Part shown: piece by piece, positions 1 to 56,528 of the stretch
Numbering within the stretch: the first letter of the stretch is position 1
How the letters are laid out: each line of letters starts with the position of its first letter
Assembly (NCBI GenBank): GCA_041662525.1
Contig: JBAZSF010000005.1
Span: forward strand, 1-56,528
DNA from: Minisyncoccota bacterium
Lineage (GTDB): Bacteria > Patescibacteriota > Minisyncoccia > Phycocordibacterales > UBA9973
Direction of reading: 5' to 3'
Length of the DNA stretch: 56,528 bases
Program-made: the position numbers and the translations under genes
Notes under the pieces: model-generated
What the model was told of the DNA's origin: nothing
What the model saw: only the letters and a program-made list of their open reading frames with translations
Database searches by the model: none

Positions 1-705
1 ATCGACGGCGGAGTTCGGCACCTCGATGTCGGCTCACCTTAGCGCGGCGGTGGAGAAGCTGCCAAGCGTTTGGCTGTTCGCCAATTAAAAAGGTACGCGA
101 GCTGGGTTCAGACCGTTAAGATTATAATTTATTTTGTAATTTTGACAGTTTGAACCCTCAGAGGAAATCGAATTGTAAGAATTTGAACTGTTTTAATCGA
201 AGACAACCAAGTGCATTAAATTGCACACACGGCGGTCCTAAATATTTATTTTATTTAGGAAGAAGTCGGGGTTTTCGGAGGAATCCGATCCTGAGCATTT
301 GCGAAGGAGGACAACACCGAGAAGAAATTTATTTTTCTTTGTAGAGACTACAAACCGACCACAAGAAATTGTGAATGTATAGTCCAATCCACACAGTAAT
401 GTGTGACGTAGATGCGTGAGACAGGTTGGTCTCCTATCTACTGCACTCGTTGATTCTTGAGAAGATTTGCATCTAGTACGAGAGGACCGATGTGAACTGA
501 CCTCTGGTGTACGAGCTGTCCTGCCAAGGGCACTGCTCGGTAGCTATGTCGGGAATGGATAACCTCTGAAAGCATCTAAGAGGGAAGCCAGCTTCAAGAT
601 TAGGAATCGTTAAGAACCGTGAGAGATGATCACGTTGATAGGCTTTAAGTGTAAGCGTAGCAATACGTTGAGCTGAGAAGTACTAATGTTTCGATTCCTG
701 TTAAG
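1..705 (+). rRNA. rrl: 23S rRNA gene, 3' part (runs off the window start; interrupted by intron 117-414)
   Basis: Peptidyl-transferase-region sequence GGCACCTCGATGTCGGCTC...GAGCTGGGTTCAGACCGT|CGTGAGACAGG, then CTAGTACGAGAGGACC and CTGAAAGCATCTAAG. The 3' end is approximate. Confidence 0.97.
117..414 (+). ncRNA. Group I intron in 23S rRNA at the site equivalent to E. coli U2593, no homing endonuclease ORF
   Basis: Removing 117-414 restores GACCGT|CGTGAGACAG. The 5' exon ends in U and the intron ends in G. P7 GACUA 346-350/UAGUC 380-384, P3 GUUUG 148-152/CAAAC 351-355, P8 CACAA-GAAA-UUGUG 360-373, P9 CACACA-GUAA-UGUGUG 390-405. Confidence 0.92.
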
Positions 706-747
706 AAATTTGGAAATCACAAAAAAATTATTGAGATCGAGTTTTCA

Positions 748-857
<110 letters not shown>

Positions 858-877
858 CGAGTACTTGATTCTAACAA

Positions 878-903
878 AATAGCCATATTTATATGGTTTT
901 TTT
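878..903 (+). terminator. Intrinsic terminator of the rRNA operon
   Basis: AGCCAT-atttat-ATGGTT hairpin followed by a T run. Confidence 0.6.
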
Positions 904-910
904 GACTTGC

Positions 911-960
911 TTGACATTTTCATATTATGTGTGATAGAATATAAAATAGAAAGGAGGTGA
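911..960 (+). promoter_or_regulatory. Sigma70-type promoter plus strong Shine-Dalgarno for the 967 small ORF
   Basis: TTGACA 911-916, 18-nt spacer, TGa-TAGAAT 932-940, AAAGGAGGTGA 950-960. Confidence 0.75.
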
Positions 961-966
961 TTTATA

Positions 967-1059
967 ATGGATTTTATAAATGATTTCATTAACGACCACC
1001 CTTTTGTTTCATGGACGGTTGTTATAGCAGTTTTAAGCATAGTCATAATCACGTTATGA
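967..1059 (+). CDS. 30-aa hydrophobic small protein (not in the ORF track)
   Basis: MDFINDFINDHPFVSWTVVIAVLSIVIITL; has its own promoter, an SD 6 nt upstream and a downstream terminator. Confidence 0.7.
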   Translation: MDFINDFINDHPFVSWTVVIAVLSIVIITL

Positions 1060-1071
1060 CTATGCCATCTT

Positions 1072-1118
1072 AAAGTCCGGTTATCGTTTTTTTAACGACG
1101 CCGGGCTTTTCTTTTTTT
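1072..1118 (+). terminator. Intrinsic terminator after the small ORF
   Basis: AAAGTCCGG...CCGGGCTTT stem with an inner TCGTT/AACGA stem, then TTTTCTTTTTTT. Confidence 0.7.
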
Positions 1119-1169
1119 AAACTCATTTATTTTTAGATCTAAAAATGGTATTATGTCTTTATGGTACTC

Positions 1170-1952
1170 ATGACTTGGGGTCTTAAACGACAAATTTTTT
1201 ATATAGTGGTTCTTGTTTTATTTTTTTCAATATTTGGATTTTTAATAATTTCTCCAAGTTTTAATAAGGCGCCTAGTTGCATAGACAAAAAGAAAAATGG
1301 AGACGAGACGGGCATAGATTGCGGAGGATCGTGTTTAAATTTTTGCTTTGATCAGACAGAAGCTGTTTCCATTCTCTGGGCTCGTGCCTTTCGGGTTGTC
1401 CCTGGGCGTTACAATGCTGTAGCTTATTTTATAAATCATAATAAAAATGCGGCAGTCGAAAAAATTAATTATAGATTTCGTTTTGCTGATACAAACAATA
1501 TTTACATCGGCAAGAGAGAGGGTAGTACTTTTATTCCCCCAGGAGGCAATTTTTCAGTTTTTGAGCCAGGAATAGATATTGGGAATTCTATTCCTGTTTA
1601 TGTTACTTTTGAATTTACCGAAATACCACAATGGTTCCAAGTATCGGAAGAAAAAATTGATCAATTAAAAATTTTAGTTTCCAATATACAGCTTGTGGAT
1701 GAGGCGACTTCCCCTAAACTTTCCGCTACTTTAAAAAATAATTCACTTTTTACTATTCCTGATATGAATGTCATAACGATTCTCTATGATGTGAATCGAA
1801 ATGCCATTTCTGCTAGCCGTACTTTTATAGATCAATTTAATCCACTGCAAGTGGCCGATATTAATTTTACCTGGCCAGAACCGTTTAAAGAAAAGGTCGT
1901 AGCAAAAGAAATAATTCCGATGCATAATATTTTTTCTGTGCAGTTAAAATAA
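1170..1952 (+). CDS. Membrane-anchored hypothetical protein with a Cys-rich CxDxxxNxxExxxDCGGxC motif
   Basis: N-terminal TM segment; SCIDKKKNGDETGIDCGGSC; beta-rich C-terminal part. Start at 1170 preferred (track start 1161). Confidence 0.7.
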   Translation: MTWGLKRQIFYIVVLVLFFSIFGFLIISPSFNKAPSCIDKKKNGDETGIDCGGSCLNFCFDQTEAVSILWARAFRVVPGRYNAVAYFINHNKNAAVEKINYRFRFADTNNIYIGKREGSTFIPPGGNFSVFEPGIDIGNSIPVYVTFEFTEIPQWFQVSEEKIDQLKILVSNIQLVDEATSPKLSATLKNNSLFTIPDMNVITILYDVNRNAISASRTFIDQFNPLQVADINFTWPEPFKEKVVAKEIIPMHNIFSVQLK

Positions 1953-1969
1953 TTTTGTACAATAATTAG

Positions 1970-3100
1970 ATGGCAGAAAAAGTTATAAAAAGAATAGATT
2001 GGCTTCTCGTTATTTTTATCGTTCCGATAGTTGCTGCTGGTCTGGTGACGATGAAGTCTTTTTCCTCTCTTGAAAATGGAGGTGATTTTTTTAGTAAACA
2101 AATTATTTGGGTCTTTTTTTCTTTTACTATCTTTTTTATTTTTTCTTTTATTGATTTTCGTTTTTTAAAGCGTACCGATATCTTGGTATTTTTATTTTTA
2201 TTTGTTTCTTTTCTTCTTTTGATACTTATGGTTTTAGGAAATATATCAAATGGTGCGAAAAGCTGGTTTAATCTCGGTTTCTTTTTTTTTCAGCCAGTTG
2301 ATGTGATGAAATTAGTATTAGTGCTTGTTTTAGCGAAATATTTTTCTCGTCGCCATGTGGAGATCAGATATATCAAGCATATTTTTATTTCTTTTTTTTA
2401 CGCATTTGTTCCTTTGGTTTTAGTTTTACTTCAACCAGATTTTGGTTCGGCTATGATTATATTTTCTATTTGGCTGGGGATGGTATTTGTTTCAGGAATT
2501 TCTAAAGTTCATCTGTTCGCTGTGTTTGCTTCAGGTCTTTTGATTTTTATGGTATTTTGGTTTTTTGTTTTTGCGCCATATCAAAAAGCTCGTATTTATA
2601 GTTTTATAAATCCCTTAACTGATATTCATAAAACGGGATATAATGTGTTTCAATCAACTGTTGCTGTAGGTTCAGGGCAAATCTTGGGTAAGGGTTTGGG
2701 TTTTGGGACACAATCAAGATTAAAATTTTTACCAGTTCCTCAATCTGATTTTATTTTTGCTGCTTTTGCCGAAGAGTGGGGTTTTGTTGGTTCAGTTTTA
2801 ATTTTGTTGTTTTATTGTTTAGTAATTTGGAGAATTCTTTATTTGACATCTTTGGGTGCGTCTAATTTTGAAATACTTTTTGGAATGGGAATTGCTATTT
2901 TTTTTATGAGTCATATTCTTATAAATGTTGGTATGAATATTGGGCTTTTGCCGGTAACTGGTATTCCTCTTCCTTTTATGAGTTACGGTGGTTCACATTT
3001 AGTAACCGAATTTGCGGCATTAGGTATTTTGATGGGTATGCATAAATATTCTAGGTCAGCCCATCCTGATGATTTAAAGAATGAATTTTTAGGAATATAG
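1970..3100 (+). CDS. rodA: Rod shape-determining protein RodA (SEDS family)
   Basis: GAKSW...QPVDVMK, LQPDFG, P..QSDFIF and GIPLPFMSYGGS motifs. Confidence 0.9.
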   Translation: MAEKVIKRIDWLLVIFIVPIVAAGLVTMKSFSSLENGGDFFSKQIIWVFFSFTIFFIFSFIDFRFLKRTDILVFLFLFVSFLLLILMVLGNISNGAKSWFNLGFFFFQPVDVMKLVLVLVLAKYFSRRHVEIRYIKHIFISFFYAFVPLVLVLLQPDFGSAMIIFSIWLGMVFVSGISKVHLFAVFASGLLIFMVFWFFVFAPYQKARIYSFINPLTDIHKTGYNVFQSTVAVGSGQILGKGLGFGTQSRLKFLPVPQSDFIFAAFAEEWGFVGSVLILLFYCLVIWRILYLTSLGASNFEILFGMGIAIFFMSHILINVGMNIGLLPVTGIPLPFMSYGGSHLVTEFAALGILMGMHKYSRSAHPDDLKNEFLGI

Positions 3101-3103
3101 TAT

Positions 3104-4015
3104 ATGCAAATTATAGACGGAAAAAAAATAAGAGACGAGATTTTAAAAAAAGTGAAAGCAGAAGTAGGTGCGCTTTCTTTCAAGCCAGTCTTTTGTGATG
3201 TCTTGGTGGGCAATGATCCTGCATCTCTTCAATACGTGCAAATGAAAGGGCGTATGGCAGAATCTGTGGGTATAAGTTTTCATGAAGCAGATTTTTCTGC
3301 TTCAATATCAACTGAGGATTTAATAAAAGAAATAAAAGTTTTAAATAAAATTGAAAATATGTGTGGGATTATTATTCAGCTTCCATTACCAGAACATATC
3401 GATAGGCAAGTGGTATTGGATGCTATCGATTCACATCTTGATGTTGATTGTCTTGGTACGATTGCTAGTGAGAAATTTTACAGCGGGGTAAGTCCTGTAG
3501 GTTTTCCTACAGCGCTTGCTTGTATGGCATTATTGGATTCTTTGAATTTAAATTTTGAAGGCAAAAAAATTGTTGTTTTAGGGCGGGGATTATTGGTAGG
3601 AAAGCCAGTTGCAGCATTGCTTCAGTTCAGAAATTTATTTCCAGAAATTATTAGAAGTAAGACTGAAAACAAAGAAGAGCTTATCAAGCAAGCAGACATC
3701 ATAATCTCTGGAATTGGTAAGGGTAAATATATTACCGGTAATATGATTAAAAAGGGAGCAGTTTTAATAGATGCGGGTACTTCTGAAGACAATGGCTCGT
3801 TAGATGCTCGAAGGAGTATCGTCGGTGATGTTGATTTAGAATCTGTAAAAGATGTGGCAGAATATGTTTCTCCTGTTCCTGGAGGAGTAGGCCCAGTGAC
3901 TGTCGCGATGCTTTTGAATAATGTATTAACCGTGGCAAAAAGTTTTCCCCTACACCAGGAGAAGGGGAAATCCCCTTCTCCTGGTGTAGGGGAAGAAGGC
4001 AAACATTATGAATAA
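3104..4015 (+). CDS. folD: Bifunctional methylene-THF dehydrogenase/cyclohydrolase
   Basis: IDGK..RDEI, IIIQLPLP, DVDCL, GRGLLVGKP, SPVPGGVGPVT. Confidence 0.95.
   Translation: MQIIDGKKIRDEILKKVKAEVGALSFKPVFCDVLVGNDPASLQYVQMKGRMAESVGISFHEADFSASISTEDLIKEIKVLNKIENMCGIIIQLPLPEHIDRQVVLDAIDSHLDVDCLGTIASEKFYSGVSPVGFPTALACMALLDSLNLNFEGKKIVVLGRGLLVGKPVAALLQFRNLFPEIIRSKTENKEELIKQADIIISGIGKGKYITGNMIKKGAVLIDAGTSEDNGSLDARRSIVGDVDLESVKDVAEYVSPVPGGVGPVTVAMLLNNVLTVAKSFPLHQEKGKSPSPGVGEEGKHYE
3945..3994. repeat. Perfect 24-bp inverted repeat (two head-to-head copies of repeat family B) inside the folD 3' end
   Basis: TTCCCCTACACCAGGAGAAGGGGA-aa-TCCCCTTCTCCTGGTGTAGGGGAA; encodes FPLHQEKGKSPSPGVGE. Confidence 0.9.
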
Positions 4016-4559
4016 CACAATCTTTTTCTTTTTTAATAATTTAACACATCAGTCAAATATTTTTGATAGTATAGTTGTTTTTTTCGCAGTTTATTTTATA
4101 TATATAGTAATTATTTTAGCTGGATTGTATTTACTTTTTTATTATAAGATTTTATCTTCACAAAATCCTTTTAAACAATTTGCAAACAAATGGAGAGAAT
4201 TTTCTTTTGTAGGTTTGTCCGTAGGTGTTACATGGTTTTTTAATAAATTTATAGCAAAAATTTTATTTCACACATTTAGACCTTTTGTAGTTTTTCCGCA
4301 AATACAACCTCTTTTTTCAGAGACTGGATATGCTTTCCCTTCTGGACATACAGCAGTTGCTTCATCCTTAGCGTTTGCATTATTTTTTACAAATAAAAAA
4401 GTAGGCTCTATTTTTATATTCTTTGCTCTCCTCATTGGCTTAGCACGCGTTACTGCTGGAGTGCATTTTCCAATTGATATTTTGGGTGGGTTTGTTGTCG
4501 GTTTTGTCATAAGTTATATTTTTAGTTATATTTTTAATAACTTTTCTAAAAAATTATGA
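4008..4559 (+). CDS. PAP2-family phosphatase (BcrC-like)
   Basis: RPF, FPSGHT and ARVTAGVHFPIDILGG motifs. Confidence 0.9.
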   Translation: MNNTIFFFFNNLTHQSNIFDSIVVFFAVYFIYIVIILAGLYLLFYYKILSSQNPFKQFANKWREFSFVGLSVGVTWFFNKFIAKILFHTFRPFVVFPQIQPLFSETGYAFPSGHTAVASSLAFALFFTNKKVGSIFIFFALLIGLARVTAGVHFPIDILGGFVVGFVISYIFSYIFNNFSKKL

Positions 4560-5137
4560 TTTTGTCCTTTGTAGAAAACTTAGGATTATTAGGAATTTTT
4601 TTTATTGTATTTGCGGAATCAGGACTTTTCTTTGGTTTCTTTTTTCCTGGTGATTCTCTTCTATTTAGTGCTGGTCTCTTAGCTTCGGCTGGATATTTTA
4701 ATATTTTTTATTTATTTTTTGGATCTTTTTTGTTTGCAGTTTTGGGTGACAGTGTGGGATATTGGACGGGCAAAAAATTAGGTCCAAGAATTTTTTCTAA
4801 ACCAAATTCATTTTTTTTTAATAAAAAAAATCTAGATAAAACTACAAAATTTTACGATCAATATGGTAAAAAGACTATTGTCTTGGCACGTTTTGTTCCG
4901 ATCGTGAGGACTTTTGCCCCTATATTAGCTGGTGCGGGAAATATGAAATACGACAACTTTATTTTTTACAATTTTTTAGGTGGATTTTTTTGGACATCAG
5001 GCACTATTTTTTCTGGATATTTTCTTGGTAATTCTATTCCAAACATAGATCAATATATTTTGCCGATAATAGTAATTATAATAATCTTGTCTTTGGCGCC
5101 ATTTATTAAAGAATTTTTTAATAAAAAATATAAATAA
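4556..5137 (+). CDS. DedA-family membrane protein
   Basis: FAESGLFFGFFFPGDSLL and ARFVPIVRTF motifs. Confidence 0.92.
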   Translation: MILSFVENLGLLGIFFIVFAESGLFFGFFFPGDSLLFSAGLLASAGYFNIFYLFFGSFLFAVLGDSVGYWTGKKLGPRIFSKPNSFFFNKKNLDKTTKFYDQYGKKTIVLARFVPIVRTFAPILAGAGNMKYDNFIFYNFLGGFFWTSGTIFSGYFLGNSIPNIDQYILPIIVIIIILSLAPFIKEFFNKKYK

Positions 5138-5197
5138 TTTATTTTTTATTTATATTTGCTTTTTAAATAAAAAGTGTATAGAATAGCTATATATTTA

Positions 5198-5216
5198 TCC
5201 GCCAGAGGCGGACAGG
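5198..5216 (-). repeat. Palindromic repeat family A copy in the secD leader
   Basis: TCCGCC-aga-GGCGGA-cagg; the minus strand reads CCTGTCCGCCTCTGGCGGA. Confidence 0.7.
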
Positions 5217-5228
5217 TGTGGAAGAATT

Positions 5229-6596
5229 ATGATTAAAAAATTAATTTTATCTATTTTTATACTTTTATTAGGTGCTGGGATTGGCTTTTTTGTTTACAAA
5301 TCAGAAGCTAATTATAGGAAATTACCTGTAGGTGCTAAAGCCACTGGTCTAGCAAAATTTTCTTTTAAACTAGGACTTGATCTTTCAGGAGGTAGTCATT
5401 TGATATACAAAGCTGATACTTCTTTGGTTCCAGCAGGTCAAGTAGGAGATTCAATGAACGCACTTCGTGACGTAATCGAGCGACGTATAAATCTTTTTGG
5501 AGTTTCTGAGCCGGTGGTGCAGGTGCAACATGGTGGATTTGTTTCTGGCAATAGCGATGAACAATTGATAGTAGATCTTCCAGGAGTAACTGATGTTAAA
5601 CAAGCAATAGATATGATCGGACAGACTCCGCTTCTTGAATTTAAAATAGAAGCACCAAAAGACATTCCTCAAACTGCGACTGTAGATAAAGACGGCAAGG
5701 TAACTCTTGATATAGATTCTCAGTTTGTTCCCACCGAACTTACTGGAAGATATTTAGAGAAAGCAACTTTAGAATTTGACACAAATACTCGTGAACCAAA
5801 AGTAAGTCTACAGTTTGATGATACTGGCACAAAACTTTTTGCTCAAATTACAAGAGATAATGTCGGAAAGATGGTTGCTATTTATTTAGATGGCACTCCT
5901 ATTTCTTCACCAGTTGTTCGAGAAGAAATTCCAAATGGTCAAGCTGTTATTTCTGGCAGTTTTACTCCAGCTGAAGCAAAAATATTTGTTGGTCGGTTAA
6001 ATTCTGGAGCACTTCCTGTACCGATAACACTTCTTTCTACTCAGACTATCGGTGCTACCCTAGGAGATAGCGCAGTAAATGCTGGGGTGAAGGCTGCAAT
6101 TATTGGATTCCTATTAGTGGCTTTATTTCTCATTCTTTTATATCGTTTGCCTGGCTTGATAGCGACTATCTCTCTTTGTATTTTTATCGTTATAATACTT
6201 GCTCTTTTTAAGTTAATTCCTGTTACTTTAACAGCAGCTGGTATCGCTGGGTTTATAATTTCTATGGGTATAGCCGTAGATGCAAATGTGCTTATTTTTG
6301 AACGCGTAAAAGAAGAATTGCGTTCTGGTAAAAGTATCGCTGATTCAATTTCCATTGGTTTTTCTAGAGCTTGGTTTTCTATTCGAGATTCAAATATTTC
6401 AAGTTTTATTACAGCAGTAATTCTCTTCTGGTTTGGCACATCTTTGATAAAAGGTTTTGCGTTGACTCTTGGCATGGGGATCATTGTTTCAATGTTTAGT
6501 GCAATTATCGTTACTAGAATTTTTCTCTCAACTATTGGTTTTATAGGAGAAGGGAAAATCGCCAGATTTTTATTTTCAAGCGGTCTATCAAAATAA
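5229..6596 (+). CDS. secD: Protein translocase subunit SecD
   Basis: LGLDLSGG, VIERRINLFGVSEP, GPT/GAT-LG segment, AVDANVLIFERVKEE. Confidence 0.96.
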   Translation: MIKKLILSIFILLLGAGIGFFVYKSEANYRKLPVGAKATGLAKFSFKLGLDLSGGSHLIYKADTSLVPAGQVGDSMNALRDVIERRINLFGVSEPVVQVQHGGFVSGNSDEQLIVDLPGVTDVKQAIDMIGQTPLLEFKIEAPKDIPQTATVDKDGKVTLDIDSQFVPTELTGRYLEKATLEFDTNTREPKVSLQFDDTGTKLFAQITRDNVGKMVAIYLDGTPISSPVVREEIPNGQAVISGSFTPAEAKIFVGRLNSGALPVPITLLSTQTIGATLGDSAVNAGVKAAIIGFLLVALFLILLYRLPGLIATISLCIFIVIILALFKLIPVTLTAAGIAGFIISMGIAVDANVLIFERVKEELRSGKSIADSISIGFSRAWFSIRDSNISSFITAVILFWFGTSLIKGFALTLGMGIIVSMFSAIIVTRIFLSTIGFIGEGKIARFLFSSGLSK

Positions 6597-6615
6597 CAAG
6601 AGCAAATAAAAAATT

Positions 6616-7536
6616 ATGTTTATAATAAAACACAAAAAAATATTTATCATCCTATCATCCATCTTAGTTATTCTTTCCTTTATCTCTTTGTTTATTTTTG
6701 GATTAAAAATAGGTATTGATTTTAAGGGTGGGGCAATTATAGAAGTTGCTTATAAAATAGAGCGTCCAGCGCAACCTGTTTTAGAGAAGACTCTCTCGAC
6801 TCTTGATTTTGGGTCTGTTCTTCTTCAGCCGACAGGAGACCTTGGTTATATTATAAAGACTCGTAGTTTAAATGATTCCGAACACGTTTTACTTTTAAAA
6901 ACACTTTCTGGGGACAATAAAGACGCTCTCACTGAAATGAGTTTTAATTCTGTCGGTCCTTCTGTTGGGCAAGAACTTACCAGGAAAGCAATTTTAGCGA
7001 TTATTTTAATTTCGCTTGCCATTATTTGTTTTATTGCTTTTGCTTTTAGAAAAGTTTCTAAACCAATTTCTTCTTGGAAGTATGGAATTATTGCCATTAT
7101 TACACTTTTGCACGATGTGTTTATTCCAGTAGGGTTATTTGTTGTTCTTTCTCATTATTTTGGGGCAGAAGTAGATACTCTGTTTGTGGTGGCAATTCTT
7201 ACTATTTTAGGTCTTTCTGTTTCTGACACAATAGTTATTTTTGATAGAATTAGGGAAAATTTGAGAAATCAAAATTCGATAGCTAAAGTAAACTTTAGTG
7301 AAGTAGTGGGTGTTAGTTTAGAACAATCATACATAAGATCTATTTCTACTTCTTCGACGGTTATCCTTGTGCTTCTTGCTTTGTTCTTTTTCGGTCCCGT
7401 ATCTACAAAATATTTTGCCTTGATGCTTACGGCTGGAATGTTTTTTGGTACTTACTCTTCAATTTTCTTGGCTTCACCCCTGCTTGTGTTCGTGGAAGAG
7501 TGGCAGAAGAAAAATGCTCCCAATACAAAAGCATAG
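6616..7536 (+). CDS. secF: Protein translocase subunit SecF
   Basis: GIDFKGG, VGPSVGQEL, LLHDV, DTIVIFDRIREN, GTYSSIFLASP. Confidence 0.96.
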   Translation: MFIIKHKKIFIILSSILVILSFISLFIFGLKIGIDFKGGAIIEVAYKIERPAQPVLEKTLSTLDFGSVLLQPTGDLGYIIKTRSLNDSEHVLLLKTLSGDNKDALTEMSFNSVGPSVGQELTRKAILAIILISLAIICFIAFAFRKVSKPISSWKYGIIAIITLLHDVFIPVGLFVVLSHYFGAEVDTLFVVAILTILGLSVSDTIVIFDRIRENLRNQNSIAKVNFSEVVGVSLEQSYIRSISTSSTVILVLLALFFFGPVSTKYFALMLTAGMFFGTYSSIFLASPLLVFVEEWQKKNAPNTKA

Positions 7537-7605
7537 CTTTTGCAGACGGGGGATAGGTGCTATACTATAGTTTCTAGATTATTAGTTAATAATATAATAT
7601 ACATT

Positions 7606-8154
7606 ATGTACTTTTTAATAATTTTACTAGTTATAGTTTTGCTTGCGATTTTTGCTTTTAATCGTTTTGTTTCTTTGCGCAATCGAGCGCAAGAGGCTTG
7701 GGCAGATATTGAAGTGCAGTTGAAGCGTCGCTATGATTTGATTCCGAATTTAGTGAATACAGTAAAAGGTTATGCGACTCATGAGTCTACTGCTTTTGAG
7801 AATGTCACCAAAGCAAGAACTATGGCTATGGGGGCTACGGGGCCAAATGCTAACCATGCAGAAGCGGAAAATATGTTGACTGGTGCATTAAAATCAATTT
7901 TTGCTATTGCTGAAGCGTATCCAGACTTAAAAGCTAATCAAAATTTCTTATCATTGCAAAATGAACTTTCGGATACAGAAAATAAAATCCAAGCTTCGCG
8001 TAGATTTTATAATGCTAACGTCCGTGATCTAAACACTTCAGTTGAAAGTTTCCCAGGTAATCTTATTGCTATGGTATTTAATTTCTCCAAGATGGAATTC
8101 TTTGATTTGAGCGAGAATGACGCTGCGCAAAATCCAGTAGAAGTTAAATTCTAG
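7606..8154 (+). CDS. lemA: LemA family protein
   Basis: AWADIEVQLKRRYDLIPNLV, YPDLKANQNF, RRFYN; start re-assigned to ATG 7606. Confidence 0.93.
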   Translation: MYFLIILLVIVLLAIFAFNRFVSLRNRAQEAWADIEVQLKRRYDLIPNLVNTVKGYATHESTAFENVTKARTMAMGATGPNANHAEAENMLTGALKSIFAIAEAYPDLKANQNFLSLQNELSDTENKIQASRRFYNANVRDLNTSVESFPGNLIAMVFNFSKMEFFDLSENDAAQNPVEVKF

Positions 8155-9084
8155 ATGGCAACGCTATATACACAACAATCAAAAAATGTTACTAAAACTT
8201 GGCTACTCATGTCGGTGTTTTTTGTGGTGGTTATTGGTTTTGGTTGGTTTTTTAGTTTTTATTATAGTAATCCAAATATACTGTATTTCTTTGTCATCTT
8301 TAGTATTTTAATGAATTTTTTTTCTTATTGGTTTTCAGATAAAATTGTGCTTACTTTAGCTGGCGCAAAATTAGCTAAAAGAGAAGAATATTTTGATCTT
8401 TATACGAGTGTTGAGAACCTTTCAATTACAGCTGGACTGCCAATGCCAAAAGTATATGTGGTACAAGACTCTGCACCAAATGCTTTTGCTACAGGTAGAG
8501 ATAAAAACCATGCTGTTGTTTGTGCTACTACCGGACTTTTGCAAATTTTAAACAAAACTGAATTAGAAGGGGTAATTGCGCATGAACTTTCACATGTCGG
8601 GAATCGTGATATGTTGCTCTCCACTGTCGTTGTGGTACTTGTCGGCTTTATAACAATTCTCGCAGATTTTTTTACCAGAAGTTTATTTTTTGGTGGTTTT
8701 GGTAAAAATAGAGACAATGACAACAAAGGAAGTGGTGTACTTGTGATTATTGGAATTGTTTTGTCGATATTAGCACCACTTTTTGCAGTTTTAATTCAAC
8801 TAGCCATTTCTAGGAAACGTGAGTTTTTAGCTGATGCTTCTGGAGCATTACTTACTCGCTATCCAGAAGGTTTGGCGAATGCATTGCGTAAAATTTCTAA
8901 ATATAGTCAGCCAATGGCTCGTCAATCTAGCGCAATCGCACATCTGTATATTGCAGATCCAAAGGGATCAAAAATTGGTTTACCCGCCTCTGGCGGCGCC
9001 AAAGGCGACCAGGGTAAAAAAATCAGTGGATTTTTTGCCACCCATCCGCCAGTGGAAGAGAGAATAAAAGCATTGGTGGGATAG
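8155..9084 (+). CDS. htpX: HtpX-like M48 zinc metalloprotease
   Basis: PNAFATG, HELSH, SRKREFLAD, THPP; adjacent to lemA. Confidence 0.93.
   Translation: MATLYTQQSKNVTKTWLLMSVFFVVVIGFGWFFSFYYSNPNILYFFVIFSILMNFFSYWFSDKIVLTLAGAKLAKREEYFDLYTSVENLSITAGLPMPKVYVVQDSAPNAFATGRDKNHAVVCATTGLLQILNKTELEGVIAHELSHVGNRDMLLSTVVVVLVGFITILADFFTRSLFFGGFGKNRDNDNKGSGVLVIIGIVLSILAPLFAVLIQLAISRKREFLADASGALLTRYPEGLANALRKISKYSQPMARQSSAIAHLYIADPKGSKIGLPASGGAKGDQGKKISGFFATHPPVEERIKALVG
8983..9007 (+). repeat. Family A palindrome plus a second small hairpin, in frame in htpX (PASGGAKG)
   Basis: CCGCC-tct-GGCGG (reverse complement of the 5199-5211 13-mer), then CGCC-aaa-GGCG. Confidence 0.7.
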
Positions 9085-9110
9085 CAATGAATATTTATTT
9101 TAATTTATGC

Positions 9111-9130
9111 ATCTACGCTATGGCGTAGAT
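9111..9130. repeat. 20-bp palindrome, copy 1
   Basis: ATCTACGC-TATG-GCGTAGAT. Confidence 0.92.
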
Positions 9131-9160
9131 TAAAAATTGTTATATAATTTTTAGTAAAAT

Positions 9161-9784
9161 ATGAAAACTCTACCAATAGATCTCGACAGCTTTGGTTTTA
9201 TCGAAAGAGAAAAAAATAATTCTGGTAAATATATTTTAAATCGTTGTGGTAGAGATTTTTTATACTATTCACTCCATTATTTCTATCCGGATAAATACAA
9301 CTCATTTTCTAAAAATCCTCAATTTATTCATAAAAATAATATATTTGGTTTATCAACACATCCTTGGCTAGCTTTTGCCTTATTGCAATTTATTTATGTT
9401 CCCAAGGTGCTAAAAAAAGAAAATTTAAAATTATTAATAAATGATAAAATGATTAATTCCGCTATAGATTTTTATAGGGTTCTTTGGAGGCCTTTAAAGA
9501 TAGATATTGAGAAAAGAATAAAAGAAGTAGAATCTGCCATAGATCAGGGTTTTGTCGTTGGAATTGATATATCTTTATATTTTTTTGGAATTTTTGATCA
9601 CGTGATGTTTGTCTATGGTTGTGATGAAGATAATTTTTATATTTTTGATACCCGTAAAATTAAAATATTAGAATATGAGAAAATGACCAAAGATAATAGA
9701 TACATTATGAAACTACCGAAAGACATAATAAGAAAAAGATGGTCCCTGTTTGGAAGAATTTGGCTTATAAAAAAAATTATGTAG
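9161..9784 (+). CDS. Peptidase C39-like (papain-fold) protein
   Basis: NRCG ... DHVMFVYGCDEDNFYIFDT gives a Cys-His-Asp order like C39-like proteins. Confidence 0.6.
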   Translation: MKTLPIDLDSFGFIEREKNNSGKYILNRCGRDFLYYSLHYFYPDKYNSFSKNPQFIHKNNIFGLSTHPWLAFALLQFIYVPKVLKKENLKLLINDKMINSAIDFYRVLWRPLKIDIEKRIKEVESAIDQGFVVGIDISLYFFGIFDHVMFVYGCDEDNFYIFDTRKIKILEYEKMTKDNRYIMKLPKDIIRKRWSLFGRIWLIKKIM

Positions 9785-9793
9785 TAGTATTAT

Positions 9794-9813
9794 ATCTACG
9801 CTATAGCGTAGTT
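9794..9813. repeat. 20-bp palindrome, copy 2
   Basis: ATCTACGC-TATA-GCGTAGTT; the core 9796-9811 is a perfect 16-bp palindrome. Confidence 0.92.
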
Positions 9814-9842
9814 TAAAAAATAGTTATATAATTTATGTTATT

Positions 9843-10211
9843 ATGACTGGAAGAAAATTGAAATATAAAGGTATGTCGGTAAATATGTTTGGTTTACCTA
9901 GTTTCAGTGATTCTTATAAGGAAAATAAAATACTAAAAATACCTAAACGGAAATATCTTCAATCTTTTATTTCTGATTTTAAAAAAGATGCACCAAAAAA
10001 CTTACTTCTTATATATGATATTCCAGAAGGAAGAAAAAAAGAAAGAGATTGGTTTCGTCGCCAGCTTAGAAATTTTGATTTTGTTATGATCCAAAGAAGT
10101 GTTTGGGTTGGACCGTCGCCTCTCCCGGTAGAATTTCTTGCTTATTTAAAAAGAATTGGATTACAGAAAGAATTCAAAACATTCAAACTGGCCAAATCAT
10201 ATAAGACCTAA
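9843..10211 (+). CDS. Solo Cas2-like / PaaX C-terminal-like ferredoxin-fold protein
   Basis: LLLIYDIPEGRKKERDWFRRQLRNFDFVMIQRSVWV matches the YDI...R..L...GF..LQ.SVW pattern shared by Cas2 and PaaX. Confidence 0.75.
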   Translation: MTGRKLKYKGMSVNMFGLPSFSDSYKENKILKIPKRKYLQSFISDFKKDAPKNLLLIYDIPEGRKKERDWFRRQLRNFDFVMIQRSVWVGPSPLPVEFLAYLKRIGLQKEFKTFKLAKSYKT

Positions 10212-10230
10212 TCTACGCCATGGCGTAGAT
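10211..10230. repeat. 20-bp palindrome, copy 3 (perfect)
   Basis: ATCTACGCCATGGCGTAGAT; its first base is the last base of the TAA stop. Confidence 0.95.
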
Positions 10231-10275
10231 ATTTGTAATGTTTATTATTTTGAATTATTTTGATATACTTGTTGT

Positions 10276-10548
10276 ATGGAAATTAAAGATGTTGAAAATC
10301 TTGCTAATCTTGCTAGGATTGAACTCACAGAAGAAGAAAAAAAGGACTTACTTTCAGATATGGAGAGCATTTTAGGATACGTTAAACAAATTGAAGAAGT
10401 AAAAATAGAGGACGCAGAGCTAGATTATAAAGTTCACAATGTTTGGCGAGAGGACGAAATAATACCGCGAGATTTTTCAAGAGAATTAATTACAGATCAA
10501 TTCCCCGATGCCCAAGATGGGTTTTTGAAAGTGAAAAAGATTTTATGA
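10276..10548 (+). CDS. gatC: Asp/Glu-tRNA amidotransferase subunit C
   Basis: VENLANLARIEL...ILGYV...NVWRED; ATGA overlap with gatA. Confidence 0.92.
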   Translation: MEIKDVENLANLARIELTEEEKKDLLSDMESILGYVKQIEEVKIEDAELDYKVHNVWREDEIIPRDFSRELITDQFPDAQDGFLKVKKIL

Positions 10549-11963
10549 TTGATTTAAATACGCTTACTATTAAAGAGGCTAGAAAAAAATTAGACGCCAA
10601 AGAATTTTCCGCGGTAGATTTAGCGTCAGTTTATTTAGCCGAGATTGAAAAGAAAAATAAAGAGCTCAATGCATATTTGGAAGTTTTTGATGATGTATTA
10701 GAACAGGCAAAAGTGGCGGACGAAATGATCGCCAAGGGGGAGTCGTATCCATTACTCGGTATTCCACTTGCTATAAAAGATAATATTTTAATCCAAGGTA
10801 GAAAAGTTTCTGCTGCATCAAAAATGTTAGAAAATTATGTGGCTTCTTATGACGCGACGGTTATTGTTAAATTAAAAAAACAAGGAGCAATATTTTTAGG
10901 CAGAACGAACACAGATGAATTTGCGATGGGAGGTTCTACAGAAAATTCAGCTTATGGGGTAACAAAAAATCCTCACGACACATCGAGAGTAGCAGGAGGG
11001 TCTTCCGGTGGATCAGTGGTCGCGGTGGCTGCCAATATGGCCCTTGGGGCCTTAGGATCTGATACAGGAGGATCAGTACGAGAACCAGCGAGCTTTTGTG
11101 GAATAGTGGGAATGAAGCCCACATATGGGCGAGTTTCTCGATATGGTCTTATCTCTATGGGTTCATCTCTAGATTGTATCGGTTCTATCGCTAAAAACAC
11201 AACTGATGCAAAGATTATTTATGATTCTATTTATGGAAACGATGTACTGGATAGCACTAGTATCACTGAAAGTGCTTATCCAAAATTTTCTGCTAAAAAA
11301 ATAATTGGTGTGCCATGGGACTTAGTAAACGGAGAAGGTATTGATCCGAAAGTTAAAGAAAATTTTAAACAATCTATTGAAAAATTAGAAAATCTTGGTT
11401 TTGAAATTAAAGATATCTCTATTAAAAATCTTGATATTTCACTAGCAATTTATTACATCATTATGCCTGCTGAAGCGTCGACTAATCTTGCTCGTTTTGA
11501 TGGAGTGCGATACGGTTTACATAAGGAGGGTAAAAATTTATTGGAAGATTATATGTTAACCAAAGGAAAAGGTTTCGGAAAAGAAGTTCGTCGGAGAATA
11601 CTTTTGGGTACTTATGTGCTTTCTGCTGGTTACTATGACGCTTATTATGGTAAGGCTCAAAATATTCGTAGTGCCTTGAGAGAACAATTTAATAAAACAT
11701 TTCAAGATGTTGATATTGTGGCTACCCCGACTTCTCCTATACCAGCTTGGAAGATCGGAGAGAAAAGTGACCCACTTTCTATGTATTTAGCGGATATTTT
11801 TACCATTACGGCAAACATCGTCGGAGTGCCGGCCATTTCAGTGCCGTCAGGCTTTATGGAAATAGAAGAGAAGAAATTACCACTTGGAATTCAATTTATG
11901 GCGCCACACGGGGCAGAGGAAATGTTGTTTGAAGTTAGTCAGAAGTTTGAGGCAATGATATAA
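10545..11963 (+). CDS. gatA: Asp/Glu-tRNA amidotransferase subunit A
   Basis: PLAIKDNI, TDEFAMGGS, GGSSGGS, GSDTGGSVREPA, RRILLGTY; start re-assigned to 10545. Confidence 0.97.
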   Translation: MIDLNTLTIKEARKKLDAKEFSAVDLASVYLAEIEKKNKELNAYLEVFDDVLEQAKVADEMIAKGESYPLLGIPLAIKDNILIQGRKVSAASKMLENYVASYDATVIVKLKKQGAIFLGRTNTDEFAMGGSTENSAYGVTKNPHDTSRVAGGSSGGSVVAVAANMALGALGSDTGGSVREPASFCGIVGMKPTYGRVSRYGLISMGSSLDCIGSIAKNTTDAKIIYDSIYGNDVLDSTSITESAYPKFSAKKIIGVPWDLVNGEGIDPKVKENFKQSIEKLENLGFEIKDISIKNLDISLAIYYIIMPAEASTNLARFDGVRYGLHKEGKNLLEDYMLTKGKGFGKEVRRRILLGTYVLSAGYYDAYYGKAQNIRSALREQFNKTFQDVDIVATPTSPIPAWKIGEKSDPLSMYLADIFTITANIVGVPAISVPSGFMEIEEKKLPLGIQFMAPHGAEEMLFEVSQKFEAMI

Positions 11964-11970
11964 TTTTTAT

Positions 11971-12615
11971 ATGGAAACAGTTAATCAAAATCCTATTTTA
12001 CAAAATACTATTCTTGATTCAAAGTATTTTAATCCGGTATATTTATTTGATCAAGGTTCTATACAGTTGCACAAATTTTTTTCTTTTACTTCTGAGATTC
12101 CTATTGATCAAGTAACGATTTTTGCAAAAACAATTCTTTTCATTTTAGCGATGTTTTTTTTGACAATCATTAGTTATGTAATCGTTCGAATGCTTGAAAT
12201 CAGAGCTAAAGAGCATAAACATTTGCATCACGAGATTCATGAATATGCGCATAAGAAAAAACAAGAGGAGAAAAGATTGCGTGAAGAATCTGGAGGTTCA
12301 AAAAATGAACGTTGGGGGAAAACTCTTAGTTATCTTTTTTCTCAACATGCCAGTGATTGGAAGCTTGCAATTATCGAAGCTGATTCTATGCTTGAAAGCC
12401 TAATGGAGCAATTAGGTTTTAGAGGAGAAACTTTGGGGGATAGATTAAAAATGGCTAATCAGGAAAATTTCCCCAACCTTACTATCGCTTGGGAAGTTCA
12501 TACTATTAGAAATAGAATAGCTCACGAGGGTTTAACTTTTGAAGTTTCTCAACATGAAGCAAAAAGAATAATTGCTTTGTATGAGCAGATTTTTCATGAT
12601 TATGGTTTTATTTGA
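11971..12615 (+). CDS. Single-TM hypothetical protein with a C-terminal HEPN-like RNxxxH motif
   Basis: TM segment ILFILAMFFLTIISYVIV; IRNRIAH encoded near 12505-12525. Confidence 0.6.
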   Translation: METVNQNPILQNTILDSKYFNPVYLFDQGSIQLHKFFSFTSEIPIDQVTIFAKTILFILAMFFLTIISYVIVRMLEIRAKEHKHLHHEIHEYAHKKKQEEKRLREESGGSKNERWGKTLSYLFSQHASDWKLAIIEADSMLESLMEQLGFRGETLGDRLKMANQENFPNLTIAWEVHTIRNRIAHEGLTFEVSQHEAKRIIALYEQIFHDYGFI

Positions 12616-12687
12616 TTTTAAGTTTGCTTTTTTAAGAATTTAAGGTAAAATTGATAAGTGCCTTTGAGAAGGCATTTTTTAATATAG

Positions 12688-12742
12688 AGCGGGGTAGAGA
12701 AGAGGCATCTCCAAAGGGACTAATAGCGTGAAAAACCTTAAG
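12688..12742 (+). pseudogene. Degenerate partial duplicate of the initiator tRNA (5' half)
   Basis: 12688-12711 is identical to 12776-12799 (24 nt); AACCTTAAG 12734-12742 matches 12811-12819; no T arm or acceptor 3' strand. Confidence 0.65.
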
Positions 12743-12775
12743 GTGTCTAAATTACTTTGTTTATATTATTTTTAT

Positions 12776-12846
12776 AGCGGGGTAGAGAAGAGGCATCTCG
12801 TAAGGCTCATAACCTTAAGACCCACGTTCGATTCGTGGCCCCGCAA
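12776..12846 (+). tRNA. tRNA-Met(CAT), initiator type
   Basis: A1:A72 mismatch, A11-U24 pair, anticodon CAT 12808-12810, T arm CCACG-TTCGATT-CGTGG; CCA not encoded. Confidence 0.88.
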
Positions 12847-12901
12847 CAAGTCGGCAAGTGACATGCCAAAATGTCTTATTGTCGAGTATAATGTATAATA
12901 T

Positions 12902-12974
12902 GTCGGCGTAGCTCAGTTAGTAGAGCACGGGACTCATAAGCCCGGGGTCGCAGGCGCACTCCCTGCCGCCGACA
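12902..12974 (+). tRNA. tRNA with CAT anticodon (elongator Met or Ile2), atypical T loop
   Basis: Acceptor GTCGGCG/CGCCGAC, D arm GCTC/GAGC, anticodon 12935-12937, T loop CGCACTC. Confidence 0.8.
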
Positions 12975-13031
12975 CACCCTTATAGGCGGGAAACGAGAGA
13001 AAACAGAAGTTGTTTGAAGAAGTAAATATTT

Positions 13032-13105
13032 GCGATCGTAGCTCAACTGGTTAGAGCACCCGCCTGTCACGCGGGAGGTTGGCGGTTCAAATCCGCTCGA
13101 TCGCG
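13032..13105 (+). tRNA. tRNA-Asp(GTC)
   Basis: GCGATCG/CGATCGC acceptor; CCCGC-CTGTCAC-GCGGG anticodon arm; G73. Confidence 0.95.
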
Positions 13106-13248
13106 CAAACTAAAATTTATAAATAATATCTTTATTTACAATGACTTTTTGGTTCTAACCGAAGGTAGTTTTTCTACTGGTTTTTTGGACGTTTGAACTG
13201 GTATAATAATATAGGTCTAAATTTAGTAGCTTTAATTATGTAAATAAA

Positions 13249-13470
13249 ATGAAAATATCAAAAATAATGCATGTCGCTAGTGTTATCGTAGGGTTGGTTG
13301 GAGTAGTTGTTTTTATTAAGACACTCGGAGTTTCGTCAGATGGGATGGTTTTCGGAATCACAAAATTTGATGCGTTATTATGCGTAGCGATTCTTTTTCT
13401 TATCGCTATTTGGGGACAAATTGGAACTATTCATCACATAATGCTCGAAAAGACGGGAGAGATTATATAA
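13249..13470 (+). CDS. Small two-TM hypothetical protein
   Basis: Two hydrophobic segments; TGgTATAAT promoter at 13199-13207. Confidence 0.6.
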   Translation: MKISKIMHVASVIVGLVGVVVFIKTLGVSSDGMVFGITKFDALLCVAILFLIAIWGQIGTIHHIMLEKTGEII

Positions 13471-13485
13471 TAGACAATTTATCAC

Positions 13486-13514
13486 TTGACATTTATACCC
13501 CCTAGGGGTATCAT
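13486..13514 (+). promoter_or_regulatory. Promoter with a CsoR-type operator in its spacer
   Basis: TTGACA 13486-13491, 17-nt spacer, TATCAT 13509-13514; ATACCCC-CTA-GGGGTAT 13495-13511. Confidence 0.8.
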
Positions 13515-13588
13515 ATATAGTATAGATGATAATTTTACTAGTCCGTGAAATTATTAAATATTATAAATAACTAATTAAATTTAATTAT

Positions 13589-13837
13589 ATGATGTACGGA
13601 ATATATAATGGTTTTGGAAGTTGGGGAGCTCCCAGTATGATGGGCTTTTTTGGAGGGGGAATTATGATGCTTTTGTTTTGGGGAGCAGTTATTTATTTTA
13701 TTGTTTGGCTTGTTCGCAATAATAAAACAAACGAAACAGATAGTAGTAAAAAGTCCTTGGATATTTTAAAAGAAAGATATGCCAAAGGTGAGATTGATAA
13801 AAAGGAATTTGAAGAAAAGAAAAAAGATTTAAGTTAA
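13589..13837 (+). CDS. SHOCT-domain membrane protein
   Basis: Met/Gly-rich N-terminus, TM segment, [25 protein letters not shown]. Confidence 0.88.
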
Positions 13838-13843
13838 AACATT

Positions 13844-14167
13844 ATGAAATTAGGAATGATTCTACAATCAAATAAGCCAGAACACATATGGAATACATTT
13901 CGTCTAGGGATTACGGCACTTAAAGCTGGACATCAAGCAGAAGTTTTTTTACTAAGTGAAGGTTCAGAATTAGATAGTATACCCGATATTAAAGATTTTG
14001 ATATTTCTGTAAAAGTGGCTGAGTTCAAAAAATTAAAAGGTAATATTCATGCCTGTGGTTCCTGTTTGAAACTACGAGGAAAGGAGGAAAGTAATGTATG
14101 TCCTATTTCTACAATGTCAGATTTACTTGCGATGATTGAAAGTTCGGATAAAGTATTAGTTTTTTAG
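13844..14167 (+). CDS. DsrE/DsrF-like family protein
   Basis: VFLLSEG, ACGSCLKLRG, STMSDLLAMIESSDKVLVF. Confidence 0.85.
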   Translation: MKLGMILQSNKPEHIWNTFRLGITALKAGHQAEVFLLSEGSELDSIPDIKDFDISVKVAEFKKLKGNIHACGSCLKLRGKEESNVCPISTMSDLLAMIESSDKVLVF

Positions 14168-14314
14168 TTAAAATGTCTTAACTTCTCGTAAATTTGGCAT
14201 ATAAATCTACCCATTGTGCTCTCGTATAGCAGTTCCCACTTCGTTCACTAAGTCGCGCAAGATGAAAAGAGCCATAGGAATATGTTTTTCTTGCACTCCT
14301 CATATTAAGAACTT

Positions 14315-14734
14315 TTAAGAGAAAGAAGGAATAATTTTTGTTGAATAATATCCTCCGACAAATGCAAGTGTGTGAACAATCCCGAAGGCAAGCCCAGTTC
14401 CAAAAAGTCCCATTCCAAGAAAAGTTAAACCACTCAAGGAAATTCCAGCAGGATAAAAATCAAATATCGATGGAAGGATGTTGTAATATATGCCGAATAT
14501 CGATGCAACAACAATTCCTCCAATAACTACTTTTCTAAATTCTTTTTTGCTTACATCAATAAAAGAAAGAAAAAATATTGAAAAGACAAGATACAGAACA
14601 AATTTTACTATAAAATATGGGAGTGTCTCCATTGGGTTGGAAAATAATAAATGGGAAAAATAATCGATAACATAAACACCTAAAACTGATATTATTATTG
14701 CATCCAGTACTATTTTTAGATAATTTTTTTTCAT
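14315..14734 (-). CDS. Hypothetical multi-TM protein
   Basis: 139-aa ORF with four hydrophobic segments. Confidence 0.65.
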   Translation of the reverse strand: MKKNYLKIVLDAIIISVLGVYVIDYFSHLLFSNPMETLPYFIVKFVLYLVFSIFFLSFIDVSKKEFRKVVIGGIVVASIFGIYYNILPSIFDFYPAGISLSGLTFLGMGLFGTGLAFGIVHTLAFVGGYYSTKIIPSFS

Positions 14735-14890
14735 ATATCTTTAAATTAATTATAATATATAGAAGTATAATACTAATATTATTAATTTATCATTAATTAA
14801 TATATGCGTTAATATTGTTTTAATGTGGCTTTATTATAATAATATAGGTCGTAGCAATAAAGATTATTATTATTAACTTTTTGAAATTTT

Positions 14891-15094
14891 ATGGCTGATA
14901 CAATTATTACAAATTCTCCTGAAAAAGGAGGTGGAGGTGGTGGTGCAGGATGGGTTGTGGCATTAGTTATTATTATCGCAGTTATAGTGGGCGGCATTAT
15001 ACTATATCGTCGTGGCGTATTTAGAGCGGTAGCTCCAGCAGGTGACACTAATATTAATGTTACTTTACCAAACCCTATTAATTCACCTGAATAA
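14891..15094 (+). CDS. Small single-TM protein with a Gly-rich linker
   Basis: GGGGGGAG followed by a TM segment and a basic RRG patch. Confidence 0.6.
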   Translation: MADTIITNSPEKGGGGGGAGWVVALVIIIAVIVGGIILYRRGVFRAVAPAGDTNINVTLPNPINSPE

Positions 15095-15158
15095 TATAGT
15101 CTGTGAGAATTTTAGTTTGATTACTAGGTTATTTTATAAATTTAATTAATAAATTATT

Positions 15159-15296
15159 ATGTCACTACTTACAATTTCTGAAATTATTTTTTTTCTTGTT
15201 TACGGTATTAGTCATTTTTATCCATTCAAAAATTCACAGATAATCTGTGCGGTTGCGGCTATTGTTGTTGCTGTTCTTCTGATTGTTAAAATTTAG
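15159..15296 (+). CDS. 45-aa two-TM small protein (not in the ORF track)
   Basis: MSLLTISEIIFFLVYGISHFYPFKNSQIICAVAAIVVAVLLIVKI, filling an otherwise empty gap. Confidence 0.5.
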   Translation: MSLLTISEIIFFLVYGISHFYPFKNSQIICAVAAIVVAVLLIVKI

Positions 15297-15380
15297 TTAA
15301 CGTAGCAGTTATTTTTTAGTTCAAATTGAAGGTAGTTTTTCTGCTGGTCTATTTGATATTGGAATTGGTATAATATAAAT

Positions 15381-17204
15381 ATGTTTAAAAATACTTCAGA
15401 AACTGATGTCTCTATAACTGACCCTAGATTTATAAAAATTGGTCTGTTTCTTTTTTTCGTGTTTATTTTATTTGGAATTTTGGAGTCCAAGACTTTTGAA
15501 ATTAAATACAAAGATAGGTTTTACCCCGGTATTTTTATTGGTGGTGAATATGTCGGTGGGAAAACTTATTCTGAAGTCCTAAATAGTTTCAAAGAAAAAA
15601 AAGAGAAATTAGAGAAAAACGGGCTGAACGCAAATTTTACTAGCTCACGTGGAATACAAAAAGTAAATATTCCAATGAGCGTAATAGGAACTACCCCTGA
15701 TAACTCTGTGGAATATTTTTCGTTTGATGGTTGGGAAAATAATCTGGAGGAAGCTTATAGTTGGGGACATAATACAAACCTTTTTCTTAATCTAAAAGAA
15801 CAAACGATACTTTTATTCACAAAAAAATATTTTAATTTTACCAATTCAATACATAGAGAAGTAGTAGATCCTTTTTTGGAGGACAGAGTATATAATTTCC
15901 TAAATAAAAGTGCTCCAGCCGTGTTTTCTTTTACCTCGGGCAAAATAACTATTTTAAAAGAAGTAGAAGGAGAAAGTGTAAACAGGGAAGAAGTTTTGAA
16001 TATTTTAGAACAAAAGTTGAATTTATTTGACACAATACCCATAATTTTTACGACCGATCAGGATTTTCCTGTAGTTACCAAGGAAAAACTGGAACCCTTT
16101 TTGGATTCTGCGGAAATATTTACCAAGGGTAAAAATATAGTTTTTCAATATAAAGGACGTGAATGGAAGATAAAAGAGACTCAACTTATTTCTTGGCTAA
16201 CTGTAAATACAGAAAACGCCATCGATATTAATCAGATTAAACTCGAGGATTATCTAGCAAATACAGTGACAAAGTTTATAGATAGTCCTCCACAAAATAG
16301 TCGTTTTAAAATGCAAGATGGTAAATTGATTGAAACAGTTCCAGGCAAACCTGGGAATATCGTTGATGTGGACGACGTATTAGAAAAAATTAAAAAAGTA
16401 ATTTTCGAAACAAACGTAGAAGTTAAAAATAGTAGAATAAATATTCCTATAAAAACCATCGAAGTTGAGCCCAAGGTAACTCAAAATACCGTAGACAAAT
16501 ATAATATAGTCGATATTGTTGGAGAAATTCGTACCAGCTTTGATGGAAGTACCGCGAACCGTGAACACAATATAAAAATAGGAATTTCTATGATTGATGG
16601 AATGATAATACCTCCAGGGGCAGAATTTTCTACAGTAGCTTCAATTGGTCGTGTTACTGCGAAAGAAGGGTATTTGAAAGAACTGGTAATAAAAGAAAAT
16701 AAAACGACTAAGGAATATGGCGGAGGTTTATGTCAAATTGCTACTACTTTATTCCGTTTAGCATTGAACGCTGGACTTCCTATCACAGAAAGACAAAATC
16801 ATCGTTTCGTCGTTCATTATTATGATCCGCCTGGGCTTGATGCTACTATATATGGACCTCATCCTGATTTTCGTTTTGTTAACGACACAAATAACTATCT
16901 TCTTCTGCAGGCACGAGTGGAAAATAAGCAAGTGATTATGGAATTGTATGGACAAAAAGACGGTAGATCTTCAGAAATTTCTGAAGCTACTTTATATAAT
17001 AGAATTCCTGCTCCACCAACAAAATATGTACAAAGTGCAGAACTTCCAGTCGGACAAACAAAATGTACTGAAGTGCCACATGATGGCGTGACCACAGATG
17101 TTTTATACACTATTAAATATCTTGATGGGACAATAAAAGAAAGAAATTTCCACAGTATCTATCAACCTTGGCAAAAAGTATGTCTTATCGGTACTGCTTT
17201 ATAG
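15381..17204 (+). CDS. VanW-family protein with an N-terminal anchor and putative peptidoglycan-binding region
   Basis: NREHNI, EYGGGLCQIATTLFR, ERQNH, GLDATIY. Confidence 0.9.
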   Translation: MFKNTSETDVSITDPRFIKIGLFLFFVFILFGILESKTFEIKYKDRFYPGIFIGGEYVGGKTYSEVLNSFKEKKEKLEKNGLNANFTSSRGIQKVNIPMSVIGTTPDNSVEYFSFDGWENNLEEAYSWGHNTNLFLNLKEQTILLFTKKYFNFTNSIHREVVDPFLEDRVYNFLNKSAPAVFSFTSGKITILKEVEGESVNREEVLNILEQKLNLFDTIPIIFTTDQDFPVVTKEKLEPFLDSAEIFTKGKNIVFQYKGREWKIKETQLISWLTVNTENAIDINQIKLEDYLANTVTKFIDSPPQNSRFKMQDGKLIETVPGKPGNIVDVDDVLEKIKKVIFETNVEVKNSRINIPIKTIEVEPKVTQNTVDKYNIVDIVGEIRTSFDGSTANREHNIKIGISMIDGMIIPPGAEFSTVASIGRVTAKEGYLKELVIKENKTTKEYGGGLCQIATTLFRLALNAGLPITERQNHRFVVHYYDPPGLDATIYGPHPDFRFVNDTNNYLLLQARVENKQVIMELYGQKDGRSSEISEATLYNRIPAPPTKYVQSAELPVGQTKCTEVPHDGVTTDVLYTIKYLDGTIKERNFHSIYQPWQKVCLIGTAL

Positions 17205-17212
17205 AATTGATT

Positions 17213-17743
17213 TTAATTTGTTAAGGCGAGCACTTTTTTCTTTGTGTCAGGTTCTCGTATTACTATAAGTCTTTTTTTCCAACCCTTCATGAAATCACTA
17301 ATTGGAACAGTTCTTATTCCGTCACGTTTACCAGGATCATTGTAGTAGACCAATTTGTCATCAAACCCAGTTACAACAATTAGGTGGCCAAAAGGACTTT
17401 TAGGATTAAATCCTCTACGTATTGATGCGATAACCGGACCTTCTTTGACTGTATTTTTAAATTGGCTAAGAGCAGTTTCATTTTTAAATTTTGATAAATC
17501 AACAGTTTTTCCAACTAAACCGTATTTTACAGCTAAGGAAGCTAATCCTTGATGGCTCCAGCCGACGTTTTTAACATAAGCCCCACCCTTGAGAGCTTGC
17601 TCGAGTACTTTTTGTACGGATGTAGTATTTGGTTTATAAAATTCTACTATCATTGCTACGTCTGCTACTCCGCAGCCTTTTTGTTGCCAGGCAACAGATG
17701 AAATATCGCTGATTTGTGAATACAGCGGAACACTATAAGGCAT
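17213..17743 (-). CDS. C39-family peptidase-like protein
   Basis: VPLYSQ, GCG, GHLIVVTGFDDKLVYYNDP; start uncertain (17743 or 17755; track 17791). Confidence 0.85.
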   Translation of the reverse strand: MPYSVPLYSQISDISSVAWQQKGCGVADVAMIVEFYKPNTTSVQKVLEQALKGGAYVKNVGWSHQGLASLAVKYGLVGKTVDLSKFKNETALSQFKNTVKEGPVIASIRRGFNPKSPFGHLIVVTGFDDKLVYYNDPGKRDGIRTVPISDFMKGWKKRLIVIREPDTKKKVLALTN

Positions 17744-17951
17744 TATTGGTATCATATAGTACAATGGTAACAAGTGTGTCTTCAAAGTCAATGTTTTTTC
17801 ACTTTAATTTTCTTAAGTTGTAGGGTTAAAGCCTATTTTTTATGGTTTTTTAGGTAAATATGGTATAATAATTTATCTATTATTCTAAGATAAATCCCTT
17901 GTCGGGGATCTAAAAATTTTTATTTGTAAATATAAAAAGTAAATTTTAAAA

Positions 17952-18185
17952 ATGATTTTAATTGATGTAAGAACAAAGCATGAATATGATGCAGAGCATA
18001 TAAATGGGGCAGAACTTCACGATGTGATGGATATGATGCAAGGAATTTTCCCTAATGTTAATAAAAATGAAGAAATCACTTTGTATTGTGAATCTGGCAA
18101 TAGGTCTATGATGGCTAAAAATATAATGGAAAGAGCTGGTTTTACAAAAGTTGTAGATGCTGGAAGTATTGATAATTTAAGATAA
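17952..18185 (+). CDS. Rhodanese-like domain protein
   Basis: IDVRT..EY..EHI.GA and LYCESGNRS. Confidence 0.9.
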   Translation: MILIDVRTKHEYDAEHINGAELHDVMDMMQGIFPNVNKNEEITLYCESGNRSMMAKNIMERAGFTKVVDAGSIDNLR

Positions 18186-18297
18186 TAACTTAATATTTTT
18201 TGCAAAATAGGTCAAAATCAATTACTATATCCTAGTGGTTAATTTTGTATGCTGACGAACGAAGGTGAGGAAGTGTTGAGGTCAGCAGACCGAATAT

Positions 18298-18370
18298 GCC
18301 GTTGTAGCTCAGTTGGTAGAGCACGTCATTGGTAATGACGAGGTCATCGGTTCAATCCCGATCAACGGCT
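18298..18370 (+). tRNA. tRNA-Thr(GGT)
   Basis: GCCGTTG/CAACGGC acceptor; CGTCA-TTGGTAA-TGACG anticodon arm. Confidence 0.95.
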
Positions 18371-18386
18371 CTTGCTGGTTCTTTTA

Positions 18387-18457
18387 GCCGATATAGTTCA
18401 GTGGCAGAACACTACTTTCGTAAAGTAGGAACGTGGGTCCGATTCCCACTCTCGGCT
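18387..18457 (+). tRNA. tRNA-Thr(CGT)
   Basis: CTACT-TTCGTAA-AGTAG anticodon arm; T arm GTGGG-TCCGATT-CCCAC; one acceptor mismatch. Confidence 0.88.
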
Positions 18458-18472
18458 CCGCGATCAAAGATT

Positions 18473-19384
18473 ATGGAAAAAGACACAAATGAAATTATAA
18501 AAGAAATAGAAAGATTAGAAGCAGAAATGCAATCTGCTGATTTTTGGAATGATAAAAATAAAGCGCAGGCGACGTTGAGAGAACTTGCGACGTTGAAAGA
18601 AAAAAAAGAAGGGGTAAATAAATACGATAAAGGAAATGCTGTGATTACAATAATTTCTGGTGCTGGAGGGGAAGATGCAGAAGATTTTTCTGCCATGCTT
18701 TTATCTATGTATCTAAAATATGCCGAGAAACATGGTTGGCAGATTTTTTTAATTCATGAAAATAAAAATAATGATAATGGATATAGGAATGTTTCTTTTG
18801 AAATTTCCTCCCCTGATAAGGGGAGGGTAGGAGGGGTTGGTCCCTATGGAATATTGAAAAATGAAAGTGGCGTGCATCGCTTGGTACGAATTTCACCTTT
18901 TGATGCAAAAAAATTACGGCACACTTCTTTTTCCATGGTGGAAATTTTGCCAAAATTTTCCAGACTGGAAGAAAAAGATTTTATTATCCCCGTAGCTGAT
19001 TTAAAGATAGAATATTCTCGTTCCGGAGGTCCTGGAGGGCAGAATGTAAACAAAAGGGAGACAGCTGTTCGCTTGGTGCATATACCTACAGGAATAGCGG
19101 TGCATGCCTCCAATGAACGTTCTCAAGAGCATAATCGCGAGCGGGCGATGTCTATTCTTTTGGCGAAAATTTTCAAAAAAGCGCAAGAGGACAAGAAAAG
19201 CATGGAAGAAAGTCTAAAATTAACTAGAAATACTGAAATAGAGTGGGGGAATCAGATTCGCTCTTATGTATTGCACCCTTACAAAATGGTCAAAGATCAT
19301 CGAACTGGAGTAGAAACATCAAATGTTGATGCAGTTTTAGATGGTGGCTTGGATATTTTCATTGAGGCAGAGAAGAATTTGTAA
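18473..19384 (+). CDS. prfB: Peptide chain release factor 2, shortened N-terminal domain, no frameshift site
   Basis: [18 protein letters not shown] (SPF), [22 protein letters not shown]; start re-assigned to 18473 because the track ORF runs through tRNAs. Confidence 0.93.
18807..18836 (+). repeat. Family B-like palindrome in frame in prfB
   Basis: CCTCCCCT-gata-AGGGGAGG followed by gtaggagggg; encodes SPDKGRVGG. Confidence 0.75.
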
Positions 19385-19445
19385 ATAGACATGCCTTGAT
19401 AGGATTGTTATAATTAAACTATTATAAAATAATATATAAAAAATT

Positions 19446-19763
19446 ATGGATGAAGGAAAAATATTAAACTCTGGAATTATACAAAATCAAACTCCAGAAA
19501 AAGAAGTTAAAAAACAATATATACTTAGTACCACAGAGAAAGAAGCAATTAAAAAAGTTGTTGAGCCACTATTTGTGAATGGAAAGCATTGTTCTGAAAT
19601 TGCTGAGACTTTTCACAAAGGAAGCATTGAGAACACCAAACTTACGATTGAACTTCAGCCCATTCTTTATAGGATTAAAGAGCTAGCTTCAGATAAGGAT
19701 TTTATGGATAAATATGAACGATTAGCGTTATATATAGGTATGATAAAAAAAGAGAATAATTAA
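19446..19763 (+). CDS. Hypothetical protein
   Basis: 105-aa ORF; no motif recognised. Confidence 0.5.
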   Translation: MDEGKILNSGIIQNQTPEKEVKKQYILSTTEKEAIKKVVEPLFVNGKHCSEIAETFHKGSIENTKLTIELQPILYRIKELASDKDFMDKYERLALYIGMIKKENN

Positions 19764-19800
19764 TTCTTGAAGGTTCTATATATATATTTATATAAGTAAT

Positions 19801-19828
19801 TTGACAATGTATCTACATTGTATATACT
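19801..19828 (+). promoter_or_regulatory. mazEF promoter with an overlapping inverted-repeat operator
   Basis: TTGACA 19801-19806, TATACT 19823-19828, CAATGTA-tc-TACATTG 19805-19820. Confidence 0.75.
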
Positions 19829-19834
19829 TAGAGT

Positions 19835-20077
19835 ATGACAACAAAAATTCAAAAATGGGGAAATAGTTTAGCGGTGCGAATACCGAATGAATTTGCAAAA
19901 AACCTCAATTGGTCTTCTGGCGCTATCGTGAGTTTTCAGCAATCAGGAAATAAAATGATTATTACTTCTAGCCGTCCTAAATATACTTTAGAGCAAATGG
20001 TGAAAGGGATGACAAAGAAAAATAGGCATAAATCTCTATGGCCAAATGATAAGCCAAGAGGTAAGGAAATATGGTAA
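19835..20077 (+). CDS. mazE: AbrB/MazE-family antitoxin
   Basis: IQKWGNSLAVRIP; YTLEQMV. Confidence 0.92.
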   Translation: MTTKIQKWGNSLAVRIPNEFAKNLNWSSGAIVSFQQSGNKMIITSSRPKYTLEQMVKGMTKKNRHKSLWPNDKPRGKEIW

Positions 20078-20409
20078 AAAATCTAGCAATTCCAGAAAGA
20101 GGCAACATTGTTTGGATTGATTTTAGCCCAACAAAAGGCCATGAGCAGTCAGGCCTGCGTCCAGCTGTAGTAATTTCTTCAAATGAATATAATTCTTTTT
20201 CTGGCTTGGTCTTGGTTTGTCCTATGACTAGTAAACACAAAGGTTATTTTTTTGAAGTTTTAATAAAAGGACCAAAAGAAAAGTCTTTTGTTTTGGCTGA
20301 CCAAATAAGATCTTTTGATATAAAAGAAAGGATAAAAAAGATAACAGGGAAAGTCACTGTATTGGAAATTAATGAAATTTTAGGGAGAGTTTCAGTTTTG
20401 TTTGAATAA
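20071..20409 (+). CDS. mazF: PemK/MazF-family toxin
   Basis: DFSPTKGHEQSGLRPAVVIS, CPMTS, LADQIRSFD; overlaps the antitoxin stop. Confidence 0.92.
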   Translation: MVKNLAIPERGNIVWIDFSPTKGHEQSGLRPAVVISSNEYNSFSGLVLVCPMTSKHKGYFFEVLIKGPKEKSFVLADQIRSFDIKERIKKITGKVTVLEINEILGRVSVLFE

Positions 20410-20432
20410 AAATTTGTGATAGAATAAAAGGA

Positions 20433-21101
20433 GTGATTTACTTTAATAATGTTTCAAAAATTTACAAAGATTTAGCCGCGCTTGATGATGTGACTTTTAC
20501 AGTTGAGACTGGAGAATTTGTCTCGGTTGTTGGACATTCTGGCGCTGGTAAAACCACTTTAACAAAAATGATTTTAGCAGAAGAGATACCTTCTCTGGGT
20601 ACAGTTTTTTTTGAGTCAATTGATGTAAATAAAATAAAAAATAAAGATCTAACTAAACTTCGTCGTCGTATTGGTATGGTTTTTCAAGATTACAAACTGC
20701 TTTCTAATAAAACAGCTTATGAAAATATTGCTTTTGCTATGGAAGCTGTAGGAAAAACTGAGGAAGAGATAGCCAGTGACGTTCCTCATGTTTTAGAACT
20801 CGTTGATTTGAGCCATAGAGTTTGTCATTTTCCAAATCAAATGTCTGGTGGTGAACAACAGCGCCTAGCGATAGCACGAGCCATCATAAATCAACCAGAA
20901 ATTATTATTGCGGATGAACCGACAGGGAATTTAGATCCTGTAAATACGCATGAAATAGTACAGATTTTGAAAAAGATAAATGACCTCGGTACGACAGTTA
21001 TTTTAACCACACATAACTATGGAATCATTGAATCTCTTGGTAAAAGAGTGATTACGATGGAAAATGGGAAAATTATAAGAGATACTAAACATAAGAAATA
21101 A
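20433..21101 (+). CDS. ftsE: Cell-division ATP-binding protein FtsE
   Basis: GHSGAGKTT, LRRRIGMVFQD, MSGGEQQR, ADEPTGNLDP; GTG start. Confidence 0.92.
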   Translation: MIYFNNVSKIYKDLAALDDVTFTVETGEFVSVVGHSGAGKTTLTKMILAEEIPSLGTVFFESIDVNKIKNKDLTKLRRRIGMVFQDYKLLSNKTAYENIAFAMEAVGKTEEEIASDVPHVLELVDLSHRVCHFPNQMSGGEQQRLAIARAIINQPEIIIADEPTGNLDPVNTHEIVQILKKINDLGTTVILTTHNYGIIESLGKRVITMENGKIIRDTKHKK

Positions 21102-21132
21102 TGTGGTATACTCACCTTAATAAGATATTTTT

Positions 21133-22056
21133 ATGAGAATAGTTGCATTCAAAAGAATTATAAAAGGTGGATTTTTAAACTTTAAAAGGAGTGGGCTTGT
21201 TTCTTGGGCAGCGGTTCTGGTGGTGACGATTACCCTTTCAGTGATCACTCTTATTATTTTCCTGCAAGCAGTTTTACATTTTTCCCTCAATCAAATCAAA
21301 GATAAAGTAGATGTTACTATTTATTTTACTAGTAGTGCATCTGTGGACAATATTACGCTTTTGAAATCTTCTCTAGAAAAATTACCTGAAGTATCACAAG
21401 TTTTTTACACAAGTGCTGCTGATAATTTAAAAAATTTCCGTCTTCGCCATTCTAATGATTATCCGACGATTCAAGCTTTGGACGAAATAGGGGGGAATCC
21501 ACTTTTGGCTACTCTCGGAATAAAAGCAAAAGAAATTTCTCAATATGAATCTATTGCAAATTTCTTAAAATCAGACAATGCACTAGTTTCTGGTCCAATC
21601 TCCATCATAGACCACACAAATTATTATAATAATAAAGAAGTTATATCTAAATTAGATGTCATAATCTCCAGCGCTCAAAAACTTGGTTTTCTAGTGACGT
21701 TGCTTTTTGTAATTATTTCTATCATTATCACTTACAATACGATTCGTTTGACCATTTTTATTTCTAAAGAAGAAATTGGTGTGATGCGTCTTGTCGGTGC
21801 TTCTAAAATGCACGTGCGTGGACCTTTTATGATCGAAGGTGCAATTTATGGTATTATCGCGACTTTCTTTACTCTTATTCTTTTTTTGCCAACGACAGTT
21901 TGGCTTGGACGAAATATGACGAGTTTTCTTGGAATCAATTTGTATGATTATTATCTTGCAAGTTTTTTTCAAATTTTTATAATACTTTTATTATCAGGTG
22001 TGGGCTTAGGAATTATTTCTAGCTTTTTGGCGGTTAGAAAATATTTAAATAAATAA
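21133..22056 (+). CDS. ftsX: Cell-division permease FtsX
   Basis: NTIRLTIF..KEEIGVMRLVGAS...GPFMIEG; follows ftsE. Confidence 0.92.
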   Translation: MRIVAFKRIIKGGFLNFKRSGLVSWAAVLVVTITLSVITLIIFLQAVLHFSLNQIKDKVDVTIYFTSSASVDNITLLKSSLEKLPEVSQVFYTSAADNLKNFRLRHSNDYPTIQALDEIGGNPLLATLGIKAKEISQYESIANFLKSDNALVSGPISIIDHTNYYNNKEVISKLDVIISSAQKLGFLVTLLFVIISIIITYNTIRLTIFISKEEIGVMRLVGASKMHVRGPFMIEGAIYGIIATFFTLILFLPTTVWLGRNMTSFLGINLYDYYLASFFQIFIILLLSGVGLGIISSFLAVRKYLNK

Positions 22057-22059
22057 GTT

Positions 22060-23697
22060 ATGCAAAAAAAAGAAACAAAATATATTTTTGTAGTGGGAGG
22101 GGTTATGTCTTCGGTGGGTAAGGGTATCGCTGCTTCTTCTATTGGAAAGATATTGCAGTCTCGTGGTTATAGAGTGGCCAACATGAAAGCAGATATGTAT
22201 ATCAATCTTGATGCGGGCACTATTCGTCCAGCTGAACATGGGGAAGTTTTTGTTGGGGAAGATGGAATAGAGGCTGATCAAGATCTCGGCAATTATGAGC
22301 GTTTTACAAATCAAATTAGTACCCGTGAAAATTACATTACTACTGGACAAGTATATGCAGAAGTTATAAAACGAGAAAGAAATTTAGAATACGGAGGAGA
22401 AGATGTTGAAGTTTATCCAGATATTCCAAAAGAAATAATCAGACGGATTGAAGCTTGCCAGGAAAAAAATAAATCAGATATTACAATAATAGAGTATGGT
22501 GGTACAGTGGGGGAATATCAGCTTCTTCCTTTCTTAGAAGCGACTAGAATGATGAAATCAAAAAAGCCTTCTGATGTTTTTGTGGTTTTGATTAGTTATT
22601 TGCCGACACCGTCACTTTTGGGCGAGCAAAAATCAAAACCTACTCAACACGCTATCACTGATCTTTATTCAGTTGGTTTAAATCCAGATTTTGTAATCTG
22701 TCGAGCAGACCAACCCGCTACATCAGATATAAAACGAACCATCAGTAATGTGTGTAGTTTGCCAGTAGAGAGAATAATCTCAGCACCGGATGTTTATTCT
22801 ATTTATGATGTGCCGGTTAATTTTGAAAAAGAAAATTTTGGGAATATTTTACTTAAAACCATCGGTTTGACACCACGACAGCAGGATTTAGCTGATTGGA
22901 CGGCTTTGGCAAATAAAATAAAAAAAATAAAGAAAGAAGTTCGTATTGGTATCGTGGGTAAGTATTTTAATTTTAAATCATGCAAAGACACTTACATTTC
23001 AGTAATTGAATCCATCAATCACGCCACTTGGGCCTTGGGCTATAAACCAGACATCATATGGCTTGATTCAGAAAAATATGAAAATGATCATAAATTATTA
23101 AGCGAGCTAGACGAGCTAGACGGCATCATTGTTCCCGGAGGGTTTGGTAATAGGGGTGTGGAAGGTATGATCTTGGCAGCAGATTATGCCCGCAGGAAAA
23201 AGATCCCATATTTTGGTTTATGTTTAGGGATGCAAATTTTAACTATTTCTTATGCTCGCAATGTTTTAAAATTTAACAACGCTAATTCAACAGAGATGAA
23301 TGCGAATACTCCATATCCAGTTATCGCTACTATGGCTGACCAAGTTGAAAAAATAAAGAATAAAAATTATGGAGGGAGTATGCGTTTAGGGGCTTACGAT
23401 TGCGTTCTAGTAAAGGACTCCATAGCTTTCGGATCCTATAAAGCTTCTAAAATTTCTGAACGTCATCGACATCGATATGAAGTAAACACAAAATACATTG
23501 GAGAATTGGAAAAAGCCGGTTTAGTTTTTTCTGGTAAATCTCCGGATGGAGTTTTGATGGAAATAGCAGAGCTTTCCAAAAAAGATCATCCGTTTTATTT
23601 AGGGACTCAATTTCATCCTGAATTTAAATCCCGCCCCCTTTCTCCACACCCACTTTTCTCTGCTTTCATAAAAGCTTCTATAAATAAGAAAAAATAA
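22060..23697 (+). CDS. pyrG: CTP synthase
   Basis: GGVMSSVGKG, HGEVFV, PGGFG.RG, GLCLGMQ, ERHRHRYEVN, QFHPEF. Confidence 0.97.
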   Translation: MQKKETKYIFVVGGVMSSVGKGIAASSIGKILQSRGYRVANMKADMYINLDAGTIRPAEHGEVFVGEDGIEADQDLGNYERFTNQISTRENYITTGQVYAEVIKRERNLEYGGEDVEVYPDIPKEIIRRIEACQEKNKSDITIIEYGGTVGEYQLLPFLEATRMMKSKKPSDVFVVLISYLPTPSLLGEQKSKPTQHAITDLYSVGLNPDFVICRADQPATSDIKRTISNVCSLPVERIISAPDVYSIYDVPVNFEKENFGNILLKTIGLTPRQQDLADWTALANKIKKIKKEVRIGIVGKYFNFKSCKDTYISVIESINHATWALGYKPDIIWLDSEKYENDHKLLSELDELDGIIVPGGFGNRGVEGMILAADYARRKKIPYFGLCLGMQILTISYARNVLKFNNANSTEMNANTPYPVIATMADQVEKIKNKNYGGSMRLGAYDCVLVKDSIAFGSYKASKISERHRHRYEVNTKYIGELEKAGLVFSGKSPDGVLMEIAELSKKDHPFYLGTQFHPEFKSRPLSPHPLFSAFIKASINKKK

Positions 23698-23700
23698 AAT

Positions 23701-23723
23701 TTGTGAAGGTCTAACCTTCACAA
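23701..23723. repeat. Intergenic palindrome resembling family C
   Basis: TTGTGAAGGT-cta-ACCTTCACAA. Confidence 0.65.
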
Positions 23724-23758
23724 AAAACTGAGCAAGGGTAGTCCTTGCTCAGTTTTTT
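23722..23758. terminator. Bidirectional terminator between convergent pyrG and the SHOCT gene
   Basis: AAAAAACTGAGCAAGG-gtagt-CCTTGCTCAGTTTTTT. Confidence 0.85.
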
Positions 23759-23798
23759 CTCAGTTTGCTAAAAAGTGGAGGCAACGTCTCCGCATTAG

Positions 23799-24038
23799 TT
23801 AGGCCAAATCCTTCTTTTTGGTTTCAAATTCTTCTTTATTAATTTCGCCTTTTGCATATCTTTCTTTTAGAATATCTAGCGCGTTGTTATTTTTACCATC
23901 CATGTGTCCGCAATGAAAGTGCGATTTACCTCCTCGAATTAGCCAAAAAGCAAAGGCAATAATAGCAATCCAAAAAAAGAACATAATCAACCCGCCTAGC
24001 ATGGAGCCACCCCAATTTCCATAATATCCGTACATCAT
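23799..24038 (-). CDS. SHOCT-domain membrane protein (paralog of 13589)
   Basis: MMYG start; [25 protein letters not shown]. Confidence 0.88.
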   Translation of the reverse strand: MMYGYYGNWGGSMLGGLIMFFFWIAIIAFAFWLIRGGKSHFHCGHMDGKNNNALDILKERYAKGEINKEEFETKKKDLA

Positions 24039-24084
24039 ATAATTTTAATTTAATTAATCATTATTAAATTTATTAAACCAAGAA

Positions 24085-24270
24085 CTATTCGTGTACTTTT
24101 GCTTCCATCATGCTTTTCTTGTCATCCTCAGACATATCTTTCATGTCTTCAGGGTGATCTACTTTAGCATGAGTCATCATTTTATCCGCCACCTCTGACG
24201 CCGTATCTCCAGTGGCTTCGAAAGTACAAGTAGTACTTGGATTTATATCTTTACAAGAAAGTTTCATCAT
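24085..24270 (-). CDS. DUF1059-like small putative metal-binding protein
   Basis: LSCKD.....CTFEATG......MMTHAKVDH. Confidence 0.8.
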   Translation of the reverse strand: MMKLSCKDINPSTTCTFEATGDTASEVADKMMTHAKVDHPEDMKDMSEDDKKSMMEAKVHE

Positions 24271-24315
24271 AAATATTAAATATCTAATTTTTATAATAAT
24301 TCGACTTTAAACAAA

Positions 24316-24765
24316 CTAAGGTTTGAGAACAAACCACACTCCTCCAACGTTTTGTCCAGTAGTGTCTCCTACAACTTTATCAAATTTCCAAAAATAAAGT
24401 GGAATGCCATTATAGGTAAGCTGTCTAGAACCATCTGTGCGGACAGTTGTGGCAAGCATACCAGTTATTCCCGTGTCAGGAATAAGATTTTCATTAGCTG
24501 ATATTAGATACGGAGGCCAATTGACTGCACATTCGTCGTAACAGGTACTAACATTTGGTATTGTATCTTTTGTGAAAAGATACAAGGTCATTCCATTTGA
24601 TGCTACTAAATAACTGCCGAGGGTTGGATTAGAGGAAACTTTAAGGGTTGGGGTAGTATTAGGCGAGTTTTTGTCTATTTGGGTAGATTTCATCGAAAAT
24701 AAAGAAAGACCACCCACTATGATAATTATTATTATCACTATCCAGACTATATTCCACGTTTTCAT
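24316..24765 (-). CDS. Secreted protein with two Y-X4-D repeats (Lipoprotein_15-like)
   Basis: GMTLYLFTKD, CAVNWPP, QLTYNGIPLYFWKFD...GQNVGGVWF. Confidence 0.85.
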   Translation of the reverse strand: MKTWNIVWIVIIIIIIVGGLSLFSMKSTQIDKNSPNTTPTLKVSSNPTLGSYLVASNGMTLYLFTKDTIPNVSTCYDECAVNWPPYLISANENLIPDTGITGMLATTVRTDGSRQLTYNGIPLYFWKFDKVVGDTTGQNVGGVWFVLKP

Positions 24766-24895
24766 ACAATTTATTTTATTAAACTAATAATTTTTTTTAT
24801 TTATAATAAAAATCGACCTTATAATATAAACTTACAATAATTAATTATAAGAAAGGTTTATTAAAATAACATTAAAAAATTTATTAAGAAAATTA

Positions 24896-25666
24896 TTATG
24901 ATTTTTTTAGTACGTCTTTCTTAAAGTGTTTTAAATAAGCAACAATAATAAAGCTAATAATAACCATCAGAAACCAAGAAGTTATCTTGCTCGTAGAAAC
25001 GACATTCCAACCGTGGACCTGATTTGGATATTGCCAAGCACCTAAATAGGTAGAGATATTTTCAGCAATCCAGATAAAGAATGCAATCAGAAGGAAAGCC
25101 AAATTCATCGGCATCCACCTGCGGATATCGGTCACTGTAAAATACACTTTCGTTTTCCAGAAAAAAATAAAAACAGCTAGAATCAAAAACATTCGAAAAT
25201 CATATATATAATGATTAGTAAAAAAATTTAGATAAATTAAAAAACAAAGAAAAACGCTTAACCCATAACGAGAGTAATTTGTCAGTTCTAGTTTCATTAT
25301 TTTCCATGACTGACTTATATAGCTTCCGATTGCAGCATACATAAATCCGCTATAAAGAGGAACGGTAGCAATTTTTAAAAAACCGGCTTCAGGATAGCTC
25401 CAAGAACCTATGGCTGGGTTAGTTTTATATAGCTCTAAAACAAGTCCGATAATATGAAACAAAAAAATAACTTTCACTTCGTCTTTTGTTTCAAGTTTAG
25501 TGAAGTAAAGTATGGCCTGTATGGCAATTGCCGCTAGAAATAAGAAATCATATCGTGCTAGTCCAAAAAGAGGTATTTGGTTTGAAATAAAAAGTAGTAA
25601 GAAGAAAGATCCTGCGAATATCGCAGCTCGAGCTTGCTTGATGCCGAAAATTAAAAATTCTTTCAT
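24896..25666 (-). CDS. DUF817 (YoaT-like) membrane protein
   Basis: KQARAAIF, GSWSYPE, VPLYSGFMYAAIGSY, IWIAENIST..GAWQYP. Confidence 0.85.
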   Translation of the reverse strand: MKEFLIFGIKQARAAIFAGSFFLLLFISNQIPLFGLARYDFLFLAAIAIQAILYFTKLETKDEVKVIFLFHIIGLVLELYKTNPAIGSWSYPEAGFLKIATVPLYSGFMYAAIGSYISQSWKIMKLELTNYSRYGLSVFLCFLIYLNFFTNHYIYDFRMFLILAVFIFFWKTKVYFTVTDIRRWMPMNLAFLLIAFFIWIAENISTYLGAWQYPNQVHGWNVVSTSKITSWFLMVIISFIIVAYLKHFKKDVLKKS

Positions 25667-25702
25667 AATAGATTTATAGGGTCTTTATAAGAAATTTGTA
25701 TG

Positions 25703-25773
25703 CTACGGGACTTGGACTCGAACCAAGATCACATCCTCCAGAGGGATGGGTCCTACCATTAGACGATCCCGTA
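25703..25773 (-). tRNA. tRNA-Gln(CTG)
   Basis: Minus strand: TACGGGA/TCCCGTA acceptor; CATCC-CTCTGGA-GGATG anticodon arm; G73. Confidence 0.93.
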
Positions 25774-25843
25774 ATGATTAATAATGGTTATTCATACAAT
25801 AGAACAAAATTACGTTTTTATCAAACTGTTGTATAATGTATCT

Positions 25844-26551
25844 GTGAGCACAACATTAAAAACAACGACAAAGGTAGAGGACGCTGCAAATTTTATTGCT
25901 TCTTCTATTTTAAGTCAATTAAAGTTAGGCAAGCAGGTTTTGTTTTTTGTGACCGGTGGTTCTTCCATTGCCGTCGGAGCAAAAGTCGCAGAGCTTTTGA
26001 GAGACAATTTAGAGCAAAATTTAACTAAAAATCTGACCATAATGATGACTGATGAGAGGTACGGACCGCTTGATCACAAAGATTCAAATTGGTATCAATT
26101 GATAGAGAAAGGTTTTAGTCTTCCGCAAGCTAGACTTTTGCCTATTTTGGATGGAAGTGACCGTGTCAGTACAACTGAAAAATTTAATAAAAATCTTTAT
26201 CAGGAATTAATGGAGAATAAAGATAATAAATATAAAATTGGCTTGTTTGGCATAGGAGCGGATGGGCATACGGCTGGAATATTGCCGAAGAGTGAGGTAG
26301 TGAGTGACACAGTAGAATCTAAAGACTTAGCCTATGGTTACAATACTCCGACATTTTCTAGAATCACAATAACTCCTAAAGCAATAGAAGGATTAGATGA
26401 GGCTGTGGTTTGGGTGCAGGGTGAAGAGAAATGGAGCGTGGTAAAAGATTTATTAGAAAAAGATATTAATATCACTAAACAGCCAGCCCAAATCTTGAAA
26501 AGAGTTCCATTATTAACAATATTTACTGATTATAAACAGACAAATGGATAA
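25844..26551 (+). CDS. pgl: 6-phosphogluconolactonase
   Basis: VTGGSS, MTDERYGP, GIGADGHTAGI, RITITP; GTG start 6 nt after TATAAT; overlaps zwf. Confidence 0.85.
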   Translation: MSTTLKTTTKVEDAANFIASSILSQLKLGKQVLFFVTGGSSIAVGAKVAELLRDNLEQNLTKNLTIMMTDERYGPLDHKDSNWYQLIEKGFSLPQARLLPILDGSDRVSTTEKFNKNLYQELMENKDNKYKIGLFGIGADGHTAGILPKSEVVSDTVESKDLAYGYNTPTFSRITITPKAIEGLDEAVVWVQGEEKWSVVKDLLEKDINITKQPAQILKRVPLLTIFTDYKQTNG

Positions 26552-27833
26552 AAATACACCGACAATTCTAGTTATTTTTGGAGTTTCTGGCGATCTAGCT
26601 AAGAGGTATTTATTACCGGCTATTGAAGCTATTAAAAAAGCTGAAATGCTTCCGGATAAATTTAAAATCGTAGGTGTCACCCGCCAAAATAATTCTCAAT
26701 TTTATAAAATGGACATAAATAGTAAAAAAGATTATGAAAAACTAGGTGAACATTTGACGGAAATAGAAAAAGATTTTAATTTGCCTATTGGTCTATCGGC
26801 ACAACGCCTGTTTTATTTATCAGTCCCCCCTATCGTGTCTAGATCAATTATTGAGCTACTTGGAGAATCGGGTTTAGCTAAAATAGGGGAGACAAAATTA
26901 TTACTAGAGAAGCCCTTTGGAGTCGATTTAGAAAATGCAATATATTTAGCGCACCATATCAAGCAATATTTTTCATCTAGACAAGTGTATCGGGTAGATC
27001 ATTATATGGCAAAAGAAATTGCGCAAAACATTATCGTTTTTCGAGAGGGTAATTCGCTTTTCAAAAAAACATGGAACAAAGATTTTATTGAAAGTATAGA
27101 AATTATAGTAAGTGAAGAAATAGGGATAGAAGGACGTACGAATTTTTACGAACAAACGGGCGCTCTGCGGGATGTAGTCCAAAGTCACCTTTTGCAATTA
27201 GTGGCACTAACGTTAATGACCTTACCAAAAAATTTAGAAGAAGTACCTAAAGAGCGACTCAAGGCATTAAAACAGTTAAATATTGTGTGTGATATTAAAA
27301 ATAGTGAATGTGTAAAGAGAGGCCAGTATGAGGGTTATCGTAGTGAGGTAGGGAATTTAAAAAGTATGACAGAAACCTTTGTGTCAGTAAGTTTGCAATC
27401 CAGCGACCCAAATTGGATAGATGTTCCGATAAAGCTCACCACTGGCAAAGCACTTAAAGAAAAACTTACAGTGATTAAAATTCGTTACAAAAAAGATAAA
27501 GAGTTGGAATCAAATGAATTATTGTTGCGTATCGCTCCAGATGCGGGAATAGAATTTAGCATGTGGGCAAAAAAACCCGGACTGGAACATCAAGTCAGTC
27601 GTCATGCGCTTCATTTTTTCTTTAAAGAACATTATGGAGAATTACCTGAGGCTTATGAACAAGTTTTATTTAATGCCATAAATGGGGACCATAATTTATT
27701 TACCTCAGGAGAGGAAGTAATCGAAACATGGAGAATCCTGGATGCGATACAAAAAACATGGGAAAAGACTGGAGATGATTTAATAATTTACCCCAAGGGA
27801 AGTACCATAGAGGAGGTTTTAGACATGAAATAA
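26544..27833 (+). CDS. zwf: Glucose-6-phosphate 1-dehydrogenase (short form)
   Basis: FGVSGDLA, EKPFG, RVDHYMAKE, GALRDVVQSHLLQ, EAYEQVL. Confidence 0.93.
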   Translation: MDKNTPTILVIFGVSGDLAKRYLLPAIEAIKKAEMLPDKFKIVGVTRQNNSQFYKMDINSKKDYEKLGEHLTEIEKDFNLPIGLSAQRLFYLSVPPIVSRSIIELLGESGLAKIGETKLLLEKPFGVDLENAIYLAHHIKQYFSSRQVYRVDHYMAKEIAQNIIVFREGNSLFKKTWNKDFIESIEIIVSEEIGIEGRTNFYEQTGALRDVVQSHLLQLVALTLMTLPKNLEEVPKERLKALKQLNIVCDIKNSECVKRGQYEGYRSEVGNLKSMTETFVSVSLQSSDPNWIDVPIKLTTGKALKEKLTVIKIRYKKDKELESNELLLRIAPDAGIEFSMWAKKPGLEHQVSRHALHFFFKEHYGELPEAYEQVLFNAINGDHNLFTSGEEVIETWRILDAIQKTWEKTGDDLIIYPKGSTIEEVLDMK

Positions 27834-27875
27834 TAAATTGCAATATATAATTTTTTCTATTATACTGAATGCTCA

Positions 27876-29027
27876 ATGAATAAAAAACCTTGGATTTTTT
27901 TAATAATTGCAATATTTTTGTTTATTGTTTTTTTTGTTTTTCTAGAATTTTTTAGTAGTACTTTGTCTTATAGTCAAAATGAACAAACAGTAACTCCAAA
28001 TACTAAAAAAATTGAAAATAAAAAAAGTGTATTAGCTATTTCTCCTCTTGATAAAGTAGCTTATGATAAAAAACTAAATGAAATAGCGAACAACCCGCCT
28101 GATCCTATTGTCTACAATACAGTCAAGACTATTGAAAAAGATAAGAACGGCAAATCCATAACTAAACTTACCAAGGTTCCTGTTTCTCCTCAACCTATTC
28201 AGACGCATCTTTGGCCTGTGAAAACTGTTTATCCGAATGCTGGCGCTATTTTGCCATTTTCTCGTATTATCGCTTATTATGGGAATTTATATTCAACGAA
28301 AATGGGAGTATTAGGGCAATATCCTGAAACTCAAATGTTAGCAAAATTAAAAACTGAAGTAGAAAAATGGGAGAGTGCTGATCCGTCCACTCCAGTAATT
28401 CCTGCTCTTCACTATATAGCTGTCGTGGCCCAAGGAAGTGCGGGGAAAGATGGCAAGTATAGAGCTCGTATGCCAAATGCAGAAATAGACAAAGTGCTCG
28501 CGATAGCGGAGAAAATAAATGCTATTGTTTTTCTAGATATACAAGTTGGTTTTTCGAATGTTCAAACGGAGATTCCACTTTTGGAAAAATATTTAAAAAT
28601 GCCACAAGTACATCTAGGGATCGATCCTGAATTTTCCATGAAGAGTGGCATTCGACCGGGGAAAGTCGTCGGCACAGTAGATGCATCCGACATAAATTTT
28701 GCCTCAAACTATTTAGCCAAGCTCGTGCGAGATAATAATCTCACCCCGAAAATTCTCATTGTTCATCGTTATACACAAAAGATGGTCACCAATTACAAAC
28801 AGATTAAGACAATGCCAGAAGTGCAGATCGTGATGCATATGGATGGCTGGGGAGTGCAGGCAAAGAAAATAAATACTTATCAGCAATTTGTCTACAAAGA
28901 GCCAGTACAATTTACCGGCTTTAAATTATTTTATAAAAATGATCTTTTGACAAAAGGCACGACGCTCATGACACCAGCGAGTCTTCTAAAATTAAATCCC
29001 CAACCTTTATATATCCAATATCAGTAA
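27876..29027 (+). CDS. Secreted or membrane-anchored conserved hypothetical protein
   Basis: N-terminal TM; conserved-looking IAYYGN...FLDIQVG...HLGIDPEF...MDGWG...GFKLFY blocks; function not recognised. Confidence 0.7.
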   Translation: MNKKPWIFLIIAIFLFIVFFVFLEFFSSTLSYSQNEQTVTPNTKKIENKKSVLAISPLDKVAYDKKLNEIANNPPDPIVYNTVKTIEKDKNGKSITKLTKVPVSPQPIQTHLWPVKTVYPNAGAILPFSRIIAYYGNLYSTKMGVLGQYPETQMLAKLKTEVEKWESADPSTPVIPALHYIAVVAQGSAGKDGKYRARMPNAEIDKVLAIAEKINAIVFLDIQVGFSNVQTEIPLLEKYLKMPQVHLGIDPEFSMKSGIRPGKVVGTVDASDINFASNYLAKLVRDNNLTPKILIVHRYTQKMVTNYKQIKTMPEVQIVMHMDGWGVQAKKINTYQQFVYKEPVQFTGFKLFYKNDLLTKGTTLMTPASLLKLNPQPLYIQYQ

Positions 29028-29034
29028 TAAAAAG

Positions 29035-29070
29035 AAAAAAAGGAGTGGGCAATGAATACCGACTCCTTTT
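29035..29070. terminator. Bidirectional terminator
   Basis: AAAAGGAGT-gGG...CCg-ACTCCTTTT with A and T runs on both sides. Confidence 0.7.
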
Positions 29071-29088
29071 CTAGGATAACCCAGAGGG

Positions 29089-29217
29089 TTATTGTACATA
29101 ATGTTGCTCAAAGGGAACGAAACCATCGCACCCTTCTTTGCTTGTAACCGTACAGTTTTCTTTTTTGCATTGTGTCGGGTCTTTATGCGCCTGAAAAAAA
29201 CATACGATTCTAAACAT
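29089..29217 (-). CDS. 42-aa Cys-rich small protein (not in the ORF track)
   Basis: MFRIVCFFQAHKDPTQCKKENCTVTSKEGCDGFVPFEQHYVQ; minus-strand GAAAGGGG SD 9 nt upstream; TGGTATAAT at 29272-29264. Confidence 0.55.
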   Translation of the reverse strand: MFRIVCFFQAHKDPTQCKKENCTVTSKEGCDGFVPFEQHYVQ

Positions 29218-29295
29218 TTTTTTGTACCCCTTTCTCAAGATTAGAATAACAAAGTGTTTCTTAATTATACCATTTTTTTTAAAAAAACCATTAGC

Positions 29296-29349
29296 TGTGG
29301 ATAACTCAAAAATTTAAAAATTGACATAACTACCCTTTAAATGTATAAA
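29296..29349 (+). promoter_or_regulatory. Single DnaA-box match plus sigma70 promoter for the 29414 gene
   Basis: TGTGGATAA 29296-29304 (reverse complement TTATCCACA); TTGACA 29321-29326, 17 nt, TATAAA 29344-29349. Confidence 0.55.
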
Positions 29350-29413
29350 GGAAAACAGGAAAGATGTTATTTTATTTCAGAAGGGTGTATATACGCCCAA
29401 GAAAGGAGGAAAT

Positions 29414-29665
29414 ATGAAAGATCGTCCCGAGATTCTCGAAGAACATTACCCCGATTATCTAGTGCGTTGGGCTTCTAGCGCATTAGAAAAGGCTGGATTT
29501 ACTCCAGGGGATATGTTACTGCTCGGGCAACCCGAGCAGCGACAGAAGATTGCTGAATTTCGGCTCGTCTTGCACGATCGGGCCGAAATAGTTCTTAGCC
29601 CCCTTCCTGTCGTCGAAAAGACGGAAGGGGAGCACAAAAAGCCCCAAATTTATTCCGGGGCTTGA
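29414..29665 (+). CDS. Hypothetical protein (SD-led orphan)
   Basis: GAAAGGAGGA SD; promoter upstream; terminator 29679-29727. Confidence 0.65.
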   Translation: MKDRPEILEEHYPDYLVRWASSALEKAGFTPGDMLLLGQPEQRQKIAEFRLVLHDRAEIVLSPLPVVEKTEGEHKKPQIYSGA

Positions 29666-29678
29666 CTGACTTAAAATC

Positions 29679-29727
29679 AAACCGTTCCCTCAGTAGGTGA
29701 AAAACCGTGCTGGAGGAACGGTTTTTT
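29679..29727 (+). terminator. Intrinsic terminator
   Basis: AAACCGTTCC...GGAACGGTTT followed by a T run. Confidence 0.75.
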
Positions 29728-29777
29728 CATTTGCTTTTATTTTTACCTTTTCTATATTTTTTTGCTATAATATAAAT

Positions 29778-29972
29778 ATGAATATAAATAAAGATTCAGT
29801 GCCACAAACAAAATCATATATGGATTATTCTGAAGAAGAAAGAAAATTATTGGTAGAAGGTATTCTTACAAATCGAAAAGAAGGTAAACCACCTACAGAA
29901 GATCAAAGGAAATTTCAAGAGGCGGAAGATATATTTTTTGAAAAAGATAGTCAAGATCGACATGGACACTAA
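29778..29972 (+). CDS. Small hypothetical protein
   Basis: Start re-assigned to 29778, 6 nt after TGcTATAAT. Confidence 0.5.
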   Translation: MNINKDSVPQTKSYMDYSEEERKLLVEGILTNRKEGKPPTEDQRKFQEAEDIFFEKDSQDRHGH

Positions 29973-30348
29973 AAAAGAAAAAAAAGCGTGGAAGGATGTA
30001 GAACATGGACAAAGATTTTTAAATGCTTTTCGAGGGATACGTGTTTTTTGGATGACTACGAATAATTTATTTAGATACGCATCATCTGTAGCGATTTTAA
30101 TAGTGATATTTTTAGGATATTATTTGCAAGTTTCGAGTTTTGAATGGATTTCATTAATTTTTGCTATTGGTTTTGTTCTAGTTTCAGAAGCATTTAATAC
30201 AGCTATTGAAATAGACATAGATTTAACTTCTCCAGAATATCATCCTTTTGCGAGAGACACAAAAGACGTCGCTGCTGCTGCTGTATTGTTGTCTGTATTC
30301 GTTTCTGCTATTGTCGGGCTTATCATCTTCTTGCCTAAAATTTTTTAA
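29962..30348 (+). CDS. Diacylglycerol/undecaprenol kinase family protein (DgkA-like)
   Basis: EAFNTAIEIDID...ARDTKDVAAAAV. Confidence 0.88.
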   Translation: MDTKKEKKAWKDVEHGQRFLNAFRGIRVFWMTTNNLFRYASSVAILIVIFLGYYLQVSSFEWISLIFAIGFVLVSEAFNTAIEIDIDLTSPEYHPFARDTKDVAAAAVLLSVFVSAIVGLIIFLPKIF

Positions 30349-30365
30349 ATTGGTAGAATTTAACT

Positions 30366-30758
30366 ATGAGTAATAATGTAAAAATTTTCATTTTAATAAT
30401 TTGTCTTTTAGTTTTAGGAGTAATAGCTACTGTATTGCTTCGATCTGATAGTATTCCTTTAGGTCCTGGGAAATATGATGAATTCGCAACTTGTTTAAAA
30501 GACAAAGGGGCAATTTTTTATGGGGCTTTTTGGTGTACTCATTGTCAAGAACAAAAGAAGCTTTTTGGTGTATCTCAAAAATTATTGCCATATGTTGAAT
30601 GTTCTACCGCTGACGGACAAAGCCAGACGCAGATCTGCAAAGACAATAAAATAACAAGTTATCCAACTTGGACATTTGCTGATGAGACAAGTCTAAATGG
30701 AGAAATTTCTCTACAGCAATTAGCTGATAAAACTTCTTGTATATTGCCTCAACAATAA
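30366..30758 (+). CDS. Membrane-anchored thioredoxin-fold protein
   Basis: FYGAFWCTHC, YVECS, YPTW cis-Pro loop. Confidence 0.85.
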   Translation: MSNNVKIFILIICLLVLGVIATVLLRSDSIPLGPGKYDEFATCLKDKGAIFYGAFWCTHCQEQKKLFGVSQKLLPYVECSTADGQSQTQICKDNKITSYPTWTFADETSLNGEISLQQLADKTSCILPQQ

Positions 30759-30794
30759 ATATTTATAGATTATTAGTTAACTAATTATAATTAT

Positions 30795-30860
30795 ATGGGA
30801 AAAGGAAATAACGCATATAGAAAAGATGTGAAGAAGCCTAAAAAGGCAAAAAAGAAATAA
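30795..30860 (+). CDS. 21-aa lysine-rich peptide (not in the ORF track)
   Basis: MGKGNNAYRKDVKKPKKAKKK, in the gap between two genes. Confidence 0.5.
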   Translation: MGKGNNAYRKDVKKPKKAKKK

Positions 30861-30872
30861 TCTAAATAGAAG

Positions 30873-31520
30873 ATGTCTCTGTTTACAAAAAGAGAAATTA
30901 CGCTAATGCGGAGATTGGATACGCCTGCCAAGGTGCAGGATTTTTTAGATGGATTTAAATTTAATTTTGAGAAAGGTGGGGAGACATTAAAATCTCCTAT
31001 TTTAACCTTGAGAGCGCGAAACGCGCATTGCTTCGAAGGAGCGCTTCTTGGAGCTTATATATTGTCTTTACATGGTTTCACCCCCTATTTAATGCATTTT
31101 AAAGTAATAAAAGGAGATTATGACCACATCATTACTCCGTTTAAGGTTGGTGGTCTTTGGGGGGCATTGTCTAAAACCAATCATGCAGTTTTGCGTTATC
31201 GTGAGCCAATATATAAGAATGTTAGAGAACTCGCAATGTCTTATTTTCACGAATATTTTTTAAATGATAGGAGAAAAACTCTTCGGCAATATTCTACCCT
31301 TTTTAATTTAAAAAATTTAAATAAACCTGCCCGCCCTCATGATAACTCTGGAGCAGGCGGGGATTGGGCAATTTCAGAGAAAGATCTTTGGTATTTAGAT
31401 AAAAAATTAGATAAAATAAAACATTACGATATTGTTCCAAAAGCTTATCTGAAAAAGCTTCGCAAAGCAGACAAGATTGAGATAGAAGCTACAAAAATTG
31501 TAGAGTTTAGAAAATACTAA
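30873..31520 (+). CDS. Conserved hypothetical protein, possibly transglutaminase/papain-like
   Basis: AHCFEGA ... DHII ... WGALSKTN..LRYREP; carries a family A insert. Confidence 0.7.
   Translation: MSLFTKREITLMRRLDTPAKVQDFLDGFKFNFEKGGETLKSPILTLRARNAHCFEGALLGAYILSLHGFTPYLMHFKVIKGDYDHIITPFKVGGLWGALSKTNHAVLRYREPIYKNVRELAMSYFHEYFLNDRRKTLRQYSTLFNLKNLNKPARPHDNSGAGGDWAISEKDLWYLDKKLDKIKHYDIVPKAYLKKLRKADKIEIEATKIVEFRKY
31326..31361 (+). repeat. Family A insert, in frame (PARPHDNSGAGG)
   Basis: CCTGCCCGCCCT-catgataactct-GGAGCAGGCGGG. Confidence 0.9.
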
Positions 31521-33285
31521 AAATACTATCTATCAATTTTGCAAACCAATTTTTTTGCGGAATTTCTTTTTGCTCTGTTTGAGTTGGAATAGAGGGGGAA
31601 GGAGTAGTATTTATGGCTGTAGCTGTTAATGTTTCTTTTTTAATAAATTTTCTAGGATTTTTAACTACAATTTTTTCTACAGTCTCAATTTTTGGCTTTT
31701 CAAACTTTTGCATTATTTGATTCCAAGTTTTATCAGATAATACAGAAGCAACATAAGCAGTTTCCCAGATTTTATTATTTAAGTTATCGTTTTTCATTCC
31801 ACCATCAACGTCTTGTATTGTGGCTAGATAATTAAGTGGCGTGTTTTCTCCTTTTTTCCAATCTTCCACTTTTTCATTTAATGCGAGGATGCCTTCCATT
31901 GCCCAAGCCGTAGAGGAAACATTACCCCAACCACCATTTTCCTTTTGATTTTGTTTTAAGTATTCTCGCGCTTTTTTTAAACTTTCCCCTTCACCTGGTG
32001 AAGGGGAAAACACTGAAAGGGCTTCTATTGCTGCGCCAGTCATATCTACAGAATTATCCCAGGATCCGTTTTCATTCTGTGCTTTCAGAACAAAAGCTAT
32101 ATCGTCATTTATCATTTTATCAGTTATCATATAGCCAGCATTTTGTAAAACAATTAAAGCGAAAATATCATCATTGTCTTCATGGATATCTCCAAACTGT
32201 GTACCATCAAAACTAGTAATTATTTTTTCTATATAATTTTCACCATTTGTATTATATGGGTTAAGTCCAAGAGCCATTAATGCCATTGAATGTCTTTCAT
32301 AGTCTGTCAAAGATGGATTTTTTATTTTAGTTTCTTTCAGATATTTAGTTAATTTTGATATTTGTTCTGGATAATTTGCTGGTGCTAATGTTAAAGCTAC
32401 CCAATCTGTATATAAATCTTCACCAAAAGATCCGTTTTCTTTTTGTTGAGATGTTAAAAAGTCAAAAGCTTTTTTAAGATCAAAGATTGGTTCTGGCTCA
32501 GGTGTTGTGATAATAGGTGTAAAAACAAATCTACTGCCACCAGAGGAACGTGTAACTACTGGCTCTGGAATAGAATCAGGTTCAGGTTCTGGAACAGAAG
32601 TGGGTAGAATTGTTACAGTCAAGATTTCTGTTGGAAAATAAAAATCCTCTTTGATTCCAACATTGTATGATCCTGTCTCTAATGGTGTAAAAATTGCTTG
32701 ACCATTTGCGTCAACAGGTTGGACTTGAATTTCAGTAGGCGACCAAGGATTGTTGGGGTCTGGTTGTGTTACTCCTATATTTACACCTGTTAAAGCTAGC
32801 CAGTTATTATTTTGATAATCATAATCTTGCGCATTTACTGATAAAATATCATTTGTATTTATTGAATTAGAGCTTAGAATTATTTTGTGGTGTGGTCCAA
32901 AATAAAAATAAAGATTTTCCCCACCGGAAAGAATTTTTTGGTCTATTGCATCAAAAGGATAAGAATCATTTACAGTATATTGCCAATCATCACAACTACT
33001 ATTTATACATTTTAAATAAAATCCCATACTAGAATATTGCAAATCTGTAATTGAAAAATTATCGCTTAAAATATCTGCATCTGTTAATACCGAAAGAACA
33101 CTATTGGCACCAACATCGTGTCCTTGTATTTGAATTGTTCCAGGTATTTGAAGTGGAACAGCTCCGGAATAAATAATATTAGCTCCGTCTCGTATGGTTA
33201 GATTAACATCTGCGGCCAAAACAACATTTTTCCCGACAAAAAGTAATGCTACTAATAAAACTATTTTAATAATTTGATTTTTCAT
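31507..33285 (-). CDS. Secreted protein: DUF4430-like domain, Pro-rich linker, prenyltransferase/squalene-cyclase-type alpha-barrel
   Basis: Signal-like N-terminus (start 33285); WQYTVN; four QxxNG(S/G)(W/F)-type repeats. Confidence 0.75.
   Translation of the reverse strand: MKNQIIKIVLLVALLFVGKNVVLAADVNLTIRDGANIIYSGAVPLQIPGTIQIQGHDVGANSVLSVLTDADILSDNFSITDLQYSSMGFYLKCINSSCDDWQYTVNDSYPFDAIDQKILSGGENLYFYFGPHHKIILSSNSINTNDILSVNAQDYDYQNNNWLALTGVNIGVTQPDPNNPWSPTEIQVQPVDANGQAIFTPLETGSYNVGIKEDFYFPTEILTVTILPTSVPEPEPDSIPEPVVTRSSGGSRFVFTPIITTPEPEPIFDLKKAFDFLTSQQKENGSFGEDLYTDWVALTLAPANYPEQISKLTKYLKETKIKNPSLTDYERHSMALMALGLNPYNTNGENYIEKIITSFDGTQFGDIHEDNDDIFALIVLQNAGYMITDKMINDDIAFVLKAQNENGSWDNSVDMTGAAIEALSVFSPSPGEGESLKKAREYLKQNQKENGGWGNVSSTAWAMEGILALNEKVEDWKKGENTPLNYLATIQDVDGGMKNDNLNNKIWETAYVASVLSDKTWNQIMQKFEKPKIETVEKIVVKNPRKFIKKETLTATAINTTPSPSIPTQTEQKEIPQKNWFAKLIDSIFSIF
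31983..32009. repeat. Family B palindrome, in frame (SPSPGEGE)
   Basis: TTTCCCCTTCACC-t-GGTGAAGGGGAAA; two mismatches to the folD unit. Confidence 0.85.
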
Positions 33286-33646
33286 ATTTCCAAGAGACAA
33301 TGTCTCCAAGGTTAATTTTATAATTTGAAACACCGACTTGTGCTTCAACGCCGTTCACATAATAAATCCAATTTTCATTTCCATTATTTTTTATTCCATT
33401 GATCGAAACAATTAATTTTCCCATTCCCACATAATCTTTTTCTGTAAAATTTATTTTTCCTTCGTTTTGAAGTTTACTCATAAAATCATAAACACTAATT
33501 TTGCCTGCAATTGTGTCTTCAAACTCGATAGTATTTAAGGGCTTAGACTTAGAAGGATGAGGAATTATAAAAACAACACTTAAAATAGCTATAAAAATTA
33601 CTATTGTTAAAATTATTTTTTTATTTTTAGATATAAATTTATTCAT
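33266..33646 (-). CDS. Membrane-anchored DUF4430 (transcobalamin C-terminal-like) protein
   Basis: GKLIVSINGIKN...WIYYVNG...GVSNYKINLGDIVSWKY; start re-assigned to 33646. Confidence 0.88.
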   Translation of the reverse strand: MNKFISKNKKIILTIVIFIAILSVVFIIPHPSKSKPLNTIEFEDTIAGKISVYDFMSKLQNEGKINFTEKDYVGMGKLIVSINGIKNNGNENWIYYVNGVEAQVGVSNYKINLGDIVSWKYEKSNY

Positions 33647-33654
33647 AAATTTTA

Positions 33655-33727
33655 CACAAAAAAATTCCGCTATTTTGAGCAGAATTCTGGGTCTTCCTGT
33701 TAAAAAACAAAGAAGATTTTCCTGCTC
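33655..33727 (-). terminator. Riboswitch expression platform: terminator and competing antiterminator
   Basis: Minus strand AAUUCUGC/GCGGAAUU stem followed by a U run (33686-33655); upstream GAGCAG (33727-33722) can pair with CUGCUC (33682-33677). Confidence 0.7.
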
Positions 33728-33776
33728 GGGACACATCCCAGTAGTAGAGCAAAGCTCACTACGGGACACGTAAAAT

Positions 33777-33890
33777 GATTGGTATTCGGACTTATCCCTT
33801 CCACCTTTTGGTGTTTAGGACTTACCGTAGCGGCACTGTACTGGAATCTAACCAGTTTCCCCAATCACTTCTTTTAATTTTCAAAAGAAC
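33777..33890 (-). ncRNA. Cobalamin riboswitch
   Basis: Minus strand GGGAA-ACUGG-uuagauu-CCAGU-ACAGUGCCGCUACGGUAA ... AAGUCCGAAUACC (B12-box-like), closed by UGAUUGG/CCAAUCA; TATACT at 33902-33897. Confidence 0.88.
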
Positions 33891-33917
33891 TTTCTTAGTA
33901 TATACTTACCATATATT

Positions 33918-34391
33918 ATGTCAAAAAAAGATGTGGATAAAGAAAAAATAAAGAATAAAAAACAAATAAAGATAATGGTTTTTGGAACTTTTGACGGACT
34001 GCATGAAGGCCACATTAATTTTTTCAAACAGGCAAAAAAACTCATGAAGAACTCATTTTTGATTGTTTCAATAGCGAGAGATAAAAATGTGAAAAAGATA
34101 AAAGGGGAGTATCCAATTAAGAATGAGAAAGAAAGAATGATTTTAGTAAAGAAAAGTAACTTTGCAGATAAAGTTGTGTTAGCAGGCAAGACAAAATATT
34201 TGTCTCATATTTTAAAAGAAAAAATAGATATTATAGCTCTTGGCTATGATCAAAAAGCCTACGTGCAAGAACTTAAAAAAGATTTAAAAAACAAAGGTAT
34301 TTTTATAAAAATTATTCGCCTGAAACCTTTCAAAGAGAAAATTTACAAAAATCACTTATTAAATATCGCTCCTTTTTATCGTAGAAGATAA
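33918..34391 (+). CDS. Cytidylyltransferase-family nucleotidyltransferase (FAD synthase RibL-like)
   Basis: VFGTFDGLHEGH, VSIARD, DIIALGYDQ. Confidence 0.85.
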   Translation: MSKKDVDKEKIKNKKQIKIMVFGTFDGLHEGHINFFKQAKKLMKNSFLIVSIARDKNVKKIKGEYPIKNEKERMILVKKSNFADKVVLAGKTKYLSHILKEKIDIIALGYDQKAYVQELKKDLKNKGIFIKIIRLKPFKEKIYKNHLLNIAPFYRRR

Positions 34392-35519
34392 ATAAATTCC
34401 GTATAACATTACTGCTCCTAAAATAAGAAAAATAAAATTAAAAGATGGAGTAAATAGAAAAACAATAAAGGCAATAAGTGGGGCTACAATATAAGCTATA
34501 GATCTAGAGTTGCGATAAATGCTGATAAATTCATCATTTTCTACATTTATATGTTTGAAAAAATATACATCGCTCATTACTTCTGTGATTGCAGCACCAA
34601 TTCTTGTACTAAAAAGAGCTATTGCCCAAATCCAAACTTCATGTTTCTCAATAAGAAAAAGTGATAAGGTAGAGATAGACGCTATCAAAAATCCTAACAT
34701 CATCATTTTTCTCTCACCGATTTTATCGGAATATTTACCCAGGGGGAATTGAATTAATACAAAAGGCAGAAGCATCACAGTGAACATCATGGCTATTTCT
34801 TTCCAACTAAAACCCAGATGTGCATATAAATATATCGGTGTATAAATGATCATCCAAACATAGAAAAATTGTAAAAGAAAATTTATTTTATAAGCACGAG
34901 TAAGATTTTTATTTATAAAGAAATTTTTAAACGATTGCCAAGCAAAAACTTTGTCATATTTGGGATCATTTAGATTCTTTAAGTTCCAAAATGTAGTGAT
35001 AAAAAAGATAGTCATTATTACAAAAGCAACAAAATAAAGGGTTGAAAAAGAAAATTTTGACAATATTTCGATAGAAAGAGCTTGAGAAATTACCCAAGCT
35101 AGACCCACGATAGAAAGATATAATCCACGCATTTTTCCCATTAATGAATTTTTGGAAAATATTTGCAGTAGTTCGTCTAAGGCAAAAACAATCAAATGGT
35201 TTAGGGTGAAATAGAAAATAAAGATTGAGATGATGAGAGCAGAACTTTTAAAGATAGATAATAAAAGAAGAGAAAGAGCATTCAGGCCTGATAAAAAAAG
35301 TAAGAATTTATATCCTCCTACTTTTCGGAGTATCCCGGGTATAAAAAAAAATACAAATAAAGAAATCAAAGAACCCAAGGCATATATTAAACCGACATTT
35401 TTTTCTCCTGAAAATGAAGAAAGAAAACTGGAGTTAATAAAAGAAGTGAATGCTAGTTGTAGAGATGCTAAAAACCCCAAAACAAAAATACTTTTTAATT
35501 TTGAATTTTTCGTAAACAT
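34359..35519 (-). CDS. MFS transporter
   Basis: About 12 TM segments; GKYSDKIGERK motif-A-like loop. Confidence 0.88.
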   Translation of the reverse strand: MFTKNSKLKSIFVLGFLASLQLAFTSFINSSFLSSFSGEKNVGLIYALGSLISLFVFFFIPGILRKVGGYKFLLFLSGLNALSLLLLSIFKSSALIISIFIFYFTLNHLIVFALDELLQIFSKNSLMGKMRGLYLSIVGLAWVISQALSIEILSKFSFSTLYFVAFVIMTIFFITTFWNLKNLNDPKYDKVFAWQSFKNFFINKNLTRAYKINFLLQFFYVWMIIYTPIYLYAHLGFSWKEIAMMFTVMLLPFVLIQFPLGKYSDKIGERKMMMLGFLIASISTLSLFLIEKHEVWIWAIALFSTRIGAAITEVMSDVYFFKHINVENDEFISIYRNSRSIAYIVAPLIAFIVFLFTPSFNFIFLILGAVMLYGIYLSSTIKRSDI

Positions 35520-35596
35520 CCCAGTACTAAAATTTTAAGTTTTTATTTTTAATGGTCATTTATTTTAATCAAAAATTTAGTACGGGACAGGTTTTT

Positions 35597-37624
35597 TTAT
35601 ACACTCAATATCACAGGTATAACTAATGGTCTTTTAGCTGTTTTTTGATATAAGAATTTTGAGATGTTTTCTCCTAAATTTGCTTTGATTATATCAAAAT
35701 TTACCATATTTCCATTTTGTGCGGATGCTACAGGCATTTTTGTCGTTATATTTTCTATGCCATTTTTAATAATTATTCTTACTTGGCGTAAAAGTTCTTG
35801 ATTTTCTTTTAAATAGACAAAGCCACGTGAAATCAAATCTGGAGACTTTTTTAATTTTCCAGTTTTTTGGTCAATGAGAGCGATAATAACAAACATTCCA
35901 TCTTGGGCGAGCATGACTCTGTCACGGATCACTATGTCTTGGGTGTCACTAATAGAAGCTCCATCTACTAACATAGCACCGCTTGGCGCGCGTTCTTTTC
36001 GCACAATCATTTTTTGTCCATCAGCAGATATTTCAATGACTGAGCCATTATCTGGGACAATTATATTTTCTTCTAGCATACCCCATTCTATTGCTAGTTC
36101 TTTGTGTTTTTCAAGAAAAGAATGGTGTCCATGAATTGGTATAAAGAATTTTGGATGAGTTTTTCTATGTAGCCATTTTACGTCTTCTTGGTTGCCGTGT
36201 CCTGTGGCGTGGACGAAATCCTCTCCAGCTGTTCGGTAGCTAATAACTTTTACACCTTGGCGAGAAAGGGCATCTTTCATCTTTTGGACTTGGAGTTCGT
36301 TACCTGGAACAACCGAGGCAGAAAGTATTATTGTGTCTCCTTTTTGTAAAGAGAATTTTGTATTTGATTTATTAGCAGCACGATTGAGCGCGGCAAATTC
36401 TTCTCCTTGCGCGCCTGTCATCAAAACGACGACTTTATTTGGGGGATAATTATTTGCTTCTTCTAGCGGAATTATTGTACCTTTTTTAGGAGTAAAGAAT
36501 CCGGCTTCAATAGCTACTTCAATATTTGTTTTCATAGATCTTCCATCCATGGCTACTTTTTTACCGAGCATTTCTGCTGTTTTTACAACATGAGCTAGAC
36601 GTGTGATGTGTGAGGAAAAAGCGGCAATAATTATTCGTCCAGGAATTTTCTTAATTAAATTTTCTAATCCCTGATGTACTTTTATTTCTGGCAAAGAAAA
36701 TCCTTCGTGTTCAATATTAGTAGAATCCGTCATCAATAAAAGTACTTTTGCTTTATCAAAAATCGAATACTCTTTTTCTTCTTCTTTGGAAACAATTCCA
36801 TCTACTTGATCAAGTTTGTAATCTCCAGGAGTGACGATCCATCCATGTGGTGTTTCTATAATTATCCCCATTGAATCTGGTATAGTGTGCGTAACACCAA
36901 AGAATCTAATTTTTATTTTTCCGCAGGTTATCACAGAATCTTTTTCAACAATATTTTCTTTCATAGGGGGTAGATGGGGGGATTCTGCCTGCCGTTTTTT
37001 CATCATCAGCATTGAAAGTTTTCTAGAATATACAGGAGGATTTCCTATACGTGAAAGAACCAATGGTACCCCTCCGATATGATCCAAGTGTCCATGAGTA
37101 ATTATCAAGGCCCGTATCTTTTCTTTACGTTCTTCCAGATATGTTGTATTTGGAATAACGTAATCAACCCCAGGGGTTAATTCATTTGAAAAATGCATTC
37201 CAGCATCTATCACGATGATATCATCACCGATTTCTATTGCTGTCATGTTTTTGCCGATTTCTTCTACTCCACCAAGTGGAATAATACGAATCACATTTTT
37301 TTCTACTGGTGGAATTTTCTCATTTAAAATTTTGTTTTGGTTTTTTATTCCGAAAGGGCGGGGTCTAGGGCTTTTACCAAATTTTTTTTGAGTATATTGA
37401 TAGGTAGAACTTTTTATCATCTTTTTTCTATGTTCCCCGCCTATCGATTGGCGGACAGGTCCATTTACATAATTAGGCTTGCTAGAATTGCGTCCTGTTA
37501 CACTTTGGGTGAGGGTAGTGTCATGGGTGGGTATTTTGTTTTCTTTCTTGTCCCCGCCTGCTCCTGTAGGGCGGGCAGGTTCAATCTTAAGTGAGGAAAA
37601 AGAAAGTCTTGTTTTTTTTATCAT
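35597..37624 (-). CDS. rnj: Ribonuclease J with a long low-complexity N-terminal extension
   Basis: IPLGGVEEIGKN, THGHLDHIGG, HTIPDS, HATGHG, PIHG, PDLISRGFVY. Confidence 0.95.
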   Translation of the reverse strand: MIKKTRLSFSSLKIEPARPTGAGGDKKENKIPTHDTTLTQSVTGRNSSKPNYVNGPVRQSIGGEHRKKMIKSSTYQYTQKKFGKSPRPRPFGIKNQNKILNEKIPPVEKNVIRIIPLGGVEEIGKNMTAIEIGDDIIVIDAGMHFSNELTPGVDYVIPNTTYLEERKEKIRALIITHGHLDHIGGVPLVLSRIGNPPVYSRKLSMLMMKKRQAESPHLPPMKENIVEKDSVITCGKIKIRFFGVTHTIPDSMGIIIETPHGWIVTPGDYKLDQVDGIVSKEEEKEYSIFDKAKVLLLMTDSTNIEHEGFSLPEIKVHQGLENLIKKIPGRIIIAAFSSHITRLAHVVKTAEMLGKKVAMDGRSMKTNIEVAIEAGFFTPKKGTIIPLEEANNYPPNKVVVLMTGAQGEEFAALNRAANKSNTKFSLQKGDTIILSASVVPGNELQVQKMKDALSRQGVKVISYRTAGEDFVHATGHGNQEDVKWLHRKTHPKFFIPIHGHHSFLEKHKELAIEWGMLEENIIVPDNGSVIEISADGQKMIVRKERAPSGAMLVDGASISDTQDIVIRDRVMLAQDGMFVIIALIDQKTGKLKKSPDLISRGFVYLKENQELLRQVRIIIKNGIENITTKMPVASAQNGNMVNFDIIKANLGENISKFLYQKTAKRPLVIPVILSV
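37436..37459 (-). repeat. Family A insert, in frame in rnj (PVRQSIGG)
   Basis: Minus strand CCTGTCCGCC-aatcgata-GGCGGG. Confidence 0.8.
37553..37579 (-). repeat. Family A insert, in frame in rnj (PARPTGAGG)
   Basis: Minus strand CCTGCCCGCCCT-aca-GGAGCAGGCGGG. Confidence 0.9.
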
Positions 37625-37637
37625 AAGTGATTTTGTT

Positions 37638-39392
37638 TTATCTATTGAATATTTTCCAAATGTTTTCTGTTTCAGAGAACCATGAATGTATGTTTGAAAA
37701 ACGATCAGCGGGTGAATTAATGTGATTAATAGAAAGACCTTTTAAATTTTTTGATATTACATAAATAAAATTAGGACTATAAAGGAAAATTGCTGGTATG
37801 TCTTTTTTGATTTCATCTTCAAATTGCGCGTATTTTTTTATTCTAGATTGTTCATTGATAGTGATAGAAGCATCCTCTAATATTTTATCTACTTTTGTAT
37901 TGGCATACATCGCGACGTTGAGACCAGGGTCTTTTCGTTGTGATGAATGCCAAAAAGCAGATAAATCAGATTCGTTATTTACAATTTGTCCAAACAATAG
38001 TGCATCATAATCACGTGGACGAATTACGCCTTGATTTAAATTACCAATCTCAAAAGTTTTTATGTCAACTTTCATTCCGATTTTTGCTAGATCTTGTTTG
38101 ATTATTTCGGCAGTTTTCGTGAGCTCTTCTGCATTTCCTGTAGAGATAGAAAATTCTAAGGTAGTAGTAGTTTTCTTTTTGTTTTTATCAGTTATTGTTT
38201 TTTGTAAAAATCCATCTGGACCTTTTGACCAGCCATCTTTCTTTAAACTATCTTGTACATTTTGCAAGATAAGTTCACGAGAAGAATTATTGTCTGCAGA
38301 CAATCTTTGGTAAGCAATCATATTAGGCGGGATAGGGTCGTCTATAGCCACTCCATATCCAAAAAGAACTTCTCGGACTATTTTATCTTTATCTATAGCT
38401 TGGTCGATTGCTTTTGTGATGACTTTGTTAGCAAAAAGAATATTTTTATTTTGATTAAAGAAAAGCCCGAATATTCTTGGGAGCACCGAAGAGTCTATTT
38501 GATAATTTCTTTCTTTTAAAATATCCGCGTTTAAAGGAGTGATAGAGCTTATCTGTTCTACTATGCCATCTTCGAGTGCGCTGATAAGAGCTTCTTCGTT
38601 TGAATAAAAATGTAAACTTATTTTTTTAATATATGGCTCACCCAATATAAATTTATCAAATGATTCTAATTCATAAGAATTTATGACCCCCGAGGATTCT
38701 TTAACGACACTTTTTATAAAATAAGGTCCAGAGCCGACAGGAGAAGTGTTTGCATTATTTAGTTCTATAGAAGAATTATTCCATAGGTGTTGGGGCATTA
38801 TTCCAAGTGTTAAATTTTCTAAAAATGATGGAAAGGGTTTTTTTAAGGAAAATTCTATAGTCTTTTCATCTATTTTTATTGCATTTATACCATCAAACTC
38901 TATTTTTAGCGGACTTTTCATAATCGGATCTTTTATCTCATTTATAGTAAATATAATATCATCCACCGTAACAGGTTTTCCGTCTTGAAAATATATTTTG
39001 TCCTTTAAAGTAAATGTATAATTTAAACCATCAGTAGACATTTCATATTTTTCTGCCAAGTCTGGAGAAAATGTACCATCAGGATTTTTTCTCATTAAGC
39101 CAGAATAAATAAGGGAGACGAGGTCAAGATCAGCAGGGGAGTTTGCTAGTATCGGGTTTATAAAACGAGGAGTACCGATAATGCCTTCAGAAATAGATCC
39201 TCCGTGAAGTGGCACGGTTACCATCAAAGATTTATTTATGCTCTCCAGTATTGAAATAGTGCTTATTAAGAAAGTTAAAAATAAGACAATAAAAATAATT
39301 TGTTCTTTTTTTGAGAACGTGTTGAAAATTGAATTGATTTCGTCTTTTTTAGGCAATTTAAAATTGCGAATGCGACTATATAAATTTTGCAT
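37638..39392 (-). CDS. Family 5 ABC-transporter peptide-binding protein
   Basis: INPILA, PDLAEKYEMS.DG..YTFTLK, DGKPVTVDDI, GSGPY. Confidence 0.9.
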   Translation of the reverse strand: MQNLYSRIRNFKLPKKDEINSIFNTFSKKEQIIFIVLFLTFLISTISILESINKSLMVTVPLHGGSISEGIIGTPRFINPILANSPADLDLVSLIYSGLMRKNPDGTFSPDLAEKYEMSTDGLNYTFTLKDKIYFQDGKPVTVDDIIFTINEIKDPIMKSPLKIEFDGINAIKIDEKTIEFSLKKPFPSFLENLTLGIMPQHLWNNSSIELNNANTSPVGSGPYFIKSVVKESSGVINSYELESFDKFILGEPYIKKISLHFYSNEEALISALEDGIVEQISSITPLNADILKERNYQIDSSVLPRIFGLFFNQNKNILFANKVITKAIDQAIDKDKIVREVLFGYGVAIDDPIPPNMIAYQRLSADNNSSRELILQNVQDSLKKDGWSKGPDGFLQKTITDKNKKKTTTTLEFSISTGNAEELTKTAEIIKQDLAKIGMKVDIKTFEIGNLNQGVIRPRDYDALLFGQIVNNESDLSAFWHSSQRKDPGLNVAMYANTKVDKILEDASITINEQSRIKKYAQFEDEIKKDIPAIFLYSPNFIYVISKNLKGLSINHINSPADRFSNIHSWFSETENIWKIFNR

Positions 39393-39449
39393 GTGTGATA
39401 TAAAACGAAGAAGACAAAAGGATAAACAAAAGAAATATATTAACTCAAA

Positions 39450-39692
39450 TTAACTATTGGCTTTTATTATTATACTGAGTAGAGCAAATAAAGCAAAGAG
39501 AATTCCACAAACAAGGGATAAGTAAAAAAGAAACTTTTCAAAGCCTCGGCGAGTGTGATGAAAGGATTCTGTATCCCCTCCACCCAAAGCGCCACCTAAA
39601 CCTGCAGCAGATTGCTGAAGTAAAATCGCTGTTACTAGTATTACTGAAAGAATGATCTGCGCATAAGGCAGAATCTTCGCTACTAAATTCAT
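39450..39692 (-). CDS. secG: Preprotein translocase subunit SecG
   Basis: ILLQQSAAGLGGALGG...TRRGFEKFL. Confidence 0.9.
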   Translation of the reverse strand: MNLVAKILPYAQIILSVILVTAILLQQSAAGLGGALGGGDTESFHHTRRGFEKFLFYLSLVCGILFALFALLSIIIKANS

Positions 39693-39737
39693 AGAGTGAT
39701 TATCGCATATTAGAACTCAAAAGGCAAATACAAATGC

Positions 39738-39766
39738 TTGACAAATACCCTAAGGGGGTATATACT
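39738..39766 (+). promoter_or_regulatory. csoR-copA promoter with a CsoR operator
   Basis: TTGACA 39738-39743, 17 nt, TATACT 39761-39766; ATACCC-TAAGG-GGGTAT 39745-39761. Confidence 0.88.
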
Positions 39767-39772
39767 TCAGAT

Positions 39773-40036
39773 ATGCAAAAAAGTAAACAGAAATTAATTA
39801 ATCGGCTTAAAATAATTGAAGGGCAGATACGAGGTTTGCAGAATATGATTGAGAAAGATATCTATTGTATTGATGTCATTACTCAAACCTCGGCAGTGAA
39901 ACAGGCTTTGTCTTCTATTGAAGATGTTTTGATGGAGAACCATTTAGGTACTTGTTTAGTTCATCAAATAAAAAAAGGTGAAACCTCTAAGGCCACTAAA
40001 GAAATGTTAAAAGTTTATCAACTAAAAAGAAAGTAA
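39773..40036 (+). CDS. csoR: CsoR-family metal-sensing repressor
   Basis: RLKIIEGQIRGL, YCIDV, HLGTC (Cys-His-Cys ligand set); start re-assigned to 39773. Confidence 0.92.
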   Translation: MQKSKQKLINRLKIIEGQIRGLQNMIEKDIYCIDVITQTSAVKQALSSIEDVLMENHLGTCLVHQIKKGETSKATKEMLKVYQLKRK

Positions 40037-40054
40037 AAAAGTTTTAATAAAATT

Positions 40055-42367
40055 ATGCAAAAAGAAACATATCAAATAAAAGGAATGCATTGTGCCTCAT
40101 GTGCCAGTATTATAGAAAGAACTGTTAAAAAAATTGATGGCGTGGAAGATGTTTCAGTTTCTAGTGGTATGGAAAATGCCAAGGTGTCTTTTGATGCTAC
40201 TAAGACAAATCCAGCATCTTTTAATGAAAAACTAAAACCGCTCGGTTATTCTTTTGTCATTCAACAAACGGCAGAGGAAATGGGCATGAGCGAAAGTGAA
40301 CATGCGGAGCATTTGGGACTTAATCAAACAAAAAAAGAAAAACTGGAAGAACTAAAAGATATGCGAAATAAGCTTTATTCTCTTATTCCTATTGTAATCA
40401 TAAGTATTTTTGTCATGAGTTATGATATTTTTGCAGAATTGAATTGGATACCTCCTATGTCCATTATTTGGAGTAAATTTTTCATGCATCTTTTGCCAAT
40501 CCTCGCCACTTATACTTTGTTTGTAGTAGGCAAACCATATTTGCTCGGCTTATATCGTTTCTTGCGTTATGGAAAAGCGAATATGGATACTCTCATTGGT
40601 CTCGGTACCTCTGTCGCGATGTTCTATAGTTTTATTCTCGATGCTTTCGAGACAAGCCTGGAACCTTTTTTAAATGTTGATCAAAGTTATTATGACGTGG
40701 CTATTGTGGTTATTGCTTTTATCACTCTTGGAAAATATTTAGAAACACGTTCAAAATTAAAAACTGGTGATGCGATAGAAAAGCTTTTAAATCTACAAGC
40801 AAAGACTGCCTTGGTTATTAGAGAAGAAAAAGAGGTTGAGGTATCAATAGATCAAGTAGTTCACGGAGATATAATAGTAGTAAAACCAGGAACAAAAATT
40901 CCTGTGGATGGAGTCGTTGTGACAGGCTCTTCTTATGTGGATGAGTCTATGGTCACGGGCGAGCCGATGCCAGTGGAAAAAAAAGAAGGAGATAGTGTAG
41001 TGTCAGGAACAATAAACACAAATGGATCTTTTACCTTTAGGGCGACAAAAATAGGAGGGGAGACACTTCTGGCACATATTGTAAAAATGGTGGAGGAGGC
41101 GCAGAGTAGTAAAGCGCCCATTCAAGCATTAGCTGATAAAATCTCAAGTGTTTTTGTGCCTGTTGTTTTAGGGATTGCATTTGTTGCTTTGATATTATGG
41201 CTTATTATAGGTACGCAATATTTAGGATTTTCTCAAGCTCTTTCCTTTGGTTTAGTTTCTTTTGTGGGCATACTTATCATTGCTTGTCCGTGTGCACTCG
41301 GCTTGGCGACGCCGACAGCTATAATCGTGGGTGTAGGCAAGGGAGCAAAAGAAGGAATTCTTATTAAAGATGCGGCCACTCTTCAAAAGCTCTATGAAGT
41401 AAATACAGTAGTTATTGATAAAACTGGGACATTAACTTTTGGAAAACCCGAGCTTTCTTCAATCAATAACTTTTCAAATAAAACTGACGATGAACTCGTT
41501 CTGATTCTCGCTTCATTAGAAAATAAATCAGAGCATCCTATTGCTAGTGCAGTTATTAATTATGTCAAAGATCCTACAAGGGCTAAAGAAAAAAATATTA
41601 AAATTGAAGAAGTAAACAATTTTGAAATTATTAAAGGGAAAGGGTTGAAGGGAATAATTGACGGAGTAGAATATTTTGCTGGTAATACTAAATTAATCAC
41701 TGATCTTGGTTTATCTTTTGATAAAGATGTATTAGAAAAAGAAACATTGGAAGGCAAAACGCCGGTAATTCTTGCTGATAAAAATAAAGTACTTGGTATA
41801 TTTATGATAGCGGATACGATAAAACCTGAAGCCATAGAAGCAGTGAAGAATTTACACAAACTTGGTATAAAAATCGTGATGCTTTCAGGCGATAATAAAA
41901 ATACAGCAGAATATATCGCAAAACTTGTAGGTATTGATGAGGTGGTGGCAGAGTCGATGCCTGAAGATAAATTAAATAAAATAAAGGAACTTCAATCGGA
42001 GGGGAATATTGTAGCTATGGCAGGAGACGGAGTAAATGATGCTCCAGCGCTTGCCCAAGCAGATGTAGGCATAGCGATGGCTACTGGTACCGATGTGGCT
42101 ATAGAAAGTGCTGGTATTACTCTTCTGGGCGGGGATATCTCAAAGATTGTCAAAGCCATTAATCTATCAAAAATAACAATGCGGGGGATAAAACAAAATC
42201 TTTTTTGGGCTTTTGTGTATAATATAGTAGGTATCCCCTTAGCAGCTGGATTATTTTATCCATTATTCGGTTGGTTATTAAATCCAGTATTCGCAGGTTT
42301 TGCTATGGCGATGTCGAGCGTGTCCGTGGTCGGAAATTCATTACGTATTAAAAGTAAAAAAATATAA
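40055..42367 (+). CDS. copA: Copper-translocating P1B-type ATPase
   Basis: GMHCASC HMA motif, [32 protein letters not shown]...MAMSS. Confidence 0.95.
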
Positions 42368-42451
42368 GCGTCGCGCTTTAAGTCGCATTTTAAAGGAGAA
42401 TGCGACATGATTCATCAGAATCAATTGCGCGACATAATTTCGTTAAATCAT

Positions 42452-43483
42452 ATGAAAAAATATACATTTCATGTTTCAGGAACTCATTGTGCATCTTGTA
42501 AAATCTTAATTGAAGATATTTTGATGGATTCGAAAAGCTCACCACAAGAAGAGCAGATTGTTAAAAGTGTCAAAGTTGATCTAAAAAAAGAAATTGTAGA
42601 GATAGAAACTGACAGTGAAAAGAATCCCGAAGAACTTGCTCAAATTCTTACAAGTAAAACAGAAACAAACGGTTATACGTTCTCGGTTGAGAAAACAATT
42701 CAGGAAAATAGAAGTGATGATGTTATTTGGAAAGCTATACCCATTGGACTTGTTTTTGTGGTGTTATTTTTTCTTCTACAAAAGTCTGGAATTCTTAATT
42801 TGAGTTTTGGTAGTACCATTACACCGACGACTAGTTTTATGATTGGAATTGTTGCTTCGCTTTCTAGTTGTTTAGCGGTCGTGGGTGGTTTGATTCTTTC
42901 ATTATCAGCGAAAATATCTCAAGACGATAATGGTAAAGTCAAAAAGCCCTTGATCTTATTTCATATTGGGAGATTGGTTAGTTTTGCTGTGCTTGGTGGG
43001 ATGCTCGGGTTCCTTGGAAAGGAGATAGGTATTAGTTTTATTTTTTCTACGATACTTGGACTTCTTGCTTCAATTGTAATGCTTTTGCTTGGTATCAATT
43101 TACTTGGAATTTTAAAGAAAAATATTTTTACCTTACCGGGTAATATATTTTCTTTTTTTAGAAAAGTGGAACATGCCACCCTTGCTCCTATTCTTGTTGG
43201 TATAGGAACGTTTTTCTTGCCTTGTGGCTTTACGCAAGCGATGCAAATTACAGCGCTTTCTAGCGGATCATTTATGTCGGGGTTGCTTATTATGTTTGCA
43301 TTTGCGCTTGGTACATTACCCGTCTTAGCATTATTATCATTTAGCTCAGTATCATTTGTTCATTCTAAATATGCTCCTCTTTTTTTCAAATCAGCTGGAG
43401 TGGTAGTGATTGTTCTTGCTTTGTTTAATCTTATTAATAGCTTGGTGGTTATAGGTCTTATTCCGCCCTTATTCAACTTCTAG
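42452..43483 (+). CDS. HMA domain fused to a DsbD_2/TauE-like membrane domain
   Basis: GTHCASC; SSCLAVVGG; FLPCGFTQ; FALGTLP. An alternative start at 42407 has an SD. Confidence 0.85.
   Translation: MKKYTFHVSGTHCASCKILIEDILMDSKSSPQEEQIVKSVKVDLKKEIVEIETDSEKNPEELAQILTSKTETNGYTFSVEKTIQENRSDDVIWKAIPIGLVFVVLFFLLQKSGILNLSFGSTITPTTSFMIGIVASLSSCLAVVGGLILSLSAKISQDDNGKVKKPLILFHIGRLVSFAVLGGMLGFLGKEIGISFIFSTILGLLASIVMLLLGINLLGILKKNIFTLPGNIFSFFRKVEHATLAPILVGIGTFFLPCGFTQAMQITALSSGSFMSGLLIMFAFALGTLPVLALLSFSSVSFVHSKYAPLFFKSAGVVVIVLALFNLINSLVVIGLIPPLFNF
42529..42548 (+). repeat. Family E insert, in frame in the HMA domain
   Basis: TTCGAAAAGCTCACCACAAG within MDSKSSPQEE. Confidence 0.55.
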
Positions 43484-43529
43484 CTTAACTTTTTGATTAT
43501 AATTTTAATTTAAAAATCACAAATATACC

Positions 43530-43919
43530 ATGAAAAAAATATCAATATCAATTTTAATAGCATTAGCGCTTATAGTAGCAGCCTTTATGATTGCGAAAGG
43601 AGGAGAGAGAGCACCGGTATCTAATAATGAAAACAATGTTTCTGTTGTGGACGGGAAACAAATTATAGATCTAACGGCAGTGGGGGGTTATTCTCCAGAA
43701 AAAAGCGTTGCCAAAGCTGGCATCCCTACTACCTTGCGATTTAACACAAATGGAACATTTGATTGTTCATCATCAGTGCGGATTCCATCCTTAAATGTGA
43801 GTAAAAATTTAGCACCAGCAGGAATTACAGAGATTGATTTAGGAATTCCTAAAGAGGGAATTATGCGAGGAAGTTGCAGTATGGGTATGTATCCTTTTGA
43901 AATTGATTTTCAAAATTAA
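43530..43919 (+). CDS. Cupredoxin-like domain protein
   Basis: GGYSP, FDCSSSVRIP, GSCSMGMY. Confidence 0.85.
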   Translation: MKKISISILIALALIVAAFMIAKGGERAPVSNNENNVSVVDGKQIIDLTAVGGYSPEKSVAKAGIPTTLRFNTNGTFDCSSSVRIPSLNVSKNLAPAGITEIDLGIPKEGIMRGSCSMGMYPFEIDFQN

Positions 43920-43930
43920 AATAAAAAAAT

Positions 43931-43962
43931 AAGGCGCTATTCTCCTGAGAGGTTAGCGCCTT
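43931..43962. terminator. Bidirectional terminator
   Basis: AAGGCGCTA...TAGCGCCTT between convergent genes. Confidence 0.7.
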
Positions 43963-43982
43963 TGATTACTGGTGTGCAGATT

Positions 43983-44339
43983 TTACAAAAGTTTTGAAAC
44001 AGCTTTGGTGAAATCTTCTATCCTAAAAGGCTTGATGATAAAATCATCAACCTTCAGGCCAGGTGGGAATTCGTGACCGAAGAACGATCCGGTCACCATT
44101 ATGATCTTCGTCGTCTCCGATTCCTCACGAATAAATTTCGCGAGCTTAATACCGTCCACCTTCGGCATCAAGTAATCTAGAATGACTAAGTCAATGTTAT
44201 TATTAAATTTTAACATTGCCTCAGCACCATCCTCTGCTTCAGTTATCAGCAGATTATTTTTTTTGAATATGGTTTCCAAAAGACTAATCATCAGCTTTCT
44301 TATACTTTGATCGTCATCAGCCACTAATATTTTCTTCAT
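43983..44339 (-). CDS. Single-domain response regulator
   Basis: ILVADDD, ILDYLMP.VDG, MVTG, IIKPF; strong AAAGGAGG SD. Confidence 0.92.
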   Translation of the reverse strand: MKKILVADDDQSIRKLMISLLETIFKKNNLLITEAEDGAEAMLKFNNNIDLVILDYLMPKVDGIKLAKFIREESETTKIIMVTGSFFGHEFPPGLKVDDFIIKPFRIEDFTKAVSKLL

Positions 44340-44539
44340 TTTATTATCCCCCTCCTTTGGATATATTCTTAAAAATTTATTCAGATTTCAAAAATCAATT
44401 AGTTAGTAGACACTAAAAAGCGCCTTTTCCCTTTCTATGAATTCTAAAGCGAGATCATTAAAAGATTATGAATAGTCAATATTAATTGTTAATAAGTACT
44501 TAAACTGACTTTTTAGATTTTTTCTGCTATATTTTCTTT

Positions 44540-45361
44540 ATGTCTAAACTTCAAATAGGAATTGTGGGTTTGCCAAATGTGGGAAAGTCCACGCTTTTTA
44601 ATGCCCTGACCAAGAAAGGTGTGCCGGCAGAAAATTATCCTTTTTGTACGATTGATCCGTCGGTCGGTATTGTACCGGTGCCAGATGAACGCCTAACTAA
44701 GCTTTCAGAAATTAGTAAATCAAAAAAAACTATTCCGGCTGTGGTGGAGTTTGTGGATATCGCAGGATTAGTCAAAGGAGCGAGTACTGGGGCTGGACTC
44801 GGTAATAAATTTCTTTCGCATATTCGCGAGGTGGACGCTATCATTGAAGTAGTGCGAATTTTTGAAGACAAGGATATGATTCATGTGCATGACAAGATCG
44901 ACCCCCTTTTTGATATTGAAGTTATAAATTTTGAACTCGAACAAGCTGGAATAAAAAAGCCGACGCTGTATGTTTTAAATACTTCTGAAGTTGCGGATAA
45001 TGTCAAAAAAGATTTTGTTTCGAAATTACCAGGACCGCACCTTGAAGTTGATGCCATCTTTGGTACTGGATTAGATGCTCTCATAAAAGCCAGTTACGAT
45101 TTATTAAATTTAATAACTTTTTTTACCACGGGAGAAGATGAATCACGGGCATGGACTACACTTCGTGGAGCATCTGCGCCTTTTGCTGGTCGTTCTATTC
45201 ATACAGATTTTCAACAGAAGTTTATCCGCGCGGAAGTGGTATCTTATGACCAACTAATAGAAGCTGGTTCTTTTGCTAAGGCTCGAGAAAAAGGCTGGGT
45301 CCGTACCGAAGGTAAAGAATACATAGTCAAAGATGGGGACGTGATAGAATTTTTGATTTAA
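44540..45361 (+). CDS. ychF: YchF/Ola1 ATPase lacking the helical insertion domain
   Basis: GLPNVGKST, NYPFCTI, DIAGL, TGS domain GKEYIVKDGD; only 273 aa. Confidence 0.93.
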   Translation: MSKLQIGIVGLPNVGKSTLFNALTKKGVPAENYPFCTIDPSVGIVPVPDERLTKLSEISKSKKTIPAVVEFVDIAGLVKGASTGAGLGNKFLSHIREVDAIIEVVRIFEDKDMIHVHDKIDPLFDIEVINFELEQAGIKKPTLYVLNTSEVADNVKKDFVSKLPGPHLEVDAIFGTGLDALIKASYDLLNLITFFTTGEDESRAWTTLRGASAPFAGRSIHTDFQQKFIRAEVVSYDQLIEAGSFAKAREKGWVRTEGKEYIVKDGDVIEFLI

Positions 45362-45365
45362 TTTT

Positions 45366-46370
45366 ATGAAAAACCAAAACCAAAAAGAAAATAAGATAAA
45401 GATTTTTTATTCAAAAGACTGGCCCCTCGGCTCTGCTCGGGACAAGACAGGATATGAGCTCATTGATACAGGCGAAGGGGAAAAGTTGGAGAGGTTTGGG
45501 AAGTACACTTTTGTGCGTCCGTATGAGGATGCCGTGTGGCCGAAAACCTTAGAAGGTAAGGAATGGGCAAAAGCTGATGGAAAATTTTGGAGCTCAAAAG
45601 TGGGAGCCAAGGCTGGATGGAAAATGTCAAAGACCGTCTTTGACATGAAGGCAAAATGGGAGATGGAATATAAAGGTATAAAATTTCTTGCGATGCCTAC
45701 ACCTTTTAGGCATCTAGGATTTTTTCCAGAACAAGCGAGTCATTGGGATTTTATAGAGATCAAAATTAAGGAAGTTTTAAATTCTCGAGGTCGGACCTCG
45801 GGCTCCCTTGAGGTCCGACCTCTAAAATTCTTAAACTTATTTGGTTACACTGGAGTCGCAAGTTTATTTGCACTTCGTGCTGGTGCGGAGGTAACACATG
45901 TTGACGCTTCAAAGCAAACATTGAATTGGGCAAAAGAAAATCAAAATTTAAATGTTGAGTTAGTTGAAGCACCTATGCGGGTGATAGAAGATGATGTTAT
46001 GAAATTTTTAGAACGAGAAATAAAAAGAGGTAATAAATATGATGCAGTGATAATGGATCCCCCGAAATTCGGCAGAGGGCCAAAAGGAGAAATATGGAAG
46101 ATTGAAGAAATGTTGCCGAAGCTTTTATCACAAGTGCAAAAAGTTTTAAGCGATAAACCACTTTTCGTGATTTTAACTTCTTACGCGATTGATTCTTCTT
46201 CGCTTTCTTTGGGCTATGCTCTCGAAGATATGATGAAACCTGCCCGCCCTACTGAGTCGGGAGCAGGCGGGGATTTTAATGGCACCGTCGAAACAGGTGA
46301 ACTTTGTGTATTAGAAAAGTCCAACAATCGCATCATTCCACTTGCTAATACGGCTGTGTGGAGCGTATAA
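45366..46370 (+). CDS. Class I SAM-dependent methyltransferase (RlmI/RlmK-like)
   Basis: GEGEKLERFG, HLGFFPEQ, LNLFGYTG, HVDAS, MDPPKFG; carries three repeat inserts. Confidence 0.9.
   Translation: MKNQNQKENKIKIFYSKDWPLGSARDKTGYELIDTGEGEKLERFGKYTFVRPYEDAVWPKTLEGKEWAKADGKFWSSKVGAKAGWKMSKTVFDMKAKWEMEYKGIKFLAMPTPFRHLGFFPEQASHWDFIEIKIKEVLNSRGRTSGSLEVRPLKFLNLFGYTGVASLFALRAGAEVTHVDASKQTLNWAKENQNLNVELVEAPMRVIEDDVMKFLEREIKRGNKYDAVIMDPPKFGRGPKGEIWKIEEMLPKLLSQVQKVLSDKPLFVILTSYAIDSSSLSLGYALEDMMKPARPTESGAGGDFNGTVETGELCVLEKSNNRIIPLANTAVWSV
45423..45446 (+). repeat. Family E insert, in frame (PLGSARDK)
   Basis: CCCCTCGGCTCTGCTCGGGACAAG, a GC-rich island between DW and TGYELID. Confidence 0.65.
45787..45822. 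repeat. Family C double palindrome, in frame (RGRTSGSLEVRP)
   Basis: GAGGTCGGACCTC-gggctccctt-GAGGTCCGACCTC; each arm is itself palindromic and the arms are reverse complements. Confidence 0.9.
46239..46271 (+). repeat. Family A insert, in frame (PARPTESGAGG)
   Basis: CCTGCCCGCCCT-actgagtcg-GGAGCAGGCGGG. Confidence 0.9.
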
Positions 46371-46380
46371 TTCACTTAAC

Positions 46381-47403
46381 ATGATGATCGTTGTTTTCAT
46401 TATTATAGTAATAGGTATAGTCGCTTTTTTTATCAATCTAAATATAAATAACATGGAACCAAATCAAATACCAAATCAAACACAAAGCCAAGTTAGTTCA
46501 AAAACAAGTGCTAAGGATTTCTTTATAAATTTAGGTGCTATAGTTGCTCTCGGTTTTTTTGTGGGTAATCTTATTAATCTTTTGTTTACAATAATAAACA
46601 AAGCTTTCCCGCTCACTACTGGTTTTAATTTTAGTGAAAGTTCTTCAATAAGTTTTCCTGTGGCTGTACTCATCATCGTATTCCCGATTTATATTTTTCT
46701 TATGTGGCTTTTGGAAAAAGGATATGTTTTGGAACCAGAAAAAAGAAATGTCGGAGTACGTAAATGGTTGACCTATATAACATTATTTATATCTGGATTT
46801 GCCTTGGCGGGAGATTTAGTTACAGTTTTATATTATTTTATTGATGGTCAAGATATCACAACTGGATTTATTCTAAAAGCTCTATCTGTACTAGTAATCT
46901 CACTTTCTATTTTCTTTTATTATATTTATGATGTTTTGGGAAAAAATGATAATAAGTCACGAAAGATTTGGATGATTGCTTCAGCGATAGTAATTATTCT
47001 ATGTATAATTTGGGGTTTCACTGTACTTGGCTCACCCCGCACTCAACAACTATTAAAATACGATCAACAGAAAGTAAATGACTTACTGAGTATAGAAAAT
47101 TCTGTTCAGAATTTTTATGCCACCAAAGGTGTTTTACCAAATGATTTTGATCAATTATTGGCTGAAAGTTATTTTGTAAATACTATAGATTCTCAAACCC
47201 AAAAACTATATGAATATCAAAAAACAGGAAATTTAACCTATAATCTTTGCGCAGAATTCAACAAAGATTCAAAAGATAATGGCAATGTGTCTTTTGACAC
47301 ATTTGGAAATTTGTCGTGGGCACACCCCGTAGGATATTATTGTTTTTCAAAAACTATAAACCCTAATTTGTTTTCAAAACCTATACCAGTGCCAATTAGA
47401 TAA
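46381..47403 (+). CDS. DUF5671-like membrane protein
   Basis: KDFFINLG, VRKWLTYITLFI, DLVTVLYYFIDG, GSPRTQ..DQQKVNDL; start 46381 or 46453. Confidence 0.75.
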   Translation: MMIVVFIIIVIGIVAFFINLNINNMEPNQIPNQTQSQVSSKTSAKDFFINLGAIVALGFFVGNLINLLFTIINKAFPLTTGFNFSESSSISFPVAVLIIVFPIYIFLMWLLEKGYVLEPEKRNVGVRKWLTYITLFISGFALAGDLVTVLYYFIDGQDITTGFILKALSVLVISLSIFFYYIYDVLGKNDNKSRKIWMIASAIVIILCIIWGFTVLGSPRTQQLLKYDQQKVNDLLSIENSVQNFYATKGVLPNDFDQLLAESYFVNTIDSQTQKLYEYQKTGNLTYNLCAEFNKDSKDNGNVSFDTFGNLSWAHPVGYYCFSKTINPNLFSKPIPVPIR

Positions 47404-47405
47404 AG

Positions 47406-50234
47406 ATGAAAGAATACGATCATAAGAAAATTGAAAAAAAATGGCAAACTATCTGGGAGAAAAAAGGAATCTATCGTGCTCAAAATAATTCTAAGAAGAA
47501 AAAGTTCTACAACTTAATTGAATTTCCTTATCCGTCCGGAGATGGTATGCATGTGGGGCACATCAGAAGCAATACCGCTATGGATATAATTTCTCGCAAA
47601 CGCAGAATGGAAGGTTTTAATGTTCTTTATCCTATAGGTTGGGATGCTTTTGGTTTACCGACAGAAAATTATGCTATAAAAACAGGCAAGCAACCCGCAG
47701 TCATTACGAAAAAGAATACAGATACTTTTAGAAGACAGCTTCAGTCTATCGGTTTTTCTTTTGACTGGTCGCGGGAAATAAACACTACCGATCCGAAATA
47801 TTACAAATGGACTCAGTGGATATTTTTGCAGTTTTTTAAAAAAGGTTTGGCATATAAAGCCAAAATGACTATTAATTGGTGCCCAAAAGATAAAATAGGT
47901 CTTGCCAATGAAGAAGTAATAGATGGATGTTGTGAGCGTTGTGGAACACAAGTCGAGCAAAGGGAGAAAGAGCAATGGATGCTCGCAATTACTAAATACG
48001 CCGATAGACTTTATAAAGATTTAGATGATGTGGATTATCTTCCACAAATAAAACTTGGACAGAGAAATTGGATAGGGAAAAGTGAGGGAGCAGAGATTGA
48101 ATTTCAAATTGAGTTTCCGGACGTCCAACGTCCGAATTCTGTGAAAATTTTTACGACTCGACCTGACACTATTTTTGGTGCGACATATCTCGTACTTGCG
48201 CCAGAACATGAATTAGTTCAGAAATTAAAATCTCAAATTACAAATTGGAAAGAGATAGAAAATTATATCAGGGAAACAAAAAACAAAACTGAGATAGAAA
48301 GAAATGTTGAAGATAAAATAAAAACAGGAGTAGAATTAAAAGGGATAAAAGCAGTCAACCCTGCGACTAAAAAAGAGATTCCAATATGGATTGCAGATTA
48401 TGTGCTTGTCACCTATGGCACAGGAGCGATAATGGCTGTACCAGCACATGATGAACGTGATTTTGCATTTGCGAAAAAATATGATTTGGAAATAATAAAT
48501 GTTATTGAGCCTGTTTATATTGATAGACCAAAAGAAGATTTGTCTTTTATTGAACGAGAAGCGATTCATGCCATTGTTAAGCATTGGAAAGAAGATAAAT
48601 ATCTTGCTTTAAAATGGAAAAAAGTTAATTGGCTTACTTTTATAACTGGTGGTGTGGAGTCTGGAGAAAATACTAAAGATGCTGCAATACGAGAGATTCA
48701 AGAAGAAACCGGATATCAAAATTTAAAACTTATAAAAGAATTCCCGCGTTCACATAGTAAGTTTTATCATGAGCCCAAAAAAGAAAATCGTTTTGCGCAT
48801 TTTTCCAATTTTTATTTTCAACTTATTAATGATGAGCAAAAAGAATTATCTCAAGAAGAACAAGAAATACATGAATTAAGATGGATGACCACGCAAGAAC
48901 TAGAAAAAGAAATGACGATAGGTGGTGCTCTTCGAGATTTAGAAAATTTACAAGGTAAAGAGAAAACTTATTCTGGTACAGGAATACTTACGAATTCTGG
49001 TAAATTTGATGGATTTGATTCTGAAAAAGCCAAAAAAGAAATTATTAAATTTGTTGGAGGAAAAGAGAAGGTGACTTTCAAGCTTCGTGATTGGATTTTT
49101 TCTCGTCAGCGATATTGGGGTGAGCCGATACCAGTAATTCATTGTGAAGATTGTGGAATGGTGCCTGTGCCTGAAAAAGATTTACCAGTAGAGCTTCCAA
49201 AAGTAAAAAATTATCAGCCGACGGATAGTGGAGAGTCACCACTTGCGAATATCTCCAAATGGGTAAATGTAAAATGCCCGAAATGTAAAGGCAAAGCCAA
49301 GAGAGAAACAGACACAATGCCAAACTGGGCGGGTTCTAGTTGGTATTATCTTCGTTATACGGATTCGAAAAATAATAAAGAATTTGCCAGCAAAAAGAAT
49401 TTAAAATATTGGACACCAGTGGACTGGTACAATGGAGGGAATGAACATACTACCCTTCATCTTTTATATTCACGTTTTTGGCATAAATTTTTATTTGACT
49501 TAAAACTTGTACCTACATCTGAGCCATATAAAAAGCGTACTTCTCATGGCATGATTTTAGGTGGGGGAGGCGTAAAAATGTCGAAATCACTTGGAAATGT
49601 GATAAATCCAGACGATATAGTCAAAACATACGGCGCGGACACCTTGCGTCTTTATGAGATGTTTATGGGTCCTTTTAATCAATCTGTCGCTTGGAGCGAA
49701 GAAGCTATCATTGGTCCAAGGAGATTTTTAGAAAGAGTTTGGAATCTTCAATCTAAAATACAAAAAAATAAAAAATATAATGAGTTTGAGATTGAAAAAG
49801 CTATAAAAAAAGTCGGAGAGGATATTGAAGAGATGAAGTTCAATACAGCTGTTTCGACTTTAATGATTTTTATTAATGAAATTAGTAAGCTTGAATCTAT
49901 TTCACAGATGGCTTATGAAAAATTTTTAAAGATTCTTTCCCCATTTGCGCCTCATATAACTGAAGAGTTATGGCAAATATTGGGTTATAAAAAATCAATT
50001 AATCAGGAATCATGGCCGGTTTTTGATCTTTCAAAAATTCAAGACTTCGAACTAAAAATCGCAGTACAAATAAATGGAAAAGTTAAAGCAGAGATAATGA
50101 TATCACCTGAGGATGATGAGGAAATAGTAAAGAAAAAAGCATTTGCAAATGAAGCTGTTTTGAGACATACATCCGGCAAAGATATAAAAAAGGTATTTTA
50201 TGTTAAAAATAGACTTATCAATATAGTTTTTTAG
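47406..50234 (+). CDS. leuS: Leucine--tRNA ligase with an internal NUDIX domain
   Basis: FPYPSG..MHVGH, GWDAFGLP, FTTRPDT, GTGAIMAVPAHDERD, SRQRYWGEP, KMSKS. Confidence 0.97.
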   Translation: MKEYDHKKIEKKWQTIWEKKGIYRAQNNSKKKKFYNLIEFPYPSGDGMHVGHIRSNTAMDIISRKRRMEGFNVLYPIGWDAFGLPTENYAIKTGKQPAVITKKNTDTFRRQLQSIGFSFDWSREINTTDPKYYKWTQWIFLQFFKKGLAYKAKMTINWCPKDKIGLANEEVIDGCCERCGTQVEQREKEQWMLAITKYADRLYKDLDDVDYLPQIKLGQRNWIGKSEGAEIEFQIEFPDVQRPNSVKIFTTRPDTIFGATYLVLAPEHELVQKLKSQITNWKEIENYIRETKNKTEIERNVEDKIKTGVELKGIKAVNPATKKEIPIWIADYVLVTYGTGAIMAVPAHDERDFAFAKKYDLEIINVIEPVYIDRPKEDLSFIEREAIHAIVKHWKEDKYLALKWKKVNWLTFITGGVESGENTKDAAIREIQEETGYQNLKLIKEFPRSHSKFYHEPKKENRFAHFSNFYFQLINDEQKELSQEEQEIHELRWMTTQELEKEMTIGGALRDLENLQGKEKTYSGTGILTNSGKFDGFDSEKAKKEIIKFVGGKEKVTFKLRDWIFSRQRYWGEPIPVIHCEDCGMVPVPEKDLPVELPKVKNYQPTDSGESPLANISKWVNVKCPKCKGKAKRETDTMPNWAGSSWYYLRYTDSKNNKEFASKKNLKYWTPVDWYNGGNEHTTLHLLYSRFWHKFLFDLKLVPTSEPYKKRTSHGMILGGGGVKMSKSLGNVINPDDIVKTYGADTLRLYEMFMGPFNQSVAWSEEAIIGPRRFLERVWNLQSKIQKNKKYNEFEIEKAIKKVGEDIEEMKFNTAVSTLMIFINEISKLESISQMAYEKFLKILSPFAPHITEELWQILGYKKSINQESWPVFDLSKIQDFELKIAVQINGKVKAEIMISPEDDEEIVKKKAFANEAVLRHTSGKDIKKVFYVKNRLINIVF
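48118..48134. repeat. Family D palindrome, in frame in leuS
   Basis: CGGACGT-cca-ACGTCCG, encoding PDVQRP. Confidence 0.6.
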
Positions 50235-50339
50235 TAGTTGTTTTTAGAGATTAAACTATATATAATTAACACATCATATTAAACCATTTATAATCAATAG
50301 TCGTTGTTGTTTTTAATTAATTTTTTTTATAAAAAGCTT

Positions 50340-52442
50340 ATGAGTTCAAACATATTTGATAGACTTTCATTTTGGTCATTATTCCTTACCATAGTATCCT
50401 TACCTCTTTTTTGTTTACCTTTTTCTAATATCCCGATTGAAGTTTCTAAGGGATTACTTTTAGTTTTAGGACTTTCAATATCTGTGATTTTTTGGGCGAT
50501 AGCGAGATTCTCTGATGGTAAAATAATTCTTCCTAAATCATGGTTGTTGGTATCAGGTTTTAGTGTAGCTTTAATATTTTTATTATCTTCTATTTTTTCC
50601 GGAAATTCTAAAGTTTCTTTATTCGGCACAATGTTTGACATTGGGTCTTTTTATTTTATTTTTGCTGGTTTTGTTTTAATGTTCATGTCTTCGATTCTTT
50701 TTAAAAATCCGCAGCGGGCAAAAACACTTTTGCTCGGAGCAATCCTGTCTTCAGCTTTTGTTTTAATTTTCCAAATTATTCATTTGTTTATGCCTACAAT
50801 TTTGTCGCTCGGAATCTTATCTGGGAAAACAGGAAATATTTTAGGTTCTTGGAATGCACTAGGACTTTTTGCTGGATTTTCCAGCTTAATGTTTCTTTTT
50901 GTGATTGAATTTTTTCCTGTTTCCAAGATAGAAAAAATTTTATTGGGAATATTCATCTTACTCTCAGTTCTTCTTATTATTGTAGTAAATTTTCAGTTAG
51001 TTTGGATACTCCTAGGGATTTCTAGCTTAATAATTTTTGTTTACAAAGCTTCTACTTCTCTTCAAAAAAATACAGAAAGAAATACAGAAGAAGAGGCAAG
51101 TCTTGTTCATGTAGGTGATAAAAGAAATAATTTTCCTATTATTTCTTTTGCTATTGTCATGATATCTTTATTATTTTTTATTTCTGGACAGTTTATCGGT
51201 GGTATTGTGTCAAATCGTTTGCAGATATCAAATACCGAAGTAAACCCTTCTTTAAGCACCACTATGTCCATAACCAAAGAGGTGATTGTCAAAAATCCAT
51301 TGTTGGGTATTGGTCCAAATAGATTTGGTGTTGCTTGGTCAATGTATAAACCCATTGTTATAAACAATACTCAATTTTGGGATACTTCTTTTGATTCAGG
51401 ATCAGGATTATTGCCTACCCTAGTTTCTACCGCTGGGATTCCTGCTATTTTAGCTTGGATTATCTTTTTTGTTCTATTTTTGTTTATCGGAGTAAGGTCA
51501 GTTTTTTTTAGTATTAAAAATAGTACAAATTGGGAAATGATGGTGTTTTTTGTGTTGTCTCTATATTTATTTTTTGCTTCCTTTTTTTATTTTACAGGAT
51601 CGGTGATCTTTTTATTGTCTTTTGCATTTGCTGGAGTATTTATTGGGCTAACTGCATCTAATTCAAATAAAGAAATATCAATATCATATTTAAATGACCA
51701 GCGAAAAAGTTTCTTCTCTATTCTCGCGCTTATTTTATTAATGATCTTTTCTGCCACTCTTTCATTCAAATATATAGAGCGTTTTACTTCTGTTTTTCAT
51801 TTTAGAAAAGCACTTTCTGCAACGACTATTCAAGGGGCAGAAGATTCTATCAATAAAGCACTTTCTCTATATTCAAATGATTTATATTTGCGTACTTTTT
51901 CACAAATATATCTTATTAAGTTAAACACTTTAGCTAAAGCTAGTACATCACTATCTGATGCAGAGAAAGCTGATTTACAATCTAGTTTTGATCAAGCTGT
52001 AAACAGCGCACAAATGGCGACGAGTTATGATCCCTCGAATTATTTAAATTTCCAACTTCTTGGTTCTACCTATCAGGCTGCTGGCTCCCTTGGAGTAAAA
52101 GATTCTTTTAGTAAAGCTGTCATAGCTTATCAAAATGCTTCTAATCTAAATCCGTTAAATCCAGGTTTAAAGTTAGCTATGGCAGAAGTATCATTTGCTG
52201 ACGGAAAAGTTAAAGAAGCAAAAGATTATGCTAATTCCGCCCTTACTCTCAAACAAGATTATGTTGAGGCTTTAATTGTTCTTTCCCAAATAGCTAGGAG
52301 TGAAAATGATAATAAAACAGCTCTTTCTTATGCAGAGCGGGCTCTTGCTATTTCTCCAGAAGATGAAAACTTAATACAATACTTTAATTCGTTGAGCAAT
52401 TCTACCCCCACACCTATCACTACTCCTGCTAAAAAGAAATAA
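50340..52442 (+). CDS. Multi-TM protein (O-antigen-ligase-like) with C-terminal TPRs
   Basis: Many TM segments; PLLGIGPNRF loop; TPR-like helices; family assignment tentative. Confidence 0.7.
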   Translation: MSSNIFDRLSFWSLFLTIVSLPLFCLPFSNIPIEVSKGLLLVLGLSISVIFWAIARFSDGKIILPKSWLLVSGFSVALIFLLSSIFSGNSKVSLFGTMFDIGSFYFIFAGFVLMFMSSILFKNPQRAKTLLLGAILSSAFVLIFQIIHLFMPTILSLGILSGKTGNILGSWNALGLFAGFSSLMFLFVIEFFPVSKIEKILLGIFILLSVLLIIVVNFQLVWILLGISSLIIFVYKASTSLQKNTERNTEEEASLVHVGDKRNNFPIISFAIVMISLLFFISGQFIGGIVSNRLQISNTEVNPSLSTTMSITKEVIVKNPLLGIGPNRFGVAWSMYKPIVINNTQFWDTSFDSGSGLLPTLVSTAGIPAILAWIIFFVLFLFIGVRSVFFSIKNSTNWEMMVFFVLSLYLFFASFFYFTGSVIFLLSFAFAGVFIGLTASNSNKEISISYLNDQRKSFFSILALILLMIFSATLSFKYIERFTSVFHFRKALSATTIQGAEDSINKALSLYSNDLYLRTFSQIYLIKLNTLAKASTSLSDAEKADLQSSFDQAVNSAQMATSYDPSNYLNFQLLGSTYQAAGSLGVKDSFSKAVIAYQNASNLNPLNPGLKLAMAEVSFADGKVKEAKDYANSALTLKQDYVEALIVLSQIARSENDNKTALSYAERALAISPEDENLIQYFNSLSNSTPTPITTPAKKK

Positions 52443-52449
52443 ATCAAGG

Positions 52450-54156
52450 ATGGAGAAGATCTTAAAAATTTTTACTAAACAATCTGGAAGCATAAATCAA
52501 GCCGCATTTCTTTTGGGTTTTCTTACTTTATTATCTCAAATTTTAGCACTTTTCCGTGATCGGTCTATTGCGCATTTTATTGGACCTTCTCCATCGCTAG
52601 ATGCTTATTATGCGGCTTTTCGGGTGCCAGATTTGATTTTTATTTGTATAGCCTCTCTGGCTTCTATCACTGTGCTCATTCCTTTTATTGTGGCAAAAAT
52701 GCCTGCCCGCGCAGGCGGAGATGGAGACAAGGTTACTGATGCAGCACGAAAATATTTAAATGATATTTTTACCGTTTTCTTTTCTCTGATGGTATTTGTT
52801 TCTTTGGGGGCGTTTTTTCTGATGCCTTATTTAATATCTTTTATTGCTCCAGGTTTTACTCCATTTTATCAAGCAAAGGTTATTTTGCTTTCACGAATAA
52901 TGTTACTTTCTCCTATTTTGATGGGTCTTTCAAATCTTTTTGGTACAGTTACTCAGCTTTTTCATAAATTTTTTATATATTCTTTGAGTCCAGTTTTTTA
53001 TAATTTGGGGATTATTATTGGTGTTATATTTCTTTATCCTTTTTTTGGAATTTATGGGTTGGCTCTCGGTGTTGTTCTCGGGGCTTTTATGCATTTTGGA
53101 ATACAGGTCCTAGCAGCGCGCTCTTCTGGCTTTACCCTAAAATTCTCCCTTTTTCCTTTTACAATTAATTTTAAAGATATTAAAAATACGGCGCTAACAT
53201 CGCTTCCTCGTACGCTTGGTCTTGCTTTTAACAATATTGCGCTTATTTTTATTATAGGGATGGCTTCTTTTTTGGAAAGTGGCTCTATCTCGATTTTTAA
53301 TTTTTCATTCAATCTTCAATCAGTACCACTTAATATCATCGGCATCTCTTATGCCGTGGCGGCTTTTCCGACTTTAGCTAAATCTTTTTCAAATGGCAAA
53401 AAAGAGGAATTTAAAAAACATCTAAAAGAAGCATCACGAGCTATTGTATTCTGGTCTCTGCCAGTAATATTTATTTTTATTGTTCTTCGGGCGCAGATAG
53501 TGCGTGTGATTCTTGGTTCCGGGTCTTTTTCTTGGGACAATACTCGTCTGGTCGCAGCCGCCCTCGCGATCTTTTCCATTTCTATCCTTGCTCAGGGGAT
53601 GACGACATTGCTTTCTCGCTCTTACTATGCGACCAGTAATACAAAACGCCCTCTCATTATAAATTTTTCTTGTTCTATTTTAATTATAATTTTAGCTTAT
53701 GTATTTATCCATCTCTTTCAAAATGTCTTAATGTTCCGCTTCTTTATAGAATCTTTATTAAAGGTAAATGATATTCCAGGGACAGAGGTGCTCATGTTGC
53801 CACTGGCGTATTCTGTCGGCACGATTTTGAATTTTATTTTATATTGGGTTTTTGTAAAAAAAGATTTTATGCCGAATGAATCTTTCATCACCAAAACTTT
53901 TTTCCAGAGTTTTGCTGCTTCATTTTTTCTTGGCTTAGTCGCTTATTTGAGTTTAAATATTCTTTCACCGATTTTTGGCTTGACTACATTTTGGGGTGTT
54001 TTTTTACAAGGATTTATTTCTGGAATTTTAGGTATCATTGTTGCTGTATTTGTTTTATACTTATTAAAGAGCGAAGAATTAAAAGATTTGATAGATACTT
54101 TTGCTACTAAATTCTGGCGTGCAAAAATCATTGCTCCAATTCAAGAAGGACTCTAA
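52450..54156 (+). CDS. murJ: Lipid II flippase MurJ (MviN)
   Basis: LALFRDR, DAYYAAFRVPD, SPVFYNLGII, AAFPTL, SRSYYA..NTKRP. Confidence 0.93.
   Translation: MEKILKIFTKQSGSINQAAFLLGFLTLLSQILALFRDRSIAHFIGPSPSLDAYYAAFRVPDLIFICIASLASITVLIPFIVAKMPARAGGDGDKVTDAARKYLNDIFTVFFSLMVFVSLGAFFLMPYLISFIAPGFTPFYQAKVILLSRIMLLSPILMGLSNLFGTVTQLFHKFFIYSLSPVFYNLGIIIGVIFLYPFFGIYGLALGVVLGAFMHFGIQVLAARSSGFTLKFSLFPFTINFKDIKNTALTSLPRTLGLAFNNIALIFIIGMASFLESGSISIFNFSFNLQSVPLNIIGISYAVAAFPTLAKSFSNGKKEEFKKHLKEASRAIVFWSLPVIFIFIVLRAQIVRVILGSGSFSWDNTRLVAAALAIFSISILAQGMTTLLSRSYYATSNTKRPLIINFSCSILIIILAYVFIHLFQNVLMFRFFIESLLKVNDIPGTEVLMLPLAYSVGTILNFILYWVFVKKDFMPNESFITKTFFQSFAASFFLGLVAYLSLNILSPIFGLTTFWGVFLQGFISGILGIIVAVFVLYLLKSEELKDLIDTFATKFWRAKIIAPIQEGL
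52702..52719 (+). repeat. Short family A insert, in frame in murJ (PARAGG)
   Basis: CCTGCCCGC-GCAGGCGGA followed by GAT. Confidence 0.8.
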
Positions 54157-54165
54157 AATTAGACC

Positions 54166-55056
54166 ATGAAGAAATTTTTAAAAATATTTATACCTCTTAT
54201 TTTTGTTGGTATATTAGTATATCAATTTCACCCTGCTTTTAATTTACAGTTTTTGCCTGTTTTGGATAATTTAAAGAATAATATCAGTGGAGTTTTTGTA
54301 AAAGCTCCTTGTGATGAACCGATACCTTATAATCTTGGCACTTTTGATACACAATTCAATATTTCAAAAAGTTATTTTTTGAGCGCACTTGCTGAAGCAG
54401 AAGCCATTTGGGAAAAACCCCTTGGTAAACAGCTTTTTATTTATGAAGTAGAAAATCTCGCATCAGATGTTTTAAAGATTAATTTAATTTATGATTATAG
54501 ACAACAAGCAACGAGCAAACTAGAGAGTCTTGGGATTGCTGTAAAAAACGACCAAGCTTCTTATGAGATGTTGAAAGCCAAGTTCACCGCCCTAAAAATA
54601 CAATATGATCAAGAAAAAAAAGCTTACGATGCACAAGTGAATACCTTTAATCGAGGGGGCAGGACTAATGTAGTAGAATTTGAAAGTTTGCAAAATAAAC
54701 AGAAAAATTTAAATAATAAAGTGGATGAAATAAATGCGCTCGTAGTGGCATTAAATCGTCTTGTTGCTATATTAAATATATCAGTAAATCAATATAATAC
54801 GATAAATGGAGCACGTGGGGAAAGTTTTGAAGAAGGTGTATATACTAGTGACGGTTCAGATAGTCAAATAGATATTTATGAGTTCAGTTCTAGGGCCAAG
54901 CTCGTGCGGGTGCTCGCACACGAGCTTGGCCATGCTTTAGGCCTCGACCATGCGGAAGACTCAAAAGCAATAATGTATAGCTTAAACCAAAGCAAAAGTT
55001 TGACCCTTGCGCAGGCTGACCTCGATGCTCTTAAAACAAGGTGTGGAATTAAATAA
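54166..55056 (+). CDS. Matrixin-family (M10) zinc metalloprotease with a coiled-coil insert
   Basis: HELGHALGLDH zinc motif; AIMY Met-turn. Confidence 0.88.
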   Translation: MKKFLKIFIPLIFVGILVYQFHPAFNLQFLPVLDNLKNNISGVFVKAPCDEPIPYNLGTFDTQFNISKSYFLSALAEAEAIWEKPLGKQLFIYEVENLASDVLKINLIYDYRQQATSKLESLGIAVKNDQASYEMLKAKFTALKIQYDQEKKAYDAQVNTFNRGGRTNVVEFESLQNKQKNLNNKVDEINALVVALNRLVAILNISVNQYNTINGARGESFEEGVYTSDGSDSQIDIYEFSSRAKLVRVLAHELGHALGLDHAEDSKAIMYSLNQSKSLTLAQADLDALKTRCGIK

Positions 55057-55126
55057 CTGTGAATTAATGGTAAATTTAACAATTAGGGTTATAATTTAAA
55101 TATTATTAGCTAAATTTATTAATTTT

Positions 55127-55279
55127 ATGCTTACAACAATCGCAATAGTTTTATTGGTTCTATGGGCATTAGGTTTTTTTGGTGGTTTTGTGATAAATGG
55201 ATTTATTCACCTTCTTTTGGTGATAGCAGTTATACTGTTTTTGATTAGGGTTATCCGTGGAGAGAATCCATTGAAATAA
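55127..55279 (+). CDS. lmo0937-family small membrane protein (not in the ORF track)
   Basis: MLTTIAIVLLVLWALGFFGGFVINGFIHLLLVIAVILFLIRVIRGENPLK. Confidence 0.85.
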   Translation: MLTTIAIVLLVLWALGFFGGFVINGFIHLLLVIAVILFLIRVIRGENPLK

Positions 55280-55286
55280 TTACAAT

Positions 55287-55508
55287 TTGCAATATATTCA
55301 TGTAAAAGTTAAAGCTGGTGTCAGAAAAGAGTCTTTTGTTCAAAAAACAAAAGACTCTTTTGAAATTTCAGTTCGAGAAAAGAGAGAGCGTAATATGGCA
55401 AATACTCGCGTCCTAGAGCTCGTAGCAGGACATTTTAAAGTTTCATTAAATAAAGTTCGTATAGTAAACGGTCATCATCATCCAAGTAAACTAATGGTTA
55501 TAGATTAA
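55287..55508 (+). CDS. DUF167 (YggU-like) protein
   Basis: VKVKAG, ISVREKRERNMAN, VRIVNGHHHPSK; TTG start. Confidence 0.85.
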   Translation: MQYIHVKVKAGVRKESFVQKTKDSFEISVREKRERNMANTRVLELVAGHFKVSLNKVRIVNGHHHPSKLMVID

Positions 55509-55522
55509 TTTCGTGAATTTAT

Positions 55523-55639
55523 AAACTCGTCGTAGGCGCAGTTTTCTGGAAGCATTGCGCAGGCTGACGAGCCGAGCATAGCAAAAAATCAGCAGATTTT
55601 TATGTGCGCTGACAGAAAACTTGTGCCAAGAAAGAGTTT
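55523..55639. repeat. Structured intergenic element with long terminal inverted repeats
   Basis: GGCGCAGTTTTCTG 55535-55548 / CAGAAAACTTGTGCC 55613-55627; outer AAACTC/GAGTTT; inner AAAAATC-agca-GATTTTT. Confidence 0.6.
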
Positions 55640-55673
55640 CGAAATTCAAAGCAATTTATGTTATACTCATACA

Positions 55674-55889
55674 ATGTTTCAAAATTTTTTACTTAAAAAA
55701 ATGCTTCGGACCCAAGGGGTACCGGAAGCGCAGATCGGGATGTTTATCGCCATGATCGAGAAAAATCCTGAGCTTTTTAAAACTATTGCCACTGAAATAC
55801 AAGAAAAAGTAAAAGGGGGGATGGGCCAGATGGAGGCAGGTATGGAAGTAATGAAAAAATACGAGCAAGAACTAAAAAAATTAGTGTAA
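55674..55889 (+). CDS. Small helical hypothetical protein
   Basis: Start re-assigned to 55674, 6 nt after TGtTATACT. Confidence 0.65.
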   Translation: MFQNFLLKKMLRTQGVPEAQIGMFIAMIEKNPELFKTIATEIQEKVKGGMGQMEAGMEVMKKYEQELKKLV

Positions 55890-55909
55890 AAAAACTGAAG
55901 TATTTTTAT

Positions 55910-56392
55910 TTAATAACCAAAATTTGAGCAAGGTACTTCAGGAAGACTGAGAGTACCTTTTTCTTGATTCACGCTCGCTGTATTTTTTCCTAAAATTATT
56001 TTGACTTTTTCTGTGTCGGTAACACCAGTAAAAGTAAACCAATCTAGATCAATAGTTCGGGTCATCGTATTTTGATCAAATACCCCCACTACACCTTTGA
56101 CCTCTCCTGTTCTTGGATCTTCTTCAGCCGGTAATAAATTTAGTTCACCTATTACTTGTTCTCCATTTAAAATTAAACGCAAAGTATATTTATCAGAATT
56201 CCCATTACTATTCGAAGTGCTAAATTTTGCAAAGCAAAATTCTTCCTGCGCTACATCTTTTTTATTTGTAACATTAATATTTTTTTCAACCATTTTAGTA
56301 ATCACTGGCGCTACTACTTCTTTATTCTTAAGAAAATAAAAGATTCCAAAAACGACACCTACGATAATAATGAAAGACAGTATTTTTTTCAT
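55910..56392 (-). CDS. Membrane-anchored hypothetical protein
   Basis: N-terminal TM segment and a beta-rich soluble domain. Confidence 0.6.
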   Translation of the reverse strand: MKKILSFIIIVGVVFGIFYFLKNKEVVAPVITKMVEKNINVTNKKDVAQEEFCFAKFSTSNSNGNSDKYTLRLILNGEQVIGELNLLPAEEDPRTGEVKGVVGVFDQNTMTRTIDLDWFTFTGVTDTEKVKIILGKNTASVNQEKGTLSLPEVPCSNFGY

Positions 56393-56528
56393 CTGCCCAT
56401 TATAACATTTTTTATACCTTAAATAAAAAAATAATTATAAATCAAACTTTTTTCGGTACAGATTTTTCAAAAAAAATTCTGTCTTAAAAAATATTGAAGT
56501 TCAGGCGCCGTCGCGCTCGAAACCCCTT

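Follow-up and report, generated by a model that had tools for sequence, protein, structure and literature searches.

The window analyzed here, a stretch of 56,528 nucleotides from the 34% GC genome of a small groundwater bacterium, contains seven copies of a short GC-rich repeat, hereafter family A. The repeat is real: all seven sequences listed in the initial annotation were found again at their positions, and the exact motif CCTGYCCGC occurs six times in the window against 0.13 expected, a number reached by none of 100 dinucleotide shuffles. The full-length copy (36 nt, 31326-31361, plus strand) reads CCTGCCCGCCCT-CATGATAACTCT-GGAGCAGGCGGG and folds as a hairpin of -15.2 kcal/mol. It lies in a 215-aa ORF (30873-31520) to which no function is assigned, and is read as PARPHDNSGAGG between AAA and GAT. 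The same AAA^GAT context, already noticed for two copies, surrounds a 33-nt copy (46239-46271, plus strand) encoding PARPTESGAGG in an RNA methyltransferase ORF (45366-46370). RNase J (ORF 35597-37624) has two minus-strand copies in its N-terminal extension, one of 27 nt (37553-37579; PARPTGAGG) and a diverged one of 24 nt, CCTGTCCGCC-AATCGAT-AGGCGGG (37436-37459; PVRQSIGG). As initially described, three copies have CCTGCCCGCCCT…GGAGCAGGCGGG-GA in common, with middles of 12, 9 and 3 nt.

The MurJ ORF (52450-54156) carries an 18-nt copy from which the tip is deleted, CCTGCCCGC|GCAGGCGGA (52702-52719, plus strand; PARAGG). A non-coding copy of 19 nt (5198-5216) is located between dedA and secD, where it ends 12 nt before the secD start codon. 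Its orientation is opposite, with CCTGTCCGCCTCTGGCGGA on the minus strand, on which it reads CCTGTCCGCC-TCT-GGCGGA, and it has a fold of -9.1 kcal/mol (z = -3.1). Finally, the HtpX ORF (8155-9084) contains a 15-nt minimal hairpin, CCCGCC-TCT-GGCGGC (8983-8997, plus strand; PASGG). This hairpin has only the 13-nt core CCGCCTCTGGCGG in common with the non-coding copy, and it sits in a loop of variable length, the closest relatives being at most 65% identical. Its membership in family A, possibly as a short or degenerate form, is plausible on sequence grounds.

The six coding copies are all in sense orientation and in frame, and their translations are as first given. The Gly-Gly ending ascribed to every copy holds within the window but is not universal elsewhere. 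Chance or an assembly artifact can be excluded: an independent assembly, the sister contig L001, has the copies in identical form. Two sequencing runs from different studies (2018 and 2022) contain 89-94% of the sampled words of the region. Extending the contig by 7 kb revealed no additional family A copy.

Anatomy and Distribution of the Repeat

Family A elements are imperfect GC-rich hairpins of 15-36 nt. From 5' to 3', the top strand is composed of an unpaired CCTG tail, CCCGCC, CTC, a variable tip, GAG, a CA bulge and GGCGGG, after which GA usually comes next. Read on the bottom strand, the element is thus NNTC-CCCGCC…GGCGGG-CAGG, a hairpin preceded by a tag and ending in a C-tail; in the window copies, the tag is ATC, GTC or TTC. 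Predicted folds range from -15 to -23 kcal/mol and comprise a 6-bp outer stem, the CA bulge and an inner stem. Tip lengths step down by 3 nt (12, 9, 6, 3), and the middle is a multiple of 3 in 104 of 128 cases. Variants of 10, 11, 17 and 20 nt are confined to GC-rich loci or to non-genic positions, and non-coding 35-nt variants are also present, while a 36-nt "His-Asp/Glu-x-Ser" subfamily is almost exclusively intragenic.

Strict loci were gathered by exact match of the arms. Among species-representative genomes, more than 119 loci have the exact 12 + 12-nt arms with a variable tip; most belong to CPR/Patescibacteria, others to Marinimicrobia and PVC/Omnitrophota. IMG/VR contains only two such loci. 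Some genomes are rich in copies, among them CAYPAN01 and DATKGV01, the latter with seven strict copies in six of the loci retrieved. As judged from these matches, family A is not private to this genome and is spread over several phyla. The apparent conservation of the arms is inflated, because the loci were found by exact arms. Host genes include those of UvrD/PcrA, topoisomerase I and RecR. The tip is significantly paired in 17 of 74 unique non-coding elements (at most 5 of 100 shuffles equally stable), whereas coding tips are no more stable than shuffled ones. Covariation within the 12-nt tips is weak, with one double change and several wobble changes, so that no RNA-type covariation support is claimed. 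Rfam returned no family, either at gathering thresholds for the window and 20 loci or in an E-value search around one copy adjacent to a GIY-YIG gene. Full-text literature searches returned nothing relevant on the arm sequences, nor on CPR together with palindrome and in-frame.

Target Site, Frame and Orientation

In AT-rich genomes, 39 of 84 strict copies lie deep within long ORFs. Among these clearly intragenic copies, 35 are in sense orientation and 29 (74%) in the same sense frame 0 (p = 3e-15 against 1/6; p = 9e-6 against 0.39), so that the bias of frame and orientation seen in the window holds in other AT-rich genomes. All sense frame-0 copies in long ORFs are divisible by 3 in length and contain no stop codon. 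Antisense copies and copies in other frames also occur.

The left flank is typically AAA (Lys in 24 of 49) and the right flank GA (Asp/Glu in 27 of 49); across all copies, GA directly follows the element on its 3' side in 45-75%. The preferred insertion point, as read from the flanks, is the junction at which GA follows an A-rich triplet, in most cases AAA. This target is itself biased in phase, since 147 of the 381 AAAGA sites in window ORFs (39%) are in sense phase 0. The initial annotation had left open frame-aware insertion and purifying selection; choice of the target and selection both appear to contribute. As AAA|GAN corresponds to a Lys-Asp/Glu codon pair, the target accounts for part of the phase-0 bias and would tend to direct inserts to hydrophilic segments.

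Insertion and Decay at Orthologous Sites

Alignments of orthologs revealed empty sites for the methyltransferase, for MurJ and for the 27-nt copy of RNase J. Seven syntenic methyltransferase orthologs (68-77% identity) read …MMK|DF…, encoded by ATG AAA | GAT TTT, and lack exactly the 33 nt. In eight MurJ orthologs the site is empty at AAA ATG | GAx, whereas it is occupied in L141 (PARQLSGG) and in L123, which has two tandem copies; in these variants, P-A-R and G-G are retained despite synonymous changes. The 27-nt copy of RNase J is missing from all close homologs (up to 88%), which read …LKIEE|KKE…, and from this comparison it is a recent insertion. The neighboring 24-nt copy has degenerate orthologous versions (GPARQSAGGE, GPASQSAGRE, GPARLPAERG, GSARHSAGGE) and further decayed forms, and by the same reasoning is an old copy decaying in relatives. 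The element alone distinguishes filled from empty sites, and no bases are duplicated, so that the target-site duplication which, with terminal inverted repeats, defines MITEs was not observed in family A. Family A copies are therefore, as far as the alignments tell, clean DNA insertions rather than ancestral residues, and have added Pro-Ala-Arg-Pro…Gly-Gly loops to the products of several housekeeping genes. The initial description of an active or recent mini-element stands as far as inserted DNA is concerned, but not for the RNase J copy that is old. Contigs from two metagenome runs covering the region consisted of fragmented unitigs of mixed strains and gave no clean presence/absence joint.

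The inserts fall in variable loops or in a predicted disordered segment, in agreement with the flexible-loop placement first proposed. Residues 1-102 of RNase J, which hold the 27-nt copy, have a pLDDT below 50 and no secondary structure in the predicted structure, and the MurJ copy is in a loop between two hydrophobic segments. The same placement in a variable loop is seen in CTP synthase. There, orthologous copies of two genomes (L020 and L080) have 24 of 24 identical arm positions, while 5 of the 12 tip positions and flanking synonymous sites have changed and the host proteins are 70% identical. This suggests that either the arms are constrained or insertion has recurred at hot spots, unlike what is expected of a purely selfish, decaying element.

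A Candidate Nuclease Partner

SsnA is a single-domain GIY-YIG nuclease, site-specific for ssDNA (PMC11893778), and the Ssn clade is cd10448. Ssn nucleases bind hairpin repeats that adjoin their own gene (Chenal et al. 2025, PMC11893778). Binding depends critically on the C that directly follows the palindrome, and cleavage on the 3 nt that precede the palindrome; control of transformation by NTS/Ssn was demonstrated in Neisseria (PMC11893778). In four CPR loci (L014, L028, L090, L102), a non-coding family A copy is found 17-31 nt upstream of the start codon of a single-domain GIY-YIG gene of 79-87 aa, the arrangement described for Ssn and its related motifs (SRM), where the repeat lies beside such a gene of about 90 aa. 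Of the six small GIY-YIG genes in strict loci, four carry an upstream copy, and in three of these (L014, L090, L102) the bottom strand has the full CGTC tag. The neighboring GIY-YIG proteins give weak GIY-YIG matches in NCBIfam, and their nearest PDB entries are UPF0213 proteins (E = 8e-7). Neither the window nor the adjoining 7 kb contains a GIY-YIG gene. The published SRM consensus, HGTCWYN(0-2)YYVSBRHN(0-5)WNVSBRGN(0-2)RNCYNB, matched no family A copy, whether in the window or adjacent to GIY-YIG genes, while the NTS control was matched. Family A resembles the hairpin repeats that small GIY-YIG ssDNA nucleases recognize. A caveat on this link is that three of the four associations may represent one orthologous locus (hairpin, GIY-YIG, tRNA).

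Origin and Maintenance of the Repeat

Taken together, family A is probably a hairpin DNA repeat of the REP/Ssn-related-motif class, which inserts cleanly, persists in frame and has an Ssn-type GIY-YIG protein as candidate partner. For its mobilization and persistence, we infer the following mechanism. In gene-dense CPR genomes, most insertions would hit genes. To persist, a copy would have to be divisible by three in length and be read as Pro-Ala-Arg-Pro…Gly-Ala-Gly-Gly, and the remaining frames and the other orientation would be selected against. The partner acting in trans might be a small single-domain nuclease of the Ssn type binding the hairpin as ssDNA, this last step being the more speculative one.

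It is possible, but on balance doubtful, that the hairpin is not a tolerated selfish insert and is retained for a DNA or RNA function of the host, such as a protein-binding site, control of recombination or transformation, or mRNA pausing or stability. The identical arms of the CTP synthase orthologs amid varying tips and synonymous sites, the occupation of one MurJ site by different variants in three genomes, the sharing of the same arms by several phyla and the precedent of transformation control by NTS/Ssn in Neisseria (PMC11893778) would be accounted for. However, decay of the old RNase J copy is unconstrained in both DNA and protein, inserts are missing from most orthologs, coding tips have no stability beyond that of shuffled tips and the ascertainment by exact arms inflates their conservation. 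A bolder version, which we consider rather unlikely, is that family A serves an Ssn-like GIY-YIG nuclease of CPR bacteria as its cognate ssDNA site and has been built in one orientation into essential genes, allowing the cell to mark, cut or control ssDNA during transformation uptake, at forks or in transcription bubbles. If so, CPR bacteria, which rely on imported DNA, would carry a code controlling recombination or uptake within their coding sequences, and selection for ssDNA control would have left its trace in the identical arms at orthologous positions and in the repeated filling of the same sites.

Mobilization as a classical REP/REPIN by a RAYT, a Y1 HUH tyrosine transposase of the IS200/IS605 type, is improbable. 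The absence of target duplication and the hairpin with an unpaired tetranucleotide are shared with REP/REPIN-RAYT systems, and RAYT-like Y1_Tnp genes do occur in the 99.9%-identical sister contig (L001) and in relatives (two copies in L128; also L124, L138 and L139). However, the window contains no RAYT gene (best tblastn match E = 0.01), no strict copy has one within 1.5 kb, and the GTAG tag is absent from family A. Moreover, the palindrome flanking the RAYT-like genes of L001, L128 and L124 is another one, GCAAGAACNGTTCTTGC and its variants, and is not found in the window. In REP/REPIN-RAYT systems the RAYT gene is flanked by the same repeat, and on account of this different palindrome RAYT was rejected as the mobilizer.

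Selection of PARP…GAGG at the protein level, as a convergent or transferable module (linker, cleavage or modification site), is very improbable. The common frame of 74% of intragenic copies and the retention of P-A-R and G-G through synonymous changes in MurJ would fit, but unrelated proteins of a 34% GC genome use identical GC-rich codons, third positions included, and the peptides decay in RNase J. Non-coding copies, 35-nt variants among them, and antisense and other-frame copies largely refute this explanation. An intervening sequence that is excised from the mRNA or that the ribosome skips, comparable to the byp elements in Magnusiomyces mitochondria, is hardly tenable either: a GC-rich hairpin within AT-rich coding DNA gives the same general picture, but Rfam yields no family match, the variants of 10, 11, 17 and 20 nt are restricted to non-genic or GC-rich loci, and the triplet length and lack of stop codons of all sense frame-0 copies in long ORFs are expected only if the insert is translated.

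Hairpin repeats have colonized genes in frame not only in Rickettsia, the best-known case, but also in CPR/Patescibacteria, with one repeat of 24 identical arm nucleotides common to several phyla. Insertion, decay and tip shrinkage are all seen at defined sites, and the AAA|GAN target explains part of the frame bias. The repeat offers a concrete source of variable loops and disordered extensions in proteins of reduced genomes. Since such inserts distort alignments and length comparisons, annotators should expect them. The candidate pairing of a hairpin with a small GIY-YIG nuclease would widen the Ssn ssDNA nucleases to a new type of motif and to uncultured lineages.

Comparison With Known Repeat Systems

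In-frame insertion into ORFs that are left intact, a feature of Rickettsia palindromic elements, is also observed for family A. RPE-1 elements, of about 100-150 bp, are confined to Rickettsia. Like them, family A inserts a palindrome in frame into functional genes and adds a surface peptide, but at 15-36 nt it is much shorter and has no evident relation to RPE-1 in sequence.

The Rickettsia precedent invoked in the initial annotation is apt, as the CGTC-tagged REPs include the short Rickettsia elements RPE-4 and RPE-6 besides Neisseria dRS3 (Di Nocera et al. 2013, PMC3733652), and the bottom strand of family A has the same layout. Both are imperfect palindromes, of 20-40 bp in tagged REPs, that form short GC-rich stem-loops ending in a short tail; the opposite end carries an unpaired tetranucleotide tag, GTAG or CGTC, in tagged REPs, and possibly an equivalent of it in family A. 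Both are also spread over several phyla without a dedicated transposase, with a fraction in frame within ORFs, often in DNA replication or repair genes. However, the stem of family A is longer, bulged and devoid of the two A-T pairs at its base, its tag is often only NNTC and its tail is CAGG, not CCA. Whereas tagged REPs are predominantly extragenic, with many copies per genome, six of the seven copies here are intragenic, and coding DNA is essentially the only location of the 36-nt subfamily. Family A also has other hosts, namely CPR, Marinimicrobia and PVC bacteria.

With the NTS/SRM repeats, family A shares the layout of tag, hairpin and C, a CCCGC/GCGGG core, a directional motif, the presence in multiple copies and the distribution across phyla. 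It differs from NTS, of which only 2% are intragenic, and its hairpin, unmatched by the SRM consensus, is located only on the 5' side of GIY-YIG genes. In its four GIY-YIG loci, however, family A has in common with NTS/SRM the adjacency to a small single-domain GIY-YIG gene.

Family A Copies and Their Host Genes

Family A consists of short GC-rich imperfect hairpins with CCTG(C/T)CCGCC…GGCGG arms and a variable tip, found here in a window of 34% GC from a groundwater metagenome bacterium. Direct check located all seven sequences of the initial annotation. The exact 9-mer CCTGYCCGC occurs six times, against 0.13 expected from dinucleotide-preserving shuffles, none of which had six. Apart from two tRNAs, all CCGCC…GGCGG pairs of the window belong to the family A set. 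Coding copies are hosted by an unknown 215-aa ORF (31326-31361), an RlmI/K/L-like RNA methyltransferase (46239-46271), MurJ (52702-52719), RNase J (37553-37579 and 37436-37459) and HtpX (8983-8997, a possible short or degenerate member). The seventh copy is non-coding, in the dedA-secD interval and in opposite orientation (5198-5216). Translation confirmed the sense orientation and preserved frame of all six coding copies (PARPHDNSGAGG, PARPTESGAGG, PARPTGAGG, PARAGG, PVRQSIGG, PASGG). The window RNase J is 76-88% identical to Paceibacterota/Nomurabacteria proteins (CPR/Patescibacteria). Overall, the observation is real and its initial interpretation was essentially right.

Filled and Empty Sites

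For comparison, 80 loci of related CPR bacteria were retrieved through the adjacent 942-aa gene. Seven syntenic orthologues of the methyltransferase (68-77% identity) read ATG AAA^GAT TTT (^, insertion point), where the window has 33 additional nt. Eight MurJ orthologues are empty at AAA ATG^GAx, and the 27-nt RNase J copy is missing in all close homologues, which show …LKIEE^KKE…. The proposed insertion is thus supported by empty sites in these three genes. CTP synthase offers the reciprocal case, with a 36-nt copy at one site in contigs L020 and L080 and at another in L047, both sites being empty in the window gene. In every case compared, filled alleles exceed empty ones by precisely the element, and no duplicated target bases were found at any compared site.

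The 24-nt RNase J copy has degenerate orthologous counterparts (GPARQSAGGE, GPASQSAGRE, GPARLPAERG and others) and is therefore old, inherited and decaying. Hence, the description of the element as active or recent suits the 27-nt copy, which has no counterpart in close homologues, but not the 24-nt one.

The MurJ site holds different variants in three genomes; at the site of the window insert, L141 has CCT GCC CGT CAA CTC TCT GGC GGG and L123 has two tandem copies of different subfamilies. Between the CTP synthase inserts of L020 and L080, the arms are identical at 24/24 positions, a signal inflated by the retrieval of loci through exact arms, whereas the tip differs at 5/12 positions, the host proteins are only 70% identical and flanking synonymous sites differ. 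Identical arms and refilled sites, which a purely selfish, decaying element would not predict, reflect either nucleotide-level constraint on the arms, a reading opposed by the decaying RNase J copy, or repeated hits at some sites.

Frame, Orientation, and Target

The proposed frame and orientation bias was also found in AT-rich loci outside the window. The count, taken among the matches listed, was limited to loci of <45% GC and to copies lying ≥25 codons within an open frame of ≥200 codons. Of these copies, 29/39 are in the PARP…GAGG frame and 35/39 are sense. The canonical 36-mer has stop codons in two of the six frames. All sense frame-0 copies have lengths divisible by three, indicating that the inserts must be translated, not removed; lengths of 10, 11, 17, and 20 nt are confined to GC-rich loci or to positions outside genes.

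Among the matches listed, the left flank AAA gives Lys in 24/49 copies and the right flank GA gives Asp/Glu in 27/49. Such an AAA^GA preference would tend to steer insertions to hydrophilic Lys-Asp/Glu stretches. In the window's own genes, 39% of AAA^GA sites (147/381) are in sense phase 0, so that target preference explains part of the frame bias. The excess remaining over 0.39 (p = 9e-6) is attributed to selection against other frames. Frame-aware insertion and purifying selection, initially offered as alternatives, would thus each have a share.

Placement in Proteins

In an AlphaFold2 model (47 homologues), RNase J residues 1-102 have pLDDT <50 and no secondary structure. Both inserts (residues 16-24 and 56-63) lie there. 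The MurJ, HtpX, and CTP synthase sites are in variable-length segments flanked by conserved blocks, and the methyltransferase insert is C-terminal to the Pfam domain match (residues 153-261).

The N-terminal 100 residues of RNase J homologues P0016, P0017, P0020, P0029, P0039, P0041, P0047, and P0050 carry T-D-V-G-R…R-R-P-T-S or D-A-P-R-L…R-R-P, peptides whose back-translation would give another palindrome family, GACGTCGGACG…CGTCCGACGTC. Remnants of hairpins thus seem to be pieced together in the disordered N-terminal part of RNase J. Within the same methyltransferase, a GC-rich perfect hairpin, GGTCGGACCTC…GAGGTCCGACC (45789-45820), is in frame (GRTSGSLEVRP), at a protein loop whose length varies among orthologues. 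GC-rich perfect hairpins also occur inside the 942-aa ORF (CGGACGTCCAACGTCCG, 48118-48134) and a release-factor ORF (CCTCCCCTGATAAGGGGAGG, 18807-18826). These three hairpins suggest further in-frame families.

Hairpin Anatomy and Distribution

Outside the window, the most frequent full form is a 36-mer, CCTGCCCGCCCT-CACGATAGTTCG-GGAGCAGGCGGG, encoding PARPHDSSGAGG. It folds with an unpaired 4-nt 5' tail (CCUG), a 6-bp CCCGCC:GGCGGG stem, a 3'-side CA bulge, a CUC:GAG stem and the variable tip. In non-coding variants, the tips are paired throughout (e.g., CUCCCGA-UGG-UCGGGAG) and significantly more stable than shuffled ones, whereas the stability of coding 12-nt tips does not exceed that of shuffled tips. 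As covariation within 12-nt tips is weak, RNA-style covariation is not claimed. A second subfamily, CCTGCCCGCAAT-GCTTCGCATGGC-GATGCAGGCGGG (peptide PARNASHGDAGG), has only the termini in common. Where the middle is shorter (9, 6, 3, or 0 nt), the hairpin tip seems to have been lost in steps; inside genes, all the losses seen keep the frame. In a Parcubacteria contig (L087, JBBDZA010000048.1, ~7260-7530), at least four head-to-tail 36-mers lie in one open frame repeating PARPHDSSGAGG, in an array broken by a run of N.

Exact arms 0-30 nt apart were found by scan at more than 119 loci, a lower bound, of a one-genome-per-species collection. Counted from record titles among the matches listed, ~64 loci are from CPR (Saccharibacteria, Paceibacterota, Nomurabacteria, and others), ~15 from PVC/Omnitrophota and ~10 from Neomarinimicrobiota; a few GC-rich matches with odd middles are probably due to chance. 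Among 2.9 million viral contigs, the exact arms were found in just 2. The window's relatives contain ~10 related hairpins in 843 kb, as against 7 in the window's 56 kb, which indicates an expansion in this genome. Of the copies that are non-coding or otherwise not in frame 0, 16% form the tip of a longer inverted repeat specific to the locus, versus 3.4% in permuted controls.

Other Features of the Window

The 3' part of a 23S rRNA gene (1-707) spends 707 nt on model positions 2504-2925 (422 positions), and thus has ~285 extra nt inserted, for which no intron or other Rfam family matched. A tRNA with CAT in the anticodon loop (12902-12974), detected by Rfam and not by ARAGORN, has an unusual T arm (GCAGG-CGCACTC-CCTGC). 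Positions 9843-10211 and 20071-20409 hold a small ORF whose central domain is Cas2-like/PaaX, no CRISPR array having been noticed in its vicinity, and a MazF/PemK-type toxin ORF. A cobalamin riboswitch (33760-33908, minus strand) lies upstream of minus-strand ORFs 33266-33769 and 31507-33348. Finally, ~900 nt (29027-29938) lack an ORF of at least 100 aa and any Rfam match, and contain GC-rich hairpins at 29521-29537 and 29640-29662.

Candidate Partners

A sister contig (L001) is 99.92% identical to window 25597-39392 (13.8 kb) and diverges completely beyond 39392/39393, owing to a rearrangement between strains or to an assembly join. Past the joint, L001 1-3005 encodes a RAYT-like Y1 transposase, along with secG and genes for an asparaginase and a SurA-like protein. 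The palindrome GCAAGAACNGTTCTTGC, which borders this RAYT-like gene as well as its homologues in relatives, differs from family A and has no occurrence in the window; a RAYT link to family A was therefore rejected.

When ORFs lying up to 1.5 kb from strict copies (exact 12+12-nt arms) were compared all against all, one neighbour recurred, a single-domain GIY-YIG protein of 79-87 aa. At four related loci (L014, L028, L090, L102), a non-coding copy lies 17-31 nt from its start codon; among the matches listed, 4/6 small GIY-YIG genes of the strict loci have an adjacent copy. The full bottom-strand form …CGTC-CCCGCC…GGCGGG-CAGG is seen in 3/4 of the GIY-YIG-adjacent copies. No GIY-YIG gene was found in the window or in the 7 kb past it. 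These loci, together with a resemblance in layout, point to a possible link of family A with putative Ssn-like GIY-YIG proteins.

Comparison With Known Systems

GIY-YIG proteins of the SsnA type (family cd10448; 94 aa in N. meningitidis) have been shown to cut single-stranded DNA site-specifically and to bind the hairpin repeats NTS/SRM, CGTC-AT-TCCCGCG…CGCGGGA-AT-CYRG (Chenal et al., 2025, PMC11893778). Present in hundreds of copies, these repeats flank their own nuclease gene; binding depends critically on the C directly following the palindrome, and cleavage on the three bases preceding it (PMC11893778). Being longer and having no equivalent of the two A-T pairs at the base of the stem, family A falls outside the published SRM consensus.

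NTS/SRM repeats are the CGTC-tagged REPs (Di Nocera et al., 2013, PMC3733652), whose layout family A shares. These REPs include Neisseria dRS3 and the short Rickettsia palindromic elements RPE-4/-6, in keeping with the Rickettsia precedent initially invoked, and are known in frame inside genes, often repair genes (PMC3733652). Likewise, family A hosts include UvrD/PcrA (three loci), topoisomerase I (two) and RecR.

In the literature, no description was found of family A or its coding-restricted 36-nt subfamily, of its occurrence in CPR, Marinimicrobia, and PVC alike, or of a codon-pair target, which helps account for the frame bias. Nevertheless, family A is not categorically new, since palindromic repeats in frame, as in RPEs and intragenic REPs, and hairpins paired with a GIY-YIG protein, as in NTS/Ssn, are already known.

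Follow-up and report, generated by a model that had tools for sequence, protein, structure and literature searches.

The short interval between htpX and gatC on this contig of a Minisyncoccota bacterium raises the question of why three copies of one 20-bp palindrome (P) should delimit two genes, ORF207 and a gene for a 122-aa Cas2-fold protein (CAS2L). An earlier note had offered three models, in which the palindromes are recombination sites of a system with whole genes in the role of spacers, sites of the Cas2/PaaX-like protein itself, or RNA hairpins that it cleaves. The features of the interval within the window (the whole stretch of DNA that was analysed, 56,528 nucleotides) are as follows.

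8155-9084, forward strand: htpX (M48 peptidase), left border of the slot (Pfam Peptidase_M48, 1.1e-32)
9111-9130, no strand: palindrome copy 1 (ATCTACGCTATGGCGTAGAT), 26 nt past the htpX stop, with TATAAT 12 nt on
9143-9148, forward strand: TATAAT (-10 box) of ORF207 (sequence and alignment)
9161-9784, forward strand: ORF207, accessory gene, occupant of the variable slot (Pfam BtrH_N, 0.085)
9794-9813, no strand: palindrome copy 2 (ATCTACGCTATAGCGTAGTT), conserved upstream site of CAS2L (pattern search)
9827-9832, forward strand: TATAAT (-10 box) of CAS2L, separated from copy 2 by 13 nt and from the ATG by 10 nt
9843-10211, forward strand: CAS2L, 122 aa, Cas2 fold / PaaX_M (Pfam, Foldseek, alignment)
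10211-10230, no strand: palindrome copy 3 (ATCTACGCCATGGCGTAGAT), conserved downstream site of CAS2L, overlapping its stop by 1 nt
10261-10269, forward strand: TGATATACT, extended -10 box of gatC, whose ATG follows after 6 nt
10276-10548, forward strand: gatC, right border of the slot (Pfam GatC, 4.2e-15)

A search of the whole window with the pattern ATCTACGCNNNNGCGTAGWT returned 9111-9130, 9794-9813 and 10211-10230 with 0 mismatches, confirming the three copies of ATCTACGC-NATN-GCGTAG(A/T)T described before; the remaining match, at 30896, is weak (2 mismatches). The 16-nt core of P led to the same three sites. Confinement of the motif to these positions of the window was likewise borne out, with 0.02 matches expected by chance (mean of shuffled sequence, 0 of 100 shuffles reaching 7). 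The stop codons of htpX (TAG, 9082-9084), ORF207 (TAG, 9782-9784) and CAS2L (TAA, 10209-10211) lie 26, 9 and -1 nt from the palindrome that follows; the first two distances stand as originally given, whereas the third, given as 0, is an overlap, copy 3 beginning on the last A of the TAA. The near-identical TATAAT-bearing segments described after copies 1 and 2 were also seen (TAAAAATTGTTATATAATTT and TAAAAAATAGTTATATAATTT, respectively), the 20 nt after copy 1 being a near-duplicate of the segment after copy 2, and both slot genes have a TATAAT box of their own. The TGATATACT box is predicted to be the promoter of gatC itself, and -10-only promoters close to the ATG, giving near-leaderless transcripts, are common in the window.

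When folded as RNA, P gives a hairpin with a stem of 8 bp, a loop of 4 nt and an energy of -10 to -11 kcal/mol (-10.4 kcal/mol for copy 1), and extended forms reach -25 to -28. Copy 2 is an imperfect palindrome (GCGTAGTT), and its stem has 6 bp, not 8. Copy 3 was flagged as terminator-like by a simple terminator scan and copies 1 and 2 were not. No Rfam match was obtained for the region 8900-10400 at E<=1. The closest relative (L001) carries a different hairpin at the place of copy 1.

The biochemical identity of the adjacent protein is suggested by its profile scores. CAS2L matches Pfam PaaX_M (PF20803) over residues 55-116 with 50.1 bits (cut-off 24) and CRISPR_Cas2 with 26.9 bits (cut-off 23.8), and it scores below the cut-offs of the Cas2 equivalog NCBIfam TIGR01573 (22.8 bits against 24.5) and the PaaX equivalog TIGR02277 (13.7 bits against 264.55), a pattern that indicates a Cas2 homolog and not an equivalog. 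All best Foldseek matches are Cas2 or VapD structures, and the fold spans residues 54-115. Residue D59, at the position of the Cas2 catalytic Asp, is invariant in the family, as is not the case for any His pair; an N-terminal motif, YKGxSVNxFGLP, is conserved. The 50 N-terminal residues are disordered in the AlphaFold model (pLDDT below 50). Some annotation sources name family members PaaX regulators, and the longer relatives carry an N-terminal segment with a winged-helix-like pattern and weak Pfam HTH_45 matches. The 122-aa CAS2L gave no Pfam match to a winged helix or a C-terminal PaaX domain, and the segment L..LKK.GY...LT.KG of its 160-aa relatives is missing from it. This absence of the recognition helix and wing of the relatives, together with the disordered N-terminus, was counted against the reading of a 20-bp DNA site by the short protein. 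A defence system was considered and rejected, PADLOC having returned weak partial Cas2 matches to CAS2L and no partner proteins.

CAS2L belongs to a large Paceibacteria family whose conservation equals that of HtpX and LemA. There are 2-3 paralogs per genome, old and mutually distinct, with 55-70% identity inside one genome; the one near-identical pair found looks like the product of gene conversion rather than transposition. A viral origin was rejected, since 2.9 million viral contigs contained 0 homologs. The HtpX/LemA-level conservation, the absence from viral contigs and the moderate identity of the paralogs together suggest that CAS2L behaves as a host gene under purifying selection. Its neighbours in the window are htpX, ORF207 and gatCA, its recognisable neighbours in 80 related loci are housekeeping genes, and the gene with its sites is found at core-operon boundaries such as gatCAB, rpsG-fusA, folD and smc.

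The relation between protein and palindrome was examined by comparing loci. Of 81 genome loci, about 70 have their CAS2L homolog bracketed by P, and matched palindromes stand at both ends of 67 of 103 CAS2L genes as compared to 7 of 1155 other genes. The upstream and downstream copies of one gene share 18.6 of 20 positions, against a mean of 15.9 and a maximum of 16.5 for permuted pairs (2000 permutations). The geometry is equally regular. Of 71 homologs, 68 have an upstream copy that stops 23-29 nt short of the start codon, and a conserved TATAAT follows it after 12-13 nt. The centre of this copy thus falls near position -36; the promoter has a -10 box but lacks a -35 box and has hardly any leader. 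Measured from the stop codon, most downstream copies fall between -18 and +54 nt, and a few reach about +70. P is the same at 20 of 20 bases in genomes with 55-85% identity between their core proteins, and it varies with the protein: the clades of CAS2L have ATC-, ATT- or ATA-type sites, and in divergent members the palindromes on either side of the gene are symmetric variants (ATTTGCGC..GCGCAAAT, AAGTAAGC..GCTTACTT, ATCTCCAC..GTGGAGAT). Four long relatives with the winged-helix-like insert have unrelated palindromes, again matched upstream versus downstream, the upstream one overlapping the core promoter. The two-fold symmetry of P continues through its centre, which is TATA or CATG in 90 of 117 copies (25% expected). 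The survey for flanking palindromes and repeat-protein co-variation that the earlier note had proposed thus finds both across related CAS2L loci. Recurrent asymmetric half-sites, with TCAGC on the 5' side, were also recorded and were counted against an operator reading.

Some other roles for individual copies were tried and discarded. A -35 box inside P was rejected, because the hexamers at the correct spacing agree with TTGACA in no more than about 2 of 6 positions. An operator role of copy 3 for gatC was rejected on a distance from palindrome to gatC ATG that varies between 45 and 54 nt across loci, and on the presence of downstream copies where the next gene is convergent; the downstream copy as an operator of fusA was rejected on a distance to the TTGACA box of fusA that varies between 17 and 36 nt.

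Beyond the CAS2L genes, P is dispersed in related DNA, with 76 unlinked copies as compared to 44 linked ones, yet its link to the CAS2L family is very strong; scattering without such a link, which the earlier note took as fatal to its proposal, is therefore found in its first half only. In the DNA surveyed, there is roughly one solo copy per 70-100 kb. They are intergenic, near stop codons, more often between convergent (37) than divergent (13) gene pairs, and most of them lie between conserved housekeeping genes, e.g. at hpf/fmt and smc. Many form the tip of hairpins composed of an A-tract, a stem and a T-tract. Some are situated between tandem genes, 6-16 nt before the next ATG, a position that fits a terminator or a roadblock poorly. 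In about 40% of copies the outer stems covary (e.g. cccc/gggg, cac/gtg), which suggests selection on a folded single strand, either RNA or ssDNA, and would be needless for a pure dsDNA operator. In a strand-bias test covering stems and their extensions, G-U versus A-C pairs numbered 10 and 3 at downstream sites and 7 and 9 at upstream sites, and in-stem mismatches trend in the opposite direction.

Orthologous junctions either contain the P-CAS2L-P unit as a whole block or lack it. The folD/PAP2 junction is empty in the window and in L177 and filled in L035, and the junction 3' of smc holds a solo P in L085 and L175 and P-CAS2L-P in L075. Between two units of one MAG, homology begins and stops at the outer edges of the palindromes.

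From these comparisons, the three palindromes are most likely local copies of an element conserved in many ultra-small CPR/Paceibacteria, apparently an undescribed protein-plus-recognition-site system, and most likely not a CRISPR-like or integron-like gene-capture array. Tentatively, and at somewhat less than even confidence, we read P as the recognition site of the adjacent CAS2L, with palindrome, -10 promoter, CAS2L and second palindrome forming a conserved, self-contained Paceibacteria unit. The model of the earlier note in which P is the site of the Cas2/PaaX-like protein is the best fit, through the bracketing, the co-variation and the fixed position in the -35 region; the binding itself is a prediction.

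The cassette model calls for recombination sites that admit whole genes between htpX and gatC, and the gene content of this slot does vary. An htpX homolog is the left neighbour in 12 related loci and gatC the right neighbour in 11, and between them TauE, LysE, a PRK-like kinase, ORF207, a 237-aa gene and several unknowns are found. ORF207 has a weak C39/BtrH_N-like peptidase signal (its L026 homolog matches Peptidase_C39_2 at 0.0067) and 53 homologs, the named ones in Paceibacteria-type (Parcubacteria-group) bacteria; it switches order, preceding CAS2L in the window, L001 and L018 and following it in L026 and L060. The comparison of htpX-gatC proposed earlier thus shows varying content, but arrays never exceed two genes, and 6 of about 12 accessory genes are bounded by P on both sides, the other six lacking it on one. 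Hybrids of two half-site types (e.g. L034, L079) would also suit recombination. As proof of site-specific recombination they were rejected: L034 and L079 fit, L057/L058 do not, and most hybrids (TCAGC..GCGTA) flank the gene on both sides in the same orientation. No Cas1 or integrase domain was detected in 20 mid-sized window ORFs and no CRISPR-like array in a repeat scan of the window, which upholds the earlier statement on their absence; each cassette comes with a promoter, and housekeeping genes flank most of the solo copies. Logan contigs from two groundwater metagenomes are colinear over 8982-10660, and these two assemblies, whose contigs drop rare variants, contained no P-to-P joints of excised or deleted alleles, the only joints there being in conserved parts of paralogs from other community members; the public runs containing the sequence are DNA metagenomes only. 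Local duplication of a repeated terminator, combined with an ordinary variable region, explains the same pattern. Gene capture, with genes as spacers, therefore receives at most weak support and is very improbable. Still less credible are ordinary intrinsic terminators that resemble one another by chance and have no dedicated protein. The terminator-like copy 3 and the A/T tracts of many solo copies agree with them, but terminators do not require 20 of 20 identical bases across such diverged genomes, and the near-exclusive bracketing of one family, the co-variation and the fixed -10 distance are left unexplained; the co-variation and linkage statistics already contradict this reading.

A role in RNA deserves more weight, though we consider it rather unlikely: P stem-loops in transcripts would be bound or cut by CAS2L, setting mRNA 3' ends, stability or processing. 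The stability of the hairpin and of its extended forms, the covarying outer stems with A/T tracts, and the copies directly after stop codons are in its favour, as are the tandem-gene copies shortly before an ATG, near-leaderless mRNAs being common in this lineage. Transcription of either strand of a perfect palindrome also yields an identical hairpin, which would suit the convergent-gene sites, and the fold relatives Cas2 and VapD include ribonucleases. The hairpin model of the earlier note would fit the stems, tracts and tandem sites, but less well the upstream copy, which precedes the inferred start of CAS2L and would be left untranscribed by its own promoter, yet whose distance to the -10 box is conserved more than any other feature; the long relatives with a winged-helix insert and palindromes over the core promoter, and the absence of an Rfam match, count against it as well. 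The unit could instead descend from a minimal mobile element, with CAS2L a domesticated hairpin-specific nuclease that reads P as a folded single strand, the flanking copies the former element ends, and the solo copies non-autonomous derivatives lodged in terminators; P and the P-bounded unit would then have spread. This we hold to be unlikely, and no more probable is the broader idea of a Cas2-fold family that recognises, co-evolves with and maybe cuts or spreads its own flanking palindromes in a REP/RAYT-like or proto-CRISPR-like partnership. RAYT/REPIN systems are marked by flanking palindromes of their own, a paralog-specific repeat, a vertically inherited conserved gene, and extragenic 3' repeats with A/T runs (PMC3337134). 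Under the recognition-site reading, too, REP/RAYT is the closest analogue, though with a non-homologous protein: common to both are a short gene (about 400-500 bp) with its own palindromes on both sides, one repeat type per paralog, few, old and distinct paralogs, vertical conservation, and extragenic 3' repeats whose A/T runs suggest use as terminators. The block-wise presence at the folD/PAP2 and smc 3' junctions, the homology ending at the outer edges of the palindromes, the covarying outer stems and the invariant Asp at the Cas2 catalytic position also agree with a mobile origin. CAS2L, however, has a Cas2 fold / PaaX_M and no HUH/Y1 transposase domain (Pfam) or catalytic-Tyr motif, and P appears, from the DNA surveyed, to occur in few copies per genome, not hundreds, as 20-bp palindromes and not REP doublets, with the upstream copy built into the CAS2L promoter at a fixed distance. 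Excision joints are absent from the assemblies, and the sole near-identical paralog pair points to gene conversion. We know of no Cas2-fold protein that catalyses strand transfer, which also speaks against a mobile origin.

If P is the recognition site of CAS2L, the protein, presumably a dimer like Cas2 and PaaX, would bind the two-fold symmetric palindrome. Because the upstream copy lies over a -10-only, near-leaderless promoter, about 36 bp before the transcription start, its occupancy would control the transcription of CAS2L itself (autorepression), possibly aided by looping to the stop-codon copy about 400 bp off. The copies at 3' ends, i.e., the one after the CAS2L stop, the extra one after htpX and the solo ones elsewhere, could act as terminator or insulator sites through a transcript hairpin, a roadblock of bound protein, or both. 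In the window, the three copies would then delimit two separately promoted units, ORF207 and CAS2L, inside the variable slot, ORF207 having perhaps acquired a near-copy of the palindrome-plus-promoter segment of CAS2L.

Such a system would resemble several known ones in part. As in PaaX repressors, PaaX_M is above its Pfam cut-off, and the long relatives have a winged-helix-like segment and a palindrome over the promoter; unlike PaaX, the 122-aa protein is devoid of winged helix and PaaX_C domain and has no link to phenylacetate genes. PaaX is not known to have an additional stop-codon site or solo sites at terminators. LacI, GalR and DeoR are looping autorepressors whose operators flank the unit that they control. 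The locus recalls this arrangement in that a pair of identical sites with two-fold symmetry is separated by a few hundred bp and one of them covers the promoter, but the protein family differs, the distal site is exactly at the 3' end of the gene and terminator-like, and extra sites lie between convergent genes with no promoter to control. CAS2L has the ferredoxin-like fold of Cas2 and VapD, as well as a QxSVW-type strand and the conserved Asp that closes strand 1; an antitoxin partner as in VapD toxins is absent. A Cas2 homolog between two palindromic repeat copies is a conceptual echo of CRISPR, but no cas1 or other cas gene was found among the 20 mid-sized ORFs of the window and no array in its repeat scan, and the repeats lie 400-680 bp from one another with genes between them. 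From integron cassettes the locus differs in having no integrase among those ORFs, palindromic 20-bp sites instead of imperfect attC hairpins, and a promoter for both genes.

A lineage-wide mechanism of this kind was not encountered in full-text searches of PubMed Central and bioRxiv. CPR/Patescibacteria have tiny genomes and their gene regulation is little known; 2-3 conserved CAS2L proteins per genome, with their own 20-bp sites at core-operon boundaries, point to a lineage-wide way of setting the limits of transcription units or of controlling them. Regulatory parts might also be derived from the several natural protein/site pairs, which have no sequences in common. The biochemical role of Cas2 itself has long been debated, and the 122-aa CAS2L with its 20-bp P offers a concrete in vitro pair for a Cas2-fold protein outside CRISPR. 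If CAS2L binds or cuts P, this would bear on how Cas2 became associated with palindromic repeats, and the repeat-protein partnership, if true, would show that homologs of Cas2 are capable of a repeat-specific role that does not depend on Cas1.

The 20-bp palindrome (P) is associated with a gene family rather than with the window locus. Three copies, ATCTACGC-NATN-GCGTAG(A/T)T, lie between htpX and gatC, exactly where the earlier note had placed them. The 56.5-kb window contains no further occurrence of the motif, and its shuffles average 0.02 matches. The locus is arranged as follows.

8155-9084, htpX
9111-9130, P copy 1, the only solo copy of the window
9161-9784, plus strand, ORF207, a 207-aa accessory ORF
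9794-9813, P copy 2
9843-10211, plus strand, CAS2L, a 122-aa Cas2-fold/PaaX_M protein
10211-10230, P copy 3
10276-10548, gatC

The distances of 26 and 9 nt from the stop codons of htpX and ORF207 agree with that description, and the distance from the 122-aa ORF is −1 nt instead of the 0 reported. The TATAAT located 12-13 nt past copies 1 and 2, inside near-identical 20-nt segments, was recovered as well, as was the absence of Cas1 and integrase from the tested window ORFs and of a CRISPR array from the window. The gene content is that of an ordinary chromosome (FtsW/RodA, FolD, PAP2, SecDF, LemA, HtpX, GatCA, release factor, FtsEX, G6PD). CAS2L matches PaaX_M at 50.1 bits and CRISPR_Cas2 at 26.9 bits; in the structure model its residues 54-115 have a Cas2 ferredoxin fold, and the top structural matches of the model are Cas2 or VapD without exception.

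CAS2L has more than 1800 homologs, annotated across sources as hypothetical, Cas2 or PaaX-like only; the best 120 show 73-91% identity, and the named ones among these belong to Paceibacteria/Nomurabacteria-type CPR bacteria. The alignment contains 40 invariant positions, and genomes carry 2-3 paralogs with a mutual identity of 55-70%. In loci sharing the window synteny, conservation of CAS2L is similar to that of HtpX and LemA and exceeds that of GatA, and homologs were not found in viral contigs. CAS2L thus behaves as a stably kept gene of the host, and its several distinct paralogs recur at the following positions.

htpX-[variable genes]-CAS2L-gatCA
downstream of rpsL and rpsG (assigned by size and order), upstream of a presumed fusA
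folD-CAS2L-PAP2
downstream of smc

In L026 (L numbers denote related loci fetched from other genomes or metagenome contigs), CAS2L lies in two frames at 4001-4356 (query residues 1-95 and 98-120), a frameshift or assembly error, with both flanking palindromes kept and ORF207 downstream.

Among 80 loci retrieved from species-representative genomes, AT[C/T/A]TACGC-NATN-GCGTA[G/A/T]AT precedes 71 CAS2L homologs, and its end lies 23-29 nt from the start codon in 68 of these, with TATAAT 12-13 nt past the palindrome and 6-8 nt ahead of ATG. The palindrome centre falls near −36 of the inferred CAS2L promoter. In most loci a downstream copy is found between −18 and +54 nt relative to the stop codon, a few reaching about +70. 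A detector of matched end palindromes that was blind to the motif found them at both ends of 67/103 CAS2L genes against 7/1155 other genes. Upstream and downstream palindromes of the same gene agree at 18.6 of 20 positions, as compared to a permuted mean of 15.9 and maximum of 16.5 (2000 permutations). In several further window genes, a −10 box likewise stands 6-7 nt from ATG with no Shine-Dalgarno, so that the inferred CAS2L promoter represents a frequent class of the genome (−10 box, no −35 box, hardly any leader). Such TATAAT-like boxes precede many starts, for example those at 15381, 55910-56392 (minus strand), 44540 and 10276, and a GGAGG-like site is seen at few (29414, 42407, 43983); most mRNAs of the organism thus appear to be near-leaderless.

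Protein and site also vary together. The clades of the protein tree differ by site type (ATC, ATT or ATA), and more divergent CAS2L carry symmetric variants at both gene sides (for example ATTTGCGC..GCGCAAAT, ATATGCGC..GCGCATAT, AAGTAAGC..GCTTACTT). Members escaping the motif search have quite different palindromes, here too matched between the two sides (ATCTCCACCATGGTGGAGAT, CAATTCAACCATGGTTGAATTG, ATCTCAGC..GCTGAGAT). Searching 1.84 billion cluster representatives with a profile yielded 1901 relatives, many of 155-200 aa; in these long forms the conserved YKGxxVNxFGLP motif is followed by a ~40-aa insert and the Cas2-like domain; the insert has a winged-helix-like sequence pattern (L..LKK.GY....LT.KG) and weak matches to Pfam HTH_45. 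Each of four long forms among the fetched loci has its own palindrome on both sides (ACACGGCCGTGT core, TTTCACACACCTGTGAAA, TTGCTATAGCAA core and CAGACGGCCGTCTG, respectively), the upstream one overlapping the core promoter ~26-28 nt from ATG. Since long and divergent members also carry matched palindromes of their own, such bracketing is a rule of the wider family; the 122-aa protein derives from it by shortening, with loss of the recognition helix and wing. In a recurrent asymmetric variant, the 5' half, as oriented by the gene, reads AT.TCAGC for AT.TACGC, giving two adjacent hairpin mismatches (L002, L011, L020, L023, L037, L059, L060, L063, L064, L073, L079 and the clade whose downstream copy lies at −18); its fully symmetric version, ATCTCAGC..GCTGAGAT, is found in L027, and reciprocal upstream/downstream hybrids in L034 and L079 recall attL/attR.

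Metagenome contigs were scanned for the exact 20-mer irrespective of the protein, and sites in the resulting loci were re-searched at ≤2 mismatches, a site being counted as unlinked only with ≥450 nt of room on each side. The 120 loci hold 165 sites, of which 45 are too close to a contig end to classify. Scattering of the palindrome, considered in the earlier note, is borne out by 76 unlinked copies, but not its independence of the gene family, as 44 copies flank CAS2L and both ends are matched in most CAS2L genes. The solo copies are sparse (~1 per 70-100 kb of the DNA examined), intergenic, ~30 nt or less from stop codons, and more frequent between convergent (37) than divergent (13) genes. 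They recur at identical junctions across contigs, such as hpf->P<-fmt, the 3' side of smc, and the spacers of tandem ~570-aa genes of no known function. Many cap an extended hairpin that is preceded by an A tract and followed by a T tract, and these look like bidirectional terminators. About 40% of all copies gain at least 3 further base pairs of variable and covarying sequence (1.6% expected), an extension absent from the three window copies. Differing site types are often grouped at 30-90 nt spacing: ATC, ATA, ATT and TCAGC-hybrid palindromes share single intergenic regions in L104, L102, L119, L153, L156, L178, L182 and L200, and L104 1-245, at a contig end, has four within 240 nt. The tandem paralogous ~570-aa genes, without Pfam match, are separated by ~35-nt spacers (L109 4386, L134 3517, L145 311, L150 6228, L087 679, L100 1490), in which a single palindrome stands 6-9 nt past the stop and 6-16 nt ahead of the next ATG; as the spacer is almost wholly palindrome, a promoter of its own would not fit.

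The P-CAS2L-P unit is present or absent as one block. Neither CAS2L nor P is present at the folD/PAP2 junction of L177 or of the window, whose two genes overlap at 4008-4015, whereas the unit fills this junction in L035 and others (also L043, L061); at the smc 3' junction, L085 and L175 have P alone and L075 the whole unit. At the folD/PAP2 junction of the window, the last 24 codons of folD, just ahead of the overlapping PAP2 start, contain a perfect 24+24-nt inverted repeat with arms 2 nt apart (TTCCCCTACACCAGGAGAAGGGGA / TCCCCTTCTCCTGGTGTAGGGGAA, 3945-3994), and a minus-strand ORF includes a related hairpin, TTTCCCCTTCACC-T-GGTGAAGGGGAAA, at 31983-32009. One slot can host CAS2L of differing clades, and one clade can fill differing slots. 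Two units of one MAG in different contexts (L057 and L058, MFWB01, each 3960-4440) show homology that starts exactly at the outer border of the upstream hairpin and stops ~10 nt beyond the downstream hairpin. Identity is ~95% between codon 7 and the downstream palindrome (or just past) and ~70% over the upstream palindrome, promoter and first codons, a pattern suggestive of conversion between the paralogous units, although the bin may also mix strains.

The htpX-gatC slot holds CAS2L alone or together with TauE, LysE, a PRK-like kinase, ORF207 (before or after CAS2L), an unrelated 237-aa gene or domain-less proteins, about half of the extra genes being bounded by P on both sides. This variable content, which the earlier note proposed to look for, is the single support for palindromes acting as sites of gene capture; palindrome-to-palindrome joints, however, were not found in two metagenome assemblies containing the strain, where the region is colinear. 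L001, the closest relative, lacks P between htpX and ORF207 and has there a different hairpin, AATTTCGCAA-GGGGAGTGT-TTGCGAAATT (3278-3308), and in L018 the P ahead of ORF207 has no promoter copy behind it; the near-identical palindrome-plus-promoter segments 9111-9150 and 9794-9834 thus arose locally and recently in the window lineage, by duplication or conversion, and give ORF207 a CAS2L-type promoter. The arms of the L001 hairpin resemble the variant AATTTCGCGATCGCGAAATT flanking CAS2L of L070. ORF207, with weak C39/BtrH_N-like matches, may be a distant paralog of a 192-aa Peptidase_C39_2 protein (3e-14) 7 kb away (17213-17791, minus strand).

Linkage, fixed promoter geometry and co-variation rule out a chance motif or a plain terminator, and at the level of sequence they show P to be the partner site of CAS2L; of the models proposed earlier, that of sites recognised by the protein fits best. 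The most likely mode is predicted to be reading of double-stranded P by a CAS2L dimer, because the two-fold symmetry includes the central bases (TATA or CATG in 90/117 copies), the spacing to the −10 box is the most constant feature, the promoter of CAS2L does not transcribe its upstream copy, and the ancestral long forms combine a winged helix with promoter-overlapping palindromes. Recognition of P as a folded single strand is a less likely alternative, suggested by the covarying outer stems and the copies standing just 6-16 nt from the next ATG between tandem genes. With dimer binding, CAS2L on the upstream P would regulate its own gene, possibly through looping to the P at the stop codon, and copies at gene 3' ends would serve as terminators or insulators.

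REP/RAYT systems likewise consist of a short gene with its own flanking repeats, one repeat type per paralog, the paralogs being old, distinct and vertically inherited and the repeats extragenic and A/T-flanked (PMC3337134). CAS2L and its P copies share all these features. The analogy is close, although CAS2L is unrelated to RAYTs and the copies of P are few, and a REP/RAYT-like origin or activity is made plausible by the block-wise presence or absence of the unit and by an Asp invariant at the Cas2 catalytic position. Full-text searches of PubMed Central and bioRxiv found no work that joins PaaX with Cas2, Cas2-like with PaaX, or PaaX with the Candidate Phyla Radiation, and nothing relevant on Cas2, Patescibacteria, palindrome and leaderless together. 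The pairing of a protein with recognition palindromes, located both around its own gene and at dispersed sites, is a known principle; what seems new here is a probable pairing of this kind that is built on the Cas2 fold and wired into the promoter of the gene.

Follow-up and report, generated by a model that had tools for sequence, protein, structure and literature searches.

What would a bacterium gain by placing two extracellular proteins under a cobalamin riboswitch with no transporter gene beside them? The question is raised by a locus in a 56,528-nt stretch of DNA (the window) from Minisyncoccota bacterium, an ultra-small (CPR) bacterium from groundwater. We favour the view that it is an operon for extracellular corrinoid capture under repression by cobalamin, and put the probability of this reading at about three in four. 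The preliminary description of the locus had named a promoter, a B12 aptamer and an antiterminator/terminator; all are present on the minus strand, arranged as follows.

33897..33924, minus strand: sigma-70-like promoter, 11 of 12 consensus matches
33924-33919, minus strand: -35 box TTGACA, followed by a 16-nt spacer
33902-33897, minus strand: -10 box TATACT
33760..33908, minus strand: cobalamin riboswitch aptamer (Rfam RF00174)
33873-33861 paired with 33782-33770, minus strand: closing helix of the aptamer, supported by covariation
33792-33781, minus strand: B12 box AGUCCGAAUACC
33735..33767, minus strand: extra stable hairpin (GUCCCGUAGUGAGC...GCUCUACUACUGGGAU) in predicted folds, between the aptamer and the antiterminator segment
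33720..33727, minus strand: antiterminator 5' segment GAGCAGGA, complementary to the terminator 5' arm
33654..33688, minus strand: intrinsic terminator, an 11-bp hairpin (33688-33661) and then a U-run

The aptamer belongs to RF00174 (clan CL00101), where its 42.9 bits (E 1.6e-7 over the window's full length) exceed the gathering score of 31.5, as do the scores of three of the first four relatives. In the P6 extension it falls short of the Rfam consensus, with 9 nt in place of 51 model positions. A purpose-built covariance model finds the aptamer in 71 of 80 related loci (the 80 that were fetched, to which all locus counts refer), always one per locus, upstream of the gene pair and on the same strand. 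When these 71 are aligned with the window (72 sequences), 22 of the 32 base pairs show compensatory changes and 96.3% of the alignment cells are paired, against 26-45% in slid controls. The B12 box is near-invariant across relatives, whilst a helix that the model places at the L5 region is invariant and thus uninformative, being without covariation support. Recurrence in 71 of 80 loci and strong covariation place the arrangement far beyond chance. Transcription would start at about 33890, downstream of a -10 box that is kept in the alignment of close relatives; the -35 box lies just beyond 33902, the upper limit set in the preliminary description.

The predicted duplex energy of the antiterminator is -11.1 kcal/mol, versus -10.4 kcal/mol for the terminator hairpin, and the antiterminator is present when the leader as a whole is folded to minimum free energy. 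The terminator U-run ends (33654) 8 nt ahead of the ORF1 ATG, and a hairpin with a U-tract directly before the ATG is found in nearly all 72 aptamer-bearing sequences, the stem itself being of another sequence in distant relatives. The antiterminator segment co-varies in a few divergent loci (L055, L063), and window-type loci retain (A)GCAGGA(U) at the aptamer's 3' edge. The extra hairpin is restricted to a subset of relatives, L012, L008 and L007 among them. At low cellular B12, the leader would form the antiterminator, with GAGCAGGA paired with UUCUGCUC, and ORF1 and ORF2 would be co-transcribed. When cobalamin is replete, it would bind the aptamer, and the terminator would form just before the ATG and switch off production of both proteins, ligand binding presumably acting against the antiterminator.

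The two genes controlled in this way overlap by 20 nt, so that their translation is probably coupled. As previously claimed, they encode a membrane-anchored DUF4430 protein and a secreted protein, and the first lies directly upstream of the second in 72 of the 80 loci.

33266..33646, minus strand: ORF1, 126 aa, membrane-anchored DUF4430 protein
ORF1 residues 9-27: N-terminal signal-anchor or transmembrane helix
ORF1 residues 56-123: extracytoplasmic transcobalamin-type SLBB/DUF4430 domain
31507..33285, minus strand: ORF2, 592 aa, secreted
ORF2 residues 1-24 (33285-33214, minus strand): Sec-type signal peptide
ORF2 residues 27-130 (33207-32896, minus strand): SLBB/DUF4430-like domain
ORF2 residues 133-228 (32889-32602, minus strand): beta-sandwich
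ORF2 residues 232-261: disordered PEPEP linker
ORF2 residues 262-530 (32502-31696, minus strand): alpha/alpha toroid
ORF2 residues 534-578: disordered tail
31551-31510, minus strand: conserved C-terminal motif of ORF2, NWFAKLIDSIFSIF

ORF1 is a member of Pfam PF14478 (E 4.7e-11, 43.4 bits; cut-off 23.8). Its AlphaFold2 model (pLDDT 73.5) predicts a beta-grasp fold that includes the transcobalamin-type insert and is superposable on the beta domain of transcobalamin and intrinsic factor, with an rmsd of 1.6 A over 76 columns to 5np4, a transcobalamin-type beta domain. The top 12 Foldseek matches, all at probabilities of 0.99-1.00, are exclusively transcobalamin, haptocorrin and intrinsic-factor beta domains and the DUF4430 structure 3u7z; later matches reach at most 0.35.

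ORF1 is also similar (hhalign, E ~1.5e-5 to 1.7e-5) to a DUF4430 protein of Lactobacillus. In Lactobacillus intestinalis, nrdJ and the genes for this protein, an ECF S-component and an adenosyltransferase stand in a row that matches the published cluster nrdJ-cbrS-cbrT-pduO (Rodionov 2009; Santos et al. 2018). The identity of CbrS as the DUF4430 gene is deduced by setting that gene order against the published cluster name, and by this deduction ORF1 would be the counterpart of CbrS. The same gene set occurs in 22 of the 80 Nomurabacteria loci, and the S-component proteins of the two groups show profile similarity (E ~1.5e-5). The Lactobacillus cluster lacks the large SLBB-toroid protein, whereas the Nomurabacteria loci have ORF2; no Rfam riboswitch reaches the gathering threshold in the Lactobacillus cluster. 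In the window, ORF1 matches CbrS in protein type but not in its nrdJ, S-component and adenosyltransferase neighbours. In the window clade, unlike in Lactobacillus, nrdJ, cbrT and the adenosyltransferase gene do not adjoin the pair.

The absence of an adjacent transporter, also claimed earlier, holds. No gene for an ECF, Btu or S-component protein or for a B12-dependent enzyme is found by a Pfam scan among the 40 window ORFs of at least 110 aa, and tblastn of the 56-kb window with the relatives' NrdJ, S-component and adenosyltransferase gives none. An MFS transporter gene two genes off is part of conserved housekeeping synteny and outside riboswitch control. The nrdJ, cbrT and adenosyltransferase genes would be placed elsewhere in the source genome.

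What the pair may serve is indicated by its relatives. Conservation of the module extends through Nomurabacteria/Paceibacterota (179 species genomes), and in the 22 loci just mentioned the pair lies directly downstream of genes for NrdJ, an adenosyltransferase and a CbrT-like membrane protein, on the same strand as nrdJ. The NrdJ has the RNR-II insertion domain; it scores 281 bits against TIGR02505 (RTPR), below the 340-bit cut-off, and its plasmid homologues are annotated as AdoCbl-dependent RTPR. The adenosyltransferase is of the PduO type, or of the CobA type in L021 and L058. The sole PDB relative of the S-component-like protein is 6fnp_A, and 6FNP is the vitamin B12 transporter ECF-CbrT (Santos et al. 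2018). In two of the 22 loci (L058 and L064) the covariance model finds no aptamer, and the pair follows directly after the adenosyltransferase gene, with a gap of 12 nt in L058. Because the pair of the relatives stands beside a B12-dependent ribonucleotide reductase, the module very probably scavenges B12. The earlier proposal, of a CPR cell that captures B12 with a transcobalamin beta-like domain and an alpha-barrel and may supply a class II ribonucleotide reductase with it, is supported by the conserved riboswitch, the ORF1 fold and the abutment of the module on nrdJ, the adenosyltransferase and the CbrT-like S-component in these 22 relatives.

The pair might bind corrinoids without uptake being its main role, acting instead in surface sequestration or hoarding of B12 or cobinamide (for storage, buffering or competition with neighbours or with the host, the last a possibility raised in the preliminary description) or preferring incomplete corrinoids to cobalamin itself. 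Such a role would suit the distance of the pair from any transporter in the window clade, a riboswitch that governs extracellular proteins only, once per locus, and never the S-component or nrdJ, and the ability of ECF-CbrT to carry cobinamide as well. However, repression by cobalamin is what would be expected of a system for acquisition, and the tight linkage to a CbrT-like permease, NrdJ and an adenosyltransferase, with no aptamer intervening in L058 and L064, makes this reading unlikely.

The assignment of ORF2 needs more care. Its AlphaFold2 model has a pLDDT of 83.4. The N-terminal domain matches DUF4430 weakly (E 0.008, 17.1 bits, below the cut-off of 23.8), and 24 of 41 orthologues also match, the best at E 2.5e-8. 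The ORF1 HMM matches the N-terminus of some orthologues with E values down to 3e-9, and hhalign of the ORF2 N-domain with the ORF1 family gives E 0.0047. By these profile comparisons, the SLBB domain of ORF2 is a paralogue of ORF1. It carries an invariant pair, C93/C98, the only two cysteines in the protein, and a W-Q-Y-x-V-N motif. The Sec signal peptide and this disulfide-type pair indicate that ORF2 is extracellular.

The C-terminal folded region was expected to be a transcobalamin-like alpha-barrel. A toroid is indeed present; that it is specifically transcobalamin-like is not borne out. Foldseek places it in the alpha/alpha-toroid superfold, which is generic, with transcobalamin (2bb5, 2bb6) included at E 6e-6 and the alpha2-macroglobulin/complement TED and class II terpene cyclases ranked higher. 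In Pfam, SQHop_cyclase_C is matched at E 9.5e-9, whilst Cobalamin_bind (PF01122) is matched by residues 435-476 only, with E 0.0026 and 17.2 bits, below the cut-off of 25. Among the 41 orthologues, SQHop_cyclase_C is matched by 41, TED by 36 and Cobalamin_bind by 20 (best E 3e-8). Given its sub-cut-off score and its order of beta domain, sandwich and alpha domain, ORF2 is not a member of PF01122, the family of transcobalamin, intrinsic factor and haptocorrin, though it is proposed to work alike.

These rankings bear on the idea that ORF2 is a prenyltransferase, a squalene-cyclase-type enzyme or a TED-like toroid binder with a non-corrinoid substrate, linked to B12 through ORF1 only. Its best matches are squalene-hopene cyclase repeats, the monodomain class II cyclase MstE, drimenyl diphosphate synthase and TED, and an invariant N-D-D begins an inner helix. 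Yet the first position of this x-N-D-D, where a DxDD motif would need its first Asp, varies across the 41 orthologues (D, N, Y, E, I, V), there is one toroid only (~270 residues), and the scores fall far below the cyclase cut-offs (TIGR01787, 40.5 versus 322.7 bits; TIGR01507, 28.2 versus 431). The cleavable signal peptide speaks against the intracellular or monotopic location of a cyclase, as does the Cys pair. As for TED, the CGEQ thioester motif is absent and the Foldseek likeness is at fold level only (12-14% identity). The fusion to an SLBB domain, the overlap with ORF1, the B12 riboswitch in ~70 genomes and the Cobalamin_bind matches of 20 orthologues also point away from a non-corrinoid role, which we regard as very improbable. 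The public labels of ORF2 orthologues (prenyltransferase, squalene oxidase, terpene cyclase) are not supported by the present evidence.

Least credible of all is a regulated relic, feeding no pathway in a lineage that has lost its B12-dependent enzymes: the window is without a B12 user or transporter, and window-type loci (~48 of the 80) never have nrdJ within 6 kb, but the genes, aptamer and terminator of window-type genomes are intact and strongly conserved (46-78% protein identity, many invariant residues), which implies purifying selection.

Corrinoid capture by such proteins is not a new category. Bacterial transcobalamin-type SLBB proteins were predicted to be B12 scavengers by Burroughs, Balaji, Iyer and Aravind (2007, Biol Direct 2:4; PMC1796856), who described secreted or anchored proteins in which SLBB is fused to an alpha/alpha toroid that may precede or follow it, some of them also with Ig-fold domains, and operons, in organisms that do not make B12, that pair the toroid protein with a second, small SLBB paralogue. 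ORF1 and ORF2 have essentially the same architecture. The reversal of domain order and the division over two proteins, both highlighted in the preliminary description, are therefore present, but are not novel. The published operons usually contain CbiO/CbiQ-type ECF genes, whereas no transporter accompanies the pair in 56 kb; the word riboswitch does not occur in that paper, whereas here, in a CPR lineage, a cobalamin riboswitch governs the pair alone. What is new is thus the CPR setting, the restriction of the riboswitch to an extracellular pair, and the separation of that pair from transporter and enzyme. No corrinoid-binding experiment or biochemistry on the bacterial transcobalamin-type SLBB/toroid proteins was found in the literature searched, from 2007 onward.

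The mammalian carriers transcobalamin, intrinsic factor and haptocorrin hold B12 in a two-domain clamp that combines an alpha6/alpha6 toroid with a beta (SLBB/DUF4430) domain, and both folds occur in the window pair. ORF2 differs in its reversed domain order and in the insertion of a beta-sandwich and a 30-residue linker, and the module has a second SLBB domain on a separate, membrane-anchored chain. The two groups share superfolds, beyond which there is no evidence of common descent. The B12-capture proteins of Bacteroides are outer-membrane lipoproteins that feed the TonB-dependent BtuB of a diderm cell, and one of them, BtuG, is a beta-propeller of a fold unrelated to ORF1 and ORF2. The source cell is, unlike these, presumed to be a monoderm CPR cell with an S-component-type permease. 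As described in two papers (PMC6143338, PMC13616437), the Bacteroides multiprotein relay passes from riboswitch-linked, high-affinity surface corrinoid binders to a membrane transporter, the same functional logic as is proposed for the window pair.

In the favoured reading, ORF2 would be exported by Sec and cleaved, and its SLBB domain and toroid, joined by the beta-sandwich and flexible linker, would clamp a corrinoid in the manner of transcobalamin with the opposite domain order. At the membrane, the anchored ORF1 would take over the corrinoid and deliver it to a CbrT-like S-component permease, whose gene would lie elsewhere in the genome, after which an intracellular adenosyltransferase would supply adenosylcobalamin to the class II ribonucleotide reductase NrdJ. 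What the analysis shows is the riboswitch with its covariation, the complementarity of terminator and antiterminator, the domain folds and the gene linkage of the relatives; corrinoid binding by the two proteins and the order of hand-off are inferred. A more specific version is a tentative suggestion: a self-contained Nomurabacteria relay, in which ORF2, either tethered or released and with a CPR-specific C-terminal anchoring motif, would hand over to the CbrS-like ORF1 and this to a solitary CbrT-like S-component with no ECF module, in the style of BtuM. In such a relay ORF2 would be transcobalamin-like, and B12 would be drawn from the host or the environment.

The analysis corrects the public annotation of ORF2 orthologues, and the compact, conserved Nomurabacteria pair, with its confident structure models, offers a good entry point for biochemistry. 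Should ORF2 prove to hold B12 in a beta-alpha clamp, it would give transcobalamin its first bacterial counterpart amenable to experiment. Biosynthesis is minimal in CPR bacteria, which are held to rely on hosts, and the locus provides a concrete, testable case: a riboswitch would sense B12, transcobalamin-like proteins would capture it extracellularly and, judging from the relatives, an adenosylcobalamin-dependent reductase would use it in deoxyribonucleotide synthesis. If the relay is true, the B12 supply of NrdJ, and therefore DNA synthesis, would be a point of host dependence.

The gene for a small membrane-anchored DUF4430 protein (ORF1) and that for a large secreted protein (ORF2) lie behind a riboswitch leader, and every element listed in the preliminary description (promoter, B12 aptamer, antiterminator/terminator and a DUF4430 gene overlapping that of a secreted protein) was found again. 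In order of transcription the features are:

33924-33919 and 33902-33897, minus strand: sigma-70-like promoter by sequence match (-35 TTGACA, -10 TATACT)
33908-33760, minus strand: cobalamin riboswitch aptamer (Rfam RF00174)
33873-33861 with 33782-33770, minus strand: closing helix of the aptamer, supported by covariation
33792-33781, minus strand: B12 box, AGUCCGAAUACC
33767-33735, minus strand: extra hairpin 3' of the aptamer
33727-33720, minus strand: antiterminator segment, GAGCAGGA, complementary to the 5' arm of the terminator
33716-33692, minus strand: small hairpin
33688-33661, minus strand: terminator hairpin of 11 bp, then a U-run that stops 8 nt short of the ATG (33646)
33646-33266, minus strand: ORF1, 126 aa, an N-terminal signal-anchor helix and a DUF4430 domain
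33285-31507, minus strand: ORF2, 592 aa, overlapping ORF1 by 20 nt

The Infernal search that had been proposed as a check gives a match to RF00174 of 42.9 bits (E 1.6e-7 in a search of the whole 56.5-kb window) against a gathering score of 31.5. The outermost P1 helix of the Rfam model is badly paired here and would fall partly 5' of the inferred transcription start. Downstream, the terminator and antiterminator pairings exclude each other by complementarity within the leader. The duplex of the antiterminator segment with the terminator 5' arm has an energy of -11.1 kcal/mol, that of the terminator being -10.4; when the full leader is folded to minimum free energy, the antiterminator forms. 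No partner sequestering the antiterminator in the ligand-bound state, such as a kissing-loop, was identified.

Relatives of the locus are present in 179 genomes (in a scan of one genome per species), and the locus counts given here rest on the best 80 of these. Our own covariance model, trained on five aptamers, finds exactly one aptamer, upstream and on the same strand, in 71 of the 80 loci. In an alignment of 72 aptamers, 96.3% of cells pair and compensatory changes are seen at 22 of the 32 pairs; in a control with the partners shifted by 1-3 columns, pairing falls to 26-45%. A hairpin and U-tract precede the ATG nearly everywhere among the aptamer-bearing loci. Where the gene neighbourhood is that of the window, (A)GCAGGA(U) at the 3' edge of the aptamer is always complementary to the terminator arm, and in a few of the divergent loci, which sit in other neighbourhoods, antiterminator and terminator co-vary (AGAAGAU with AUCUUCU in the related locus L055; also L063). 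The small DUF4430 gene lies directly 5' of the large gene in 72/80 loci, and six of the eight loci lacking it are cut by a contig end. In L033 (5679-5962) and L035 (5729-5977) the riboswitch stands directly before the large gene, and the small DUF4430 gene does not intervene.

The soluble domain of ORF1 is, on its structural model, a transcobalamin-type SLBB domain (the transcobalamin beta-type domain, DUF4430 in Pfam; E 4.7e-11). In a Foldseek search of the PDB its top 12 matches are the beta domains of transcobalamin, haptocorrin and intrinsic factor together with the DUF4430 founder structure 3u7z, in agreement with the resemblance first proposed, and matches beyond these have probabilities of 0.35 or less. 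Superimposed on 5np4, the human transcobalamin beta domain in isolation, the model gives an rmsd of 1.6 A over 76 columns. Searches of PDB sequences were unhelpful for both proteins, the ORF1 profile giving no meaningful match and the ORF2 profile cyclase repeats alone, so that only the fold searches were informative.

ORF2 (AlphaFold2 mean pLDDT 83.4) is predicted to consist of a signal peptide, a beta domain (27-130), a beta-sandwich (133-228), a disordered Pro/Glu linker, an alpha/alpha toroid (262-530), a disordered tail and a short conserved C-terminal helix. Judged by profile comparison, its N-terminal domain is a divergent paralogue of ORF1. The Pfam DUF4430 match is E 0.008 in the window protein, and 24 of 41 orthologues match, the best at 2.5e-8; the ORF1 HMM recognises the N-termini of some ORF2 proteins, at E values as low as 3e-9; and hhalign of this domain with the ORF1 family pairs NWIYYVNG with DDWQYTVND, and finds no relation of that family to the middle and toroid domains. 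The N-terminal SLBB and beta-sandwich are duplicated in tandem in the orthologues P0004 and P0005 (808-821 aa), giving two SLBB domains before the toroid. Orthologues also share an end motif, ~K-x-[NS]-W-F-x-[RK]-[LF]-[LI]-x-x-I-F-[SG]-x-F (ORF2 residues 579-592; window 31510-31551, minus strand), which comes after 45-70 residues of disordered tail rich in Lys, Thr and Pro and is too short for a transmembrane helix; it may serve CPR cells as a signal for surface anchoring or for sorting, or else act as a docking helix.

The C-terminal domain of ORF2 is modelled as an alpha/alpha toroid, a fold that does not itself discriminate between functions. The suggestion of a transcobalamin-like alpha-barrel holds to the extent that transcobalamin is matched by Foldseek at E 6e-6, but only at ranks 47-48, below the alpha2-macroglobulin/complement TED, the monodomain class II cyclase MstE and drimenyl diphosphate synthase. 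Across the 41 orthologues, Pfam likewise gives SQHop_cyclase_C in 41, TED in 36 and Cobalamin_bind in 20. An enzymatic or thioester role is nevertheless unlikely, since ORF2 is an exported protein with an invariant Cys pair, lacks both the DxDD cyclase motif (the apparent motif is x-N-D-D, with a variable first position) and CGEQ, and scores about one tenth of the cut-offs with full-length cyclase models. The terpene cyclase and prenyltransferase labels carried by ORF2 orthologues are corrected by this analysis.

As the preliminary description had stated, there is no transporter beside the pair: Pfam on 40 ORFs and tblastn revealed neither a B12 transporter nor a B12-dependent enzyme in the window. 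The MFS transporter at 34359-35519 was rejected as a B12 permease, being part of the housekeeping synteny, outside riboswitch control and missing from loci in divergent contexts. That synteny, found in ~48/80 loci, comprises SecG, SBP_bac_5, RNase J, MFS and a cytidylyltransferase-like gene, then the divergent riboswitch, ORF1, ORF2 and a convergent 215-aa gene; it reflects vertical conservation among housekeeping genes and says little about function. The 157-aa cytidylyltransferase-like gene (33918-34391, plus strand; weak matches to FAD synthetase and RfaE domain II) keeps its position divergent from the riboswitch in 38/80 loci. A distance of 1 nt separates its ATG from the -35 box, so ~30 nt must be common to both promoters. 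The 215-aa gene (30873-31520, plus strand) overlaps the 3' end of ORF2 by 14 nt and adjoins the pair in 48/80 loci; it has no match in Pfam or NCBIfam, and its orthologue in L002 weakly matches Vasohibin, a transglutaminase-like protease.

Elsewhere, the window carries the 3' portion of a 23S rRNA gene (1-707, plus strand) in which 302 nt are inserted with respect to the bacterial LSU model of Rfam; CPR rRNA genes frequently contain insertions of this kind. In a leucyl-tRNA synthetase (47406-50234, plus strand) the editing domain is followed by an inserted NUDIX domain (residues 408-502). A copper/heavy-metal cluster (40055-43919, plus strand), comprising an HMA P-type ATPase, an HMA-DsbD_2 membrane protein and a cupredoxin-like protein, is unrelated to the B12 pair.

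Distant orthologues (39-45% identity) occur in other gene contexts. In 22/80 loci the riboswitch and pair lie immediately 3' of, and on the same strand as, genes for a reductase, an adenosyltransferase and an S-component-like protein, which supports the B12-capture reading first proposed for this CPR pair. The reductase, with ATP-cone, RNR_alpha, RNR-II insertion and barrel domains, is a class II ribonucleotide reductase (NrdJ); against TIGR02505 (RTPR) it scores 281 bits, short of the model's cut-off of 340, and its homologues on plasmids bear the annotation adenosylcobalamin-dependent ribonucleoside-triphosphate reductase. In 14 loci the cobalamin adenosyltransferase is of the PduO type; in L021 and L058 its slot is taken by a non-orthologous enzyme of the CobA type. 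The S-component-like membrane protein (176-208 aa) occurs in 21 loci. In L058 (5060-7854) and L064 (5014-7899) the covariance model finds no aptamer and the pair is directly 3' of the adenosyltransferase gene (12 nt from it to the small DUF4430 gene in L058), and the pair appears to be fused into the S-component/nrdJ/adenosyltransferase operon.

Within the PDB, the S-component family is related to 6fnp_A alone (E 0.0055). Entry 6FNP is ECF-CbrT, a vitamin B12 transporter from Lactobacillus delbrueckii that is encoded in an nrdJ-cbrS-cbrT-pduO cluster. The annotation of Lactobacillus intestinalis shows nrdJ followed by a DUF4430 protein of 128 aa, then an ECF S-component and last an adenosyltransferase. 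Because this order parallels the published cluster, CbrS can be deduced to be the small DUF4430 protein, with ORF1 as its putative counterpart. By hhalign, the DUF4430 proteins of the two groups match at E 1.7e-5 and the S-components at E 1.5e-5. No Rfam riboswitch reaches the gathering threshold in the L. intestinalis cluster, the Clostridium perfringens nrdJ neighbourhood has no DUF4430 gene, and neither ORF1 nor the S-component had a tblastn match among plasmids.

At low B12, the antiterminator would form and both proteins would be made. ORF2 may then act as an exported corrinoid clamp, one SLBB domain closing on the modelled toroid, and ORF1 as a membrane-proximal acceptor that would hand the corrinoid to a CbrT-like permease; the adenosyltransferase would supply AdoCbl to NrdJ. 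The source genome presumably encodes nrdJ, cbrT and the adenosyltransferase. At high B12, ligand binding by the aptamer would favour the terminator and halt synthesis.

Parts of this scheme have precedents. The logic of the nrdJ-cbrS-cbrT-pduO cluster is already known, as is the riboswitch class. Burroughs et al. 2007 (PMC1796856) had already reported SLBB proteins of the transcobalamin type in bacteria, with signal peptides, Ig domains and a toroid fused on either side, in operons that pair them with a second, small paralogous SLBB protein, usually with CbiO/CbiQ and in B12 non-producers, and predicted B12 scavenging; thus neither the reversed domain order nor the two-protein arrangement is new. 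What is new is that the module is a conserved trait of a CPR lineage; that a large SLBB-sandwich-toroid protein occurs together with a CbrS-like one; that the riboswitch governs the extracellular pair alone and never the permease, reductase or adenosyltransferase; and that in the window's clade the pair is physically apart from those genes. All named homologue clusters (689 for ORF2, 207 for ORF1, named and unnamed together) are from Patescibacteria, Paceibacterota or Nomurabacteria, and the contig of the window originates from groundwater metagenomes. No RNA-seq run was found to contain the locus. Nothing relevant was found in the literature on cobalamin riboswitches, B12 or RNR in the CPR or Patescibacteria, nor was experimental characterisation of any bacterial transcobalamin-type SLBB/toroid member found. 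The pair offers a tractable case in which to test bacterial transcobalamin-like proteins as well as the dependence of the CPR on B12.
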